Translations under genes and position numbers: made by a program
NCBI GenBank assembly: GCA_907165135.1
Contig: CAJRAX010000007.1
Coordinates: 67,585-131,584, forward strand
Direction of reading: 5' to 3'
DNA length: 64,000 nucleotides
Origin: Oikopleura dioica
Lineage: Eukaryota > Animalia > Chordata
Part shown: positions 1 through 64,000 of the stretch, piece after piece
Numbering within the stretch: position 1 is the first letter of the stretch
Layout of the letters: every line of letters starts with the position of its first letter
Notes under the pieces: generated by a model
What the model saw: the letters and a program-made list of their open reading frames with translations, nothing else
Databases searched by the model: none
Told to the model about the DNA's origin: nothing

Positions 1-2274
1 ATTCTTTCACAAATCATTAAATTCGTAAAAATCGATCGTTGGCCGAATAACCCAAAAAATGAGATATTATTTTACTGGCTCTTAAGGGAAAATCTCTCAA
101 TGACAGAAAATGACGAGCTTGTTTATCATGATTGCTTTGGTAACAAACGCTACCCCATTCCCACAAATTTAGAATCAGAAATAGTCCAAAACTACCACGA
201 TTACTGTCACTCAGGAATCGATCAAACTTTTTCTAAGATATCTTCAAAATACATTTGGCCAAAAATGAGGGAGAAAATAAAAGAATTCATAAGATCCTGC
301 GATTTTTGTCAGAAAGATAAGCCAAATTTTCACCCAAATAAAGCGCCAATTCTTTCGTTTAAAACCCCTAATGGGCCCTTCGAAGTTTTCGGTTTTGATC
401 TTATAACGCTTCCCCCAACTGATTTAGGTCATAAATACGTTATGGTTATGATTGATTTTTTCTCTAAATTTGCGTACTGTGAGCCACTACGATCACGCGA
501 CTCAAAGCATCTTCTCGACAAATTTAAATCAGTTATTTTTAAAAATCCATTCTTTCCGAAATACGTTGTTTTAGATAACGCTCGGGAACATAATGAAATT
601 GCTAAATTTATGAAGGAAAATAATATTGAGCCCCATTTTACGCCACCAAGACATCCGTCTTCTAACGGACAAGTTGAAAATTACAATCGAACACTCAAAA
701 GTAGATTGCGGGCAAGAACAAATTATGAAAATTGGGACCTGATGCTACAAGAAATTGTTCATGATTTAAATAATTCTCTTCATTCAGTTACTAAAACAAC
801 TCCTTTCTCTATCCAATTAGGCGTTAAGAATTCGCATAATATTTTTGATTCAAATTTTCGAACATATAATGAAAAAAGCGACATTAATTTCAAAGACATT
901 AAAAACCTTTTAGATGCCGAAAAACAGCTAAGAATTTCTAAATTTTCGAACCCTCGATTTCAACAATATAATTTAGGCGAACTCGTTCTAATGAAGAATT
1001 TTGAATCAAAAAAACCGGCTTTTTTAGGCCCATTCAAAATCATTGAAAAATCAAAGGAAGGTACTTGGTACAAAATTGAAGCTAATCATAAAATATATCG
1101 TCGGCATGCTGATGATCTTAAGAAATACATTTTAAGAGAAGATAAAAGCCATGAATTCATTCCAAAAAAATCTGAGATCAAAAATAATGACGTTATGATT
1201 CAAAATTTTGGTTACCCGACAGAGACAAGTTTTTGCATTATTTCTGATGATTCAACCATAGAAACAAAAGAAGAGAAAAAACTTGATGAAATTTCAGAAA
1301 TGATGGTCGAGACGATCACGAACTCAATATTTTTTAGTTTTCTTGAAGAATTAATAGTTTCCACGGAGGAATCATCAGAGGAGTGTAGCTCGGTAATTTC
1401 GGTTATTGAAAACAATGATGCTGATGATAAACTCGAAGTTATTTCGAATTCGTCCTTCTCGGAATTACCAAAACCAGATATTTCGGAAATACGGGAGGAG
1501 ACCCAGGATTTTACTGATACGGATTGTGAGACTGAAAACGACCCTAGTATGTTTGAAGTGACGCTGAGTGAGGCTGAGGAGGAGCCCGTAGATTTGAGCC
1601 CTAAAGAAAATGAAGATCCTCATTTAACATCATACAGTAGATTAGATATTTCGGGAAATTATAATTTTCAAACAAAGAAACGAGTAAGAGAGTCATCAAA
1701 AGATTCTAATCCAGAGGCAAAAATTCCAAATTTAAACGAAATTGATAATTTTGAAATAATCGAGGATGATTCTATGGATTTTTCGCTCGCAATAAAATTC
1801 GAAAACGAAAACCAGGCATTTTTTGACCAACTTGATGAAAAATACAAAGATTTTAGAGCGGACATGATAATTGAAAAAGGTTGCGTTCTTAAATTGGGCG
1901 AATTAACAAAATTGACTCTGTTTTATATACTTGATAAGTTTGAGGTTGAATACGAGGCGAGCAGTAATGCATCGGAACTAAAAATTAAAATACGAGAGTA
2001 CATTAAAAGAAATTACCCGAATTGGCGAAAAAGTAATTCAGGCGAGTATTTATTCCTTTCAGTTTTAAATTTGAAAGAAGATAAACTCTTGCATGAATTA
2101 TCGAAACCCGAATTAAAGGTCCTTATTGCTCAGTATAATCTGCCACAATCTTTGATAAAAACAAGCAAATCGGAAATGCAATTTTTCATTATGGAATCCT
2201 TCGCTTCTATGTATCCAAACCACCCAAAAAAATCAAATGACCTTCTTTTTGGACCAAGCATATTCAAAGAATAA
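1..2274 (+). CDS. pol: pol, partial: integrase (HHCC, DDE, GPF) plus acidic linker and C-terminal tandem helical domain
   Basis: Frame is open from base 1 (ILSQIIKFVKIDRWP). Motifs YHDYCH..CDFC, GFDLI, LDNA, NGQVENYNR, FLGPF; close homologue of D pol. Confidence 0.93.
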   Translation: MLSQIIKFVKIDRWPNNPKNEILFYWLLRENLSMTENDELVYHDCFGNKRYPIPTNLESEIVQNYHDYCHSGIDQTFSKISSKYIWPKMREKIKEFIRSCDFCQKDKPNFHPNKAPILSFKTPNGPFEVFGFDLITLPPTDLGHKYVMVMIDFFSKFAYCEPLRSRDSKHLLDKFKSVIFKNPFFPKYVVLDNAREHNEIAKFMKENNIEPHFTPPRHPSSNGQVENYNRTLKSRLRARTNYENWDLMLQEIVHDLNNSLHSVTKTTPFSIQLGVKNSHNIFDSNFRTYNEKSDINFKDIKNLLDAEKQLRISKFSNPRFQQYNLGELVLMKNFESKKPAFLGPFKIIEKSKEGTWYKIEANHKIYRRHADDLKKYILREDKSHEFIPKKSEIKNNDVMIQNFGYPTETSFCIISDDSTIETKEEKKLDEISEMMVETITNSIFFSFLEELIVSTEESSEECSSVISVIENNDADDKLEVISNSSFSELPKPDISEIREETQDFTDTDCETENDPSMFEVTLSEAEEEPVDLSPKENEDPHLTSYSRLDISGNYNFQTKKRVRESSKDSNPEAKIPNLNEIDNFEIIEDDSMDFSLAIKFENENQAFFDQLDEKYKDFRADMIIEKGCVLKLGELTKLTLFYILDKFEVEYEASSNASELKIKIREYIKRNYPNWRKSNSGEYLFLSVLNLKEDKLLHELSKPELKVLIAQYNLPQSLIKTSKSEMQFFIMESFASMYPNHPKKSNDLLFGPSIFKE

Positions 2275-2327
2275 ATTGTTCATTGCAAAAAAGATGCTCC
2301 ATAAAAGATGCCAAGGTTTGGCCATAC

Positions 2328-3366
2328 TGATAATAATAGGCAAAAGAACAATACAAAAAATCGAAAAAAAAATTATTCTTTATCACGGCCCGTTTTCGCC
2401 AATTCGGATAATTATTTGCATGAAAATCACGAATGCGTTAAATCGGACATTGGAGCCAGTTCGAATTCTGCTGGTAAAAATGAGACCATTTTTATCTTAT
2501 TTTTGTAACGTACGCGTTATCACAAAACTCTGAAGGCACATTAGCCACCCGCTTATGCGGTTTTGTTAACCCTTTTCAGTATTTCTAGGATTCCGAATTT
2601 ATTCTTTGCTCAAATTTAATTTCACCTTTCTTAACTTATTTTGAACTTTCAATTTATCCTGTAAGTATCTACTGAACGATTCTCGCTGGACTCATCCCCT
2701 TCCCTTACTCGACAAGCTGTATGGACTTTCATCCTCTCGCAGAGTTCCGCTTTTGCGGCTTGACACTGTGACCCCGTGCCCCGCGGGATGGCGGTGTCAG
2801 TAAGTGCTCCGAGGTAGGCGACGTTTGTATGAACACTTTTTCGGCTCGATTTAAGACGACTGGCCCTCTTCTTGGATAACGACGAAAATGCGGCTTCAAC
2901 AACTTCGACAGCTTCGACAACTACGACTACTACGACTTGGACAAATGCTATGGACTGACAACGATTATGGAACTGGAATCAGCAAAAATACTTATCAGAA
3001 TGTGATATGGTCACATAGTGAGAAGTTGATCATTCTGATTAGTAATTATTGGCAACGAGCGGCTTTATTTTTGGGAACGAAAAATATCGAAAGAAGAAAA
3101 CATGGAAGAAAATCGGTGCAACTTTCGCGGCGCCATATTTGGAAAGAAAATAAACACGCGAAATGCGTGAAATCGCCTTATTTGGAAATTTAAACATCTG
3201 CGCGAAATTTCATTTGAAAATTTGAACTTTGAAAAATCACTCTTCGTCTTACCAAAAATAATAAAGCCGTCTTCGTTATTTTTCTCGACTCATCCTTAGC
3301 AAGCTGCAATTAGCTTAATTAGTAATTTTTGATTAGCGCCAGTGAGAAAACGCAGAATTTGCATCA
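2328..3366 (+). repeat. 3' LTR of element A (~1039 bp, TGATAA...GCATCA)
   Basis: Boundaries inferred from alignment with the D junction (TGGCCATAC|TGATAA vs TGGTCATAC|TGATAC) and from the satellite start; shares internal blocks with the D LTR. The partner LTR is not in the window. Confidence 0.8.
2742..2818 (+). ncRNA. Putative structured cis-acting RNA element in LTR A, ending in a 5' splice-site-like GAG|GTAGGC
   Basis: Hairpin CCGC-TTTT-GCGG, stem TGACACTG/CGGTGTCA, inner CCCG/CGGG; covaries with B, C, D and E. Confidence 0.6.
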
Positions 3367-6300
3367 CTGTAAATTATCTGAAAACGCCAAAAAACGCATC
3401 AGAATTTTTTTTTATTTTTTTTTTTATTTATTTGAACTGTAAATCATCTGAAAACGCCAAAAACGCATCAGAATTTTTCTTAATTTTTTCGATTTTTTGA
3501 ACTGTAAATCATCTGAAAACGCCAAAAACGCATCAGAATTTTTCTTTATTTTTTTATATTTTTAAGAATTGTAAACCATCTGAAAACGCCAAAAAACGCA
3601 TCAGAATTTATATTTATTTTTCTTTATTTTTATGAACTGTAAATCATCTGAAAACGCAAAAAACGCATCAGAATTTTTATTTTTTTATTTTTATGAACTG
3701 TAAATCATCTTAAAACGCAAAAAACGCATCAGAATTTATATTTATTTTTTTATTTTTATGAACTGTAAATCATCTGAAAACGCCAAAAACGCATCAGAAT
3801 TTTTTAATTTTTTATTTTTATGAACTGTAAATTATCTGAAAACGCCAAAAACGCATCAGAATTTTTTTAATTTTTTCTATTTTTATGAACTGTTAATCAT
3901 CTAAAAACGCCAAAAAACGCATCAGAATTTTTCTTAATTTTTTCGATTTTTTAAACTGTCAATTATCTGAAAACGCCAAAAAATGCATCAGAATTTTTAT
4001 TAATTTTTTTTTTATTTTTATGAATTGTAAATCATCTAATACGGCAAAAAACGCATCAGAATTTTTCTCAATTTTTTTATTATTTTTATGAACTGTAAAT
4101 CATCTGAAAACGCAAAACAACGCATCAGAATTTTGATTAATTTTTTTTTATGAACTGTAAATCATCTGAAAACGCCAAAAACGCATCAGAATTTTTTTAT
4201 TTTTTTATTTTTATGAACTGTAAATCATCTGAAAACGCCAAAAACGCATCAGAAATTTTCTTAATTTTTTCGATTTTTTGAACTGTAAATTATCTGAAAA
4301 CGCCAAGAAACGCATAAGAATTTTTTAATTTTTTATTTTTATGAACTGTAAATCATCTGAAAACGCCAAAAACGCATCAGAATTTTTCTTTATTTTTTGA
4401 TTTTTGAACTGTTAATTATCTAAAAACGCCAAAAACGCATCAGAATTTTTTTAATTTTTGTTTTTATTTTTTGAACTGTAAATCATCTGAAAACGCCGAA
4501 AAACGCATAAGAATTTTTCTTAATTTTTTCGATTTTTTGAGCTGTAAATTATCTGAAAACGCCAAAAACGCATCAGAATTTTTTAATTTTTTATATTTTT
4601 ATGAACTGTAAATCATCTAAAAACGCCAAAAACGCATCAGAATTTTTATTGTTTTTTTTTTTTTATTTTTATGAACTGTTAATCATCTGAAAACGCCAAA
4701 AAACGCATCAGAATTTTTTTATTTTTTTTTTTATGAACTGTAAATCATCTGAAAACGCCAAAAACGCATCAGAATTTTGATTAATTTTTTATTTTTATGA
4801 ACTGTAAATCATCTGAAAACGCCAAAAAACGCATCAGAATTTTTTTAATTTTTTTTTATTTTTATGAACTGTAAATCATCTGAAAACGCCAAAAAACGCA
4901 TCAGAATTTTTTTTAATTTTTTATTTTTATGAACTGTAAATCATCTGAAAACGCCAAAAAACGCATCAGAATTTTTCTTAATTTTTTTTTTTTTTGAACT
5001 GTAAATCATCTGAAAATGCCAAAAACGCATCAGAATTTTTCTTAATTTTTTCGATTTTTTGAACTGTAAATCATCTGAAAACGCCAAAAACGCATCAGAA
5101 TTTTTTAATTTTTTTTATTTTTATGAACTGTAAATCATCTGAAAACGCCAAAAACGCATCTGAATTTTTTTATTTTTTTATTTTTATGAACTGTAAATCA
5201 TCTGAAAACGCCAAAAAACGCATCAGAATTTTTTTATTTTTTATTTTTATGAACTGTTAATTATCTGAAAACGCCAAAAACGTATCAGAATTTTTTTATT
5301 TTTTTAAATTTTTATGAACTGTTAATCATCTTCAAACGCCAAAAACGCATCAGAATTTTTTTATTTTTTTATTTTTATGAACTGTAAATTATCTAAAAAC
5401 GCCAAAAAACGCATCAGAATTTTTTTAATTTTTTGTTTTTATGAACTGTAAATCATCTGAAAACGCCAAAAAACGCATCAGAATTTTTCTTAATTTTTTT
5501 TTATTTTTTTGAACTGTAAATCATCTAAAAATGCCAAAAAACGCATCAGAATTTTTCTTAATTTTTTTCGATTTTTTTGAACTGTAAATCATCTGAGAAC
5601 GCCAAAAAACGCATCAGAATTTTTTTTAATTTTTTTTTTTATTTTTATGAACTGTAAATTATCTGAAAACGCCAAAAAACGCATCAGAATTTTTTTTAAT
5701 TTTTTTTCATTTTTATGAACTGTAAATCATCTAAAAACGCCAAAAAACGCATCAGAATTTTTCTTAATTTTTTTCGATTTTTTCAAACTGTCAATTATCT
5801 GAAAACGACAAAAAATGCATCAGAATTTTTATTAATTTTTTATTTTTATGAATTGTAAATCATCTAATACGGCAAAAACGCATCAGAATTTTTCTCAATT
5901 TTTTTATTATTTTTATGAACTGTAAATCATCTGAAAACGCAAAACAACGCATCAGAATTTTGATTAATTTTTTTTTTATTTTTATGAACTGTAAATCATC
6001 TGAAAACGCCAAAAAACGCATCAGAATTTTTTTTAATTTTTTTTTTTATTTTTATGAACTGTAAATCATCTGAAAACGCCAAAAAACGCATCAGAATTTT
6101 TCTTAATTTTTTTTATTTTTTTGAACTGTAAATCATCTGAAAATGCCAAAAAACGCATCAGAATTTTTCTTAATTTTTTTCGATTTTTTGAACTGTAAAT
6201 TATCTGAAAACGCCAAGAAACGCATAAGAATTTTTTTTAATTTTTTTTTTTATTTTTATGAACTGTAAATCATCTGAAAACGCCAAAAAACGCATCAGAA

Positions 6301-6997
6301 TTTTTCTTTATTTTTTTTGATTTTTGAACTGTTAATTATCTAAAAACGCCAAAAAACGCATCAGAATTTTTTTTTAATTTTTGTTTTAATTTTTTTGAAA
6401 TGTAAATCATCTGAAAACGCCGAAAAACGCATCAGAATTTTTCTTAATTTTTTTCGATTTTTTTGAGCTGTAAATTATCTGAAAACGCCAAAAACGCATC
6501 AGAATTTTTTAATTTTTTATATTTTTATGAACTGTAAATCATCTAAAAACGCCAAAAAACGCATCAGAATTTTTATTGTTTTTTTTTTTTATTTTTATGA
6601 ACTGTTAATCATCTGAAAACGCCAAAAAACGCATCAGAATTTTTTTATTTTTTTTTTATTTTTATGAACTGTAAATCATCTGTAAACGCCAAAAAATGCA
6701 TCAGAATTTTTCTTAATTTTTTTCGATTTTTTTAAACTGTCAATTATCTGAAAACGCCAAAAAACGCATCAGAATTTTTTTATTTTTTTTTTATTTTTAT
6801 GAACTGTAAATCATCTGTAAACGCCAAAAAACGCATCAGAATTTTTCTTAATTTTTTTCGATTTTTTTAAACTGTCAATTATCTGAAAACGCCAAAAAAT
6901 GCATCAGAATTTTTATTAATTTTATTTTTATGAATTGTAAATCATCTAATACGGCAAAAAACGCATCAGAATTTTTCTCAATTTTTTTGTTTATTTC
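3367..6997 (+). repeat. Satellite I tandem array (~60-70 bp unit, about 55 copies), forward orientation
   Basis: Repeated GAACTGTAAATCATCTGAAAACGCCAAAAAACGCATCAGAATT plus T-rich tract; variants recur in a fixed order. Confidence 0.97.
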
Positions 6998-8167
6998 TGA
7001 TACCGACTAAAGAATCTCTCCCTGCGATGTAAATACTTGCAAGTAAAATTCGAAAATAATTTTTTGCTTTTTCGTGGATTTATTTGGAAACGTGAATGAT
7101 TTTCAAAATTTCAAATTTTTGAAGAATAGTATTTTTAAACCGGTTGGTTCCGGATTTTCCATTGTTCCGTCGATGGCGCCATTACGGGCCTTTGTGCTTC
7201 TTACATAATCAATTGATGCCAATTTTTATCTTTTTACGTAACGGTTAATAAATAGACAGTTACATAACTATGTTACGTTTCTTTTCATTTTTTTCATTTT
7301 TGTTGATTTCTTGCCACATGTGGCGCTTTTTCCCAGTTATGAAAAATAAGAGCTTCTCACTATGTGACCACTCATATTTTTCATAATTAGCAAAGTTGTC
7401 GTTTTTGTCAAAGTCCGTTGTCCATGTCCAGTGTCAGTCCAAGCCAGTCCGTTGTCCGTGTTGTAGTTGAAGTTGTTGAAGAAGAAGTTGTCGCCATCGC
7501 CGGTCCATTGTGTAGCCATGATTTCTGTTAATTGGTCAAGTTAACTAGAAAACGCAGCCGTAACAGCTCATCAACGATTTTGATTACCTGGGAGCGCTTA
7601 TGACCACGGTTTACCGGTTTGGGATATTCTGCCCGCGGTTACTTTGTGATCAGCCCTTACGGGAAGCTCAGCCAGTAAGAATCTGTGTTCCAACTTTTCC
7701 GTCGTTGTCGAAGCCATTTGAGATCATCCTTCAGTCGTTGATTTTGACACAGAATAATTAATAAAATCAAGAAATTTTCCGAAAGACACGAGTTAACTTT
7801 GAAATCATAGAAGAAGGCTAATATTGTTTTCTTAAAGAAATTTATTTCTTTCCGATTTTTGAAAACATAAATATCCTAAAACAGTTAATAATAAAACCTT
7901 TTAAAAGCCCTTGACAGTAAGACTTTTAAAAGGCGCGGCTAATGTGCCTTTGAGTAAATATAATCGACGCGTACGTAGACACAATCCTAAAGGTATAAAG
8001 ACTCTTTATAACCTTTGCCCTGACTATTCTACTTAGACCCTGATTCAAAGTAAATTTGAACCATAAGAAACTGATCTGGCTCGTAAGATCATTATAATTC
8101 TAGTGTGATATTTTAATTTTGGCCGTGAAATATTTTTTTTTTGGACCGTTCTCCTCATTAGGTATCA
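6998..8167 (-). repeat. 3' LTR of element B (TGATACC...GGTATCA)
   Basis: Direct repeat of 14177-15346 with a 7-bp terminal inverted repeat. Confidence 0.96.
7582..7669 (-). ncRNA. Putative structured RNA element in LTR B (second copy 14761-14848), ending CAG|GTAATC
   Basis: On the minus strand: CCC-GTAA-GGG hairpin, stem TGATCAC/GTGGTCA, inner ACCG/CGGT and GGG/CCC. Confidence 0.55.
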
Positions 8168-8230
8168 CTGTGACCACACCTAGGGTCATAGACGAGCATC
8201 TTTTCCTATAAGAACGTGTTTTTCAAAGAA

Positions 8231-11200
8231 CTAAATGTTTGGCTGAAATAAAAGTCTGTCATTTTCACGAGGATGTTTCGGATGTTTTATAAGCATTTCG
8301 GAATCAATAAATTCAGTCAATAGAGTTTTTGAAGAGAATTGAATTTTACCGAGAGAATAAAATGATGCCAAACATTTAAGTTCTGCAACAGATAAATCTG
8401 ATAGAAAACATTTTTTTTCTAGGCGAAAAAACGCATAGAAACAAGTTTTCACCATTTTTATTCTTATGCAAACGGGGATGATTCTCGTTTATCCAACATT
8501 TAATCCTTGCTATCAATTCGGCTTTATTTTCAGCTGGCGAAAATTCTACACCTAATTTTGAAAGAACTACTCAAAGAGATTCTTTTGGTACGTCTTTTTG
8601 ATTTAACACGCAGCCATTACCGATTATCGAATTATATTTATATTCTGTAAATCTTTCGATTTTTTCAAAAAGATCTGGATGCTCATTTTCAAGTATTACA
8701 TGCAGGGTGAGATCATTAAAATCGATCATGTGATGATCTTGTGGGTTAAGTTGTTTTTTTGATAATTCTAACAATTCCCCCGGTAATTTGAGTAAATCGA
8801 TTGTTAAAAAATCTGCCTCAGCCCGCAAATTCTCGTCCTCAGCCATTTCCTTTCCAAGATTTTTTTTATGTTTAAGCCTAACTAGTGGATCTGTTTGATT
8901 TATCCTAGGAGTTTCGAAGGTATCATCAGAAGAAAATTCATAATTTTCATAATTGCCTTTTTTTTGAAATCTGCTGATCAGGCTCAGAATTATCCGAGTT
9001 TTCTCGTTGTCTCTTTCCAAAAGGTTTGGAGCTTTCAAGTTCAGATAAACACAATTTATCATATGATGTTAAATCTCTATCGGAAACCTGGACACTACTT
9101 TCGTTATTATCTAACTCATTAGTCTCTATATTATCATCTCCACTCCCGAGAATAGGATTATTACCATTTGCTGACGCGATTATTTCAAGCTCAGAATTTT
9201 CTAAGGTTTCAGTCAAATCTAAAATTTGTGGATTCAGGTCGGAGGGGACAACATTCCCAAGCATCGAATTTTCAGATCCACCCTGAATCTCTCTCCCGTT
9301 GATTGAATCATTATCCGATGTATAATGGTCCGAACTATGATCTAAATTACTCGATACGCTTAGCGAATGATTGACCCTATTGATCTCTCTTCCATACTGA
9401 TAAATAAAATTTTCTGATAGCATTGAATCTAAAGACATCTCATTGAATCCCGAATCAGAATGAATCATCGAATCCTTGTTTCCAGGGTTAGAATTTGAGA
9501 GAAAATCATTGTTATTTTCCGACAAACAAGGGATCTCTTTCCGTTCATTGAAAACTCGAAGATCATCTGCATGTCTTCTAAAAATTTTTCCTGATGATTC
9601 CTCCTGAACAACAAATGTTGTTGCCGTTTTCTCTGTAACAATAAATGGTCCCAAAAACGGAGGTGATTTGGAGCGAAAATTTCTGATTAAAACTTTATCA
9701 CCAATAGCGTATTCTCGATAATTATTATTTTGAAATTTTTGACATCGCAGTCGTTTCTCGTTATCAATTAATTTTTTAATTTCCTGAAAATCAAAATGAT
9801 TTGCTTGCATATATTCTCTCCAATTCGAATCATGAAAAGTGTGAGGATTTTTTATTCCATTCTCAATCGAAAAAGGACTCAACTTAGTGACTGAATGTTG
9901 TGAGCTATTTATCTCATGTAATATTTCAAAAATATATTGATCCCAATTAATAAACGCGCAACGAGCTTTCAATCTATTTTTGATGGTTCTATTAGCGTTC
10001 TCGCAAGCTCCATTCGTCGAAGGATGCCTTGGTGGGCTACGATTCATTTTAATACCATTCTTTTTGCAAAAATCATCAATCTTGCAGAATTCTGGAGCAT
10101 TATCAAATAAAACTAAGCGCGGGAATAAAGGATTTCTAAAAATAATTGCCTTGAATTTTTCTAAAAGAATGTCAGATTTTTTAGAATTAACCGGCTCCGC
10201 GTATATCTTTTTCGAGAAAAATCAACAGCTGTAAAAGCATAAATGTTTCCCGAATCAGTTATTCTAAGGGGGCCAATCATATCAAATCCCAATTCTTGCC
10301 AAGGGCCAGATGGTGTGGGAAAGGTTTTTACAGGCGCTTTGTTTGGATGAGTATTTGTTTTATGTATTTGGCAAAAAGGACATGACTTTATATAGTCCGC
10401 GATTGAATTTTTCATTTTACTCCAAAAATATTTCCTAGCGATTTTAGAAAAAGTTATTTCCGTGCCCAAATGACATGAATCATGGTACTCCTTGATTATT
10501 TCTTTCTGCATTATTTCTGGAACGCAAATTCTAAAACTACCTTCTGATTTAAGTGCTAACTCCCCAGAATCAAGAAAAAACAATTCCTTCCGGAAAAGAG
10601 AAAAGAGGGAGATTTCTTGAGACGGTTTGTTCGGCCAACGATCTAGTCGAACAAAAGCACGAATGTCTTTCAAAACTGGATCTAACTTTTGCATTTCTAA
10701 AAATTGTGCTTTGTCAATTTTCAACTGGGAAATTCTCGAATTTCTTGACAAACAGTCAGATATTTTCATCTGACTAGACTTTTTATGAATAATTTGAAAA
10801 TCAAACGACATTAGATCTGCCATCCACCTTTGAAGTCGTGAATTATTTGTCCGAAACGATTTTACATATTTTAGATTAGCATTGTCCGTCAAAAAATCAA
10901 AACGACGAAATTTTAAGAAAACCGACCATTTATCCATACTTAAACGAGCCGCAAGCATCTCTTTTTCGAGGGTTGTATATTTTATTTGAGACTCTGAAAA
11001 ATTTCCAGAATTATATGCTACTGGCCTCAAACAATTTTCATTATGATAATGAGTTTCTCTTGAATCGTCTGAAATACATATATAGAGAACACCGCCGAAT
11101 CCCGTATCAGAACTATCAGTTTCAAGAACGAATTTTCCATTTTCAGGCGGCGCTATCGTTAACTCTAGGGCTTTATCAGTAATTTCCTCCTTAAGATTTT

Positions 11201-12946
11201 CAAGAGCTACAGTCGCTTCACGACTCCATTTAAATTGTCCCCTGTACGTTTGAGTTATAGCTTTCGCCTTTTCTGCAAAATTTGGAATGAATTTTCGATG
11301 AAAATTGAGCATGCCAAAAACAGACATCGCCTCCGTTTTATTTTTAGGACAATTTAGATTTTTTATAGCTTCCACTCTAGATTGAGAAGGTCTAACTTTA
11401 CCATTTTTTAAATTAAACCCGCAGAAATCCAATTCGGAATCAAAAAACTTACACTTTCGGGCATTCAATCGCAAATTATTCTTTGCAAGCGCAATAAAAA
11501 ATTTTCGAAGACTCAAAAGATGCTCTGCTTCCGTTTTACTATGAACCGCCAAATCATCCATGTACGCAATAACTTCCGTCTTTGCGATTCCTTCTAGCGC
11601 TTTATCAACAAATAACATAAAAAATGAAGGAGCATTTTTAACGCCCATAGGCATTCTCAAAAAACGAAATTGTCCAAATTCACAAGTAAAACTTGTTTTA
11701 TCGGCTGTTTCTGGGCAATTTTTGATTTGATGATATCCTTTATACAAATCAGTACTCGAAAAAATTTTGCTCCCGTGCATATACGAAATTGAATCTTCTA
11801 ATGACGGTAATGGGTAGTGATACTGTAATGTTGCCTCATTTAGCTTTCTGTAGTCAATAACCAATCGATAAGAACCATCCTTTTTCGCTACCAAAAGGCA
11901 AGGCGAGCTCCAAACCGAGATACATTGCTCGATAACCTTGTTCCCTTCATAATTTTCAAGAATCTTTTTCAAAGTTGGTCTTAACGCAAAAGCGGTTCGA
12001 TAGGGCTGTGAAGAGACAGGCTTATCATCAACAGTATCTATTCTAAATTCTGCTATAGAGCAAGCTGGTATAAAATCTCCTTCTTCCAGAAAAAGAAAAC
12101 TGAATTCTTCTACCATTTTATCGAAAATTTCTTGTGATTCTGGTGACATTTTTCCTGTTTTAATTTCCTTACGAATCTTTTGATTGTTTCCGTTTTTATT
12201 TGAGCAACGCTAAAGGCTTCAACTAAATTGACCATTTTTGTGCCTTTCTCAAGTCTTATACTACAATCAGAAGAATTAACAACAAGTAATCGATACACAG
12301 GTGATTCTAAAGATACTTCCTGTAAGGAGGGAATCAACTCAAGCTTCGAATTTTTAAGACAGGAATCTTCAAAAAATAAGGGTGCATTTTTTTGTAAATT
12401 CATGACATCCAAGTCAACAAGCATCTCTGTTTTAGGTCGAAATGTAAGGGTGTTTCGTAAAACCCCATAACAGTTTGATTCTGATTTATTTTCAAAAAAT
12501 TCAGCATTGATTTTTGAAATATTAGCGAACCTCTCAACAGGCCCACTTTGAATAATTTTCTTTCTCTTCAGATTAATTAATAATTCTAATTCTTCAATAG
12601 CTGCTGATCCTAGAACCGAGTTGTAATTTCCTTCCGTAACATAGAACCGCGCGCGGCCCCAATTATGATCATCAATTATTAAATCAGTCTCAATAAATCC
12701 TAGAACAGAAACGCTTGTATTATTGTATGCGCAAATTTTTATATCATTTTTATGAATTTTTTCTGATTGAGGGACAAGTTCTTTTCCAATCAAATTAATT
12801 TGGGAACCTGTATCAACCAATAATTTTGTATTTTTATTAAAAAGTTTTGCATGAATGAAAAATTGACGACCTACACTATTTACAGAACTAATAAATGAAA
12901 TCGGGCTGATAGTTTGACCATACTCCAACCCGATTATGCGTTTCCC
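8231..12946 (-). CDS. pol: pol of element B (protease, dUTPase-like spacer, RT, RNase H, integrase, C-terminal tandem domain); split by homopolymer indels and one in-frame TGA at 8571-8573
   Basis: LLVDTGS, YMDD, ETDSS..EKE..TDN..SDCLSR, YHDSCH..CPFC, GFDMIG, FDNA, NGACENANR, FLGPF; ORF pieces 12110-12928, 10161-12149, 8947-10047, 8571-9062 and 8231-8455 join by +/-1 changes in A/T runs. Confidence 0.92.
12899..12946 (-). promoter_or_regulatory. -1 ribosomal frameshift signal of B (G_GGA_AAC plus hairpin)
   Basis: Heptamer at 12940-12946 just before the gag TAA; pol is in the -1 frame; downstream AATCGGG/CCCGATT stem. Confidence 0.75.
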
Positions 12947-14176
12947 GATGAATTTTGATTGCCACGAATATTCGGATTATTTTCATGGTTACGATTATGT
13001 GTATTATTCTGATTACGAGGGCAATCTCGCTCAACATGGCCACGGCCACCACAATTGTGACATTGAACAAACCGGCAATTTCGCTTAATATGCCCATATT
13101 TTTTACACAGATTACAGAACACTCGTGGAGAAGAGTTCTGCTGAAAGTTACCCGAAAATGGCCCATTGCTCGAAAAAGGGCTATTGTTTGAGAAAGGACT
13201 ATTGCCAGAGAAGGGGCCAAACATTTGTTGACGATTGCTTCGGTTATTGCTTTGACCAAAATTCTGATTTATCGGGCCATTAAAAGACTCTTGAGCGGCT
13301 TTTGAAAGCTTTGCATTCTCAAGTTTTAGTTCGTTAACTGTAGCAGTAAGATCCCGAATAGCTTCCGCGAATTCTTGGGCCTTCTTATCATGACTTTCTT
13401 GAAGCTTTTGATTGCTCTCGCTGAATGCTTCAAACTGTCTCGATAGCATATCTGACGTGTTATCCATGAAAGAATTCATGCGATCAATATTCACTGCAGA
13501 AACAGTGGTAACCGCGTAACGCTCTCTTTCATCCAAAAATTTTGCTATTTCCGCGGCATTCTGATTATGCATTTTATTATCCTTCAAAAAGCTTAGATTA
13601 ACTGGTTCGATAAATTTCTTGAATTTTGACTCCACGAGAAAATCAACCGCATCTTTCCGAGTATCGATCAATTTTGCAAGAGCTTTCACTCTTTTCAAAA
13701 AACTGCAGAATTTTTCATTGGAATCAACCCGTCGGGCCATATTCTCAAATTCTTGTTCTGCTTTCAATTTTCGCTCTTCCGCCGTTTCTTCGCCAAAAAT
13801 GTCTTTTAAAACTTCAAGAGCTTCCTCGAAATTTTCAGCATTTGCAAGCTGGCGTCCAAATTGACTAAGAAACTCGGCTGAACAAGAATTTCGGAGACAA
13901 TTAACGAGCTTTCGCTCCAATTGCTTATTAAGCTCAGAATCATTCTCACGAGAATGTTCCTTGACCGACCGGTCGAAAAGTGCTCTAAATTGTGAAACTC
14001 GATCTTCCAAATTACTCCTAGCTAGCTCGTATTCATAAAATTTCATCGCCGGGGAAAAGAATTGGGCTTGAGAATTTGGGGGCAAAACAGTCATAAGAAT
14101 TTTTTTCCGGCATATCCGAAATCGATTTTCTCTCAATAATTACCGGTTTTGAATTGCCGTCCTCCGTGGTCTCCAT
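12934..14176 (-). CDS. gag: gag of element B with two CCHC zinc knuckles; true start at 14176 (METTEDGNSK..MPEKILMTVLPP), one extra base in the T run near 14100
   Basis: CNLCKKYGHIKRNC and CHNCGGRGHVERDC; removing one base restores alignment with the D Gag N-terminus (MPEELLFATFP). Confidence 0.9.
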
Positions 14177-15346
14177 TGATACCGACTAAAGAATCTCTCC
14201 CTGCGATGTAAATACTTGCAAGTAAAATTCGAAAATAATTTTTTGCTTTTTCGTGGATTTATTTGGAAACGTGAATGATTTTCAAAATTTCAAATTTTTG
14301 AAGAATAGTATTTTTAAACCGGTTGGTTCCGGATTTTCCATTGTTCCGTCGATGGCGCCATTACGGGCCTTTGTGCTTCTTACATAATCAATTGATGCCA
14401 ATTTTTATCTTTTTACGTAACGGTTAATAAATAGACAGTTACATAACTATGTTACGTTTCTTTTCATTTTTTTCATTTTTGTTGATTTCTTGCCACATGT
14501 GGCGCTTTTTCCCAGTTATGAAAAATAAGAGCTTCTCACTATGTGACCACTCATATTTTTCATAATTAGCAAAGTTGTCGTTTTTGTCAAAGTCCGTTGT
14601 CCATGTCCAGTGTCAGTCCAAGCCAGTCCGTTGTCCGTGTTGTAGTTGAAGTTGTTGAAGAAGAAGTTGTCGCCATCGCCGGTCCATTGTGTAGCCATGA
14701 TTTCTGTTAATTGGTCAAGTTAACTAGAAAACGCAGCCGTAACAGCTCATCAACGATTTTGATTACCTGGGAGCGCTTATGACCACGGTTTACCGGTTTG
14801 GGATATTCTGCCCGCGGTTACTTTGTGATCAGCCCTTACGGGAAGCTCAGCCAGTAAGAATCTGTGTTCCAACTTTTCCGTCGTTGTCGAAGCCATTTGA
14901 GATCATCCTTCAGTCGTTGATTTTGACACAGAATAATTAATAAAATCAAGAAATTTTCCGAAAGACACAAGTTAACTTTGAAATCATAGAAGAAGGCTAA
15001 TATTGTTTTCTGAAAGAAATTTATTTCTTTCCGATTTTTGAAAACATAAATATCCTAAAACAGTTAATAATAAAACCTTTTAAAAGCCCTTGACAGTAAG
15101 ACTTTTAAAAGGCGCGGCTAATGTGCCTTTGAGTAAATATAATCGACGCGTACGTAGACACAATCCTAAAGGTATAAAGACTCTTTATAACCTTTGCCCT
15201 GACTATTCTACTTAGACCCTGATTCAAAGTAAATTTGAACCATAAGAAACTGATTTGGCTCGTAAGATCATTATAATTCTAGTAGGATATTTTAATTTTG
15301 GCCGTGAAATATTTTTTTTTTGGACCGTTCTCCTCATTAGGTATCA
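14177..15346 (-). repeat. 5' LTR of element B
   Basis: Direct repeat of 6998-8167; followed on the minus strand by ATGGAGACCACGG. Confidence 0.96.
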
Positions 15347-18054
15347 ATTTCTATGAACTGTTAATCATCTGAAAACGCCAAAAAACGCATCAGAATTTTT
15401 TTTAATTTTTTTTTGTATTTTTATGAACTGTTAATCATCTAAAAACGCCAAAAAACGCATCAGAATTTTTCTTAATTTTTTTAATTTCTATTAATTTTTT
15501 ATTTTTATGAATTGTAAATCATCTAATACGGCAAAAAACGCATCAGAATTTTTCACAATTTTTTTGTTTATTTCTATGAACTGTAAATCATCTGAAAACG
15601 CTCAAAATGGCATCAGAATTTTTCTTTATTTTTTTATTATTTTTATGAACTGTAAATCATCTGAAAACGCAAAAAAACGCATCAGAATTTTTCTTAATTT
15701 TTTTTTTTTATTATTTTTATGAACTGTAAATTATCTGAAAACGCCAAAAAACGCATCAGAATTTTTCTTAATTTTTTTATTATTTTTATGAACTGTAAAT
15801 CATCTGAAAACGCAAAAAACGCATCAGAATTTTTATTTATTTATTTTTATTTTTATGAACTGTAAATCATCTGAAAACGCCAAAAAAAAACGCATCAGAA
15901 TTTTTCTTAATTTTTTTCGATTTTTTTGAACTGTAAATTATCTGAAAACGCCAAAAACGCATCAGAATTTTTTAATTTTTTATTTTTATGAATTGTAAAT
16001 CATCTGAAAACGCCAAAAACGCATCAGAATTTTTTAATTTTTTTATTTTTATGAATTGTTCATCATCTGAAAACGCGAAAAAACGCATCAGAATTTTTCT
16101 TAATTTTTTTTGATTTTTTGAACTGTTAATTATCTAAAAACGCCAAAAAACGCATCAGAAATTTTTTTTAATTTTTGTTTTTATTTTTTTGACTTGTAAA
16201 TTATCTGAAAACGCCAAAAAACGCATCAGAATTTTTTTTTAATTTTTTTTTTTTTGAACTGTAAATTATCTGAAAACGCAAAAAACGCATCAGAATTTCT
16301 TTTTTTTTTTTTATGAACTGTAAATAATCTGAAAACGCCAAAAACGCATCAGAATTTTTTTAATTTTTTATTTTGATGAATTGTAAATCATCTGAAAACG
16401 CCAAAAAACGCATCAGAATTTTTTTATTTTTTATTTTAATGAACTGTAAATCATCTGAAAACGCCAAAAAACGCATCAGAATTTTTCTATATTTTTTTTT
16501 ATATTTTTATGAACTGTAAATCATCTGAAAACGCCAAAAAACGCATCAGAATTTTTTTTAATTTTTTTTTTTATTTTTATGAATTGTAAATCATCTAAAA
16601 ACGCCAAAAAATGCATAAGAATTTTGATAATTTTTTTTTTATTTTTATGAACTGTTAATCATCTGTAAACGCCAAAAAACGCATCAGAATTTTTTAAATT
16701 TTTTATTTTTATGAACTGTAAATCATCTGAAAACGCCAAAAACGCATCAGAATTTTTCTTAATTTTTTCGATTTTTTGAACTGTAAATTATCTGAAAACG
16801 CCAAAAACGCATCAGAATTTTTTAATTTTTTATTTTTATGAACTGTTAATCATCTGAAAACGCCAAAAAACGCATCAGAATTTTTCTTAATTTTTTCGAT
16901 TTTTTGAACTGTAAATTATCTGAAAACGCCAAAAAACGCATCAGAATTTTTTTTTATTTTTTTTTTATTTATTTGAACTGTAAATCATCTGAAAACGCCA
17001 AAAACGCATCAGAATTTTTCTTAATTTTTTCGATTTTTTGAACTGTAAATCATCTGAAAACGCCAAAAAACGCATCAGAATTTTTCTTTATTTTTTTTAT
17101 ATTTTTAAGAATTGTAAACCATCTGAAAACGCCAAAAAACGCATCAGAATTTATATTTATTTTTTCTTTATTTTTATGAACTGTAAATCATCTGAAAACG
17201 CAAAAAACGCATCAGAATTTTTATTTTTTATTTTTATGAACTGTAAATCATCTTAAAACGCAAAAAACGCATCAGAATTTTTTTTTTTTTTATTTTTATG
17301 AACTGTAAATTATCTGAAAACGCCAAAAAACGCATCAGAATTTTTTTTAATTTTTTATTATTTTTATGAACTGTTAATCATCTAAAAACGCCAAAAAACG
17401 CATCAGAATTTTTCTTAATTTTTTTCGATTTTTTTAAACTGTCAATTATCTGAAAACGCCAAAAAATGCATCAGAATTTTTATTAATTTTTTTTTACTTT
17501 TATGAATTGTAAATCATCTAATACGGCAAAAAACGCATCAGAATTTTTCTCAATTTCTTTATTATTTTTATGAACTGTAAATCATCTGAAAACGCAAAAC
17601 AACGCATCAGAATTTTGATTAATTTTTTTTTTTTTTATGAACTGTAAATCATCTGAAAACGCCAAAAAACGCATCAGAATTTTTTTTTTTTTTTTTTTTT
17701 TTGAATTGTAAATCATCTGAAAACGCCAAAAAACGCATCAGAATTTTTCTTAATTTTTTCGATTTTTTGAACTGTAAATTATCTGAAAACGCCAAAAACG
17801 CATCAGAATTTTTTTATTTTTTATTTATTTGAACTGTAAATCATCTGAAAACGCCAAAAAACGCATCAGAATTTTTCTTAATTTTTTTCGATTTTTTTGA
17901 ACTGTAAATCATCTGAAAACGCCAAAAAACGCATCAGAATTTTTCTTAATTTTTTTCGATTTTTTTGAACTGTAAATCATCTGAAAACGCCAAAAAACGC
18001 ATCAGAATTTTTCTTTATTTTTTTTATATTTTTAAGAATTGTAAACCATCTGAA
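15347..18054 (+). repeat. Satellite I array, forward
   Basis: Same unit as 3367-6997. Confidence 0.97.
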
Positions 18055-19460
18055 TGATACAATAGTGAAAAAATAAGGATAAAAAAAAAATTAATTCTAT
18101 AATTCTTTTCACGGTTAAAATAAACTTCAAAGCCAGTCTCAAGATACTCTCCCCAAAAGTCACGATACTGTAAAAAGATAGCGTTTAATATCGCTCAAAC
18201 CTTCTCCTCACGGTCAAATCATAATTCACTTGTAAATGATATGCTTGCGCTCATACGTTCAATCAGTGCTAGAACCATTATTGAACCTCTATGACAAGCG
18301 AGCTATCGATCGTTGGCTCTTCTGGAAAATGCTCTCATTATTTCAATCGGTTCGGGATTAAAATAAGCGGTTCTTCAGTCTAGGCATAATTTACACGTAC
18401 GCGTGTGTTGATAAAAACTGTACATATTATTCGGTAACTATTTCATCCTAGCCGCTTATTCCCATTGTTTTATTGCTTCAAAAATTTCAAAATTGCTCTC
18501 ATCTGCATGAAAAAATCCGTTTTGCATGATCCAAATTTCATATTGAATATGCTCTTTATTATTATTCGAGAATAATTATTGCGCGCATGATTATTAAATT
18601 CGCATTTATTCGCTCAATTATAATCCCTCGCTGTTCGAGGATTTATTCTCTTGATTCTAGTCTCATTACTGCACGATCTGACGACAACAACGACGAATGC
18701 GAGTTCTACCGCCTCGCCAACTCTTCAAAGACGACTTCAAAAGGCACTCCTGGGCGAGCCGGATGGCAAGCTTCTACAGCTGCAGATACTGGAGATCTTC
18801 GAGGTTCCTTATCTCCGATAAGGCTTGACGCAAAGTAATGAGTCCAATGAACCGCGTCAGTAACTGCCCGAAGGTGAGCCGAAGTACTTTTTCATATTTA
18901 TACGCATTTATTTTAATCTGTAATAATCTTTTAATTTAACTGTAATGCTTAATTTATTTGTTCTCTCTTTTCTCGTTGTTATAATGATTAACTGGCCTAA
19001 TTATTATAATCATCTTTATTTGTGCTTTTTATTTACTTTGTTTTAAAATCTTTTCTATAATCCTGGAACGACTCAGCAGCGCAATACGCTTATTGGCGCC
19101 TTTAAACCCTTCACCTGTTCGCTCTTTAAAACGAAAAATTGCTTCGAGAACCCGGCTCAAGCTCAAGAAAAATGATCTGAAAAGATCGCAAAAATATTCA
19201 TCCGGATGAACTTCAGCGAACTGTTTATTTTCAATTCATGAAAATCATGCTTTATTTGCGTGCGCCTATTATTATGTTTTTGTTTACGAATTGCAGCTGC
19301 GCTAAAAGATGCATTTCGCTCACCGCCAAAATATCCTCAGACTTACAATAAACTCCCAACAAGCGAAAGCTTTCAATTTTTATCGAATTATTTGCAGGGA
19401 AAATTAATTAGTGTTAGAAAAATTTTAATTGCAATCAACGAAGAGACCTCGATTGTATCA
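18055..19460 (+). repeat. LTR 1 of C (TGATACAAT...ATTGTATCA, 9-bp terminal inverted repeat)
   Basis: Repeated at 25636, 33224, 54828 (inverted) and 60543 (truncated). Confidence 0.96.
18801..18879 (+). ncRNA. Putative structured RNA element in LTR C, ending AAG|GTGAGC
   Basis: Hairpin CCTTATC-TCC-GATAAGG, stem TGACGC/GCGTCA, AGTA/GAA internal loop. Confidence 0.6.
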
Positions 19461-20709
19461 TGGCGAGCACAGAGACCACGAACCCACAACAGAAGCCACC
19501 AAATTGTAAGTCCCCGGTAGAATGGTTAAATAGCTCAACCCTTTTCTGTGTCGCCCCAGGGCAGAAATTTCTGAAAGATATGAAATTTTTTGAAATGTCT
19601 CTCTTGAAGGAAGAAATCTCTGACCGGATAAATAGAGCAAAATGGATCTTTGAATCGTCGATAAAAGCCCATTCTCCTGATAATAAGACAGAGCTTTTGC
19701 GACAGTTTGAGAGACAAGCAGGTTCTTTTATCATGAGTTGCTGCGGGATCAAGTTCTTTCAGGAGCACGGCGAGGAAATTTCTTGCCTTGAGTCGGCACA
19801 AGAAAAATTAGAATTTATTACCGGTTTTTTTCGAAGAAGAATCGCCTGAAATAAGAGTCCAAAGAGCTAAAGAGAAACTCGAATCTCTCGTGCGCCGTAT
19901 CGACTCATCTGAAAGTTTTGCTTCATTTTATAAAAGGATAAAAGCGTGCGCGGCTCTTATTTCAAGCGAAAAAATCGCCCAAGATTATATAATATAATAT
20001 AATTTATATTGCTTCAGAAAAATTTAAGGGTAGCATTTCACCGGATAACGCATCGTTTTTACGGGATAATTTAAAAATGAAGGAGTCATGTGAGGCTATC
20101 GCACAATTTTTGGACAGTAGAGGGCGCCACGTGAAACCGAAACCTACAGCCGATATCGCCCAAATTCAAGTTGAGAGTCAGATTTCAAAGTTGATGGATA
20201 ACCAGGCAGTCCTTATCGCCAAACAAGCCAAAAATTTTGAATCAGCTGTTCAAGCCATCGAGGCTCGCGCAGAGAAAAATACAGCGGAATTACTTGACCA
20301 GATTAAAAATTTGACTTCTGAAATCTGTGCGCTCAAAATCGAAAAGCCTTCTTTTTTGCCTTCACAAGGGTTTCATCCTCAAAATCGTTTTATTGCCCCA
20401 AATCAAGGCCCATTCCAACCTCAATTTACTAACCCGAGTCCCCCCTTTTTCCGGCCGCGCAACCCCTACGCTCAGCAACGCTTTCCGGCCGGCCAGGGCC
20501 AACAAGGTCCCCGCCCTTCTATCGCTAGATATTGCCGCTTTTGTCAGACAAACGATCATTTCCGCAGTAATTGCCCTTATGTTACTTGCTTCGGATGTAA
20601 TCAAAAAGGCCACATGCAAAATAATTGCCCTCTCAATAACGGTCAAGCTCAAAACGCGCCTCAGCCCCGTTTTTCTGCCCCACAAGGTCCAAGAGCTTCT
20701 TTAAACTAA
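19460..20709 (+). pseudogene. gag: gag of C copy 1, interrupted by an (ATAAT)n insertion with stop near 19985-20005 and a T-run indel near 19830
   Basis: MASTET start; two CCHC knuckles (CRFCQTNDHFRSNC, CFGCNQKGHMQNNC); the insertion is shared with copy 2. Confidence 0.85.
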
Positions 20710-20750
20710 ATAATGGTAGCCATTTAGGCCAGAATGAACTACCAATTATT
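20700..20750 (+). promoter_or_regulatory. -1 frameshift signal of C (T_TTA_AAC plus hairpin; second copy at 28284-28334)
   Basis: Heptamer abuts the gag TAA; the -1 frame reads LNNGSHLG..FLVDTGS; stem AATAATGGTAG/CTACCAATTATT. Confidence 0.75.
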
Positions 20751-23700
20751 TCAATAAATTCTAATTCACTTGCTCAGGTCGGAGATCATTTTTACGTCAA
20801 TGCTTCTGTATTTAATTCTGACGTCGTTTTCTTAGTTGATACGGGTTCCCAAGTTTGTACTATACAGAAAAAATTCGTTCCATCCGATTGTAAAATTGAA
20901 AAATCGTTTCTCCACGTCAATTCGTATAATAATAGTCCAGTAGAAATCGAAGGAATTATAGAAGCTAAAATTATGATAAATAACGAAAATTGGGGCCGTA
21001 CTTGGCTTCTCGTGGTTCCAAATAATTTTACGTCGATCTTAGGCTCTAATTTTTTGGAAGGAAACAATGTTCTTCTCAATCTAAAACGTCGAAAAATGAT
21101 TCAAGCAGGCCCAATCGAACGTCATACGCATCTCGTTTCTAATTCAAAGGCCCCAAATATCGCTTCTGTTTCTGATATTAATAATTGTTACAATGCTGTC
21201 TCTACTCAATCGTTTACGTTTAAAGCAAAAACCGAAACACTAATGGATTTGGAAGTAATCGGGCTAGATAAATCGTGTTCCTTGTTACTTGATGAGAGTG
21301 CGTTGAAAGGATCAAAATTGGAGATTATTCCTTCAATACAAACTGTGGATAAAGATGAAAAACGCTTCACAATCTTAGTCATAAATTCAACTGACGCTAG
21401 TATAAAAATTCCTCGAGGTACAGTCTTCGCTAAATTGCAGCAAGCGGCTCAAATTTCAAATGTCGGTGCTAGTAGTTCTCAAACCTTTGAATCAATTTTG
21501 AGTAAAATAAAAATCGGAGACATTCCAGCTGAATATGTGGAAGAATTTTTGACCTTCTTCGCCAGTATCTATTCCTTTTTCTTGATGAAGATGATTGCTT
21601 GCCTCCTGCAAAAATTGGTGAATTCTCTATTAACACGGGCGATCATCCGCCAGTTTGTTCCGCACCGTATCGGACAGCATACAGTTTGAGACCCGTTCTT
21701 AAAAACATTTTGGACGTCTACGAAAACCACGGAACAATCGAAAAATCAAATAGTCCTTGGAATAGCCCCTTGCTTTTAGTAGCTAAAAAGTCTGGTGATT
21801 GGAGGCTTGTGATAGATTTTCGAAAGTTGAACGCAGTTACAGTCCAAGCTAATTATCCACTTCCGAACCTTGAAGATTCGCTAAATTATCTCGCCGATAG
21901 TTCTATTTATAGCGTTGTCGATTTGTTCAAAGGTTTCCATCAGCTTCCGATCGAGGAGTCATCGAAGGAGAAAACCGCGTTTTCATGTGAATTCGGGCAG
22001 TACCAATTCAAAAGGATGCCTATGGGAACGCGGAATTCTCCTTCACATTTTGCTCGAGTAATGGATCAAGTTCTAGAGGGTATTCCAAGAACAGCCATAA
22101 CCGCATATTTAGACGATCTTATTGTTCATGCTCCTGATTTTCGAACTCATCTGGATAATTTGAAAAAATTGTTTAAAACTCTTGCTGTCTATTCGCTAAG
22201 ATTAAACGCTCGTAAAGCGGTCTTCTGTGTAAAAAAGGTTGTTTTTCTTGGATTCGAAGTCAAGAATGGTTGTATACGACCATCGCAATCAAGAGTGGAA
22301 GCAATTCGTGAGAGAGGAATCCCGAGAGACAGAGACGAAGCGATAAGTTTATTTGGGGCACTTTCGAGCCATAGACGTTTTATCGAAAATTTCGCAGAGA
22401 TTGCGTTGCCAATCTCAAAAACTTATCGTGGAAGATTTTCTTGGACAGATGAAGCGACAGAAGCGCTAGAAAATCTTAAAAATATAATTTGCAAAAAAGC
22501 TTTGGAACTTTCTCTTCCAAAGAAAAATTGCCGTTTCGTTGTTGAGTCAGATGCTTCAGATTCTGGCTACGGTGGCTGTTTGTCTATTTGTACTACTCCC
22601 CTTCTTCTGCATGATCATAATGAAAATTGTCTACGTCCTATCGCTTATCATTCAGCGAATTTTTCCGATTGTCAAAAACGCTACGTGACCGTCGAAAAAG
22701 AGCTTTTTAGCGGCATGTCTTGCATGGAGCGTTGGGCCCCATATCTCTTGTTTACTGAGTTTGACTGGATCGTCGATAATAGCTGTCTCAAATTCATTAA
22801 TACACTCAAAACGCAAAATCGCAAAATTCAGAGATGGATAGCGAATATCCAAAGTTTTAATTATAAACCGATTCAAAAACGATCTCGGGATATGAAAATA
22901 AGCGATTACCTTAGCCGACCAAATAATTTCGCGGAGAAACCTCAAATCAACCAAATTTCCTTCTCGGAAAAAGACTTTATTCATTTTCAAAAATTAGATC
23001 CTATTTTGGAGCAGATTTTTAAATTTATCAACATAAATCGATGGCCTAACTCAACGTCTGATTCCAAGCTCGCTTTTTACCGTTTGTACCGCGATAAATT
23101 TGTTATTCAAAAGGATGGCTCTCTTACGCTTGTTGATCTTCTTGGAAAAACCCGAATTTGCGTTCCGGACGCGCTTGAGAATGAATTAATTTCAAATTAT
23201 CATGTTAACTCAGGCCATGACGGCATGGATATTTGTTTGCAGAAGCTGTCAACAAAATATATTTGGCCAAATATGCGCGAATCTATTTCTGAATTTATAA
23301 GACGCTGTGTTCACTGTCAGACTTGTAAGCCAAATACTCATCCAAATCGTCCTCCGCAGGGAAAAAGTGAAACTCCTTCGGCCCCATTTCAAAATTTTGC
23401 TATCGATTTGATTGGCCCACTTCGCCCAACTGACAATGGCAATCAGTATTGTTTGACTGCGATTGATCTTTTTTCAAAAAAAGTTTACGCTGAGCCTTTG
23501 ACATCAAAAACAAAAATTGAAGTATTAGAAAAATTCAAGCGCATTATTTTTACGATCCCACATATGCCAGAAGGAGTGCTAAGCGATAATGGCGGTGAAT
23601 TTTCGGCAGTTGCGAAATTTTTAATGGAAAAAGGAGTAAAACATAAACTAAGCCCACCGCGACATCCACAATCTAACGGTTGTATCGAAAACGCTAATCG

Positions 23701-25436
23701 TACTATAAAATCACGTCTTCGAGCAAGTTGCAATATGAATAACTGGGACTTGTTTCTTTATCAAGCGATTCACGGAATAAATAGCAGTGTTCATTCCGTT
23801 TCTAAGTTTAGCCCTTTTCAAATTGAGACAGGACTTGCGGAAGCCCATAATCCTAACGACCCGCTTTTTCGTAAATACGGTCAAAGAATTAATATTGCTT
23901 TCGATGAAATTAAAGAAAAAATTGATAAGGAAAAAACAACGAGGTTGGAAAAATTTAAAAATGATAAATTTATTGAATACGAGATTGGTCAAAAGTTTTG
24001 ATTAAAAATTTTAACGCTTCGTATCCGCCCTTTATTGGACCATATACAATTACAAATAAATCCCCGACTGGCACTTGGTATGACCTCAAAAATTTAAAAA
24101 CGGGTAGGGAATACAGAAGACACGGAATTGATATGCGAAAGTTCTATGAGCCCCTGGTCGAGCCTGGAAATTTTTTGAATAATGAAACGCGCAAAATCAG
24201 TAATTCCAACCTTGAAACTTGTTCTGGAATTCCTGTTTTTCAACCAAAATTTGGACTAGAATTAGAATCTGAGAATGAAAATATAGGTTGTTTTTCAGCC
24301 GTTTACCCAGAAAAACGTTCGATTGAGCAAAGTCCTCATTCAATAAACCAAGAGCTTTCAAATGAAGCGAATTCATGTGAGGAAATTGCCCAGTCCGGTC
24401 CCGAGATTTCTCAAAATGACAATTTTTCTGAATGCAAAAGTTCATCGGAGTCGGAATCTTCGGAATCTATGGCCAAAGCGCAAAGCACAAGCTCAGATTC
24501 AACCTTTGAAATTGATCAGAATATTCCTGCCCCGATGGACCCACTTCTTAAACTAAAAACACCAAAAAGACCCGAATCATGTAGACCAAAATCCGCTAAA
24601 AAATTAACCGATTTTTCTGATAATTCCGAAATAGATCATGAGTCGGAACTCAGACCTTTCGAAGTGGAAGACGCTGAGGTAGATAACATATCAAAAAATG
24701 ACACTTTGGCGTCTCCCATTCCGAATGGTAATATTTTTCATGTGGTAAAAACGCCCGATAGTAGTCCTGCAAAAAACCATTCGAGTTTAGATAATCATAA
24801 TTTAGAGCACATAACTGAAACCGAGACTCGACTAAATATTGAAAATAACACGCCCGATTTAACAAGTTTTGACGAATTAAACGTTAGTCATAATCCACTA
24901 AAACGCGTTCGAGAATCTTCTAAAGACTCCATTTCAACACCACAGAAAGTACATATTTTGGACAGCAATAATTTTGAAATAGCTCTTCAAACGAAAGAAA
25001 ATTCCCCTGATATTAACAATATGGATTTTTCGATTCAGATAAAATTGGAAAATGAAAATCAAGAGTTGTTTGAATTGTTCGAAGCTAAATACGAGCAGAT
25101 CAAACAAAATATGGCTGTAGAAAGAGGAATTTTTTGTAAACTGAGCGAATTGTCGATTCTTATGCTCAGATTCATTAGTCATAAATTCAAACTAAATGAT
25201 AACAATGAAAACGCAGCTGAATTACGAATAAAAATAAGGGATCACATCAACAAAAATTTTGCCAACTGGAAAAAATCATCGAATGGAGAATATCTATTTT
25301 ATGGTGTTTTCATGGTTCTAAAACCGACTAAACTTAGCGATTTAAATAAAACAGAGCTGAAGGCTCTTGCGGTTTTTATAATATTCAAAATATTTTTCAT
25401 CTTCGCAAAGCCGAAATGGAGGCCATAATCGAATAA
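20700..25436 (+). CDS. pol: pol of C copy 1 (PR-RT-RH-IN plus C-terminal domain), three homopolymer indels
   Basis: FLVDTGS, YLDD, ESDAS, HHCC, AIDLIG, SDNGG, NGCIENANR, FIGPY; each break is absent in copy 2. Confidence 0.92.
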
Positions 25437-25635
25437 TATTTTTCCAGCAATTTTCCAAATCATGAGCGAGTTGATAATGAGCTTTTATTTAGTCCTGACA
25501 CGGAAGTATAAATTTTTCTTTCGCTAGGGTAGCTCGAGACAGAAGTTATTTTAATCATCTTTTAAGAGAATTATACCGTTGATCACTGTCAAAAAAAAGG
25601 AAGAAAAATAGTTCCAGACCCGTAAGTGGTCACAG

Positions 25636-27045
25636 TGATACAATAGTGAAAAAATAAGGATAAAAAAAAAATTAATTCTATAATTCTTTTCACGGTTAAA
25701 ATAAACTTCAAAGCCAGTCTCAAGATACTCTCCCCAAAAGTCACGATACTGTAAAAAGATAGCGTTTAATATCGCTCAAACCTTCTCCTCACGGTCAAAT
25801 CATAATTCACTTGTAAATGATATGCTTGCGCTCATACGTTCAATCAGTGCTAGAACCATTATTGAACCTCTATGACAAGCGAGCTATCGATCGTTGGCTC
25901 TTCTGGAAAATGCTCTCATTATTTCAATCGGTTCGGGATTAAAATAAGCGGTTCTTCAGTCTAGGCATAATTTACACGTACGCGTGTGTTGATAAAAACT
26001 GTACATATTATTCGGTAACTATTTCATCCTAGCCGCTTATTCCCATTGTTTTATTGCTTCAAAAAATTTCAAAATTGCTCTCATCTGCATGAAAAAAAAA
26101 TCCGTTTTGCATGATCCAAATTTCATATTGAATATGCTCTTTATTATTATTCGAGAATAATTATTGCGCGCATGATTATTAAATTCGCATTTATTCGCTC
26201 AATTATAATCCCTCGCTGTTCGAGGATTTATTCTCTTGATTCTAGTCTCATTACTGCACGATCTGACGACAACAACGACGAATGCGAGTTCTACCGCCTC
26301 GCCAACTCTTCAAAGACGACTTCAAAAGGCACTCCTGGGCGAGCCGGATGGCAAGCTTCTACAGCTGCAGATACTGGAGATCTTCGAGGTTCCTTATCTC
26401 CGATAAGGCTTGACGCAAAGTAATGAGTCCAATGAACCGCGTCAGTAACTGCCCGAAGGTGAGCCGAAGTACTTTTTCATATTTATACGCATTTATTTTA
26501 ATCTGTAATAATCTTTTAATTTAACTGTAATGCTTAATTTATTTGTTCTCTCTTTTCTCGTTGTTATAATGATTAACTGGCCTAATTATTATAATCATCT
26601 TTATTTGTGCTTTTTATTTACTTTGTTTTAAAATCTTTTCTATAATCCTGGAACGACTCAGCAGCGCAATACGCTTATTGGCGCCTTTAAACCCTTCACC
26701 TGTTCGCTCTTTAAAACGAAAAATTGCTTCGAGAACCCGGCTCAAGCTCAAGAAAAATGATCTGAAAAGATCGCAAAAATATTCATCCGGATGAACTTCA
26801 GCGAACTGTTTATTTTCAATTCATGAAAATCATGCTTTATTTGCGTGCGCCTATTATTATGTTTTTGTTTACGAATTGCAGCTGCGCTAAAAGATGCATT
26901 TCGCTCACCGCCAAAATATCCTCAGACTTACAATAAACTCCCAACAAGCGAAAGCTTTCAATTTTTATCGAATTATTTGCAGGGAAAATTAATTAGTGTT
27001 AGAAAAATTTTAATTGCAATCAACGAAGAGACCTCGATTGTATCA
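25636..27045 (+). repeat. Shared middle LTR of the C tandem
   Basis: Preceded by GTGGTCACAG like a 3' LTR and followed by TGGCGAGCAC like a 5' LTR. Confidence 0.96.
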
Positions 27046-28293
27046 TGGCGAGCACAGAGACCACGAACCCACAACAGAAGCCACCAAATTGTAAGTCCCC
27101 GGTAGAATGGTTAAATAGCTCAACCCTTTTCTGTGTCGCCCCAGGGCAGAAATTTCTGAAAGATATGAAATTTTTTGAAATGTCTCTCTTGAAGGAAGAA
27201 ATCTCTGACCGGATAAATAGAGCAAAATGGATCTTTGAATCGTCGATAAAAGCCCATTCTCCTGATAATAAGACAGAGCTTTTGCGACAGTTTGAGAGAC
27301 AAGCAGGTTCTTTTATCATGAGTTGCTGCGGGATCAAGTTCTTTCAGGAGCACGGCGAGGAAATTTCTTGCCTTGAGTCGGCACAAGAAAAATTAGAATT
27401 TATTACCGGTTTTTTCGAAGAAGAATCGCCTGAAATAAGAGTCCAAAGAGCTAAAGAGAAACTCGAATCTCTCGTGCGCCGTATCGACTCATCTGAAAGT
27501 TTTGCTTCATTTTATAAAAGGATAAAAGCGTGCGCGGCTCTTATTTCAAGCGAAAAAATCGCCCAAGATTATATAATATAATATAATTTATATTGCTTCA
27601 GAAAAATTTAAGGGTAGCATTTCACCGGATAACGCATCGTTTTTACGGGATAATTTAAAAATGAAGGAGTCATGTGAGGCTATCGCACAATTTTTGGACA
27701 GTAGAGGGCGCCACGTGAAACCGAAACCTACAGCCGATATCGCCCAAATTCAAGTTGAGAGTCAGATTTCAAAGTTGATGGATAACCAGGCAGTCCTTAT
27801 CGCCAAACAAGCCAAAAATTTTGAATCAGCTGTTCAAGCCATCGAGGCTCGCGCAGAGAAAAATACAGCGGAATTACTTGACCAGATTAAAAATTTGACT
27901 TCTGAAATCTGTGCGCTCAAAATCGAAAAGCCTTCTTTTTTGCCTTCACAAGGGTTTCATCCTCAAAATCGTTTTATTGCCCCAAATCAAGGCCCATTCC
28001 AACCTCAATTTACTAACCCGAGTCCCCCCTTTTTCCGGCCGCGCAACCCCTACGCTCAGCAACGCTTTCCGGCCGGCCAGGGCCAACAAGGTCCCCGCCC
28101 TTCTATCGCTAGATATTGCCGCTTTTGTCAGACAAACGATCATTTCCGCAGTAATTGCCCTTATGTTACTTGCTTCGGATGTAATCAAAAAGGCCACATG
28201 CAAAATAATTGCCCTCTCAATAACGGTCAAGCTCAAAACGCGCCTCAGCCCCGTTTTTCTGCCCCACAAGGTCCAAGAGCTTCTTTAAACTAA
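27045..28293 (+). pseudogene. gag: gag of C copy 2 with the same (ATAAT)n insertion and stop at ~27570-27590
   Basis: ORF 27045-27581 ends QDYII*; the homologous sequence resumes in the +1 frame (EKFKGSISPDNASFLRDN). Confidence 0.85.
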
Positions 28294-31200
28294 ATAATGG
28301 TAGCCATTTAGGCCAGAATGAACTACCAATTATTTCAATAAATTCTAATTCACTTGCTCAGGTCGGAGATCATTTTTACGTCAATGCTTCTGTATTTAAT
28401 TCTGACGTCGTTTTCTTAGTTGATACGGGTTCCCAAGTTTGTACTATACAGAAAAAAATTCGTTCCATCCGATTGTAAAATTGAAAAATCGTTTCTCCAC
28501 GTCAATTCGTATAATAATAGTCCAGTAGAAATCGAAGGAATTATAGAAGCTAAAATTATGATAAATAACGAAAATTGGGGCCGTACTTGGCTTCTCGTGG
28601 TTCCAAATAATTTTACGTCGATCTTAGGCTCTAATTTTTTGGAAGGAAACAATGTTCTTCTCAATCTAAAACGTCGAAAAATGATTCAAGCAGGCCCAAT
28701 CGAACGTCATACGCATCTCGTTTCTAATTCAAAGGCCCCAAATATCGCTTCTGTTTCTGATATTAATAATTGTTACAATGCTGTCTCTACTCAATCGTTT
28801 ACGTTTAAAGCAAAAACCGAAACACTAATGGATTTGGAAGTAATCGGGCTAGATAAATCGTGTTCCTTGTTACTTGATGAGAGTGCGTTGAAAGGATCAA
28901 AATTGGAGATTATTCCTTCAATACAAACTGTGGATAAAGATGAAAAACGCTTCACAATCTTAGTCATAAATTCAACTGACGCTAGTATAAAAATTCCTCG
29001 AGGTACAGTCTTCGCTAAATTGCAGCAAGCGGCTCAAATTTCAAATGTCGGTGCTAGTAGTTCTCAAACCTTTGAATCAATTTTGAGTAAAATAAAAATC
29101 GGAGACATTCCAGCTGAATATGTGGAAGAATTTTTTGACCTTCTTCGCCAGTATCTATTCCTTTTTCTTGATGAAGATGATTGCTTGCCTCCTGCAAAAA
29201 TTGGTGAATTCTCTATTAACACGGGCGATCATCCGCCAGTTTGTTCCGCACCGTATCGGACAGCATACAGTTTGAGACCCGTTCTTAAAAACATTTTGGA
29301 CGTCTACGAAAACCACGGAACAATCGAAAAATCAAATAGTCCTTGGAATAGCCCCTTGCTTTTAGTAGCTAAAAAGTCTGGTGATTGGAGGCTTGTGATA
29401 GATTTTCGAAAGTTGAACGCAGTTACAGTCCAAGCTAATTATCCACTTCCGAACCTTGAAGATTCGCTAAATTATCTCGCCGATAGTTCTATTTATAGCG
29501 TTGTCGATTTGTTCAAAGGTTTCCATCAGCTTCCGATCGAGGAGTCATCGAAGGAGAAAACCGCGTTTTCATGTGAATTCGGGCAGTACCAATTCAAAAG
29601 GATGCCTATGGGAACGCGGAATTCTCCTTCACATTTTGCTCGAGTAATGGATCAAGTTCTAGAGGGTATTCCAAGAACAGCCATAACCGCATATTTAGAC
29701 GATCTTATTGTTCATGCTCCTGATTTTCGAACTCATCTGGATAATTTGAAAAAATTGTTTAAAACTCTTGCTGTCTATTCGCTAAGATTAAACGCTCGTA
29801 AAGCGGTCTTCTGTGTAAAAAAGGTTGTTTTTCTTGGATTCGAAGTCAAGAATGGTTGTATACGACCATCGCAATCAAGAGTGGAAGCAATTCGTGAGAG
29901 AGGAATCCCGAGAGACAGAGACGAAGCGATAAGTTTATTTGGGGCACTTTCGAGCCATAGACGTTTTATCGAAAATTTCGCAGAGATTGCGTTGCCAATC
30001 TCAAAAACTTATCGTGGAAGATTTTCTTGGACAGATGAAGCGACAGAAGCGCTAGAAAATCTTAAAAATATAATTTGCAAAAAAGCTTTGGAACTTTCTC
30101 TTCCAAAGAAAAATTGCCGTTTCGTTGTTGAGTCAGATGCTTCAGATTCTGGCTACGGTGGCTGTTTGTCTATTTGTACTACTCCCCTTCTTCTGCATGA
30201 TCATAATGAAAATTGTCTACGTCCTATCGCTTATCATTCAGCGAATTTTTCCGATTGTCAAAAACGCTACGTGACCGTCGAAAAAGAGCTTTTTAGCGGC
30301 ATGTCTTGCATGGAGCGTTGGGCCCCATATCTCTTGTTTACTGAGTTTGACTGGATCGTCGATAATAGCTGTCTCAAATTCATTAATACACTCAAAACGC
30401 AAAATCGCAAAATTCAGAGATGGATAGCGAATATCCAAAGTTTTAATTATAAACCGATTCAAAAACGATCTCGGGATATGAAAATAAGCGATTACCTTAG
30501 CCGACCAAATAATTTCGCGGAGAAACCTCAAATCAACCAAATTTCCTTCTCGGAAAAAGACTTTATTCATTTTCAAAAATTAGATCCTATTTTGGAGCAG
30601 ATTTTTAAATTTATCAACATAAATCGATGGCCTAACTCAACGTCTGATTCCAAGCTCGCTTTTTACCGTTTGTACCGCGATAAATTTGTTATTCAAAAGG
30701 ATGGCTCTCTTACGCTTGTTGATCTTCTTGGAAAAACCCGAATTTGCGTTCCGGACGCGCTTGAGAATGAATTAATTTCAAATTATCATGTTAACTCAGG
30801 CCATGACGGCATGGATATTTGTTTGCAGAAGCTGTCAACAAAATATATTTGGCCAAATATGCGCGAATCTATTTCTGAATTTATAAGACGCTGTGTTCAC
30901 TGTCAGACTTGTAAGCCAAATACTCATCCAAATCGTCCTCCGCAGGGAAAAAGTGAAACTCCTTCGGCCCCATTTCAAAATTTTGCTATCGATTTGATTG
31001 GCCCACTTCGCCCAACTGACAATGGCAATCAGTATTGTTTGACTGCGATTGATCTTTTTTCAAAAAAAGTTTACGCTGAGCCTTTGACATCAAAAACAAA
31101 AATTGAAGTATTAGAAAAATTCAAGCGCATTATTTTTACGATCCCACATATGCCAGAAGGAGTGCTAAGCGATAATGGCGGTGAATTTTCGGCAGTTGCG

Positions 31201-33023
31201 AAATTTTTAATGGAAAAAGGAGTAAAACATAAACTAAGCCCACCGCGACATCCACAATCTAACGGTTGTATCGAAAACGCTAATCGTACTATAAAATCAC
31301 GTCTTCGAGCAAGTTGCAATATGAATAACTGGGACTTGTTTCTTTATCAAGCGATTCACGGAATAAATAGCAGTGTTCATTCCGTTTCTAAGTTTAGCCC
31401 TTTTCAAATTGAGACAGGACTTGCGGAAGCCCATAATCCTAACGACCCGCTTTTTCGTAAATACGGTCAAAGAATTAATATTGCTTTCGATGAAATTAAA
31501 GAAAAAATTGATAAGGAAAAAACAACGAGGTTGGAAAAATTTAAAAATGATAAATTTATTGAATACGAGATTGGTCAAAAAGTTTTGATTAAAAATTTTA
31601 ACGCTTCGTATCCGCCCTTTATTGGACCATATACAATTACAAATAAATCCCCGACTGGCACTTGGTATGACCTCAAAAATTTAAAAACGGGTAGGGAATA
31701 CAGAAGACACGGAATTGATATGCGAAAGTTCTATGAGCCCCTGGTCGAGCCTGGAAATTTTTTGAATAATGAAACGCGCAAAATCAGTAATTCCAACCTT
31801 GAAACTTGTTCTGGAATTCCTGTTTTTCAACCAAAATTTGGACTAGAATTAGAATCTGAGAATGAAAATATAGGTTGTTTTTCAGCCGTTTACCCAGAAA
31901 AACGTTCGATTGAGCAAAGTCCTCATTCAATAAACCAAGAGCTTTCAAATGAAGCGAATTCATGTGAGGAAATTGCCCAGTCCGGTCCCGAGATTTCTCA
32001 AAATGACAATTTTTCTGAATGCAAAAGTTCATCGGAGTCGGAATCTTCGGAATCTATGGCCAAAGCGCAAAGCACAAGCTCAGATTCAACCTTTGAAATT
32101 GATCAGAATATTCCTGCCCCGATGGACCCACTTCTTAAACTAAAAACACCAAAAAGACCCGAATCATGTAGACCAAAATCCGCTAAAAAATTAACCGATT
32201 TTTCTGATAATTCCGAAATAGATCATGAGTCGGAACTCAGACCTTTCGAAGTGGAAGACGCTGAGGTAGATAACATATCAAAAAATGACACTTTGGCGTC
32301 TCCCATTCCGAATGGTAATATTTTTCATGTGGTAAAAACGCCCGATAGTAGTCCTGCAAAAAACCATTCGAGTTTAGATAATCATAATTTAGAGCACATA
32401 ACTGAAACCGAGACTCGACTAAATATTGAAAATAACACGCCCGATTTAACAAGTTTTGACGAATTAAACGTTAGTCATAATCCACTAAAACGCGTTCGAG
32501 AATCTTCTAAAGACTCCATTTCAACACCACAGAAAGTACATATTTTGGACAGCAATAATTTTGAAATAGCTCTTCAAACGAAAGAAAATTCCCTGATATT
32601 AACAATATGGATTTTTCGATTCAGATAAAATTGGAAAATGAAAATCAAGAGTTGTTTGAATTGTTCGAAGCTAAATACGAGCAGATCAAACAAAATATGG
32701 CTGTAGAAAGAGGAATTTTTTGTAAACTGAGCGAATTGTCGATTCTTATGCTCAGATTCATTAGTCATAAATTCAAACTAAATGATAACAATGAAAACGC
32801 AGCTGAATTACGAATAAAAATAAGGGATCACATCAACAAAAATTTTGCCAACTGGAAAAAATCATCGAATGGAGAATATCTATTTTATGGTGTTTTCATG
32901 GTTCTAAAACCGACTAAACTTAGCGATTTAAATAAAACAGAGCTGAAGGCTCTTGCGGTTTTTTATAATATTCAAAATATTTTTCATCTTCGCAAAGCCG
33001 AAATGGAGGCCATAATCGAATAA
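28284..33023 (+). CDS. pol: pol of C copy 2, two homopolymer indels (~28452 and ~32590)
   Basis: ORFs 28420-32628 and 32607-33023; same motifs as copy 1. Confidence 0.92.
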
Positions 33024-33223
33024 TATTTTTCCAGCAATTTTCCAAATCATGAGCGAGTTGATAATGAGCTTTTATTTAGTCCTGACACGGAAGTATAAAT
33101 TTTTCTTTCGCTAGGGTAGCTCGAGACAGAAGTTATTTTAATCATCTTTTAAGAGAATTATACCGTTGATCACTGTCAAAAAAAAAGGAAGAAAAATAGT
33201 TCCAGACCCGTAAGTGGTCACAG

Positions 33224-34633
33224 TGATACAATAGTGAAAAAATAAGGATAAAAAAAAAATTAATTCTATAATTCTTTTCACGGTTAAAATAAACTTCAAA
33301 GCCAGTCTCAAGATACTCTCCCCAAAAGTCACGATACTGTAAAAAGATAGCGTTTAATATCGCTCAAACCTTCTCCTCACGGTCAAATCATAATTCACTT
33401 GTAAATGATATGCTTGCGCTCATACGTTCAATCAGTGCTAGAACCATTATTGAACCTCTATGACAAGCGAGCTATCGATCGTTGGCTCTTCTGGAAAATG
33501 CTCTCATTATTTCAATCGGTTCGGGATTAAAATAAGCGGTTCTTCAGTCTAGGCATAATTTACACGTACGCGTGTGTTGATAAAAACTGTACATATTATT
33601 CGGTAACTATTTCATCCTAGCCGCTTATTCCCATTGTTTTATTGCTTCAAAAAATTTCAAAATTGCTCTCATCTGCATGAAAAAAAAATCCGTTTTGCAT
33701 GATCCAAATTTCATATTGAATATGCTCTTTATTATTATTCGAGAATAATTATTGCGCGCATGATTATTAAATTCGCATTTATTCGCTCAATTATAATCCC
33801 TCGCTGTTCGAGGATTTATTCTCTTGATTCTAGTCTCATTACTGCACGATCTGACGACAACAACGACGAATGCGAGTTCTACCGCCTCGCCAACTCTTCA
33901 AAGACGACTTCAAAAGGCACTCCTGGGCGAGCCGGATGGCAAGCTTCTACAGCTGCAGATACTGGAGATCTTCGAGGTTCCTTATCTCCGATAAGGCTTG
34001 ACGCAAAGTAATGAGTCCAATGAACCGCGTCAGTAACTGCCCGAAGGTGAGCCGAAGTACTTTTTCATATTTATACGCATTTATTTTAATCTGTAATAAT
34101 CTTTTAATTTAACTGTAATGCTTAATTTATTTGTTCTCTCTTTTCTCGTTGTTATAATGATTAACTGGCCTAATTATTATAATCATCTTCATTTGTGCTT
34201 TTTATTTACTTTGTTTTAAAATCTTTTCTATAATCCTGGAACGACTCAGCAGCGCAATACGCTTATTGGCGCCTTTAAACCCTTCACCTGTTCGCTCTTT
34301 AAAACGAAAAATTGCTTCGAGAACCCGGCTCAAGCTCAAGAAAAATGATCTGAAAAGATCGCAAAAATATTCATCCGGATGAACTTCAGCGAACTGTTTA
34401 TTTTCAATTCATGAAAATCATGCTTTATTTGCGTGCGCCTATTATTATGTTTTTGTTTACGAATTGCAGCTGCGCTAAAAGATGCATTTCGCTCACCGCC
34501 AAAATATCCTCAGACTTACAATAAACTCCCAACAAGCGAAAGCTTTCAATTTTTATCGAATTATTTGCAGGGAAAATTAATTAGTGTTAGAAAAATTTTA
34601 ATTGCAATCAACGAAGAGACCTCGATTGTATCA
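33224..34633 (+). repeat. LTR 3 of C
   Basis: Direct repeat of LTR 1 and LTR 2; followed by TSD CTGAA and satellite. Confidence 0.96.
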
Positions 34634-35645
34634 CTGAAAACGCCAAAAACGCATCAGAATTTATATTTATTTTTCTTTATTTTTATGAACTGTAAATCAT
34701 CTGAAAACGCAAAAAACGCATCAGAATTTTTATTTTTTTTTTTTTTTATTTTTATGAACTGTAAATCATCTTAAAACGCAAAAAAACGCATCAGAATTTA
34801 TATTTATTTTTTTTTTATTTTTATGAACTGTAAATCATCTGAAAACGCCAAAAAACGCATCAGAATTTTTTTAATTTTTTTTTTTTTATTTTTATGAACT
34901 GTAAATTATCTGAAAACGCCAAAAAACGCATCAGAATTTTTTAATTTTTTTATTTTTATGAACTGTTAATCATCTAAAAACGCCAAAAAACGCATCAGAA
35001 TTTTTCTTAATTTTTTCGATTTTTTAAACTGTCAATTATCTGAAAACGCCAAAAAATGCATCAGAATTTTTATTAATTTTTTTTTTATTTTTATGAATTG
35101 TAAATCATCTAATACGGCAAAAAACGCATCAGAATTTTTCTCAATTTTTTTATTATTTTTATGAACTGTAAATCATCTGAAAACGCAAAACAACGCATCA
35201 GAATTTTGATTAATTTTTTATGAACTGTAAATCATCTGAAAACGCCAAAAACGCATCAGAATTTTTTATTTTTTATTTTTATGAACTGTAAATCATCTGA
35301 AAACGCCAAAAAACGCATCAGAAATTTTCTTAATTTTTTCGATTTTGAACTGTAAATTATCTGAAAACGCCAAGAAACGCATAAGAATTTTTTAATTTTT
35401 TATTTTTATGAACTGTAAATCATCTGAAAACGCCAAAAAACGCATCAGAATTTTTCTTTATTTTTGATTTTTGAACTGTTAATTATCTAAAAACGCCAAA
35501 AACGCATCAGAATTTTTTAATTTTTGTTTTTATTTTTGAACTGTAAATCATCTGAAAACGCCGAAAAACGCATCAGAATTTTTCTTAATTTTTTTCGATT
35601 TTTTTGAGCTGTAAATTATCTGAAAACGCCAAAAAACGCATCAGA
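34634..35645 (+). repeat. Satellite I array, forward
   Basis: Same unit; continues the variant series interrupted at 18054. Confidence 0.96.
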
Positions 35646-35734
35646 TTTTTTTTTAATTTTTTTAAAAAAATTTTAAAATAATTTAATTTTATATAAATTT
35701 ACTTTAATTATTAATTTTATTAATAATTTAAAAA
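35646..35734. other. Almost pure A/T spacer where satellite orientation flips
   Basis: About 90 nt with a single C; forward units on the left, reverse units on the right. Confidence 0.8.
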
Positions 35735-36344
35735 TTTGATGCGTTTTTTGGCGTTTTCAGATGATTTACAATTCATTAAAATAAAAAAAAAAATTAAAAA
35801 AAAATTCTGATGCGTTTTTTGGCGTTTTCAGATGATTTACAGTTCAAAAATCGAAAAAATTAAGAAAAATTCTGATGCGTTTTTTGGCGTTTTCAGATGA
35901 TTTACAATTCATAAAAATAAAAAAATTAAAAAAAATTCTGATGCGTTTTTTGGCGTTTTCAGATGATTTACAATTCATAAAAATAAAAAAAAAATAAAAA
36001 AAAATTCTGATGCGTTTTTTGGCGTTTTCAGATGATTTACAGTTCAAAAAAATCGAAAAAAATTAAGAAAAATTCTGATGCGTTTTTTTGGCGTTTTAGA
36101 TAATTTACAGCTCAAAAAAATCGAAAAAAATTAAGAAAAATTCTGATGCGTTTTTTGGCGTTTTCAGATGATTTACAGTTCAAAAAAATAAAAACAAAAA
36201 TAAAAAAAAATTTCTGATTCGTTTTTTGGCGTTTTTAGATAATTAACAGTTCAAAAAATCAAAAAAAATTAAGAAAAATTCTGATGCGTTTTTTGGCGTT
36301 TTCAGATGATGTACAATTCATAAAAATAAAAAAAAAATTAAAAA
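35735..36344 (-). repeat. Satellite I array, reverse
   Basis: Unit reads TTCTGATGCGTTTTTTGGCGTTTTCAGATGATTTACAGTTC on the plus strand. Confidence 0.95.
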
Positions 36345-39266
36345 ACATTCTGATGCGTTTTTACGCGTTTTTTAGACGATGTTTAGTTCATAAAAATCGC
36401 GAAAACATTCTAATGCGTTTTTTCGCGTTTTTAGATGATGTTTGGTTCATCAAAATCGCAAAAATATTCTGATGCGTTTTTTCGCGTTTTTAGACGATGT
36501 TTATTTCATAAAAATCGCGAAAATATTATAATGCGTTTTTTCGCGTTTTGAGACGATGTTAAGTTCATAAAAATCGCGAAATTATTCTGATGCGTTTTTT
36601 CGCGTTTTTAGACGATGTTTAGTTCATAAAAATCGCGAAAACATTCTTATGCGTTTTTACGCGTTTTTAGACGATGTTTAGTTCAAAAAAATCGCGAAAA
36701 TATTCTGATGCGTTTTTTCGGATTTTCAGACGATGTTCGGTTCATCAAAATCGCAAAAATATTCTGATGCGTTTTTTCGCGTTTTTAGACGAAGATAAGT
36801 TCATCAAAATCGCGAAAATATTCTGATGCGTTTTTTCGCGTTTTTAGACGATGTTAAGTTCATAAAAATCGCGAAAATATTCTGATGCGTTTTTACGCGT
36901 TTTTAGACGATGTTTATTTCATAAAAATCGCGAAAATATTCTGATGCGTTTTTTCGCGTTTTTAGACGATGTTAAGTTCATCAAAATCGCGAAAATATTC
37001 TGATGCGTTTTTCGCGTTTTTAGACGATGTTTAGTTCATAAAAATTGCGAAAACATTCTAATGCGTTTTTTCGCGTTTTTAGACGATGTTGAGTTCATAA
37101 AAATCGAGAAAAACATTCTGATGCGTTTTTTTTTTGCGTTTTAAGACGATGTTTAGTTCATAAAAATCGCGAAAATATTCTGATGCTTTTTTTCGCGTTT
37201 TTAGACGATGTCTAGTTCATAAAAACGCGAAAATATTCTGATGCGTTTTTTCGCGTTTTGAGACGATGTTTGGTTCATCAAAATCGCAAAAATATTCTGA
37301 TGCGTTTTTTCGCGTTTTTAGACGATATTTAGTTCATCAAAATCGCAAAAATATTCTGATGCGTTTTTTCGCGTTTTTAGACGATATTTAGTTCATAAAA
37401 ATCGCAAAAATATTCTGATGCGTTTTTCGCGTTTTGAGACGATGTTAAGTTCATAAAAATCGCGAAATTATTCTGATACGTTTTTTCGCGTTTTTAGACG
37501 ATGTTTAGTTCATAAAAATCGCGAAAATATTCTGATGCGTTTTTCGCGTTTTTAGACGATGTAAAGTTCATAAAAATCGCGAGAACATTCTAATGCGTTA
37601 TTTCGTGTTTTAAGACGATGTTTATTCAATGAAAATCGCGAAAACATTCTGATGCGTTTTTACGCGTTTTAAGACGATGTTTAGTTCATTAAAATCGCGA
37701 AATTATTCTGATGCGTTTTTCGCGTTTTTAGACGATGTTAAGTTCATAAAAATCGCGAAAACATTCTAATGCGTTATTTCGTGTTTTAAGACGATATTTA
37801 TTTCATAAAAATCGCGAAAACATTCTGATGCGTTTTTACGCGTTTTTTAGACGATGTTTGGTTCATCAAAATCGCATAAATATTCTGATGCGTTTTTTCG
37901 CGTTTTAAGACGATGTTTATTTCATAAAAATCGCGAAAACATTCTGATGCGTTTTAACGCGTTTTTTAGACGGTGTTTAGTTCATAAAAATCGCGAAAAC
38001 ATTCGTATGCGTTTTTTCGCGTTTTTAGACGATGTTTGGTTCATCAAAATCGCAAAAATATTCTGATGCGTTTTTTCGCGTTTTTAGACGATGTTTATTT
38101 CATAAAAATCGCGAAAATATTATGATGCGTTTTTTCGCGTTTTGAGACGATGTTAAGTTCATAAAAATCGCGAAATTATTCTGATGCGTTTTTTCGCGTT
38201 TTTAGACGATGTTTAGTTCATAAAAATCGCGAAAACATTCTTATGCGTTTTTACGCGTTTTTAGACGATGTTTAGTTCAAAAAAATCGCGAAAATATTCT
38301 GATGCGTTTTTTCGCGTTTTCAGACGATGTTCGGTTCATCAAAATCGCAAAAATATTCTGATGCGTTTTTTCGCGTTTTGAGACGATGATAAGTTCATCA
38401 AAATCGCGAAAATATTCTGATGCGTTTTTTCGCGTTTTTAGACGATGTTAAGTTCATAAAAATCGCGAAAATATTCTGATGCGTTTTAACGCGTTTTCAG
38501 ACGATGTTTATTTCATAAAAATCGCGAAAATATTCTGATGCGTTTTTTCGCGTTTTTAGACGATGTTTAGTTCATCAAAATCGCGAAAATATTCTGATGC
38601 GTTTTTCGCGTTTTTAGACGATGTTTAGTTCATAAAAATTGCGAAAACATTCTAATGCGTTTTTTCGCGTTTTAAGACGATGTTGAAGTCATTTAAATCG
38701 AGAAAAACATTCTGATGCGTTTTTTCGCGTTTTTAGACGATATTTAGTTCATCAAAATCGCAAAAATATTCTGATGCGTTTTTTCGCGTTATTAGACGAT
38801 ATTTAGTTCATAAAAATCGCAAAAATATTCTGATGCGTTTTTCGCGTTTTGAGACGATGTTAAGTTCATAAAAATCGCGAAATTATTCTGATACGTTTTT
38901 TCGCGTTTTTAGACGATGTTTAGTTCATAAAAATCGCGAAAATATTCTGATGCGTTTTTCGCGTTTTTAGACGATGTAAAGTTCATAAAAATCGCGAGAA
39001 CATTCTAATGCGTTATTTCGTGTTTTAAGACGATCTTTATTTCATAAAAATCGCGAAAACAAATGTTTTAATGATCAGAATTCTGATGCGTTTTTACGCG
39101 TTTTAAGACGATGTTTAGTTCATTAAAATCGCGAAATTATTCTGATGCGTTTCTTGCGTTTTTAGACGATGTTAAGTTCATAAAAATCGCGAAAACATTC
39201 TAATGCGTTATTTCGTGTTTTAAGACGATGTTTATTTCATAAAAATCGCGAAAATATTCTGATGCG
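36345..39266 (-). repeat. Satellite II: ~59-bp CpG-rich variant (about 50 copies)
   Basis: TTCTGATGCGTTTTTTCGCGTTTTTAGACGATGTTTAGTTCATAAAAATCGCGAAAATA repeated; shares the TTCTGATGCGTTTTT and AGTTCATAAAAAT blocks with satellite I. Confidence 0.95.
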
Positions 39267-40923
39267 TTGGCGTATTCAGATAATTTACAATTCAAAAAAA
39301 TCGAAAAAAATTAAGAAAAATTCTGATGCATTTTTTGGCGTTTTCAGATGATTCACAGTTCATGAAAATAAAAAAAATTAAAAAAATTATGATGCGTTTT
39401 TTGGCGTTTTCTGATGATTCACAGTTCATAAAAATAAAAAAAAAAATAATAGAAATTCTGTTGCGTTTTTTGGCGTTTTCAGATAATTTACAGTTCAAAA
39501 AAATAAAAAAAAAATTAAAAAAAATTCTGATGCGTTTTTGGCGATTTCAGATAATTTACAGTTCAAAAAAATCGAAAAGAATTAAGAAAAATTCTGATGC
39601 GTTTTTTTGCGTTTTCAGATGATTTACAGTTCATAAAAATAATAAAAAAAATAAATATAAATTCTGATGCGTTTTTTTGCGTTTTAAGATGATTTACAGT
39701 TCATAAAAATAAAAAAAAAAAAAATAAAAATTCTAATGCGTTTTTTTTGCGTTTTCAGATGATTTACAGTTCATAAAAATAAAGAAAAAATAAATATAAA
39801 TTCTGATGCGTTTTTGGCGTTTTCAGATGGTTTACAATTCTTAAAAATATAAAAAAAATAAAGAAAAATTCTGATGCGTTTTTTGGCGTTTTCAGATGAT
39901 TTACAGTTCAAAAAAATCGAAAAAAATTAAGAAAAATTCTGATGCGTTTTTTGGCGTTTTCAGATGATTTACAGTTCAAATAAATAAATAAAAATAAAAA
40001 AAAATTCTGATGCGTTTTTTGGCGTTTTCAGATAATTTACAGTTCAAAAAAATCGAAAAAAATCAAGAAAAATTCTGATGCGTTTTTTGGCGTTTTCAGA
40101 TGATTTACAGTTCATAAAAATAAAAAAAAATTAAAAAAATTCTGATGCGTTTTTGGCGTTTTCAGATAATTTACAGTTCAAAAAATCGAAAAAATTAAGA
40201 AAAATTCTGATGCGTTTTTTGGCGTTTTCAGATGATTTACAGTTCATAAAAATATAAAAAAAAATAAAAAAAATTCTGATGCGTTTTTTGGCGTTTTCAG
40301 ATGATTTAAAGTTCATAAAAATAAAAAAAAATTTATCAAAATTCTGATGCGTTTTTTGGCGTTTTCAGATGATTTACAATTCATAAAAATAAAAAATTAA
40401 AAAAATTCTGATGCGTTTTTGGCGTTTTCAGATGATTTACAGTTCATAAAAATATAAAAAAAAATATAGAAAAATTCTGATGCGTTTTTTGGCGTTTTCA
40501 GATGATTTACAGTTCAAAAAAATCGAAAAAAATTAAGAAAAATTCTGATGCGTTTTTTTTGGCGTTTTCAGATGATTTACAATTCATAAAAATAAAAAAA
40601 AAAAATTAAAAAAAATTCTGATGCGTTTTTTGGCGTTTTCAGATGATTTACAGTTCAAAAAAATCGAAAAAAATTAAGAAAAATTCTGATGCGTTTTTTG
40701 GCGTTTTCAGATGATTTACAATTCATAAAAATAAAAAATTAAAAAAAATTCTGATGCGTTTTTTGGCGTTTTCAGATGATTTACAGTTCAAAAAAATCGA
40801 AAAAATTAAGAAAAATTCTGATGCGTTTTTTGGCGTTTTCAGATGATTTACAATTCATAAAAATAAAAAAAAAAAAATTAAAAAAAATTCTGATGCGTTT
40901 TTTGGCGTTTTCAGATAATTTAC
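39267..40923 (-). repeat. Satellite I array, reverse
   Basis: Same unit. Confidence 0.96.
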
Positions 40924-42216
40924 TGATACGGAAGCGGCTGTCCTGCAGGAATTTTGCTCGATCTATAACTCTAGAATGCCAAGCGAAAATAACGAGAATC
41001 AAATTTAAAATTTGCTTGGTTTTATTTGTGATTTGAATGCCGGAAAAAGGCGCGACGCGGGGTTAAATAGCAGCGAGATTCAATCAGTGTTTTTGAACAA
41101 GCGGTTGTTTTTGAAAAACAATTTTTCTTTTGAAAACAAGGAAAAGAGCCCGTGGCTTTCTTTAGCGGTTTTTCTTGCGGGAAATCCTTTCGGATCGATT
41201 TCTTTTCGGATGATGAGCTGGTCGAACTTGCCAAGCAAGTTATTTTCAAAGGATTTTGAAGCCGGCGCCGCGCGTGACGAGATAAAACGCAAATTAATTT
41301 TTTTTGATAATAAAAGCAGAAAATAATAACAGCCACTAAAACTTCTCACTATGTGACCGTAGAAGTGACTGTTAATTAGGATTGAAAAATATAAAAGGAT
41401 GAGAAAAGAAAAAGAATATGTACAAAATTTTAACAAATAAATTGAATAAAATTTGGTCAGGATTTTATAAAATAAATTTATCAAAATTGAAATCATAGAA
41501 GAAGCAAATTCCAAGGAACATACCCGGGGGAAGTTACTGTCGCGGTTCGCACCGTATCTTCTCTTACGGATGAGCTAGTTTGCGACAAGCGGACGCACTG
41601 ACAGAGAGTTTGTCCGACCCCACGGCACCGAGATGATACGACGGTTTATCGGCTCGTTGGAGTAGTTGTTGTTGAAGAAGGTGTTGACGGCTATCTTGTT
41701 GTAGAAGTTGAATCGTATGAACTGTCAATAATCGAACTTTTAAAATCGCAAAGCAATGATAAGAAATATCAATAAATAGATTAAACATGCGGTTTTGCGA
41801 ATTGCATATTTTTGATGAATGGACGTCAGATCGCACTAGAATAGTCAGAAACAAATTAAGATTTTTTCCAAAGTATGCGTACATACACATTAATCCTAGA
41901 CTGAATAAACCCTTAATTAATTTCCGACCCGTTGACTATGATGAGAGCATATGAGCATTCCAATGATAAAAGTAGAAATCGTAAAGAGATGACATGATGA
42001 TAACACAATTTTGGGTCAATCTGGCTCGTAAAAACTGACCATCTTTTCATTTTGAGAAGAATATCGTGAAATGATTTTTGGAAAAATGTCTGATCAATTT
42101 GGTGATACCAAGCTGACAAGACAAATTTAAACTAACGTAGAACCGAATTGACGTAAATATTTGGCCGTGAAATAAATTTTTTGTGTTGCTTGAGGCGTTG
42201 TTCCCGAAGGATATCA
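40924..42216 (-). mobile_element. Solo LTR of a fifth family (E), 1293 bp, TSD TTTAC
   Basis: TGATAC...ATATCA termini; TTTAC at 40919-40923 and 42217-42221; shares CTTCTCACTATGTGACC, TCTGGCTCGTAA and TGGCCGTGAAAT with LTR B in the same orientation. Confidence 0.9.
41519..41620 (-). ncRNA. Putative structured RNA element in solo LTR E, ending GGG|GTATGT
   Basis: On the minus strand: CGGAC/GTCCG, TGTCGC/GCGACA and CCGTA/TACGG stems; GAACCGCGACAGTAACT matches C GAACCGCGTCAGTAACT. Confidence 0.55.
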
Positions 42217-43318
42217 TTTACAGTTCAAAAAAATAGAAAAAAATTAAGAAAAATTCTGATGCGTTTTTTGGCGTTTTCAGATGATTTACAATTCATAAAA
42301 ATAAAAAAAAATTAAAAAAAATTCTGATGCGTTTTTTGGCGTTTTCAGATGATTTACAGTTCAAAAAAATCGAAAAAAATTAAGAAAAATTCTGATGCGT
42401 TTTTTGGCGTTTTAGATAATTTACAGCTCAAAAAAATCGAAAAAAATTAAGAAAAATTCTGATGCGTTTTTTGGCGTTTTCAGATGATTTACAGTTCATA
42501 AAAATAAAAATGAATAAATAAAAATTCTGATGCGTTTTTTTGCGTTTTCAGATGATTTACAGTTCATAAAAATAATAAAAAAATAAAGAAAAATTCTGAT
42601 GCGTTTTTTTGCGTTTTCAGATGATTTACAGTTCATAAAAATAAAAAAAAAATTAATCAAAATTCTGATGCGTTGTTTTGCGTTTTCAGATGATTTACAG
42701 TTCATAAAAATAAAAAAAAAATAAAGAAAAATTCTGATGCCATTTTGAGCGTTTTCAGATGATTTACAGTTCATAGAAATAAACAAAAAAATTGTGAAAA
42801 ATTCTGATGCGTTTTTTGCCGTATTAGATGATTTACAATTCATAAAAATAAAAAAAAAATTAATAGAAATTCTGATGCATTTTTTGGCGTTTTCAGATAA
42901 TTGACAGTAAAAAAAAATCGAAAAAAATTAAGAAAAATTCTGATGCGTTTTTTGGCGTTTTTAGATGATTAACAGTTCATAAAAATACAAAAAAAAATTA
43001 AAAAAAATTCTGATGCGTTTTTTGGCGTTTTCAGATGATTAACAGTTCATAGAAATAAACAAAAAAATTGAGAAAAATTCTGATGCGTTTTTTGCCGTAT
43101 TAGATGATTTACCTTTCATAAAAATAAAAAAAAAATTAATAAAAATTCTGATGCATTTTTTGGCGTTTTCAGATAATTGACAGTTTAAAAAAATCGAAAA
43201 AATTAAGAAAAATTCTGATGCGTTTTTTGGCGTTTACAGATGATTTACAGTTCATAAAAATAAAAAAAAAAATAAAAAAATTCTGATGCGTTTTTTGGCG
43301 TTTTCAGATAATTGACAG
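42217..43318 (-). repeat. Satellite I array, reverse
   Basis: Same unit. Confidence 0.96.
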
Positions 43319-44345
43319 TGATACGAATAAAGGAAAGAACACAAGAAAAAAATGAAAAATTGAATATCCCAGTCACATAAATATTTTCGCCAATTAGGTT
43401 GATTAGGCATGAATTTCACAGTTTTATGTTCCGACGATTTTCGGAGCCAAATCTCGGATGCTTGCATGAATTCATAAATCTCTATTTTTCCCTCATAACG
43501 TACGCGTTATTTCACAAATCAAAGGCACATTAGCCACCCGTTTCGGCGGTTCTTTATTTAACTCTTTCTAGTGCTCACTACTTCTTTTATTTAATTTTTG
43601 AACTGGTAATTATTATTGATGAATCAAGCTGACTCTTCTATGTCTTCAAAACGATGATGGCAATTCTTCTTGACGATAAAAAATCGATCGGCATTTTCTA
43701 CTACTACAACAGAGCTGTTGCATGGATTTCATCCTCTAGCTGAGTTCCGCTCTGCGGCTTGACAGTGTGACCCCGTGCTCCTCGGGATGGCGCTGTCTGT
43801 AAGTACTCCTAGGTAGGCAAAATTGATTGAACACCTTTCTGGCTCGCTTAAGGGAAGCTGACCACTCTCCTCAAAACCGACAGAATTGCAGCTTCAACAA
43901 TGGCGGCGACTTCTCTGGCAACAACGACGACTACGCAATGGACTGACAACGATTATTGGAACTGGCTTTGGAAAAGTATTAGTAAAAATTCATTAAATTC
44001 TATCAAAAAGGGATATGGCCACATAGTGGGAAGTTGAACTTTTTGATAAAATTTATTTCTTGGGATTAATTTCGAAGCGAACGTGGCTGTTTCGGCGAAT
44101 TTCGATTGACAGAAAAACAATTGCGCGAAAAGCGCTCACCATATTTGGAAAGAAAAACATGGCGCGAAATGCGCCGCGCCTTATTTGGAAAGAAACGCAC
44201 CTGCGCGAAATGCGAATTGAAAATTTGAAAATTTGAAAAATCACTCTCTCCATACTCAAAATAATACAGCCACGTTTTGAAATTTTGGCGTCATTCTTTG
44301 CAAGAATTCTAGCTTAGAGAGCATTTGAGCAGCAAATCGGTATCA
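43319..44345 (+). repeat. 5' LTR of D
   Basis: TGATAC...GTATCA; direct repeat of 50045-51071. Confidence 0.96.
43742..43818 (+). ncRNA. Putative structured RNA element in LTR D (second copy 50468-50544), ending TAG|GTAGGC
   Basis: CCGC-TCT-GCGG hairpin, stem GACAGTG/CGCTGTC (compensatory relative to A), inner CCCG/CGGG. Confidence 0.6.
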
Positions 44346-45412
44346 TGGTGAACACGCAAGACTCCAACTTCAAGGTAAATAAAATGCCCGAAGAATTACT
44401 TTTTGCCACTTTTCCGTCCCTCAATTCTCGTCAATTTTTTCGGCCTAATATGCTGTCTTATGAATTTACAATTTCCAAGAATAATTTGAGCGATAAAATT
44501 TCTGCAATGCGAAAAATTTTTGACAAAAGTATTAAGGATCACAATCGAGAGTCCGACCGCAATAATTTAGAAAAAGCTTTTGACAGACAAGTCGTAGACT
44601 GCATTCGCAATAATTGCTCTCACGAATTTATGAATAATTATGGGCGGGAAATGGCAAATTTCGAAAATATGGATGAAGTTTTTGATTTCCTGGAATCTGT
44701 TTTCGGAAGTGAATCTGAGGAAGAAAAGCGAGAGCGGGCGGGAGTCGAACTAGAAAACCTTTGTCGACGATCGGAAATGAATGAGAAGTTTTCGTCATTT
44801 TTGACACGAATTAAAACCGTCGCCGAGCTTATTTCTGATAAACAAGATGCTAGAGACTTTATTATCAACGCTCACTTTATGAAAAGCCTTGAGCCAGCGA
44901 ATAAGTCGTTTTTACGTGATCATGGAGTCAGTAAAAAGAGTGCTCAGGAGATTGCCACATTTTTGGACTCACGGGAGCGATTTTTGACTGTGAATGTTTC
45001 TTCGATCGAGTCGGCAAATCTTGCGTCCTTTGTTGATCGAACGAGCGAACTTTTGGATTCAAAATTGACTCAGATGGAATCAAATTATGAGCGCAAAAAT
45101 TCGGAATTACTTGAACAGATAAAACAATTAACAGCGACTGTAGCAAAGATAGAGCTCGAAAAGAAGGTCAAAAATGAGGAAATTAGCAGGCCAGCTAACC
45201 CGCCGGCCTCAGCAAATTTTATTCCGCCGTTTCCGTTCAGATTCCAGCAACCTCCCCAAGCGGCCCCTTTTTGCCGAAATTGCCAACAATGGGGTCATGT
45301 TAAGCCGAGGTGCCCCAAAATTAAATGCTACGAGTGTCAGGGTTTTGGTCATATCGGGCGAAACTGCTTGAAACGACGGGAAAATAGCACTCAGGATCAA
45401 TCAAAAAACTAA
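44345..45412 (+). CDS. gag: gag of D, 355 aa, two CCHC zinc knuckles
   Basis: CRNCQQWGHVKPRC and CYECQGFGHIGRNC; homologous to B Gag; the A of ATG is the last LTR base. Confidence 0.93.
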   Translation: MVNTQDSNFKVNKMPEELLFATFPSLNSRQFFRPNMLSYEFTISKNNLSDKISAMRKIFDKSIKDHNRESDRNNLEKAFDRQVVDCIRNNCSHEFMNNYGREMANFENMDEVFDFLESVFGSESEEEKRERAGVELENLCRRSEMNEKFSSFLTRIKTVAELISDKQDARDFIINAHFMKSLEPANKSFLRDHGVSKKSAQEIATFLDSRERFLTVNVSSIESANLASFVDRTSELLDSKLTQMESNYERKNSELLEQIKQLTATVAKIELEKKVKNEEISRPANPPASANFIPPFPFRFQQPPQAAPFCRNCQQWGHVKPRCPKIKCYECQGFGHIGRNCLKRRENSTQDQSKN

Positions 45413-45450
45413 ATTTTGGAACGAATTCTGGTCAAATTTCCGTTCCAAAA
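45403..45450 (+). promoter_or_regulatory. -1 frameshift signal of D (A_AAA_AAC plus 10-bp stem)
   Basis: Heptamer 45403-45409 before TAA; TTTTGGAACG (45414-45423) pairs with CGTTCCAAAA (45441-45450); the -1 frame leads to FLLDTGS. Confidence 0.8.
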
Positions 45451-48400
45451 ATCTCCATCAATAAAATAGGCGAACAATTTTATGTAACTGTAAATATTTT
45501 TAATTCACCTGTTCGATTTTTATTAGATACTGGATCACAATTAAATTGCATTTGTAAGAAAAACATACCAAAAAACATAAAAATCCAAAAAACAAAAACT
45601 GAAGCGGTAAATTACTCCGGCGGACAAATTGATATTTTGGGAAAGGTCGAAGCGGATATCATCATTGAAAATGTAAATTGGGGAAAATCAGAATTTTACG
45701 TTGTTCCTGACAATTTGAGCCCTATTTTGGGAGTGCCAGCTATTCAAGATAACGAGATAATGATAAACCTTCACCGTCGTAAAATAATTCAATCAGGACC
45801 AATTGAACGGTTTGCAAAACTTAATCAAATTAAAACAGACGATAATTTTGAAATCAACGAGGACAAAAATAAGGATCGTGAATATGATGGTTTTTCTACC
45901 GATAACTTTTCTTTTAGGCCTAAATCAGAATGCATAATTGATTTGAAAATCAAAGATCTTGAAAAATCGAAAAGTCTTTCATTTGATCAGTCTAATCTAG
46001 GAAATTCTAAATTGCAGCTTATCCCAAGCTTTCAAGTTGTCGATAAAAATTGCCCAAAATTTCGTCTTCTTATTATAAATCCAACAGACACAGTCATCAA
46101 AATTCCTGCGGGTACAGTTTTTGTTAAATTACATGAAATCGTTGAAATAGCGAGAATAAAAAACATAAAGCATAAAAACCTTAAAAATATTTCCGTCGGT
46201 AAAATTAACTCTTCAAAAATAAAAATTGATTTTGACGCTCTTTTAGATGATTTTGCACATCTTTTGTTGGACGAGGATGACTCGCTTCCAGAATGTACAA
46301 TTGAAAAATTTTCAATAGACACAGATACAGACTTCCCCATTTCTTCAGCCCCGTTTCGCACTCCTTTTAGCTTGAGGAATGTTTTAAGAGATCTTTTGGA
46401 TAAATTTATGGATAATAAATTTATAGAGCGATGTTCTAGCCCGTGGAATAGTCCGAGTATTCTTGTAAGAAAAAAAGATGGACGATTTCGTCTTGTCATT
46501 GATTTCAGAAAGTTAAATGATGTGACTATTCAGATGCACTACCCCCTGCCAAATTTAGAGGATTCGTTGTCGTATTTAGATAAAAGTACTATTTTCTCTT
46601 CGATAGACCTTATTAAGGGGTTTCATCAGATCGCTTTAACAGAAGAATCAAAAGATAAAACGGCATTTTCGAACGAGTTCGGTCAATTTAGATTTTTACG
46701 CATGCCTATGGGCTGTCGAAATGCACCAAGTTTTTTCATGAGAGTAATTGATCAGGCACTAAAAGGTGTAGATAAAACCGAAATATTACCGTACATGGAC
46801 GATATTCTTATTCATAGTAAAACAGAACAAGAGCATTTTTTGAACCTCAAAAAATTTTTTCATATTCTAGATGCGAATAATCTTAGGATAAACTCTCGAA
46901 AAGCTTCATTTTTTACAAGGTCGGTGACATTTTGTGGCTATTTTATTTCTCAGGGTAATATTTCTCCTTCAACGGATAAAATTCAGGCTATAAGAAATCT
47001 TAAAATTCCTAGTTCTAAGGAGAGTGCGCAAAGTCTTTTTGGACTTTTAAACTTTCATCGTAGATTTATAAAAAATTTTTCGGCAATAGCATTACCAATT
47101 ACAAAAACTTGGAGAAACGGGTTTAAATGGACAGACGAGGCTTCGAGCGCGTTAAGCAAGCTTCAAAATATTATATGCGATAATGCAATGAAGCTCAAAA
47201 TACCCCCAGTAGACAATGCGCTTTTCGTTTTAGAGACAGACGCGTCAAATAATGCATACGGTGGGGTACTCTATATTTGTGAAAAAAATTGTAGGGATAA
47301 TTCTCATCACCATTCTAGTGAGTGTTTGATCCCTGTAGGCTATAACAGTGGTAATTTTAACGAAACTCAATCACGATACACAATTATAGAAAAAGAATTA
47401 TTTTCCGCCAAACAATGCATGATGAAGTGGTCAATCTATCTTTCTTACAATAGTTTTGATTGGATTACAGATAATTCAAACATTAAATACGTTCGAACAC
47501 TAAGAACCTATAATCAAAAAATCACGAGATGGATAACGGAAATTCAAGGATTTAATTTTAGAACAATTCAAAAACCCTCGTCAAAAATGCAGATAAGTGA
47601 CTGTTTGAGTAGACAAACTACGATTCAAAATCAGCCCCTTATAAATTCAATTAAAATAACTCAAAAACAATTTTGCGAGCTTCAGATGCTTGATCCTCTT
47701 TTAACCGAGATAAGAAAATTTTTGACGATAGATAGATGGCCTCACAATCCATCAGGTGATATAACATTTTATTGGCTTTTGAGAGAAAATTTGACTATTT
47801 CGGAAAATGATCAAATTATTTTTTTCGATGATTCAGGAAATAGACGGATTTTAGTTCCAAAAAGTTTAGAGAGTGAACTTATTAAAAATTACCATGAATA
47901 TTGCCACGCTGGAATCGATCAAGTTTTTTCAAAAATATCCGTCAAGTATATATGGCCTAGAATGCGTCAAGCAATAAGAGAATTTGTTAGAACATGTTCG
48001 TATTGTCAAAAAGATAAGCCTGATTTTCACCCCAATAAAGCGCCGGTTTTGACCTTCAAAACACCAAACGGACCTTTTGAAGTTTTTGGATTCGATCTGA
48101 TCACGTTACCTCCAACTGATCATGGAAATAAATATGTAATGGTAATGATCGATTTTTTCTCGAAATTCGGATATTGTGAACCTCTTAAATCTCGTAATTC
48201 TAAATATCTCCTTGAAAAATTTAAAAGTGTGATTTTCAAAAATCCAATTTATCCAAAAATTGTTGTGCTCGACAATGCTAGGGAACATTCAGAGATCGAG
48301 AAATTTATGAAAGAAAATCATATAGACCCTCATTTTACTCCTCCAAGGCATCCTTCTTCTAATGGGCAAGTGGAAAATTATAATCGAACCCTTAAAAGTA

Positions 48401-49983
48401 GATTACGTGCACGTTGTGGGTTAGTAAATTGGGATCAGAACCTTCAAGAGGTTGTCCATGACCTTAATTCAAGCGAGCATTCAGTCACGAAAACATCCCC
48501 TTATTCCCTTCAAATGGGCGTGAAAAACGCTCATGACATTTTTGATCCAAATTTTAGGGCTTCTTTCGAAAAAAGTGATATTGATTTTCAACAAATTAAA
48601 AAATTGATCGAAGATGAAAAACAAAATAGGCTTGAGAAATTTTCAAACCCAAAATTTGTGCCTTATCAAATCGGCGACATGGTTCTTATCAAAAATTTCG
48701 ACGCGAAAAAACCAGCTTTTCTTGGGCCGTATAAAATAAAAAATAAATCGAAAGAGGGAACTTGGTATACAGTCGCGTCTGATGATAAAGAGTTTCGGCG
48801 ACACGCTGATCATTTGAAAAAATTTAACGCGCGAAAAGAGGATTCGGAAGATTTAGGTCTCTCAGTTGAACTTCCAGATATTCAAGACGATTTTTCGACC
48901 TTCCACAAAGACAATGTTTTCGAGCGAGAAAGTTTTTCAAGTGGTTTTTATTCTTGTCCACCTATTTCAATGAAGGAAGATGAAATAGAAGAAAAAATGG
49001 ACAACATAGTTAATTCATTAATTGATATTGTTTTTGAGAATATTTTTTCAGACTTGATTGTTGATACACTTGAATCTATGGAATCTTCCTCTGAGGAAAG
49101 TTCTTGTGTATCAATAATCGAGAATGAACAGAGTTTAAGAGAGCCCGATAGTTCGCAAAATATTGAAGCGATACCTAAACCTGACGATTTTCCGGTCTCT
49201 GGGTCCCTTATTTCATCTGATTCGGAGTGGGAAATTGAGGAAAATTCTCATTGGGAAGTGACGGTAGACGAAGAATTATCTACGGTTGAAACAGAAACAG
49301 TCCATGAAAATATAATAACGGAAGATCAAGAACCCCTTATTTCTTACGATAAATTAGATATTTCGGCAAATCGGAAACGCGAAAGAGAATCATCGAAAGA
49401 CTCCATTCCTTGCTCTAAAATACCAAATTTAGACCCAAAAGATAGCTCTGATGAAGAGTCAAATGATAGGTCGGAAATGATTTGTGAAAACTTCGATACT
49501 TCAATAACATTTAAATTAGAAAACGAGCATGAAAGTTTTTTCCAGAGAATAGAATCGAGAATTGAGGAGCTTGAAGAGAATATGGCAATTGAAAATGGGT
49601 GTATTTTGAAGTTGGGTGAATTAACAAAAGAAGCACTTAGATTTATCTTGCATAAGTTTGATGTTCAATATTTGACAACGGAAACGATATCAGATCTAAG
49701 AATAAAAATAAGAGAGTATATTTGGAAAAATCACCCTAATTGGCGAAAAAATGCATGCGGAGAGTTATTATTCTTTTCAATTTTAAATTTGAAAAAGAAA
49801 AAAAAACTCTTTATGATTTGAAAAAACCTGAATTGAAAGTTCTTATTGCTGAGTATAACCTGCCAAAATGTGTTTTGCAAAATAAGTCAGAAATGATTTT
49901 ATTTATTAATTCTGCTTTTGAAAAATTATATCCGAATCATCCAAAAAAAGAACAATGATCTCATATTCGGACCAAATATCTAA
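45403..49983 (+). CDS. pol: pol of D (PR, dUTPase-like spacer, RT, RNase H, integrase, tandem C-terminal domain)
   Basis: LLDTGS upstream of the called start; YMDD, ETDAS, EKE, TDN, YHEYCH..CSYC, GFDLI, LDNA, NGQVENYNR, FLGPY; two A-run indels near 49800 and 49950 restore the ending PKKNNDLIFGPNI*. Confidence 0.94.
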
Positions 49984-50044
49984 TATTCAATTTGTTTCTT
50001 CCTTAAAAGATGCTCCGAAAAAAGATACCCATGAGTGGTCATAC

Positions 50045-51071
50045 TGATACGAATAAAGGAAAGAACACAAGAAAAAAATGAAAAATTGAATATCCCAGTC
50101 ACATAAATATTTTCGCCAATTAGGTTGATTAGGCATGAATTTCACAGTTTTATGTTCCGACGATTTTCGGAGCCAAATCTCGGATGCTTGCATGAATTCA
50201 TAAATCTCTATTTTTCCCTCATAACGTACGCGTTATTTCACAAATCAAAGGCACATTAGCCACCCGTTTCGGCGGTTCTTTATTTAACTCTTTCTAGTGC
50301 TCACTACTTCTTTTATTTAATTTTTGAACTGGTAATTATTATTGATGAATCAAGCTGACTCTTCTATGTCTTCAAAACGATGATGGCAATTCTTCTTGAC
50401 GATAAAAAATCGATCGGCATTTTCTACTACTACAACAGAGCTGTTGCATGGATTTCATCCTCTAGCTGAGTTCCGCTCTGCGGCTTGACAGTGTGACCCC
50501 GTGCTCCTCGGGATGGCGCTGTCTGTAAGTACTCCTAGGTAGGCAAAATTGATTGAACACCTTTCTGGCTCGCTTAAGGGAAGCTGACCACTCTCCTCAA
50601 AACCGACAGAATTGCAGCTTCAACAATGGCGGCGACTTCTCTGGCAACAACGACGACTACGCAATGGACTGACAACGATTATTGGAACTGGCTTTGGAAA
50701 AGTATTAGTAAAAATTCATTAAATTCTATCAAAAAGGGATATGGCCACATAGTGGGAAGTTGAACTTTTTGATAAAATTTATTTCTTGGGATTAATTTCG
50801 AAGCGAACGTGGCTGTTTCGGCGAATTTCGATTGACAGAAAAACAATTGCGCGAAAAGCGCTCACCATATTTGGAAAGAAAAACATGGCGCGAAATGCGC
50901 CGCGCCTTATTTGGAAAGAAACGCACCTGCGCGAAATGCGAATTGAAAATTTGAAAATTTGAAAAATCACTCTCTCCATACTCAAAATAATACAGCCACG
51001 TTTTGAAATTTTGGCGTCATTCTTTGCAAGAATTCTAGCTTAGAGAGCATTTGAGCAGCAAATCGGTATCA
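50045..51071 (+). repeat. 3' LTR of D
   Basis: Direct repeat of 43319-44345. Confidence 0.96.
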
Positions 51072-54000
51072 GACAGTTTAAAAAAATCGAAAAAAATTAA
51101 GAAAAATTCTGATGCATTTTTTGGCGTTTACAGATGATTTACAGTTCATAAAAATAAAAAAAAATAAAAAATTCTGATGCGTTTTTGGCGTTTTCAGATG
51201 ATTAACAGTTCATAAAAATAAGAAAAAAACAATAAAAATTCTGATGCGTTTTTGGCGTTTTTAGATGATTTACAGTTCATAAAAATATAAAAATAATTAA
51301 AAAAAATTCTGATGCGTTTTTTGGCGTTTTCAGATTATTGACAGCTCAAAAAATCGAAAAAATTAAAAAAATTCTGATGCGTTTTTGGCGTTTTCAGATA
51401 ATTAACAGTTCAAAAATCAAAATAAATAAAGAAAAATTCTGATGCGTTTTTTGGCGTTTTCAGATGATTTACAGTTCATAAAAATAAAAAAAAAAAAATT
51501 AAAAAAAATTCTGATGCGTTTTTTGGCGTTTTCAGATGATTTACAGTTCAAAAAATCGAAAAAATTAAGAAAAATTCTGATGCGTTTTTTTTGGCGTTTA
51601 CAGATGATTTACAATTCATAAAAATAAAAAAAAAAAATTAAAAAAGATTCTGATGCGTTTTTTGGCGTTTTCAGATGATTTACAGTTCAAAAAATCGAAA
51701 AAATTAAGAAAAATTCTGATGCGTTTTTGGCGTTTTCAGATGATTTACAATTCATAAAAATAAAAAATTAAAAAATTCTGATGCGTTTTTGGCGTTTTCA
51801 GATGATTTACAGTTCAAAAAATCGAAAAAATTAAGAAAAATTCTGATGCGTTTTTTGGCGTTTTCAGATGATTTACAATTCATAAAAATAAAAAAAAAAA
51901 TTAAAAAAATTCTGATGCGTTTTTTGGCGTTTTCAGATAATTTACAGTTCAAAAAATAGAAAAAATTAAGAAAAATTCTGATGCGTTTTTGGCGTTTTCA
52001 GATGATTTACAATTCATAAAAATAAAAAATTAAAAAATTCTGATGCGTTTTTGGCGTTTTCAGATGATTTACAGTTCAAAAAATCGAAAAAATTAAGAAA
52101 AATTCTGATGCGTTTTTTGGCGTTTTAGATAATTTACAGCTCAAAAAAATCGAAAAAATTAAGAAAAATTCTGATGCGTTTTTGGCGTTTTCAGATGATT
52201 TACAGTTCAAAAAAATCGAAAAAAATTAAGAAAAATTCTGATGCGTTTTTTGGCATTTTCAGATGATTTACAGTTCAAAAAAATAAAAAAAATTAAGAAA
52301 AATTCTGATGCGTTTTTTGGCGTTTACAGATGATTTACAGTTCATAAAAATAAAAAAAAATTAAAAAAAATTCTGATGCGTTTTTTGGCGTTTTCAAATG
52401 ATTTACAGTTCATAAAAATAAAAAAAAAATTAATCAAAATTCTGATGCGTTGTTTTGCGTTTTCAGATGATTTACAGTTCATAAAAATAATAAAAAAATT
52501 GAGAAAAATTCTGATGCGTTTTTTGCCGTATTAGATGATTTAAAATTCATAAAAATAAAAAAAAAATTAATAAAAATTCTGATGCATTTTTTGGCGTTTT
52601 CAGATAATTGACAGTTTAAAAAATCGAAAAAATTAAGAAAAATTCTTATGCGTTTTTGGCGTTTTTAGATGATTTACAGTTCATAAAAAAAAAAAAATTA
52701 AAAAAATTCTGATGCGTTTTTTGGCGTTTTCAGATAATTTACAGTTCATAAAAATAAAAAAAAAAATTAAAAAAATTCTGATGCGTTTTTGGCGTTTTCA
52801 GATGATTTACAGTTCATAAAAATAAAAAAATAAAAAAATTCTGATGCGTTTTTGGCGTTTTCAGATGATTTACAGTTCATAAAAATAAAAAAAATTAAAA
52901 AAATTCTGATGCGTTTTTGGCGTTCTCAGATGATTTACAGTTCAAAAAATCGAAAAAAATTAAGAAAAATTCTGATGCGTTTTTTGGCATTTTCAGATGA
53001 TTTACAGTTCAAAAAAATAAAAAAAAATTAAGAAAAATTCTGATGCGTTTTTTGGCGTTTTCAGATGATTTACAGTTCATAAAAACAAAAAAAAAAATTA
53101 ATAAAAATTTTGATGCGTTTTTTGGCGTTTTTAGATAATTTACAGTTCATAAAAATAAAAAAAAAATAAAAAAAATTCTGATGCGTTTTTTGGCGTTTTA
53201 AGATGATTTACAGTTCATAAAAATTTAAAAAAAAATCAAAAAAAATTCTGATACGTTTTTTGGCGTTTTCAGATGATTTACAGTTCATAAAAATAAAAAA
53301 AAAAAATTAAATAAATTCTGATGCGTTTTTTGGCGTTTTCAGATGATTTACAGTTCAAAAAAATAAAAAAATTAAGAAAAATTCTGATGCGTTTTTGGCG
53401 TTTTCAGATGATTTACAGTTCATAAAAATAAAAAAAATTAAAAAAATTCTGATGCGTTTTTGGCGTTTTCAGATGATTTACAGTTCATAAATATAAAAAA
53501 ATTAAAAAAATTCTGATGCGTTTTTGGCGTTTTCAGATGATTTACAGTTCATAAAAATAAAAAAAATTAAGAAAAATTCTGATGCGTTTTTGGCGTTTTC
53601 AGATGATTTACAGTTCATAAAAATAAAAAATTAAAAAAATTCTGATGCGTTTTTTGGCGTTTTTAGATGATTAACAGTTTATAAAAATAAAAAAAAAAAA
53701 ACAATAAAAATTCTGATGCGTTTTTTGGCGTTTTTAGATGATTTACAGTTCATAAAAATATAAAAAAAATTAAAAAATCTGATGCGTTTTTGGCGTTTTC
53801 AGATAATTTACAGCTCAAAAAATCGAAAAAATTAAGAAAAATTCTGATGCGTTTTTCGGCGTTTTCAGATGATTTACAGTTCAAAAAAATAAAAACAAAA
53901 ATTAAAAAAAAATTCTGATGCGTTTTTTGGCGTTTTTAGATAATTAACAGTTCAAAAATCAAAAAAAATAAAGAAAAATTCTGATGCGTTTTTTGGCGTT

Positions 54001-54827
54001 TTCAGATGATTTACAGTTCATAAAAATAAAAAAAAAAATTAAAAAAAATTCTTATGCGTTTCTTGGCGTTTTCAGATAATTTACAGTTCAAAAAAATCGA
54101 AAAAAATTAAGAAAATTTCTGATGCGTTTTTTGGCGTTTTCAGATGATTTACAGTTCATAAAAATAAAAAAAAAATAAAAAAAAATTCTGATGCGTTTTT
54201 TGGCGTTTTCAGATGATTTACAGTTCATAAAAAAAAAAAAAAATTAATCAAAATTCTGATGCGTTGTTTTGCGTTTTCAGATGATTTACAGTTCATAAAA
54301 ATAATAAAAAAATTGAGAAAAATTCTGATGCGTTTTTTGCCGTATTAGATGATTTACAATTCATAAAAATAAAAAAAAAATTAATAAAAATTCTGATGCA
54401 TTTTTTGGCGTTTTCAGATAATTGACAGTTTAAAAAAATCGAAAAAAATTAAGAAAAATTCTGATGCGTTTTTTGGCGTTTTTAGATGATTTACAGTTCA
54501 TAAAAATAAAAAAAAATTAAAAAAAATTCTGATGCGTTTTTTGGCGTTTTCAGATAATTTACAGTTCATAAAAATAAAAAAAATTAAAAAATTCTGATGC
54601 GTTTTTTGGCGTTTTCAGATGATTTACAGTTCATAAAAATAAAAAAAAAATAAATATAAATTCTGATGCGTTTTTTTGCGTTTTAAGATGATTTACAGTT
54701 CATAAAAATAAAAAAAAAAAAAAATAAAAATTCTGATGCGTTTTTTTTGCGTTTTCAGATGATTTACAGTTCATAAAAATAAAGAAAAAATAAATATAAA
54801 TTCTGATGCGTTTTTTGGCGTTTTCAG
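51072..54827 (-). repeat. Satellite I array, reverse
   Basis: Same unit; 53770-54827 mirrors 34634-35645 variant by variant. Confidence 0.96.
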
Positions 54828-57800
54828 TGATACAATCGAGGTCTCTTCGTTGATTGCAATTAAAATTTTTCTAACACTAATTAATTTTCCCTGCAAATAA
54901 TTCGATAAAAATTGAAAGCTTTCGCTTGTTGGGAGTTTATTGTAAGTCTGAGGATATTTTGGCGGTGAGCGAAATGCATCTTTTAGCGCAGCTGCAATTC
55001 GTAAACAAAAACATAATAATAGGCGCACGCAAATAAAGCATGATTTTCATGAATTGAAAATAAACAGTTCGCTGAAGTTCATCCGGATGAATATTTTTGC
55101 GATCTTTTCAGATCATTTTTCTTGAGCTTGAGCCGGGTTCTCGAAGCAATTTTTCGTTTTAAAGAGCGAACAGGTGAAGGGTTTAAGGGCGCCAATAAGC
55201 GTATTGCGCTGCTGAGTCGTTCCAGGATTATAGAAAAGATTTTAAAACAAAGTAAATAAAAAGCACAAATAAAGATGATTATAATAATTAGGCCAGTTAA
55301 TCATTATAACAACGAGAAAAGAGAGAACAAATAAATTAAGCATTACAGTTAAATTAAAAGATTATTACAGATTAAAATAAATGCGTATAAATATGAAAAA
55401 GTACTTCGGCTCACCTTCGGGCAGTTACTGACGCGGTTCATTGGACTCATTACTTTGCGTCAAGCCTTATCGGAGATAAGGAACCTCGAAGATCTCCAGT
55501 ATCTGCAGCTGTAGAAGCTTGCCATCCGGCTCGCCCAGGAGTGCCTTTTGAAGTCGTCTTTGAAGAGTTGGCGAGGCGGTAGAACTCGCATTCGTCGTTG
55601 TTGTCGTCAGATCGTGCAGTAATGAGACTAGAATCAAGAGAATAAATCCTCGAACAGCGAGGGATTATAATTGAGCGAATAAATGCGAATTTAATAATCA
55701 TGCGCGCAATAATTATTCTCGAATAATAATAAAGAGCATATTCAATATGAAATTTGGATCATGCAAAACGGATTTTTTTTTTTTCATGCAGATGAGAGCA
55801 ATTTTGAAATTTTTTGAAGCAATAAAACAATGGGAATAAGCGGCTAGGATGAAATAGTTACCGAATAATATGTACAGTTTTTATCAACACACGCGTACGT
55901 GTAAATTATGCCTAGACTGAAGAACCGCTTATTTTAATCCCGAACCGATTGAAATAATGAGAGCATTTTCCAGAAGAGCCAACGATCGATAGCTCGCTTG
56001 TCATAGAGGTTCAATAATGGTTCTAGCACTGATTGAACGTATGAGCGCAAGCATATCATTTACAAGTGAATTATGATTTGACCGTGAGGAGAAGGTTTGA
56101 GCGATATTAAACGCTATCTTTTTACAGTATCGTGACTTTTGGGGAGAGTATCTTGAGACTGGCTTTGAAGTTTATTTTAACCGTGAAAAGAATTATAGAA
56201 TTAATTTTTTTTTTATCCTTATTTTTTCACTATTGTATCACTGTGACCACTTACGGGTCTGGAACTATTTTTCTTCCTTTTTTTTGACAGTGATCAACGG
56301 TATAATTCTCTTAAAAGATGATTAAAATAACTTCTGTCTCGAGCTACCCTAGCGAAAGAAAAATTTATACTTCCGTGTCAGGACTAAATAAAAGCTCATT
56401 ATCAACTCGCTCATGATTTGGAAAATTGCTGGAAAAATATTATTCGATTATGGCCTCCATTTCGGCTTTGCGAAGATGAAAAATATTTTGAATATTATAA
56501 AAAACCGCAAGAGCCTTCAGCTCTGTTTTATTTAAATCGCTAAGTTTAGTCGGTTTTAGAACCATGAAAACACCATAAAATAGATATTCTCCATTCGATG
56601 ATTTTTTCCAGTTGGCAAAATTTTTGTTGATGTGATCCCTTATTTTTATTCGTAATTCAGCTGCGTTTTCATTGTTATCATTTAGTTTGAATTTATGACT
56701 AATGAATCTGAGCATAAGAATCGACAATTCGCTCAGTTTACAAAAAATTCCTCTTTCTACAGCCATATTTTGTTTGATCTGCTCGTATTTAGCTTCGAAC
56801 AATTCAAACAACTCTTGATTTTCATTTTCCAATTTTATCTGAATCGAAAAATCCATATTGTTAATATCAGGGGAATTTTCTTTCGTTTGAAGAGCTATTT
56901 CAAAATTATTGCTGTCCAAAATATGTACTTTCTGTGGTGTTGAAATGGAGTCTTTAGAAGATTCTCGAACGCGTTTTAGTGGATTATGACTAACGTTTAA
57001 TTCGTCAAAACTTGTTAAATCGGGCGTGTTATTTTCAATATTTAGTCGAGTCTCGGTTTCAGTTATGTGCTCTAAATTATGATTATCTAAACTCGAATGG
57101 TTTTTTGCAGGACTACTATCGGGCGTTTTTACCACATGAAAAATATTACCATTCGGAATGGGAGACGCCAAAGTGTCATTTTTTGATATGTTATCTACCT
57201 CAGCGTCTTCCACTTCGAAAGGTCTGAGTTCCGACTCATGATCTATTTCGGAATTATCAGAAAAATCGGTTAATTTTTTAGCGGATTTTGGTCTACATGA
57301 TTCGGGTCTTTTTGGTGTTTTTAGTTTAAGAAGTGGGTCCATCGGGGCAGGAATATTCTGATCAATTTCAAAGGTTGAATCTGAGCTTGTGCTTTGCGCT
57401 TTGGCCATAGATTCCGAAGATTCCGACTCCGATGAACTTTTGCATTCAGAAAAATTGTCATTTTGAGAAATCTCGGGACCGGACTGGGCAATTTCCTCAC
57501 ATGAATTCGCTTCATTTGAAAGCTCTTGGTTTATTGAATGAGGACTTTGCTCAATCGAACGTTTTTCTGGGTAAACGGCTGAAAAACAACCTATATTTTC
57601 ATTCTCAGATTCTAATTCTAGTCCAAATTTTGGTTGAAAAACAGGAATTCCAGAACAAGTTTCAAGGTTGGAATTACTGATTTTGCGCGTTTCATTATTC
57701 AAAAAATTTCCAGGCTCGACCAGGGGCTCATAGAACTTTCGCATATCAATTCCGTGTCTTCTGTATTCCCTACCCGTTTTTAAATTTTTGAGGTCATACC

Positions 57801-58144
57801 AAGTGCCAGTCGGGGATTTATTTGTAATTGTATATGGTCCAATAAAGGGCGGATACGAAGCGTTAAAATTTTTAATCAAAACTTTTTGACCAATCTCGTA
57901 TTCAATAAATTTATCATTTTTAAATTTTTCCAACCTCGTTGTTTTTTCCTTATCAATTTTTTCTTTAATTTCATCGAAAGCAATATTAATTCTTTGACCG
58001 TATTTACGAAAAAGCGGGTCGTTAGGATTATGGGCTTCCGCAAGTCCTGTCTCAATTTGAAAAGGGCTAAACTTAGAAACGGAATGAACACTGCTATTTA
58101 TTCCGTGAATCGCTTGATAAAGAAACAAGTCCCAGTTATTCATA
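54828..58144 (-). mobile_element. Inverted 5'-truncated copy of element C (LTR 54828-56240 plus pol 3' part)
   Basis: Reverse complement of ~31320-34633 including the same satellite flank (CTGAA side). Confidence 0.95.
56440..58143 (-). pseudogene. pol: pol fragment of C (end of integrase core to C-terminus, 567 aa), lacking promoter and upstream domains
   Basis: MNNWDLFLYQAIH...MEAIIE matches C pol without frameshift. Confidence 0.9.
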
Positions 58145-59120
58145 ACAAGTCTTCAGTTATTCATAACTTGTGCTTTGCGCTTTGGCCATAGATTCCGAAG
58201 ATTCCGACTCCGATGAACTTTTGCATTCAGAAAAATTGTCATTTTGAGAAATCTCGGGACCGGACTGGGCAATTTCCTCACATGAATTCGCTTCATTTGA
58301 AAGCTCTTGGTTTATTGAATGAGGACTTTGCTCAATCGAACGTTTTTCTGGGTAAACGGCTGAAAAACAACCTATATTTTCATTCTCAGATTCTAATTCT
58401 CTTCACCTGTTCGCTCTTTAAAACGAAAAATTGCTTCGAGAACCCGGCTCAAGCTCAAGAAAAATGATCTGAAAAGATCGCAAAAATATTCATCCGGATG
58501 AACTTCAGCGAACTGTTTATTTTCAATTCATGAAAATCATGCTTTATTTGCGTGCGCCTATTATTATGTTTTTGTTTACGAATTGCAGCTGCGCTAAAAG
58601 ATGCATTTCGCTCACCGCCAAAATATCCTCAGACTTACAATAAACTCCCAACAAGCGAAAGCTTTCAATTTTTATCGAATTATTTGCAGGGAAAATTAAT
58701 TAGTGTTAGAAAAATTTTAATTGCAATCAACGAAGAGACCTCGATTGTATCACTGAAAACGCCAAAAAACGCATCAGAATTTATATTTATTTTTTCTTTA
58801 TTTTTATGAACTGTAAATCATCTGAAAACGCAAAAAAAACGCATCAGAATTTTTATTTTTTTTTTTTTTTATTTTTATGAACTGTAAATCATCTTAAAAC
58901 GCAAAAAACGCATCAGAATTTATATTTATTTTTTATTTTTATGAACTGTAAATCATCTGAAAACGCCAAAAAACGCATCAGAATTTTTTTAATTTTTTTT
59001 TTTTATTTTTATGAACTGTAAATTATCTGAAAACGCCAAAAAACGCATCAGAATTTTTTTTAATTTTTTTTTATTTTTATGAACTGTTAATCATCTAAAA
59101 ACGCCAAAAAACGCATCTAA
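58145..59120. other. Template-switch patchwork: 21-nt templated insert, 234-bp repeat of 57386-57619, forward LTR 3' end (58401-58752) and satellite (58753-59117)
   Basis: Each piece matches a nearby donor; junctions are blunt or have 3-4 nt microhomology. Confidence 0.85.
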
Positions 59121-61443
59121 AAACTTGTTCTGGAATTCCTGTTTTTCAACCAAAATTTGGACTAGAATTAGAATCTGAGAATGAAAATATAGGTTGTTTT
59201 TCAGCCGTTTACCCAGAAAAACGTTCGATTGAGCAAAGTCCTCATTCAATAAACCAAGAGCTTTCAAATGAAGCGAATTCATGTGAGGAAATTGCCCAGT
59301 CCGGTCCCGAGATTTCTCAAAATGACAATTTTTCTGAATGCAAAAGTTCATCGGAGTCGGAATCTTCGGAATCTATGGCCAAAGCGCAAAGCACAAGCTC
59401 AGATTCAACCTTTGAAATTGATCAGAATATTCCTGCCCCGATGGACCCACTTCTTAAACTAAAAACACCAAAAAGACCCGAATCATGTAGACCAAAATCC
59501 GCTAAAAAATTAACCGATTTTTCTGATAATTCCGAAATAGATCATGAGTCGGAACTCAGACCTTTCGAAGTGGAAGACGCTGAGGTAGATAACATATCAA
59601 AAAATGACACTTTGGCGTCTCCCATTCCGAATGGTAATATTTTTCATGTGGTAAAAACGCCCGATAGTAGTCCTGCAAAAAACCATTCGAGTTTAGATAA
59701 TCATAATTTAGAGCACATAACTGAAACCGAGACTCGACTAAATATTGAAAATAACACGCCCGATTTAACAAGTTTTGACGAATTAAACGTTAGTCATAAT
59801 CCACTAAAACGCGTTCGAGAATCTTCTAAAGACTCCATTTCAACACCACAGAAAGTACATATTTTGGACAGCAATAATTTTGAAATAGCTCTTCAAACGA
59901 AAGAAAATTCCCCTGATATTAACAATATGGATTTTTCGATTCAGATAAAATTGGAAAATGAAAATCAAGAGTTGTTTGAATTGTTCGAAGCTAAATACGA
60001 GCAGATCAAACAAAATATGGCTGTAGAAAGAGGAATTTTTTGTAAACTGAGCGAATTGTCGATTCTTATGCTCAGATTCATTAGTCATAAATTCAAACTA
60101 AATGATAACAATGAAAACGCAGCTGAATTACGAATAAAAATAAGGGATCACATCAACAAAAATTTTGCCAACTGGAAAAAATCATCGAATGGAGAATATC
60201 TATTTTATGGTGTTTTCATGGTTCTAAAACCGACTAAACTTAGCGATTTAAATAAAACAGAGCTGAAGGCTCTTGCGGTTTTTTATAATATTCAAAATAT
60301 TTTTCATCTTCGCAAAGCCGAAATGGAGGCCATAATCGAATAATATTTTTCCAGCAATTTTCCAAATCATGAGCGAGTTGATAATGAGCTTTTATTTAGT
60401 CCTGACACGGAAGTATAAATTTTTCTTTCGCTAGGGTAGCTCGAGACAGAAGTTATTTTAATCATCTTTTAAGAGAATTATACCGTTGATCACTGTCAAA
60501 AAAAAGGAAGAAAAATAGTTCCAGACCCGTAAGTGGTCACAGTGATACAATAGTGAAAAAATAAGGATAAAAAAAAAATTAATTCTATAATTCTTTTCAC
60601 GGTTAAAATAAACTTCAAAGCCAGTCTCAAGATACTCTCCCCAAAAGTCACGATACTGTAAAAAGATAGCGTTTAATATCGCTCAAACCTTCTCCTCACG
60701 GTCAAATCATAATTCACTTGTAAATGATATGCTTGCGCTCATACGTTCAATCAGTGCTAGAACCATTATTGAACCTCTATGACAAGCGAGCTATCGATCG
60801 TTGGCTCTTCTGGAAAATGCTCTCATTATTTCAATCGGTTCGGGATTAAAATAAGCGGTTCTTCAGTCTAGGCATAATTTACACGTACGCGTGTGTTGAT
60901 AAAAACTGTACATATTATTCGGTAACTATTTCATCCTAGCCGCTTATTCCCATTGTTTTATTGCTTCAAAAAATTTCAAAATTGCTCTCATCTGCATGAA
61001 AAAAAAATCCGTTTTGCATGATCCAAATTTCATATTGAATATGCTCTTTATTATTATTCGAGAATAATTATTGCGCGCATGATTATTAAATTCGCATTTA
61101 TTCGCTCAATTATAATCCCTCGCTGTTCGAGGATTTATTCTCTTGATTCTAGTCTCATTACTGCACGATCTGACGACAACAACGACGAATGCGAGTTCTA
61201 TCGCCTCGCCAACTCTTCAAAGACGACTTCAAAAGGCACTCCTGGGCGAGCCGGATGGCAAGCTTCTACAGCTGCAGATACTGGAGATCTTCGAGGTTCC
61301 TTATCTCCGATAAGGCTTGACGCAAAGTAATGAGTCCAATGAACCGCGTCAGTAACTGCCCGAAGGTGAGCCGAAGTACTTTTTCATATTTATACGCATT
61401 TATTTTAATCTGTAATAATCTTTTAATTTAACTGTAATGCTTA
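59121..61443 (+). mobile_element. Terminal fragment of C: pol 3' end (ORF 59375-60343) and LTR 60543-61443 truncated by the telomere
   Basis: Matches 24215-26530; GTGGTCACAG|TGATACAAT junction at 60543. Confidence 0.95.
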
Positions 61444-62959
61444 GGGTTAGGGTTAGGGTTAGGGTTAGGGTTAGGGTTAGGGTTAGGGTTAGGGTTAGGG
61501 TTAGGGTTAGGGTTAGGGTTAGGGTTAGGGTTAGGTTAGGGTTAGGGTTAGGGTTAGGGTTAGGGTTAGGGTTAGGGGTTAGGGTTAGGGTTAGGGTTAG
61601 GGTTAGGGTTGGGTTAGGGTTAGGGTTAGGGTTAGGGTTAGGGTTAGGGTTAGGGTTAGGGTTAGGGTTAGGGTTAGGGTTAGGTTAGGGTTAGGGTTAG
61701 GGTTAGGGTTAGGGTTAGGGTTAGGGTTAGGGTTAGGGTTAGGGTTAGGGTTAGGGTTAGGGTTAGGGTTAGGGTTAGGGGTTAGGGTTAGGGTTAGGGT
61801 TAGGGTTAGGGTTAGGGTTAGGGTTAGGGTTAGGGTTAGGGTTAGGGTTAGGGTTAGGGTTAGGGTTAGGGTTAGGGTTAGGGTTAGGGTTAGGGTTAGG
61901 GTTAGGGTTAGGTTAGGGTTAGGGTTAGGGTTAGGGTTAGGGTTAGGGTTAGGGTTAGGGTTAGGGTTAGGGTTAGGGTTAGGGTTAGGGTTAGGGTTAG
62001 GGTTAGGGTTAGGGTTAGGGTTAGGGTTAGGGTTAGGGTTAGGGTTAGGGTTAGGTTAGGGTTAGGGTTAGGGTTAGGGTTAGGGGTTAGGGTTAGGGTT
62101 AGGGTTAGGGTTAGGGTTAGGGTTAGGTTTGGTTTGGTTTGGTTTGGTTTGGTTTGGTTTGGTTTGGTTTGGTTTGGTTTGGTTTGGTTTGGTTTGGTTT
62201 GGTTAGGGTTAGGGTTAGGGTTAGGGTTAGGGTTAGGGTTAGGGTTAGGGTTAGGGTTAGGGTTAGGGTTAGGGTTAGGGTTAGGGTTAGGGTTAGGGTT
62301 AGGGTTAGGGTTAGGGTTAGGGTTAGGTTAGGGTTAGGGTTAGGGTTAGGGTTAGGGTTAGGGTTAGGGTTAGGGTTAGGGTTAGGGTTAGGTTAGGGTT
62401 AGGGTTAGGGTTAGGGTTAGGGTTAGGGTTAGGGTTAGGGTTAGGGTTAGGGTTAGGGTTAGGGTTAGGGTTAGGGTTAGGGTTAGGGTTAGGGTTAGGG
62501 TTAGGGTTAGGGTTAGGGTTAGGGTTAGGGTTAGGGTTAGGGTTAGGGTTAGGGTTAGGGTTAGGGTTAGGGTTAGGGTTAGGGTTAGGTTAGGGTTAGG
62601 GTTAGGGTTAGGGTTAGGGTTAGGGTTAGGGTTAGGGTTAGGGTTAGGGTTAGGGTTAGGGTTAGGGTTAGGGTTAGGGTTAGGGTTAGGGTTAGGTTAG
62701 GGTTAGGGTTAGGGTTAGGGTTAGGTTAGGGTTAGGGTTAGGGTTAGGGTTAGGGTTAGGGTTAGGGTTAGGGTTAGGGTTAGGGTTAGGGTTAGGGTTA
62801 GGGTTAGGGTTAGGGTTAGGGTTAGGGTTAGGGTTAGGGTTAGGGTTAGGGTTAGGGTTAGGGTTAGGGTTAGGGTTAGGGTTAGGGTTAGGGTTAGGGT
62901 TAGGGTTAGGGTTAGGGTTAGGGTTAGGGTTAGGGTTAGGGTTAGGGTTAGGGTTAGGG

Positions 62960-63000
<41 letters not shown>

Positions 63001-64000
63001 GGTTAGGGTTAGGGTTAGGGTTAGGGTTAGGGTTAGGGTTAGGGTTAGGGTTAGGGTTAGGGTTAGGGTTAGGGTTAGGGTTAGGGTTAGGGTTAGGGTT
63101 AGGGTTAGGGTTAGGGTTAGGGTTAGGGTTAGGGTTAGGGTTAGGGTTAGGGTTAGGGTTAGGGTTAGGGTTAGGGTTAGGGTTAGGGTTAGGGTTAGGG
63201 TTAGGGTTAGGGTTAGGTTAGGGTTAGGGTTAGGGTTAGGGTTAGGGTTAGGGTTAGGGTTAGGGTTAGGGTTAGGGTTAGGGTTAGGGTTAGGGTTAGG
63301 GTTAGGGTTAGGGTTAGGGTTAGGGTTAGGGTTAGGGTTAGGGTTAGGGGTTAGGGTTAGGGTTAGGGTTAGGGTTAGGGTTAGGGTTAGGGTTAGGGTT
63401 AGGGTTAGGGTTAGGGTTAGGGTTAGGGTTAGGGTTAGGGTTAGGGTTAGGGTTAGGTTAGGGTTAGGGTTAGGGTTAGGGTTAGGGTTAGGGTTAGGGT
63501 TAGGGTTAGGGTTAGGGTTGGTTAGGGTTAGGGTTAGGGTTAGGGTTAGGGTTAGGGTTAGGGTTAGGGTTAGGGTTAGGGTTAGGGTTAGGGTTAGGGT
63601 TAGGGTTAGGGTTAGGGTTAGGGTTAGGGTTGGGTTAGGGTTAGGGTTAGGGTTAGGGTTAGGGTTAGGGTTAGGGTTAGGGTTAGGGTTAGGGTTAGGG
63701 TTAGGGTTAGGGTTAGGGTTAGGGTTAGGGTTAGGGTTAGGGTTAGGTTAGGGTTAGGTTAGGGTTAGGGTTAGGGTTTAGGGTTAAGGGTTAGGGTTAG
63801 GGGTTAGGGTTAGGGTTAGGGTTAGGGTTAGGGTTAGGGTTAGGGTTAGGGTTAGGTTAGGTTAGGGTTAGGTTAGGGTTAGGTTAGGTTAGGGTTAGGG
63901 TTAGGGTTAGGGTTAGGGTTAGGGTTAGGGTTAGGGTTAGGGTTAGGGTTAGGGTTAGGGTTAGGGTTAGGGTTAGGGTTAGGGTTAGGGTTAGGGTTAG
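61441..64000 (+). repeat. Telomeric (TTAGGG)n array, G-strand running to the window end, with a (GGTTT)15 block at 62126-62200
   Basis: About 425 hexamer units with scattered TTAGG/TTAGGGG variants. Confidence 0.98.

What the first reader, a model, noticed from the sequence alone, without database searches (positions are those of the whole stretch)
3360..51076. A multi-family clade of gypsy elements that appears to target one short window of a subtelomeric satellite
Seen: five divergent families (A-E) each insert into satellite I and never into one another, although element DNA is more than half of the window. With the C of CTGT in the unit ATTTC-TATGAA-CTGTA-AATCAT-CTGAA as 0, the 5-bp target sites are B ATTTC (-11), A CTGTA (0, one flank only), D CTGTC (0), E GTAAA (+2) and C CTGAA (+11). 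Both orientations occur. The AAAACGC..AAAACGCATCAGAA block and the T-tract, more than half of the unit, are never hit. Established: Ty1, Ty3, Ty5, Tf1 and chromoviruses target via integrase tethering. Inference: this is a retrotransposon-satellite system in which the satellite acts as a landing pad at the chromosome end. n=5 and the window was defined post hoc.
Basis: partly seen in the sequence, partly recalled or inferred. Interest (0 to 1): 0.9.

Follow-up and report, generated by a model that had tools for sequence, protein, structure and literature searches.

The report
Gypsy elements inside a chromosome-end satellite
Five related retrovirus-like jumping genes each sit inside the same 68-bp repeat next to a telomere, at a few preferred spots of the repeat; the pattern is real, but five events are too few to prove that the repeat is a deliberate landing pad.

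Summary
The window is a chromosome end: TTAGGG telomere, about 18 kb of 68-bp (and 59-bp variant) AT-rich satellite, and about 44 kb of Ty3/gypsy DNA. Five independent insertions (A-E) lie in the satellite with 5-bp target duplications at offsets -11, 0, 0, +2 and +11. None is nested in another element, and both orientations occur. The many C pieces trace to one insertion, later duplicated and rearranged. A-D belong to one strongly supported clade whose nearest relatives are marine-metagenome elements; E is a solo LTR tied to it only by short LTR islands.

The statistics are suggestive, not decisive. P is 0.06 for the arc, 0.04 for three sites within 2 bp, about 0.05 for no nesting, and about 0.01 for three duplications starting with CTG. 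All tests are post hoc with n=5.

New here: every coding family carries a roughly 155-aa C-terminal Pol domain. It folds confidently, has no Pfam or PDB match, is found only on gypsy Pol, and resembles SAP/helix-extended-helix motifs only weakly. It sits where chromoviruses carry their chromodomain, so it is a candidate tether.

A simpler rival is integrase sequence preference: CTGWMAA is about 18 times denser in the 68-bp satellite than in element DNA. More copies from the same genome could not be obtained.

The parts
1..3366 (+). Element A, cut by the window start: integrase to Pol C-terminus (ORF 100-2274) and 3' LTR 2328-3366. Candidate target duplication CTGTA at 3367-3371 (one flank only).
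   Evidence: Pfam Integrase_H2C2 and rve. 54% aa identity to D over integrase, linker and C-terminal domain. LTR start and polypurine region parallel to D. LTR 69% identical to the D LTR over 590 bp.
1798..2271 (+). C-terminal Pol domain (about 155 aa) of A. This is the only copy in the window that reads through in one frame without a stop.
   Evidence: Alignment A1. AlphaFold2 mean pLDDT 90.9, pTM 0.84. No Pfam or PDB sequence match. Weak SAP/HeH-like fold matches only. Only 49 representative proteins among 1.84 billion carry it; in nearly all of them it ends within a few residues of the C-terminus, and seven of the eight checked carry RT/RNase H/integrase or integrase Pfam domains.
3367..6997 (+). 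68-bp satellite array, plus orientation.
   Evidence: TRF period 68, about 55 copies, 86% matches. Continuous coverage by the unit.
6998..15346 (-). Element B, full length. LTRs 6998-8167 and 14177-15346 (1165/1170 identical). Duplication ATTTC at 6993-6997 and 15347-15351. Pol is split into several ORFs.
   Evidence: C-terminal domain pieces at 8234-8723 lie in two frames.
15347..18054 (+). 68-bp satellite array, plus orientation.
18055..34633 (+). Element C as a tandem LTR-internal-LTR-internal-LTR array. LTRs 18055-19460, 25636-27045 and 33224-34633; period about 7585 bp. Duplication CTGAA at 18050-18054 and 34634-34638.
   Evidence: Pol frame changes near 25370 (copy 1) and 32568 (copy 2).
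34634..35666 (+). 68-bp satellite, plus orientation, ending at a 30-bp AT-rich junction (35667-35696) where the array flips orientation.
35697..40923 (-). Satellite in minus orientation: 68-bp units at 35697-36341 and 39269-40923, and a 59-bp variant (118-bp dimers) at 36342-39268 with no insertion.
   Evidence: The variant has almost no CTG[TA][AC] sites (1.0 per kb).
40924..42216 (-). Element E, solo LTR of 1293 bp. Duplication TTTAC (= GTAAA) at 40919-40923 and 42217-42221.
   Evidence: Short collinear islands shared with the B LTR on the same strand, and with the A and C LTRs on the opposite strand.
42217..43318 (-). 68-bp satellite, minus orientation.
43319..51071 (+). Element D, full length. 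LTRs 43319-44345 and 50045-51071 (1027/1027 identical). Gag 44345-45412, Pol 45637-49821. Duplication GACAG (= CTGTC) at 43314-43318 and 51072-51076. The C-terminal domain (about 49516-49980) changes frame in an A-run starting at 49791 and again near 49950.
51072..54827 (-). 68-bp satellite, minus orientation. Its last 1 kb is the inverted duplicate of the flank of C.
54828..61443 (.). Patchwork of C fragments:
- inverted LTR plus internal part, 54828-58144
- inverted internal piece, 58167-58400
- direct LTR end, 58401-58752, with its satellite flank 58753-59117
- direct internal part plus 901 bp of LTR, 59121-61443.
All derive from the single C insertion.
61441..64000 (+). Telomere (TTAGGG)n, added inside a truncated C LTR at a TTA microhomology.

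Best explanation
The window is the end of a chromosome. A clade of Ty3/gypsy retrotransposons has inserted at least five separate times into a 68-bp AT-rich satellite next to the telomere.

I think the most likely reading is a real integration bias toward this satellite, working in two layers:
1. Regional bias. This could come from the Pol C-terminal module: a long acidic linker with a conserved short motif, followed by a novel domain of about 155 aa with SAP/helix-extended-helix-like parts. Like the chromodomain of chromoviruses or the integrase C-terminal region of Tal1, it could hold the integration complex on satellite chromatin or on AT-rich DNA.
2. Local choice of cut site by the integrase itself, favouring CTG(T/A)(A/C)AA-type sites. 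This would place A and D at 0, C at +11 and E two bases away.

Shown:
- The anatomy, the target duplications and the offsets.
- The single origin of all C pieces.
- The clade, and the existence, fold confidence and restricted distribution of the domain.

Inferred:
- That the bias is in integration rather than in survival.
- That the domain has anything to do with it.
For: - Five clean insertions into the satellite, none nested, although elements make up 68% of the window.
- Offsets cluster.
- The elements are young, so little time has passed for survival to sort them: LTR pairs are 1027/1027 identical in D, 1165/1170 in B and 1405-1409/1410 in C.
- A-D fall in three sublineages of one clade. 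Each is closer to marine-metagenome elements than to the others, so the shared location is not explained by one family copying itself.
- All four coding families keep the C-terminal domain. It folds at pLDDT 90.9.
- The domain occurs in only 49 representative proteins among 1.84 billion. In nearly all of them it ends within a few residues of the C-terminus, and seven of the eight checked carry RT/RNase H/integrase or integrase Pfam domains.
- The best fold matches, although weak, are repeatedly SAP/HeH DNA-binding motifs.
- An integrase C-terminal region is known to direct an LTR element into tandem repeats (PMC11735389).
Against: - n=5, and every test is post hoc. Single nulls give P of only 0.04-0.06.
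- No second locus of the same genome could be examined.
- The domain is near neutral in charge, has no significant structural match, and has no demonstrated function.
- None of the copies whose insertion sites are seen on both sides keeps the domain unbroken. It is interrupted in B, in D and in every C copy, and only the window-truncated A reads through.
- A sister-clade element with a divergent copy of the domain sits in non-satellite DNA in L004.
- B (ATTTC) and E (GTAAA) do not fit the CTG motif.
- Satellites turn over fast while the clade is old, so recognition of this particular sequence by a conserved domain is unlikely.
Confidence: 0.45

Rival explanations
1. There is no targeting. Elements insert more or less anywhere, and only copies landing in gene-free chromosome-end repeats persist. 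The phase clustering and the lack of nesting among five events are chance.
For: Each single test is marginal: P=0.061, 0.037 and about 0.05. The window and the 'short window' of the unit were chosen after seeing the data. The one related element with real flanks is not in a satellite.
Against: The elements are very young, leaving little time for sorting by selection. Survival in a safe region does not explain why none of five landed in the 68% of the window that is equally harmless element DNA. Three duplications share CTG (corrected P about 0.01).
Confidence: 0.3
2. The cause is plain sequence preference of the integrase, with no tether. The integrases of the A/D and C lineages prefer a short motif of the CTG(T/A)(A/C)AA type. 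The 68-bp satellite carries two such sites per unit, so it soaks up insertions because it is motif-dense. This resembles the short target motifs of insect gypsy-like elements (from my own knowledge).
For: Three of five duplications start with CTG at the only two such sites on that strand. The motif occurs 22.3 times per kb in the 68-bp satellite, 1.2 per kb in element DNA and 1.0 per kb in the insertion-free 59-bp variant. A and D use the same site in opposite orientations, as expected for a symmetric target choice.
Against: The motif was derived from the same three sites. B and E do not fit it. The third CTG site of the unit (on the other strand, inside the conserved block) is unused. A 7-bp preference alone would scatter copies over the whole genome, which cannot be checked here.
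Confidence: 0.15
3. The satellite is centromeric rather than merely subtelomeric (a telocentric chromosome). The elements are centromere-seeking, tracking centromeric chromatin as Tal1, ATHILA or CRM elements do.
For: Satellite arrays invaded by a few specific, young LTR families are the usual centromere picture. Integration into tandem repeats via CENH3 chromatin is demonstrated for Tal1 (PMC11735389). The arrays lie within 2-58 kb of the telomere, which fits a telocentric layout as well as a subtelomere.
Against: A 68-bp unit is short for a nucleosome-sized centromeric repeat. Nothing in the window marks a centromere. One chromosome end cannot tell the two apart.
Confidence: 0.1

Closest known systems
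Tal1 / ATHILA / CRM-type centromere-seeking LTR retrotransposons (Tal1: PMC11735389)
   Same: Young LTR elements of a few families insert into tandem-repeat arrays. For Tal1, the variable C-terminal region of the integrase sets the preference. Here too a distinctive C-terminal Pol module is the obvious candidate.
   Different: Tal1 is Ty1/copia and follows CENH3 chromatin at centromeres. These are Ty3/gypsy elements at a chromosome end, with a different, structured C-terminal domain. No experiment or chromatin data exist for them, and a preferred phase within the repeat unit is claimed only here.
Chromoviruses (Ty3/gypsy with an integrase C-terminal chromodomain)
   Same: Same superfamily and same position of the extra module, after the integrase GPY/F region. 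Both associate with repeat-rich, presumably heterochromatic DNA.
   Different: No chromodomain was detected. The module here is a linker of about 250 aa plus a new domain of about 155 aa with no Pfam match.
Ty5 of yeast (integrase targeting domain binding Sir4); from my own knowledge, cited in PMC7459421
   Same: An LTR element biased to telomere-proximal silent chromatin through a short motif in the integrase C-terminus. The conserved short linker motif here could play a similar part.
   Different: Ty5 is copia-type and its bias is regional, with no fixed nucleotide position. No Sir4-like partner is known here.
Insect gypsy-like elements with short sequence-specific target sites (gypsy, ZAM, 17.6/297); from my own knowledge, see PMC5408687 listed
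   Same: Ty3/gypsy integrases that choose short target motifs, which then appear as the duplication. This is the model for the motif-only rival.
   Different: Those motifs are alternating pyrimidine-purine or TATA-like. The insect elements carry env genes and are not tied to a satellite.
TRAS/SART telomeric-repeat-specific non-LTR elements of silkworm; from my own knowledge
   Same: Retroelements that use a tandem repeat at the chromosome end as a landing site, at fixed nucleotide positions and in defined phases.
   Different: They are non-LTR elements with a sequence-specific endonuclease, and they insert into the telomeric repeat itself. Here no insertion lies in the TTAGGG array.

Membership tests
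Ty3/gypsy (Metaviridae) LTR retrotransposon | Pol domain order RT - RNase H - integrase | tested here: met
   Pfam RVT_1, RT_RNaseH, Integrase_H2C2 and rve appear in that order in C and D. B shows RT, RNase H and H2C2. A shows H2C2 and rve.
Ty3/gypsy (Metaviridae) LTR retrotransposon | Direct LTRs ending TG...CA, flanked by a short target duplication | tested here: met
   LTR pairs of 1170, 1406 and 1027 bp end TGATAC...GTATCA. 5-bp duplications are present on both flanks of B, C, D and E.
Ty3/gypsy (Metaviridae) LTR retrotransposon | Primer binding site after the 5' LTR, purine-rich tract before the 3' LTR, and Gag with a CCHC knuckle | tested here: met
   TGG-starting primer binding sites in B, C and D. 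A conserved GTGGTCA(C/T)A(G/C) tract lies before the 3' LTR. zf-CCHC is found in the B and D Gag.
Ty3/gypsy (Metaviridae) LTR retrotransposon | Aspartic protease upstream of RT | tested here: inconclusive
   No Pfam protease hit in C or D Pol, although about 270-310 residues precede RT. A distant relative shows a weak gag-asp_proteas hit.
Chromoviruses | Chromodomain at the integrase C-terminus | tested here: not met
   No chromo-type Pfam match in any Pol or in the C-terminal domain, even at E<=10.
SAP / helix-extended-helix DNA-binding domains | Sequence or fold match to the roughly 35-aa SAP motif | tested here: inconclusive
   No Pfam or PDB sequence hit. Foldseek finds nothing at E<=0.001. 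Several of the leading weak matches are SAP-like: MANF/CDNF C-terminal domain, MKL1 SAP, ERI1, viral 'SAP domain' and Rho-N proteins. Separately, some unnamed viral proteins match over 35-43 columns at rmsd 0.5-2.4 A.
Satellite- or heterochromatin-targeted LTR elements (Ty5, Tal1, CRM type) | Genome-wide enrichment of independent or de novo insertions in the target compartment | not testable with these tools
   Only one 64-kb window of the genome is available. The families and the satellite are absent from the searchable collections. Within the window, 5 of 5 events are in the satellite (P about 0.05).
Satellite- or heterochromatin-targeted LTR elements (Ty5, Tal1, CRM type) | An integrase C-terminal determinant that binds a chromatin or DNA partner | not testable with these tools
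   A candidate module exists, but binding cannot be computed here.
Pol III-gene-targeted elements (Ty1, Ty3, DGLT-A type) | Insertion next to tRNA or other Pol III genes | tested here: not met
   No tRNA gene and no Rfam family anywhere in the window.
Telomeric-repeat-specific retroelements (TRAS/SART type) | Insertion within the telomeric repeat array itself | tested here: not met
   The TTAGGG array 61441-64000 holds no element. The C LTR abutting it is truncated and capped by the telomere, not inserted into it.

The most novel reading that the evidence does not exclude
A previously undescribed, structured C-terminal Pol domain (two helix-extended-helix-like motifs on a small sheet) defines an old clade of gypsy elements from marine eukaryotes. 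It steers them into chromosome-end satellite arrays at defined positions of the repeat unit. The satellite then serves as a shared, harmless landing pad for several co-existing lineages. This would be the gypsy, subtelomeric counterpart of the centromere-seeking Tal1 system, with a new kind of targeting module.
Probability: 0.2. Interest if true: 0.8.

Novelty: new variant of a known kind. Interest (0 to 1): 0.5.

Why it matters
How LTR elements pick safe places to land is understood for only a handful of yeast, plant and Dictyostelium elements. If this reading holds, it would add a fresh example from an unsampled marine lineage, in which three old sublineages share one tandem repeat at a chromosome end. 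It would also supply a compact, well-folding candidate targeting domain that can be expressed and tested directly.

The window also records what such elements do to a chromosome end: tandem element arrays, inverted duplications, and a telomere healed onto a broken LTR. If the pattern is instead only motif density or chance, the window remains a clean, well-annotated example of a repeat-rich subtelomere.

Tried and rejected
- Exact look-up of the D Gag in public assemblies: not on record.
- Whole-Pol homologue search: best hit 59% identity, all unnamed metagenome proteins. The source genome is therefore not in the collection.
- Satellite 25-mer scan of metagenome and viral contigs: no hit.
- Fetching contigs of relatives (L001-L003, L005-L021): nearly all are single elements collapsed on their LTR and carry no flanks, so they say nothing about targets. 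L004 is the only one with flanks, and it is not in a satellite.
- Satellite derived from the elements, or the reverse: rejected. Only weak AT-rich matches were found.
- Pol III-gene targeting: rejected. No tRNA or Rfam hits.
- The conserved block as the most constrained part of the unit, hence a protein-binding site: not supported. The hit region is just as conserved, and only the T-tract varies.
- Hidden relic insertions in the arrays that would raise n: none found.
- Paralogous empty sites: the rejoined flanks match other array stretches. The A flank has a 98% paralogue at 16908-17306, but this cannot confirm A's missing second flank.
- Pfam, PDB sequence and Foldseek searches of the C-terminal domain: no significant match.
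- Literature searches for this satellite or for SAP-type integrase modules: nothing specific.
- Host identity was not resolved. The contig is not human: it has an AT-rich 68-bp satellite and young gypsy elements whose only close relatives come from marine metagenomes.
Full report
WHAT THE WINDOW IS

The window is a chromosome end. It finishes in 2.56 kb of TTAGGG repeats (61441-64000). Inward of the telomere lie about 18 kb of AT-rich satellite. Most of it has a unit of about 68 bp, in plus orientation up to 35666 and minus orientation from 35697. A 59-bp variant occupies 36342-39268. The rest is 43.6 kb of LTR-retrotransposon DNA, 68% of the window. No tRNA gene, no Rfam family and no obvious host gene is present.

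I do not take the contig for human. It has an AT-rich 68-bp satellite and young gypsy elements whose only close relatives come from marine metagenomes.

OBSERVATION

Self-comparison and direct reading of the junctions give five insertion events.

| Element | Coordinates | Structure | Target duplication | Offset |
|---|---|---|---|---|
| A | 1-3366 | cut by the window start; 3' LTR 2328-3366 | CTGTA at 3367-3371 (one flank) | 0 |
| B | 6998-15346, minus strand | LTRs 1170 bp | ATTTC on both flanks | -11 |
| C | 18055-34633 | tandem LTR-internal-LTR-internal-LTR | CTGAA on both flanks | +11 |
| E | 40924-42216 | solo LTR | TTTAC on both flanks (= GTAAA on the satellite strand) | +2 |
| D | 43319-51071 | LTRs 1027 bp | GACAG on both flanks (= CTGTC) | 0 |

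- Joining left flank, one copy of the duplication and right flank gives sequences that align across the junction with other stretches of the array at 89-96% identity. B and C align over all 606 bases, E and D over all but 17-37 bases at one end.
- The arrays contain no other interruption except the 30-bp junction where orientation flips.
- No element is nested in another.
- Relative to the satellite, A, C and E have one orientation and B and D the other. E's strand is inferred from LTR islands.

The extra C material at 54828-61443 is not new insertions. It carries the same flank and consists of inverted and direct segmental copies of the one C insertion. The last fragment is capped by the telomere.

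IS IT MORE THAN CHANCE?

Null model: five points on a 68-bp circle.
- Smallest arc holding all five offsets (22 bp): P=0.061.
- Three points within 2 bp: P=0.037.
- Both together: P=0.011.
- No nesting, under sequential insertion into 18 kb of satellite plus the earlier elements: P about 0.05.
- Three of five duplications begin with CTG, which occurs at three positions per unit counting both strands. Raw tail 8e-4; about 0.01 after correcting for the choice of trinucleotide.

These tests overlap, and all were framed after seeing the data. I read them as suggestive.

THE ELEMENTS

- Pfam gives RT, RNase H, integrase zinc finger and integrase core in gypsy order.
- Gag has a CCHC knuckle.
- Primer binding sites start TGG, and a conserved GTGGTCA(C/T)A(G/C) tract precedes the 3' LTR.
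- B, C and D LTRs start TGATAC and end GTATCA. A (TGATAA...GCATCA) and E (...ATATCA) each differ by a base or two.
- The elements are young. LTR pairs are 1027/1027 identical in D, 1165/1170 in B and 1405-1409/1410 in C.
- A and D Pol are 54% identical; C and D are 48% identical.

In a maximum-likelihood tree, A-D fall inside one clade with 100% support. The clade has three sublineages: A with D, B, and C. Each is closer to unnamed proteins from seawater, Tara and JGI metagenomes than to the other window families. 'Multi-family clade' is therefore correct for A-D. E is a solo LTR linked to the others only by short islands.

None of the full-length copies has a wholly open Pol:
- D changes frame in an A-run starting at 49791 and again near 49950.
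- C changes frame near 25370 (copy 1) and 32568 (copy 2).
- The telomere-side C copy has an in-frame stop at 60344.
- B is split into several ORFs.

I searched the broken genes piece by piece. The majority lines that the alignment tools print were not saved or used.

A NEW C-TERMINAL MODULE

After the integrase core and the GPY/F-type region, Pol continues in two parts:
- about 250 acidic, serine-rich residues that contain one conserved short motif (L-x-S-Y-D-K-L-D ... K-R-x-R-E-S);
- a conserved domain of about 155 residues at the very end.

The domain is present in A, B, C and D (tblastn). Only A reads through it in one frame without a stop.

What the searches say about the domain:
- It has no Pfam match even at E<=10 and no PDB sequence match.
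- AlphaFold2 folds it confidently from an 11-sequence alignment: mean pLDDT 90.9, pTM 0.84. The model has two similar strand-helix-helix halves.
- Foldseek finds nothing significant in PDB or in BFVD. Several of the leading weak matches are SAP or helix-extended-helix domains: MANF/CDNF C-terminal domain, MKL1 SAP, ERI1, viral 'SAP domain' and Rho-N proteins. Some unnamed viral proteins also match over about 35-43 columns at rmsd 0.5-2.4 A.
- A profile search of 1.84 billion representative proteins finds it in only 49. In nearly all of them it ends within a few residues of the C-terminus. Of the eight checked against Pfam, seven carry RT/RNase H/integrase or integrase domains.
- A divergent copy is also present in the sister clade (hhalign probability 96.7%).
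- Its net charge is about neutral, with a conserved basic patch.

It occupies the place where chromoviruses carry a chromodomain, and where Ty5 and Tal1 carry their targeting determinants. That makes it a candidate tether and no more.

MECHANISM AND RIVALS

My preferred reading (0.45) is a real integration bias with two layers: regional attraction to the satellite through the C-terminal module, and local choice of CTG(T/A)(A/C)AA-type sites by the integrase.

Arguments for a real bias:
- The elements are young.
- None of five landed in element DNA.
- Three old sublineages share the same array.

Because the clade is old and satellites turn over quickly, I expect any tether to recognise chromatin, a host protein or AT-rich DNA shape rather than this particular sequence.

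Rivals:
- Survival in a gene-free region plus chance (0.3).
- Pure integrase sequence preference (0.15). It is simple and testable. The motif occurs 22.3 times per kb in the 68-bp satellite, 1.2 per kb in element DNA and 1.0 per kb in the insertion-free 59-bp variant. The satellite would then be a motif-dense sink with no tether. B and E do not fit the motif, and the motif was derived from the sites it explains.
- Centromere-type targeting on a telocentric chromosome (0.1). This cannot be excluded from one window.

Evidence against the tether idea:
- The one relative with genuine flanks (L004, LTRs at 1182-1501 and 7294-7616, Pol with a divergent copy of the domain) is not inside a satellite, although AT-rich tandem repeats lie within 0.4-1.5 kb on both sides.
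- None of the copies seen on both flanks keeps the domain unbroken.

COMPARISON WITH KNOWN SYSTEMS

The closest demonstrated analogue is Tal1 of Arabidopsis lyrata. It is a copia element whose integrase C-terminal region directs integration into centromeric tandem repeats through CENH3 chromatin (PMC11735389). From my own knowledge:
- chromoviruses share the superfamily and the position of the extra module, but the chromodomain is absent here;
- Ty5 shares the telomere-proximal bias;
- insect gypsy-like elements are the model for short target motifs;
- TRAS/SART share the idea of a terminal repeat used in fixed phase, but are non-LTR elements inside the telomeric repeat itself.

I therefore rate the finding as a possible new variant of a known kind, not a new category.

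WHAT COULD NOT BE DONE

The decisive census of all copies in the same genome was not possible.
- The D Gag and Pol and the satellite are absent from every searchable collection.
- Related contigs are single elements collapsed on their LTR.
- The host was not identified. The nearest named Pol relatives are insect and bivalve proteins at 27-28% identity, which hints at an invertebrate host but proves nothing.

A functional integration assay would need an intact element or integrase.

VERDICT

- Observation: confirmed.
- Interpretation: partly supported.
- Interest: 0.5, driven by the clean five-lineage pattern and by the new, well-folding Pol C-terminal domain, and held down by n=5 and by a simple motif-density rival.

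Noticed in passing
window 61410-61470 (compare 34091-34151): The telomere starts inside a C LTR. The intact LTR reads ...AATGCTTAATTT, while here ...AATGCTTA runs straight into GGGTTAGGG. This is de novo telomere addition at a TTA microhomology on a broken element (chromosome healing).
   Followed up: yes
window 54828-61443: The last 6.6 kb before the telomere is a patchwork of C fragments in both orientations, with a duplicated piece of C's satellite flank in the middle. It includes a 22-bp filler that forms a 21-bp tandem (58124-58167). The layout looks like repeated breakage and repair.
   Followed up: partly
window 31320-35663 versus 58144-53763; junction 35667-35696: A 4.4-kb inverted segmental duplication (98.5% identity) covers the end of C and its satellite flank. 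The satellite flips orientation across a 30-bp AT-rich spacer. Together these suggest a large palindrome-like rearrangement of the chromosome end.
   Followed up: partly
window 18055-34633: C is a tandem array sharing its middle LTR (LTR-internal-LTR-internal-LTR, period about 7585 bp). The two units are 99.87% identical. Unequal LTR recombination or recombinational insertion of a second copy could both produce this.
   Followed up: no
window 62121-62204 and scattered through 61441-64000: An 84-bp (GGTTT)n block sits inside the TTAGGG array, together with scattered TTAGG, TTGGG and TTAAGGG variant units.
   Followed up: no
window 36342-39268: The 59-bp satellite variant is organised as 118-bp dimers. 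It keeps the conserved AAAACGC...CATCAGAA block, loses most of the T-tract, and has CTA in place of CTG at both hot sites. It carries no insertion; about 0.8 would be expected, so this is uninformative.
   Followed up: partly
window 3006-3027 (A LTR), 14532-14549 (B LTR), 41340-41361 (E LTR): A 17-22-nt island (CTTCTCACTATGTGACC or its complement) is shared by otherwise unalignable LTRs of three families. It may be a conserved regulatory element.
   Followed up: no
window 44111-44214 and 50837-50940: A 40-bp tandem repeat (2.6 copies) with GCGCGC cores lies inside both D LTRs.
   Followed up: no
window 49791-49958: D has identical LTRs, yet its Pol changes frame in an A-run and again about 150 bp later. 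Homopolymer sequencing errors are as likely as real mutations.
   Followed up: no
Pol linker: A residues about 509-545 (window 1624-1734), also in C, D and the metagenome relatives: A conserved short motif (L-x-S-Y-D-K-L-D-I-S ... K-R-x-R-E-S-S-K-D-S) sits in an otherwise unalignable acidic linker. It could be a nuclear localisation signal or a partner-binding peptide.
   Followed up: no
L021 7868-10384: A distant relative that carries the same C-terminal Pol domain has an extra 838-aa ORF after Pol, possibly env-like. The window families have none.
   Followed up: no
L002, L003, L006, L012, L013, L016, L017, L018: Metagenome relatives keep the same LTR ends (TGATAC...GTATCA), TGG primer binding sites and the GGTCA(C/T)AG tract before the 3' LTR. 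The recognition sequences for the integrase are therefore conserved across the clade.
   Followed up: partly

Follow-up and report, generated by a model that had tools for sequence, protein, structure and literature searches.

The locus

The window, meaning the whole stretch of 64,000 nt of Oikopleura dioica DNA that was analysed, ends in a telomere, with (TTAGGG)n from position 61441 onward. Its non-telomeric part consists of arrays of a 59-69-nt satellite carrying inserted LTR elements of the Ty3/gypsy type, and the G+C content outside the telomere tract is ~33%. Five LTR families, here called A to E, can be told apart (Table 1). Their assignment to Ty3/gypsy is based on the TG..CA LTRs, the target duplication, the PBS-like TGG, the Gag knuckle and the order of the pol domains: all LTRs start with TG, end with CA and are flanked by 5-bp target duplications, TGG stands after the LTR in B, C and D, and Pfam models place reverse transcriptase before RNase H and integrase, in addition to recognising a CCHC zinc knuckle in Gag. 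The nearest named relative of Pol is a gypsy-type protein of Oikopleura dioica itself (40% identity), and metagenome proteins are nearer (50-70% identity). The gag ATG of B, C and D adjoins the last base of the LTR or overlaps it, which agrees with the statement of an earlier note on this DNA that gag starts at the LTR edge.

The state of the genes is given as counts estimated from tblastn pieces, in which a natural gag-pol recoding site may be included. By this measure, gag is a single piece in the B copy and its pol has two frame changes, C1 has one frame change in gag and two in pol, and C2 has one in gag and two in pol plus a same-frame split; C2 also holds a single open frame of 1402 residues from the reverse transcriptase to the end. 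The D copy has gag and pol uninterrupted, the two open frames sharing 22 nt in a -1 arrangement, and, since its LTRs are also identical, it is regarded as a young copy. The A element and both partial C copies are truncated. After the integrase core, some 460-500 residues continue in the same open frame in A (775-2271), D (48427-49818) and C, and this region may be a targeting domain. It was considered as an env-like splice target and rejected, the ~460 residues after the integrase having neither a hydrophobic segment nor a sequence match in Pfam or the PDB.

When the flanks of positions 18055, 34633, 43319, 51071, 6998, 15346, 40924, 42216 and 3366 are compared, all five families are seen to have inserted, in either orientation and with 5-bp duplications, no more than ~35 nt from one and the same part of the satellite unit, which suggests target-site choice for the subtelomeric satellite. 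Towards the chromosome end, the terminal C LTR stops after 898 nt, 73 nt beyond the GT of the junction described below, and (TTAGGG)n follows immediately, the LTR and the first telomere repeat sharing three bases (TTA); this boundary (61367-61445) looks like a chromosome break healed by new telomere addition. An island of a TTTGG-type 5-nt repeat (62128-62205) breaks the otherwise regular telomere tract. Just inside the terminal C copy, the patch 54828-59120 is rearranged: besides the inverted partial C copy it includes 352 nt from the end of the C LTR, an inverted duplicate of 234 nt and a short tandem repeat.

Table 1. LTRs, three-way junctions and candidate introns in the window; the introns are inferred
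Feature	Family and copy	Position	Strand	Remarks
LTR	A	2328..3366	+	3' LTR; element cut by window edge; TG..CA ends; aligns with D
LTRs	B	6998..8167 (3' LTR), 14177..15346 (5' LTR)	-	full copy; pair 99.6% identical; 5-bp target duplication
LTRs	C, tandem	18055..19460, 25636..27045 (middle), 33224..34633	+	LTRs shared between tandem copies
LTR	C, inverted partial copy	54828..56240	-	
LTR	C, terminal partial copy	60543..61440	+	cut short, telomere-capped
LTRs	D	43319..44345 (5' LTR), 50045..51071 (3' LTR)	+	full copy; pair 100% identical; 5-bp target duplication
LTR	E, solo	40924..42216	-	TG..CA ends; 5-bp target duplication; satellite on either side
Junction	A	2736..2815	+	includes GT 2814-2815; A+D model 108.8 bits
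Junction	D, 5' LTR	43736..43814	+	A+D model 104.9 bits; folds alone into same shape
Junction	D, 3' LTR	50462..50540	+	score equal to 5' LTR copy
Junction	B, 3' LTR	7586..7675	-	A+D model E 3e-6; sequence-only model 3.5 bits
Junction	B, 5' LTR	14765..14854	-	score equal to other B copy
Junction	C, first tandem LTR	18797..18875	+	A+D model E 2e-3; A+B+C+D model 86.5 bits
Junction	C, shared middle LTR	26382..26460	+	folding alone and model searches
Junction	C, last tandem LTR	33970..34048	+	covariance model search
Junction	C, inverted partial copy	55413..55491	-	covariance model search
Junction	C, telomere-capped short LTR	61289..61367	+	covariance model search
Junction	E, solo LTR	41522..41625	-	model built without E, E 8.5e-5
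Candidate intron	A	2814..2982	+	GT, AG-free stretch, first AG; no tool prediction
Candidate intron	D	43813..43976	+	
Candidate intron	C	26459..26661	+	longest AG-free run of LTR, 192 nt
Candidate intron	B	7371..7587	-	154-nt AG-free run, 13 GA / 0 AG
Candidate intron	E	41369..41523	-	no AG from GT to +153

A three-way junction in the LTRs

All 11 LTR copies spanning the region, from the five families, contain exactly one copy of an RNA fold that is found nowhere else in the window. It is a three-way junction of 80-105 nt, composed of a two-segment closing helix, a short hairpin and a long arm, and the strands that join its helices measure 1 nt, 1-2 nt and 5 nt. The longest of them has the same bases in all five families at columns 1-3; column 4 is either G (three families) or C (two), and column 5 either T (four) or C (one). 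Three-way junctions are classed by the length of their strands, a long third strand being associated with compact folds. Each of the five families, when folded alone, yields the same three helices in both the minimum-energy and the centroid structure, and RNAalifold predicts the same helices. From the end of the fold to the 3' end of the LTR there are 551 nt in A, 531 in D, 585 in C, 588 in B and 598 in E.

The earlier note had proposed a covarying RNA structure here, and all the helices that it quoted were recovered in their places (e.g., 2742-2818 in A, and the strands 18825-18831 and 18854-18860 in C), as was the spacing of 530-600 nt to the LTR 3' end, for which 531-598 nt were found. The hairpin and the main stem that it described are both real, but they are two arms of a three-way junction whose closing helix, formed by pairing between the flanks on either side of them, had been missed. 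The letters of those flanks are less uniform than had been written, in that E does not have the 5' flank in that form and only A and C match the 3' flank exactly. Likewise, the five families do all carry the fold, but A and D, with 93% mean column identity across the motif and ~75% identical stretches elsewhere in the LTR, are close relatives, so that the comparison comprises about four independent lineages and not five.

Evidence for a conserved RNA structure

The most direct evidence comes from searches across families. With a covariance model built from A and D only, both B (at 30.7 bits, E 3e-6) and C (at 20.9 bits, E 2e-3) are recovered at full length and on the correct strand, whereas a sequence-only model made from the same A and D rows fails to find C and E and gives B just a partial match of 3.5 bits (E 6). 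The families therefore share structure rather than sequence. In the same way, family E is detected at 41522-41625, with an E value of 8.5e-5, by a covariance model made from the other four families, the next match in the 128 kb searched having an E value of 0.21.

The alignment of the 11 copies (five distinct rows) points in the same direction, bearing in mind that it is model-guided, i.e., fitted to the model, after MAFFT on whole LTRs and on the motif had misaligned C and E. In it, 98.9% of the pairing cells can pair, compared with 75.5 +/- 3.2% in shuffles, and both sides have changed at 13 of the 19 pairs, compared with 5.0 +/- 1.6 in shuffles; five covariation measures all exceed 500 of 500 shuffles. 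If the 3' partner is slid by 1-3 columns, pairing drops to 41-51% and the covarying pairs to 1-3. Eight cells of the alignment are G.U and none is A.C, an imbalance in favour of the sense strand as the one that folds. Folding energies are less informative: the z-scores range from -1.0 to -2.6 on the sense strand, which is modest, and from -0.6 to -3.2 on the antisense strand, and, being modest and similar on either strand, they decide neither significance nor strand. Altogether, a covarying RNA fold common to the five LTR families is confirmed, as the earlier note had claimed for LTRs that otherwise align poorly.

What is this RNA? No Rfam family matches at the gathering score anywhere in the window, and sensitive local Rfam searches around the C and A copies returned chance-level matches only, with no ribozyme up to E 10. 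None of the self-cleaving ribozymes of Rfam (hammerhead, HDV-like, twister, pistol, hatchet and others) matched, which bears out the expectation of the earlier note on ribozymes and on novelty. ARAGORN predicts no tRNA gene and no Rfam tRNA was found. No conserved reading frame runs through the fold or elsewhere in the LTR, and a conserved LTR-encoded protein was rejected as a candidate, its matches being low-complexity or confined to A-D similarity at the nucleotide level. The loop E/sarcin-ricin motif, to which the earlier note likened an internal loop of C, B and E, is not a feature of the element as a whole: the letters of a loop-E-like internal loop are present in C, B and E only and, as they are missing from A and D, they do not define the element.

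A candidate splice site at the end of the closing helix

The 3' strand of the closing helix ends on a G that is identical in all five families, and in all five the next two bases are GT. Taking this G as position -1, position -2 is A in four of the five families, position +3 is a purine in every one and position +5 is G in four, and the candidate exon end would be the last 4-8 bases, which form the 3' strand of the closing helix. On the 3' side of the GT there follows, in each family, a stretch of 69-190 nt free of AG. Summed over families, these stretches have no AG against 27.8 expected from local composition, together with 37 GA and 57 CT, and in B, C and E the stretch after the GT is the longest AG-free run of the whole LTR. 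The first AG appears at +153 to +215, which would delimit candidate introns of 155-217 nt. To judge from these letters, the GT, the AG-free stretch and the first AG look like an intron. The resemblance is uneven in its 3' part, where C and E alone have a good pyrimidine tract, that of A, B and D being poor, and where the candidate acceptors of B and D are weak, their first AG having a poor context.

Extending the helix over the intron side of the GT gives pairing no better than in shuffles; since the pairing stops at the exon side, only that side of the candidate splice site would be occluded. Long-range pairing between the fold and the leader or the start of gag was not significant. The 5-nt junction strand was also considered as a splice donor and rejected, because the base preceding it is engaged in the pair that closes the long arm, which is U-A in B and U.G in the other four families, and because GT is lacking there in B.

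Other features lie near the junction. A block of 17 nt about 200 nt past it (3009-3025 in A) is identical in A, B and E, differs at two places in D and has no counterpart in C. It is similar to the sequence just before and at the beginning of each LTR, the plus-strand primer region, and might serve as a second priming site or be left over from an older LTR start. A three-base-periodic tract, in which codon-like triplets ending in AC or TC are frequent, stands downstream of the junction in A (2890-2945), B (7520-7440, minus strand) and D (43895-43935) and upstream of it in C (26265-26300) and E (41700-41640, minus strand), with no convincing shared reading frame in any of these tracts.

Position of the fold relative to transcript starts

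Whether the fold would be part of the gag mRNA depends on where transcription begins, and on this the distribution of ATGs offers some indications. The tail of the LTR without ATG before gag comprises the last 133-204 nt in A-D and 573 nt in E. Between the fold and this tail there are 6-14 ATGs in A-D, and the density of ATGs upstream of the tail is normal. The ATG-free tails suggest that the gag mRNA starts within the last ~200 nt of the LTR, in which case the fold would lie in U3; as U3 is transcribed at the 3' end, a fold placed there would stay in the RNA, with a change in the function that can be proposed for it. In E, ATGs are missing from the whole interval between a point 160 nt upstream of the fold and the end of the LTR, except for two inside the candidate intron, and this distribution fits a long leader instead. 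The earlier note had regarded a fold located upstream of the transcription start as fatal to its proposal, and here the ATG pattern hints at U3 in A-D and at a long leader in E.

Other possible signals, found with textbook poly(A)-signal and TATA-like patterns, are leads rather than assignments. In all five families a hexamer resembling a poly(A) signal precedes the LTR end by 85-113 nt, with TATA-like runs ~70 nt ahead of it in A and B. Every family has a further TATA-like run 30-38 nt ahead of a conserved block that is itself ~230-400 nt upstream of the fold. This block, of 10 nt, is at 2508-2517 in A and at the homologous places of all five LTRs, with one or two changes in E, and a second conserved block follows it in A, B, D and, in changed form, C. 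The 10-nt block could mark an upstream transcription start, and the TATA-like run together with the block makes a second start, upstream of the fold, possible. On the whole, it is doubtful that the fold lies within the 5' leader.

Possible functions of the junction

The reading that we favour, tentatively and with rather less than even confidence, is that of a cis-acting RNA module, acting on the sense strand, that gates a splice site inside the LTR. According to it, the junction would hold the exon side of the candidate 5' splice site in its closing helix, the helix would set how often the site is used and, in that way, the balance between unspliced full-length and spliced RNA would be adjusted; the junction might also be a recognition surface for the zinc-knuckle Gag of the element itself. 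This is proposed because the fold covaries, the GT adjoins the helix in all five families, AG is avoided after it and there is a precedent in HIV-1, where the major splice donor is sequestered by a junction of the leader (PMC5192399). We infer three things: use of the GT in splicing, a limit set on this use by the helix, and the identity of the transcripts that contain the fold. Among the functions offered in the earlier note, a splicing switch alone has direct sequence support, in the form of the GT in five of five families and the AG-free stretch. The ATG-free tails and the 6-14 ATGs of A-D argue against gating, by pointing to a gag mRNA start downstream of the fold: the site would then be in the 3' UTR, where a retained intron is hard to explain. 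Moreover, no env-like gene that would need a subgenomic spliced RNA is present in these elements.

Those same ATG patterns speak for a different and unlikely reading, namely that the fold lies in U3, is present only in the 3' UTR of the full-length RNA and acts there on stability, export or 3'-end formation, the GT being incidental or non-productive. Besides the ATG-free tails before gag and the normal ATG density upstream of them, the poly(A)-like hexamer in five of five families and the TATA-like runs in A and B would make up the canonical arrangement of a long U3, a short R and a short U5. Nonetheless, this leaves the GT and the avoidance of AG in all families unexplained, and E, free of ATGs from the fold to gag apart from the pair in its candidate intron, is better accounted for by a long leader. 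It is more doubtful still that the fold, independently of splicing, serves in packaging or dimerisation as a signal to which the nucleocapsid zinc knuckle of Gag binds. The CCHC knuckle would provide the partner, the leader is wholly inside the LTR given that gag begins at its edge, and packaging signals of retroviruses are structured junctions of such a kind (PMC5192399, PMC7599994); however, the apical loops have no conserved palindrome, a 6-nt palindrome being found in A and B only, and the fold is possibly upstream of the RNA start.

The remaining explanations have a lower probability. A separate small structured RNA, or a self-processing RNA of an undescribed class, would agree with the compact module of 80-105 nt with its closing helix, with the TATA-like run that precedes the conserved block by 30-38 nt (230-400 nt upstream of the fold) and with the lack of anything similar in Rfam, but it is very improbable, there being no promoter-like signal immediately upstream of the fold, no consistent T-run after it, no match to a ribozyme model up to E 10 and no tRNA in the search. 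We would hardly expect there to be no RNA structure at all, with the inverted repeats being protein-binding sites in the DNA or a chance resemblance: the modest z-scores, similar on either strand, and the small number of independent lineages agree with it, but three nested helices still pair despite changes in their letters, the structure model finds families that are invisible to the sequence-only model, and wobble pairs occur on one strand only. Finally, an IRES-like element driving the translation of gag, one of the roles suggested before, is extremely improbable. Only the loop-E-like internal loop of three families speaks for it, and that loop is missing in A and D; the fold is 531-598 nt upstream of the gag ATG, with many ATGs between them in A-D, and the tail before gag is free of ATGs, as is typical of a scanned leader.

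Comparison with known systems

To our knowledge, structured cis-acting RNAs, although well studied in retroviruses, have hardly been reported from animal Ty3/gypsy elements, and few are backed by true covariation. The nearest known kind would be, by analogy, the junction in retroviral leaders by which the major splice donor is sequestered (PMC5192399, PMC7599994). In the HIV-1 leader, residues of the main 5' splice site are engaged in long-range pairs, and this is thought to link the choice between splicing and packaging (PMC5192399, PMC7599994). As in the HIV-1 5' leader, to which the fold is likened by description, a junction is formed in the RNA of a retroelement, and in the present families its closing helix ends at position -1 of the GT in five of five. 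Unlike the HIV-1 signal, which is downstream of the primer-binding site in a mapped leader and has a tandem junction with a dimerisation loop, the fold described here has only one junction and lies within the LTR, maybe in U3, with more than 530 nt between it and the primer-binding site downstream, and the candidate intron is also inside the LTR.

Within the same species, the Tor elements, which are also of the Ty3/gypsy type, have transcription starts mapped inside the 5' LTR; among them, Tor3a has splice donors close to the start of gag, and env is present and expressed via splicing or an internal promoter (PMC4402516). The elements of the window differ from Tor in having no env-like gene, and a term search of the Tor paper found no passage on structured LTR RNA (PMC4402516). 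A donor-like GT that lies 30-50 nt past the gag ATG in C (27090-27096), D (44373-44379) and B (~14140, minus strand) recalls the donors of Tor3a (PMC4402516).

A second parallel is with BARE of barley, for which the title and abstract of the source describe two start sites in the LTR that give distinct RNA pools, translated versus replicated, separated by splicing (PMC3735527). Two such pools would reconcile, in the LTRs studied here, an upstream start that contains the fold with a short ATG-free leader; the existence of two start sites in them is a conjecture by analogy. BARE is, unlike these elements, a plant element of the Copia type, and its title and abstract mention no conserved junction fold (PMC3735527). 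Cer1 of C. elegans, in turn, is a Ty3/gypsy element whose full-length RNA, having splice sites, must escape nuclear retention (PMC10309623). It also resembles the present elements in having an orphan protein region after pol, although the extra protein of Cer1 is made from a spliced mRNA (PMC10309623), whereas the ~460 residues found here are in frame with the integrase in A, C and D. No RNA fold is known to be linked to Cer1.

Significance

Four to five diverged families that keep the same junction with changed letters provide a comparative case for how an element without a leader outside its LTR might arrange its splicing, its translation and the selection of its genome. If the GT is truly spliced, an intron kept within the LTR would be unusual, and the division of one transcript among several fates could be tested by transcript mapping alone. 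Going one step further, the LTR might be an exon-intron unit of its own whose exon end is the covarying junction, with fold-containing RNAs from an upstream start in the LTR as the unspliced, replicated pool, and spliced RNAs or those begun in the last ~200 nt as the translated one. We hold this wider proposal to be distinctly improbable; if it were true, it would represent an RNA switch of a class undescribed for LTR retrotransposons, and one common to several families that target the same subtelomeric satellite.
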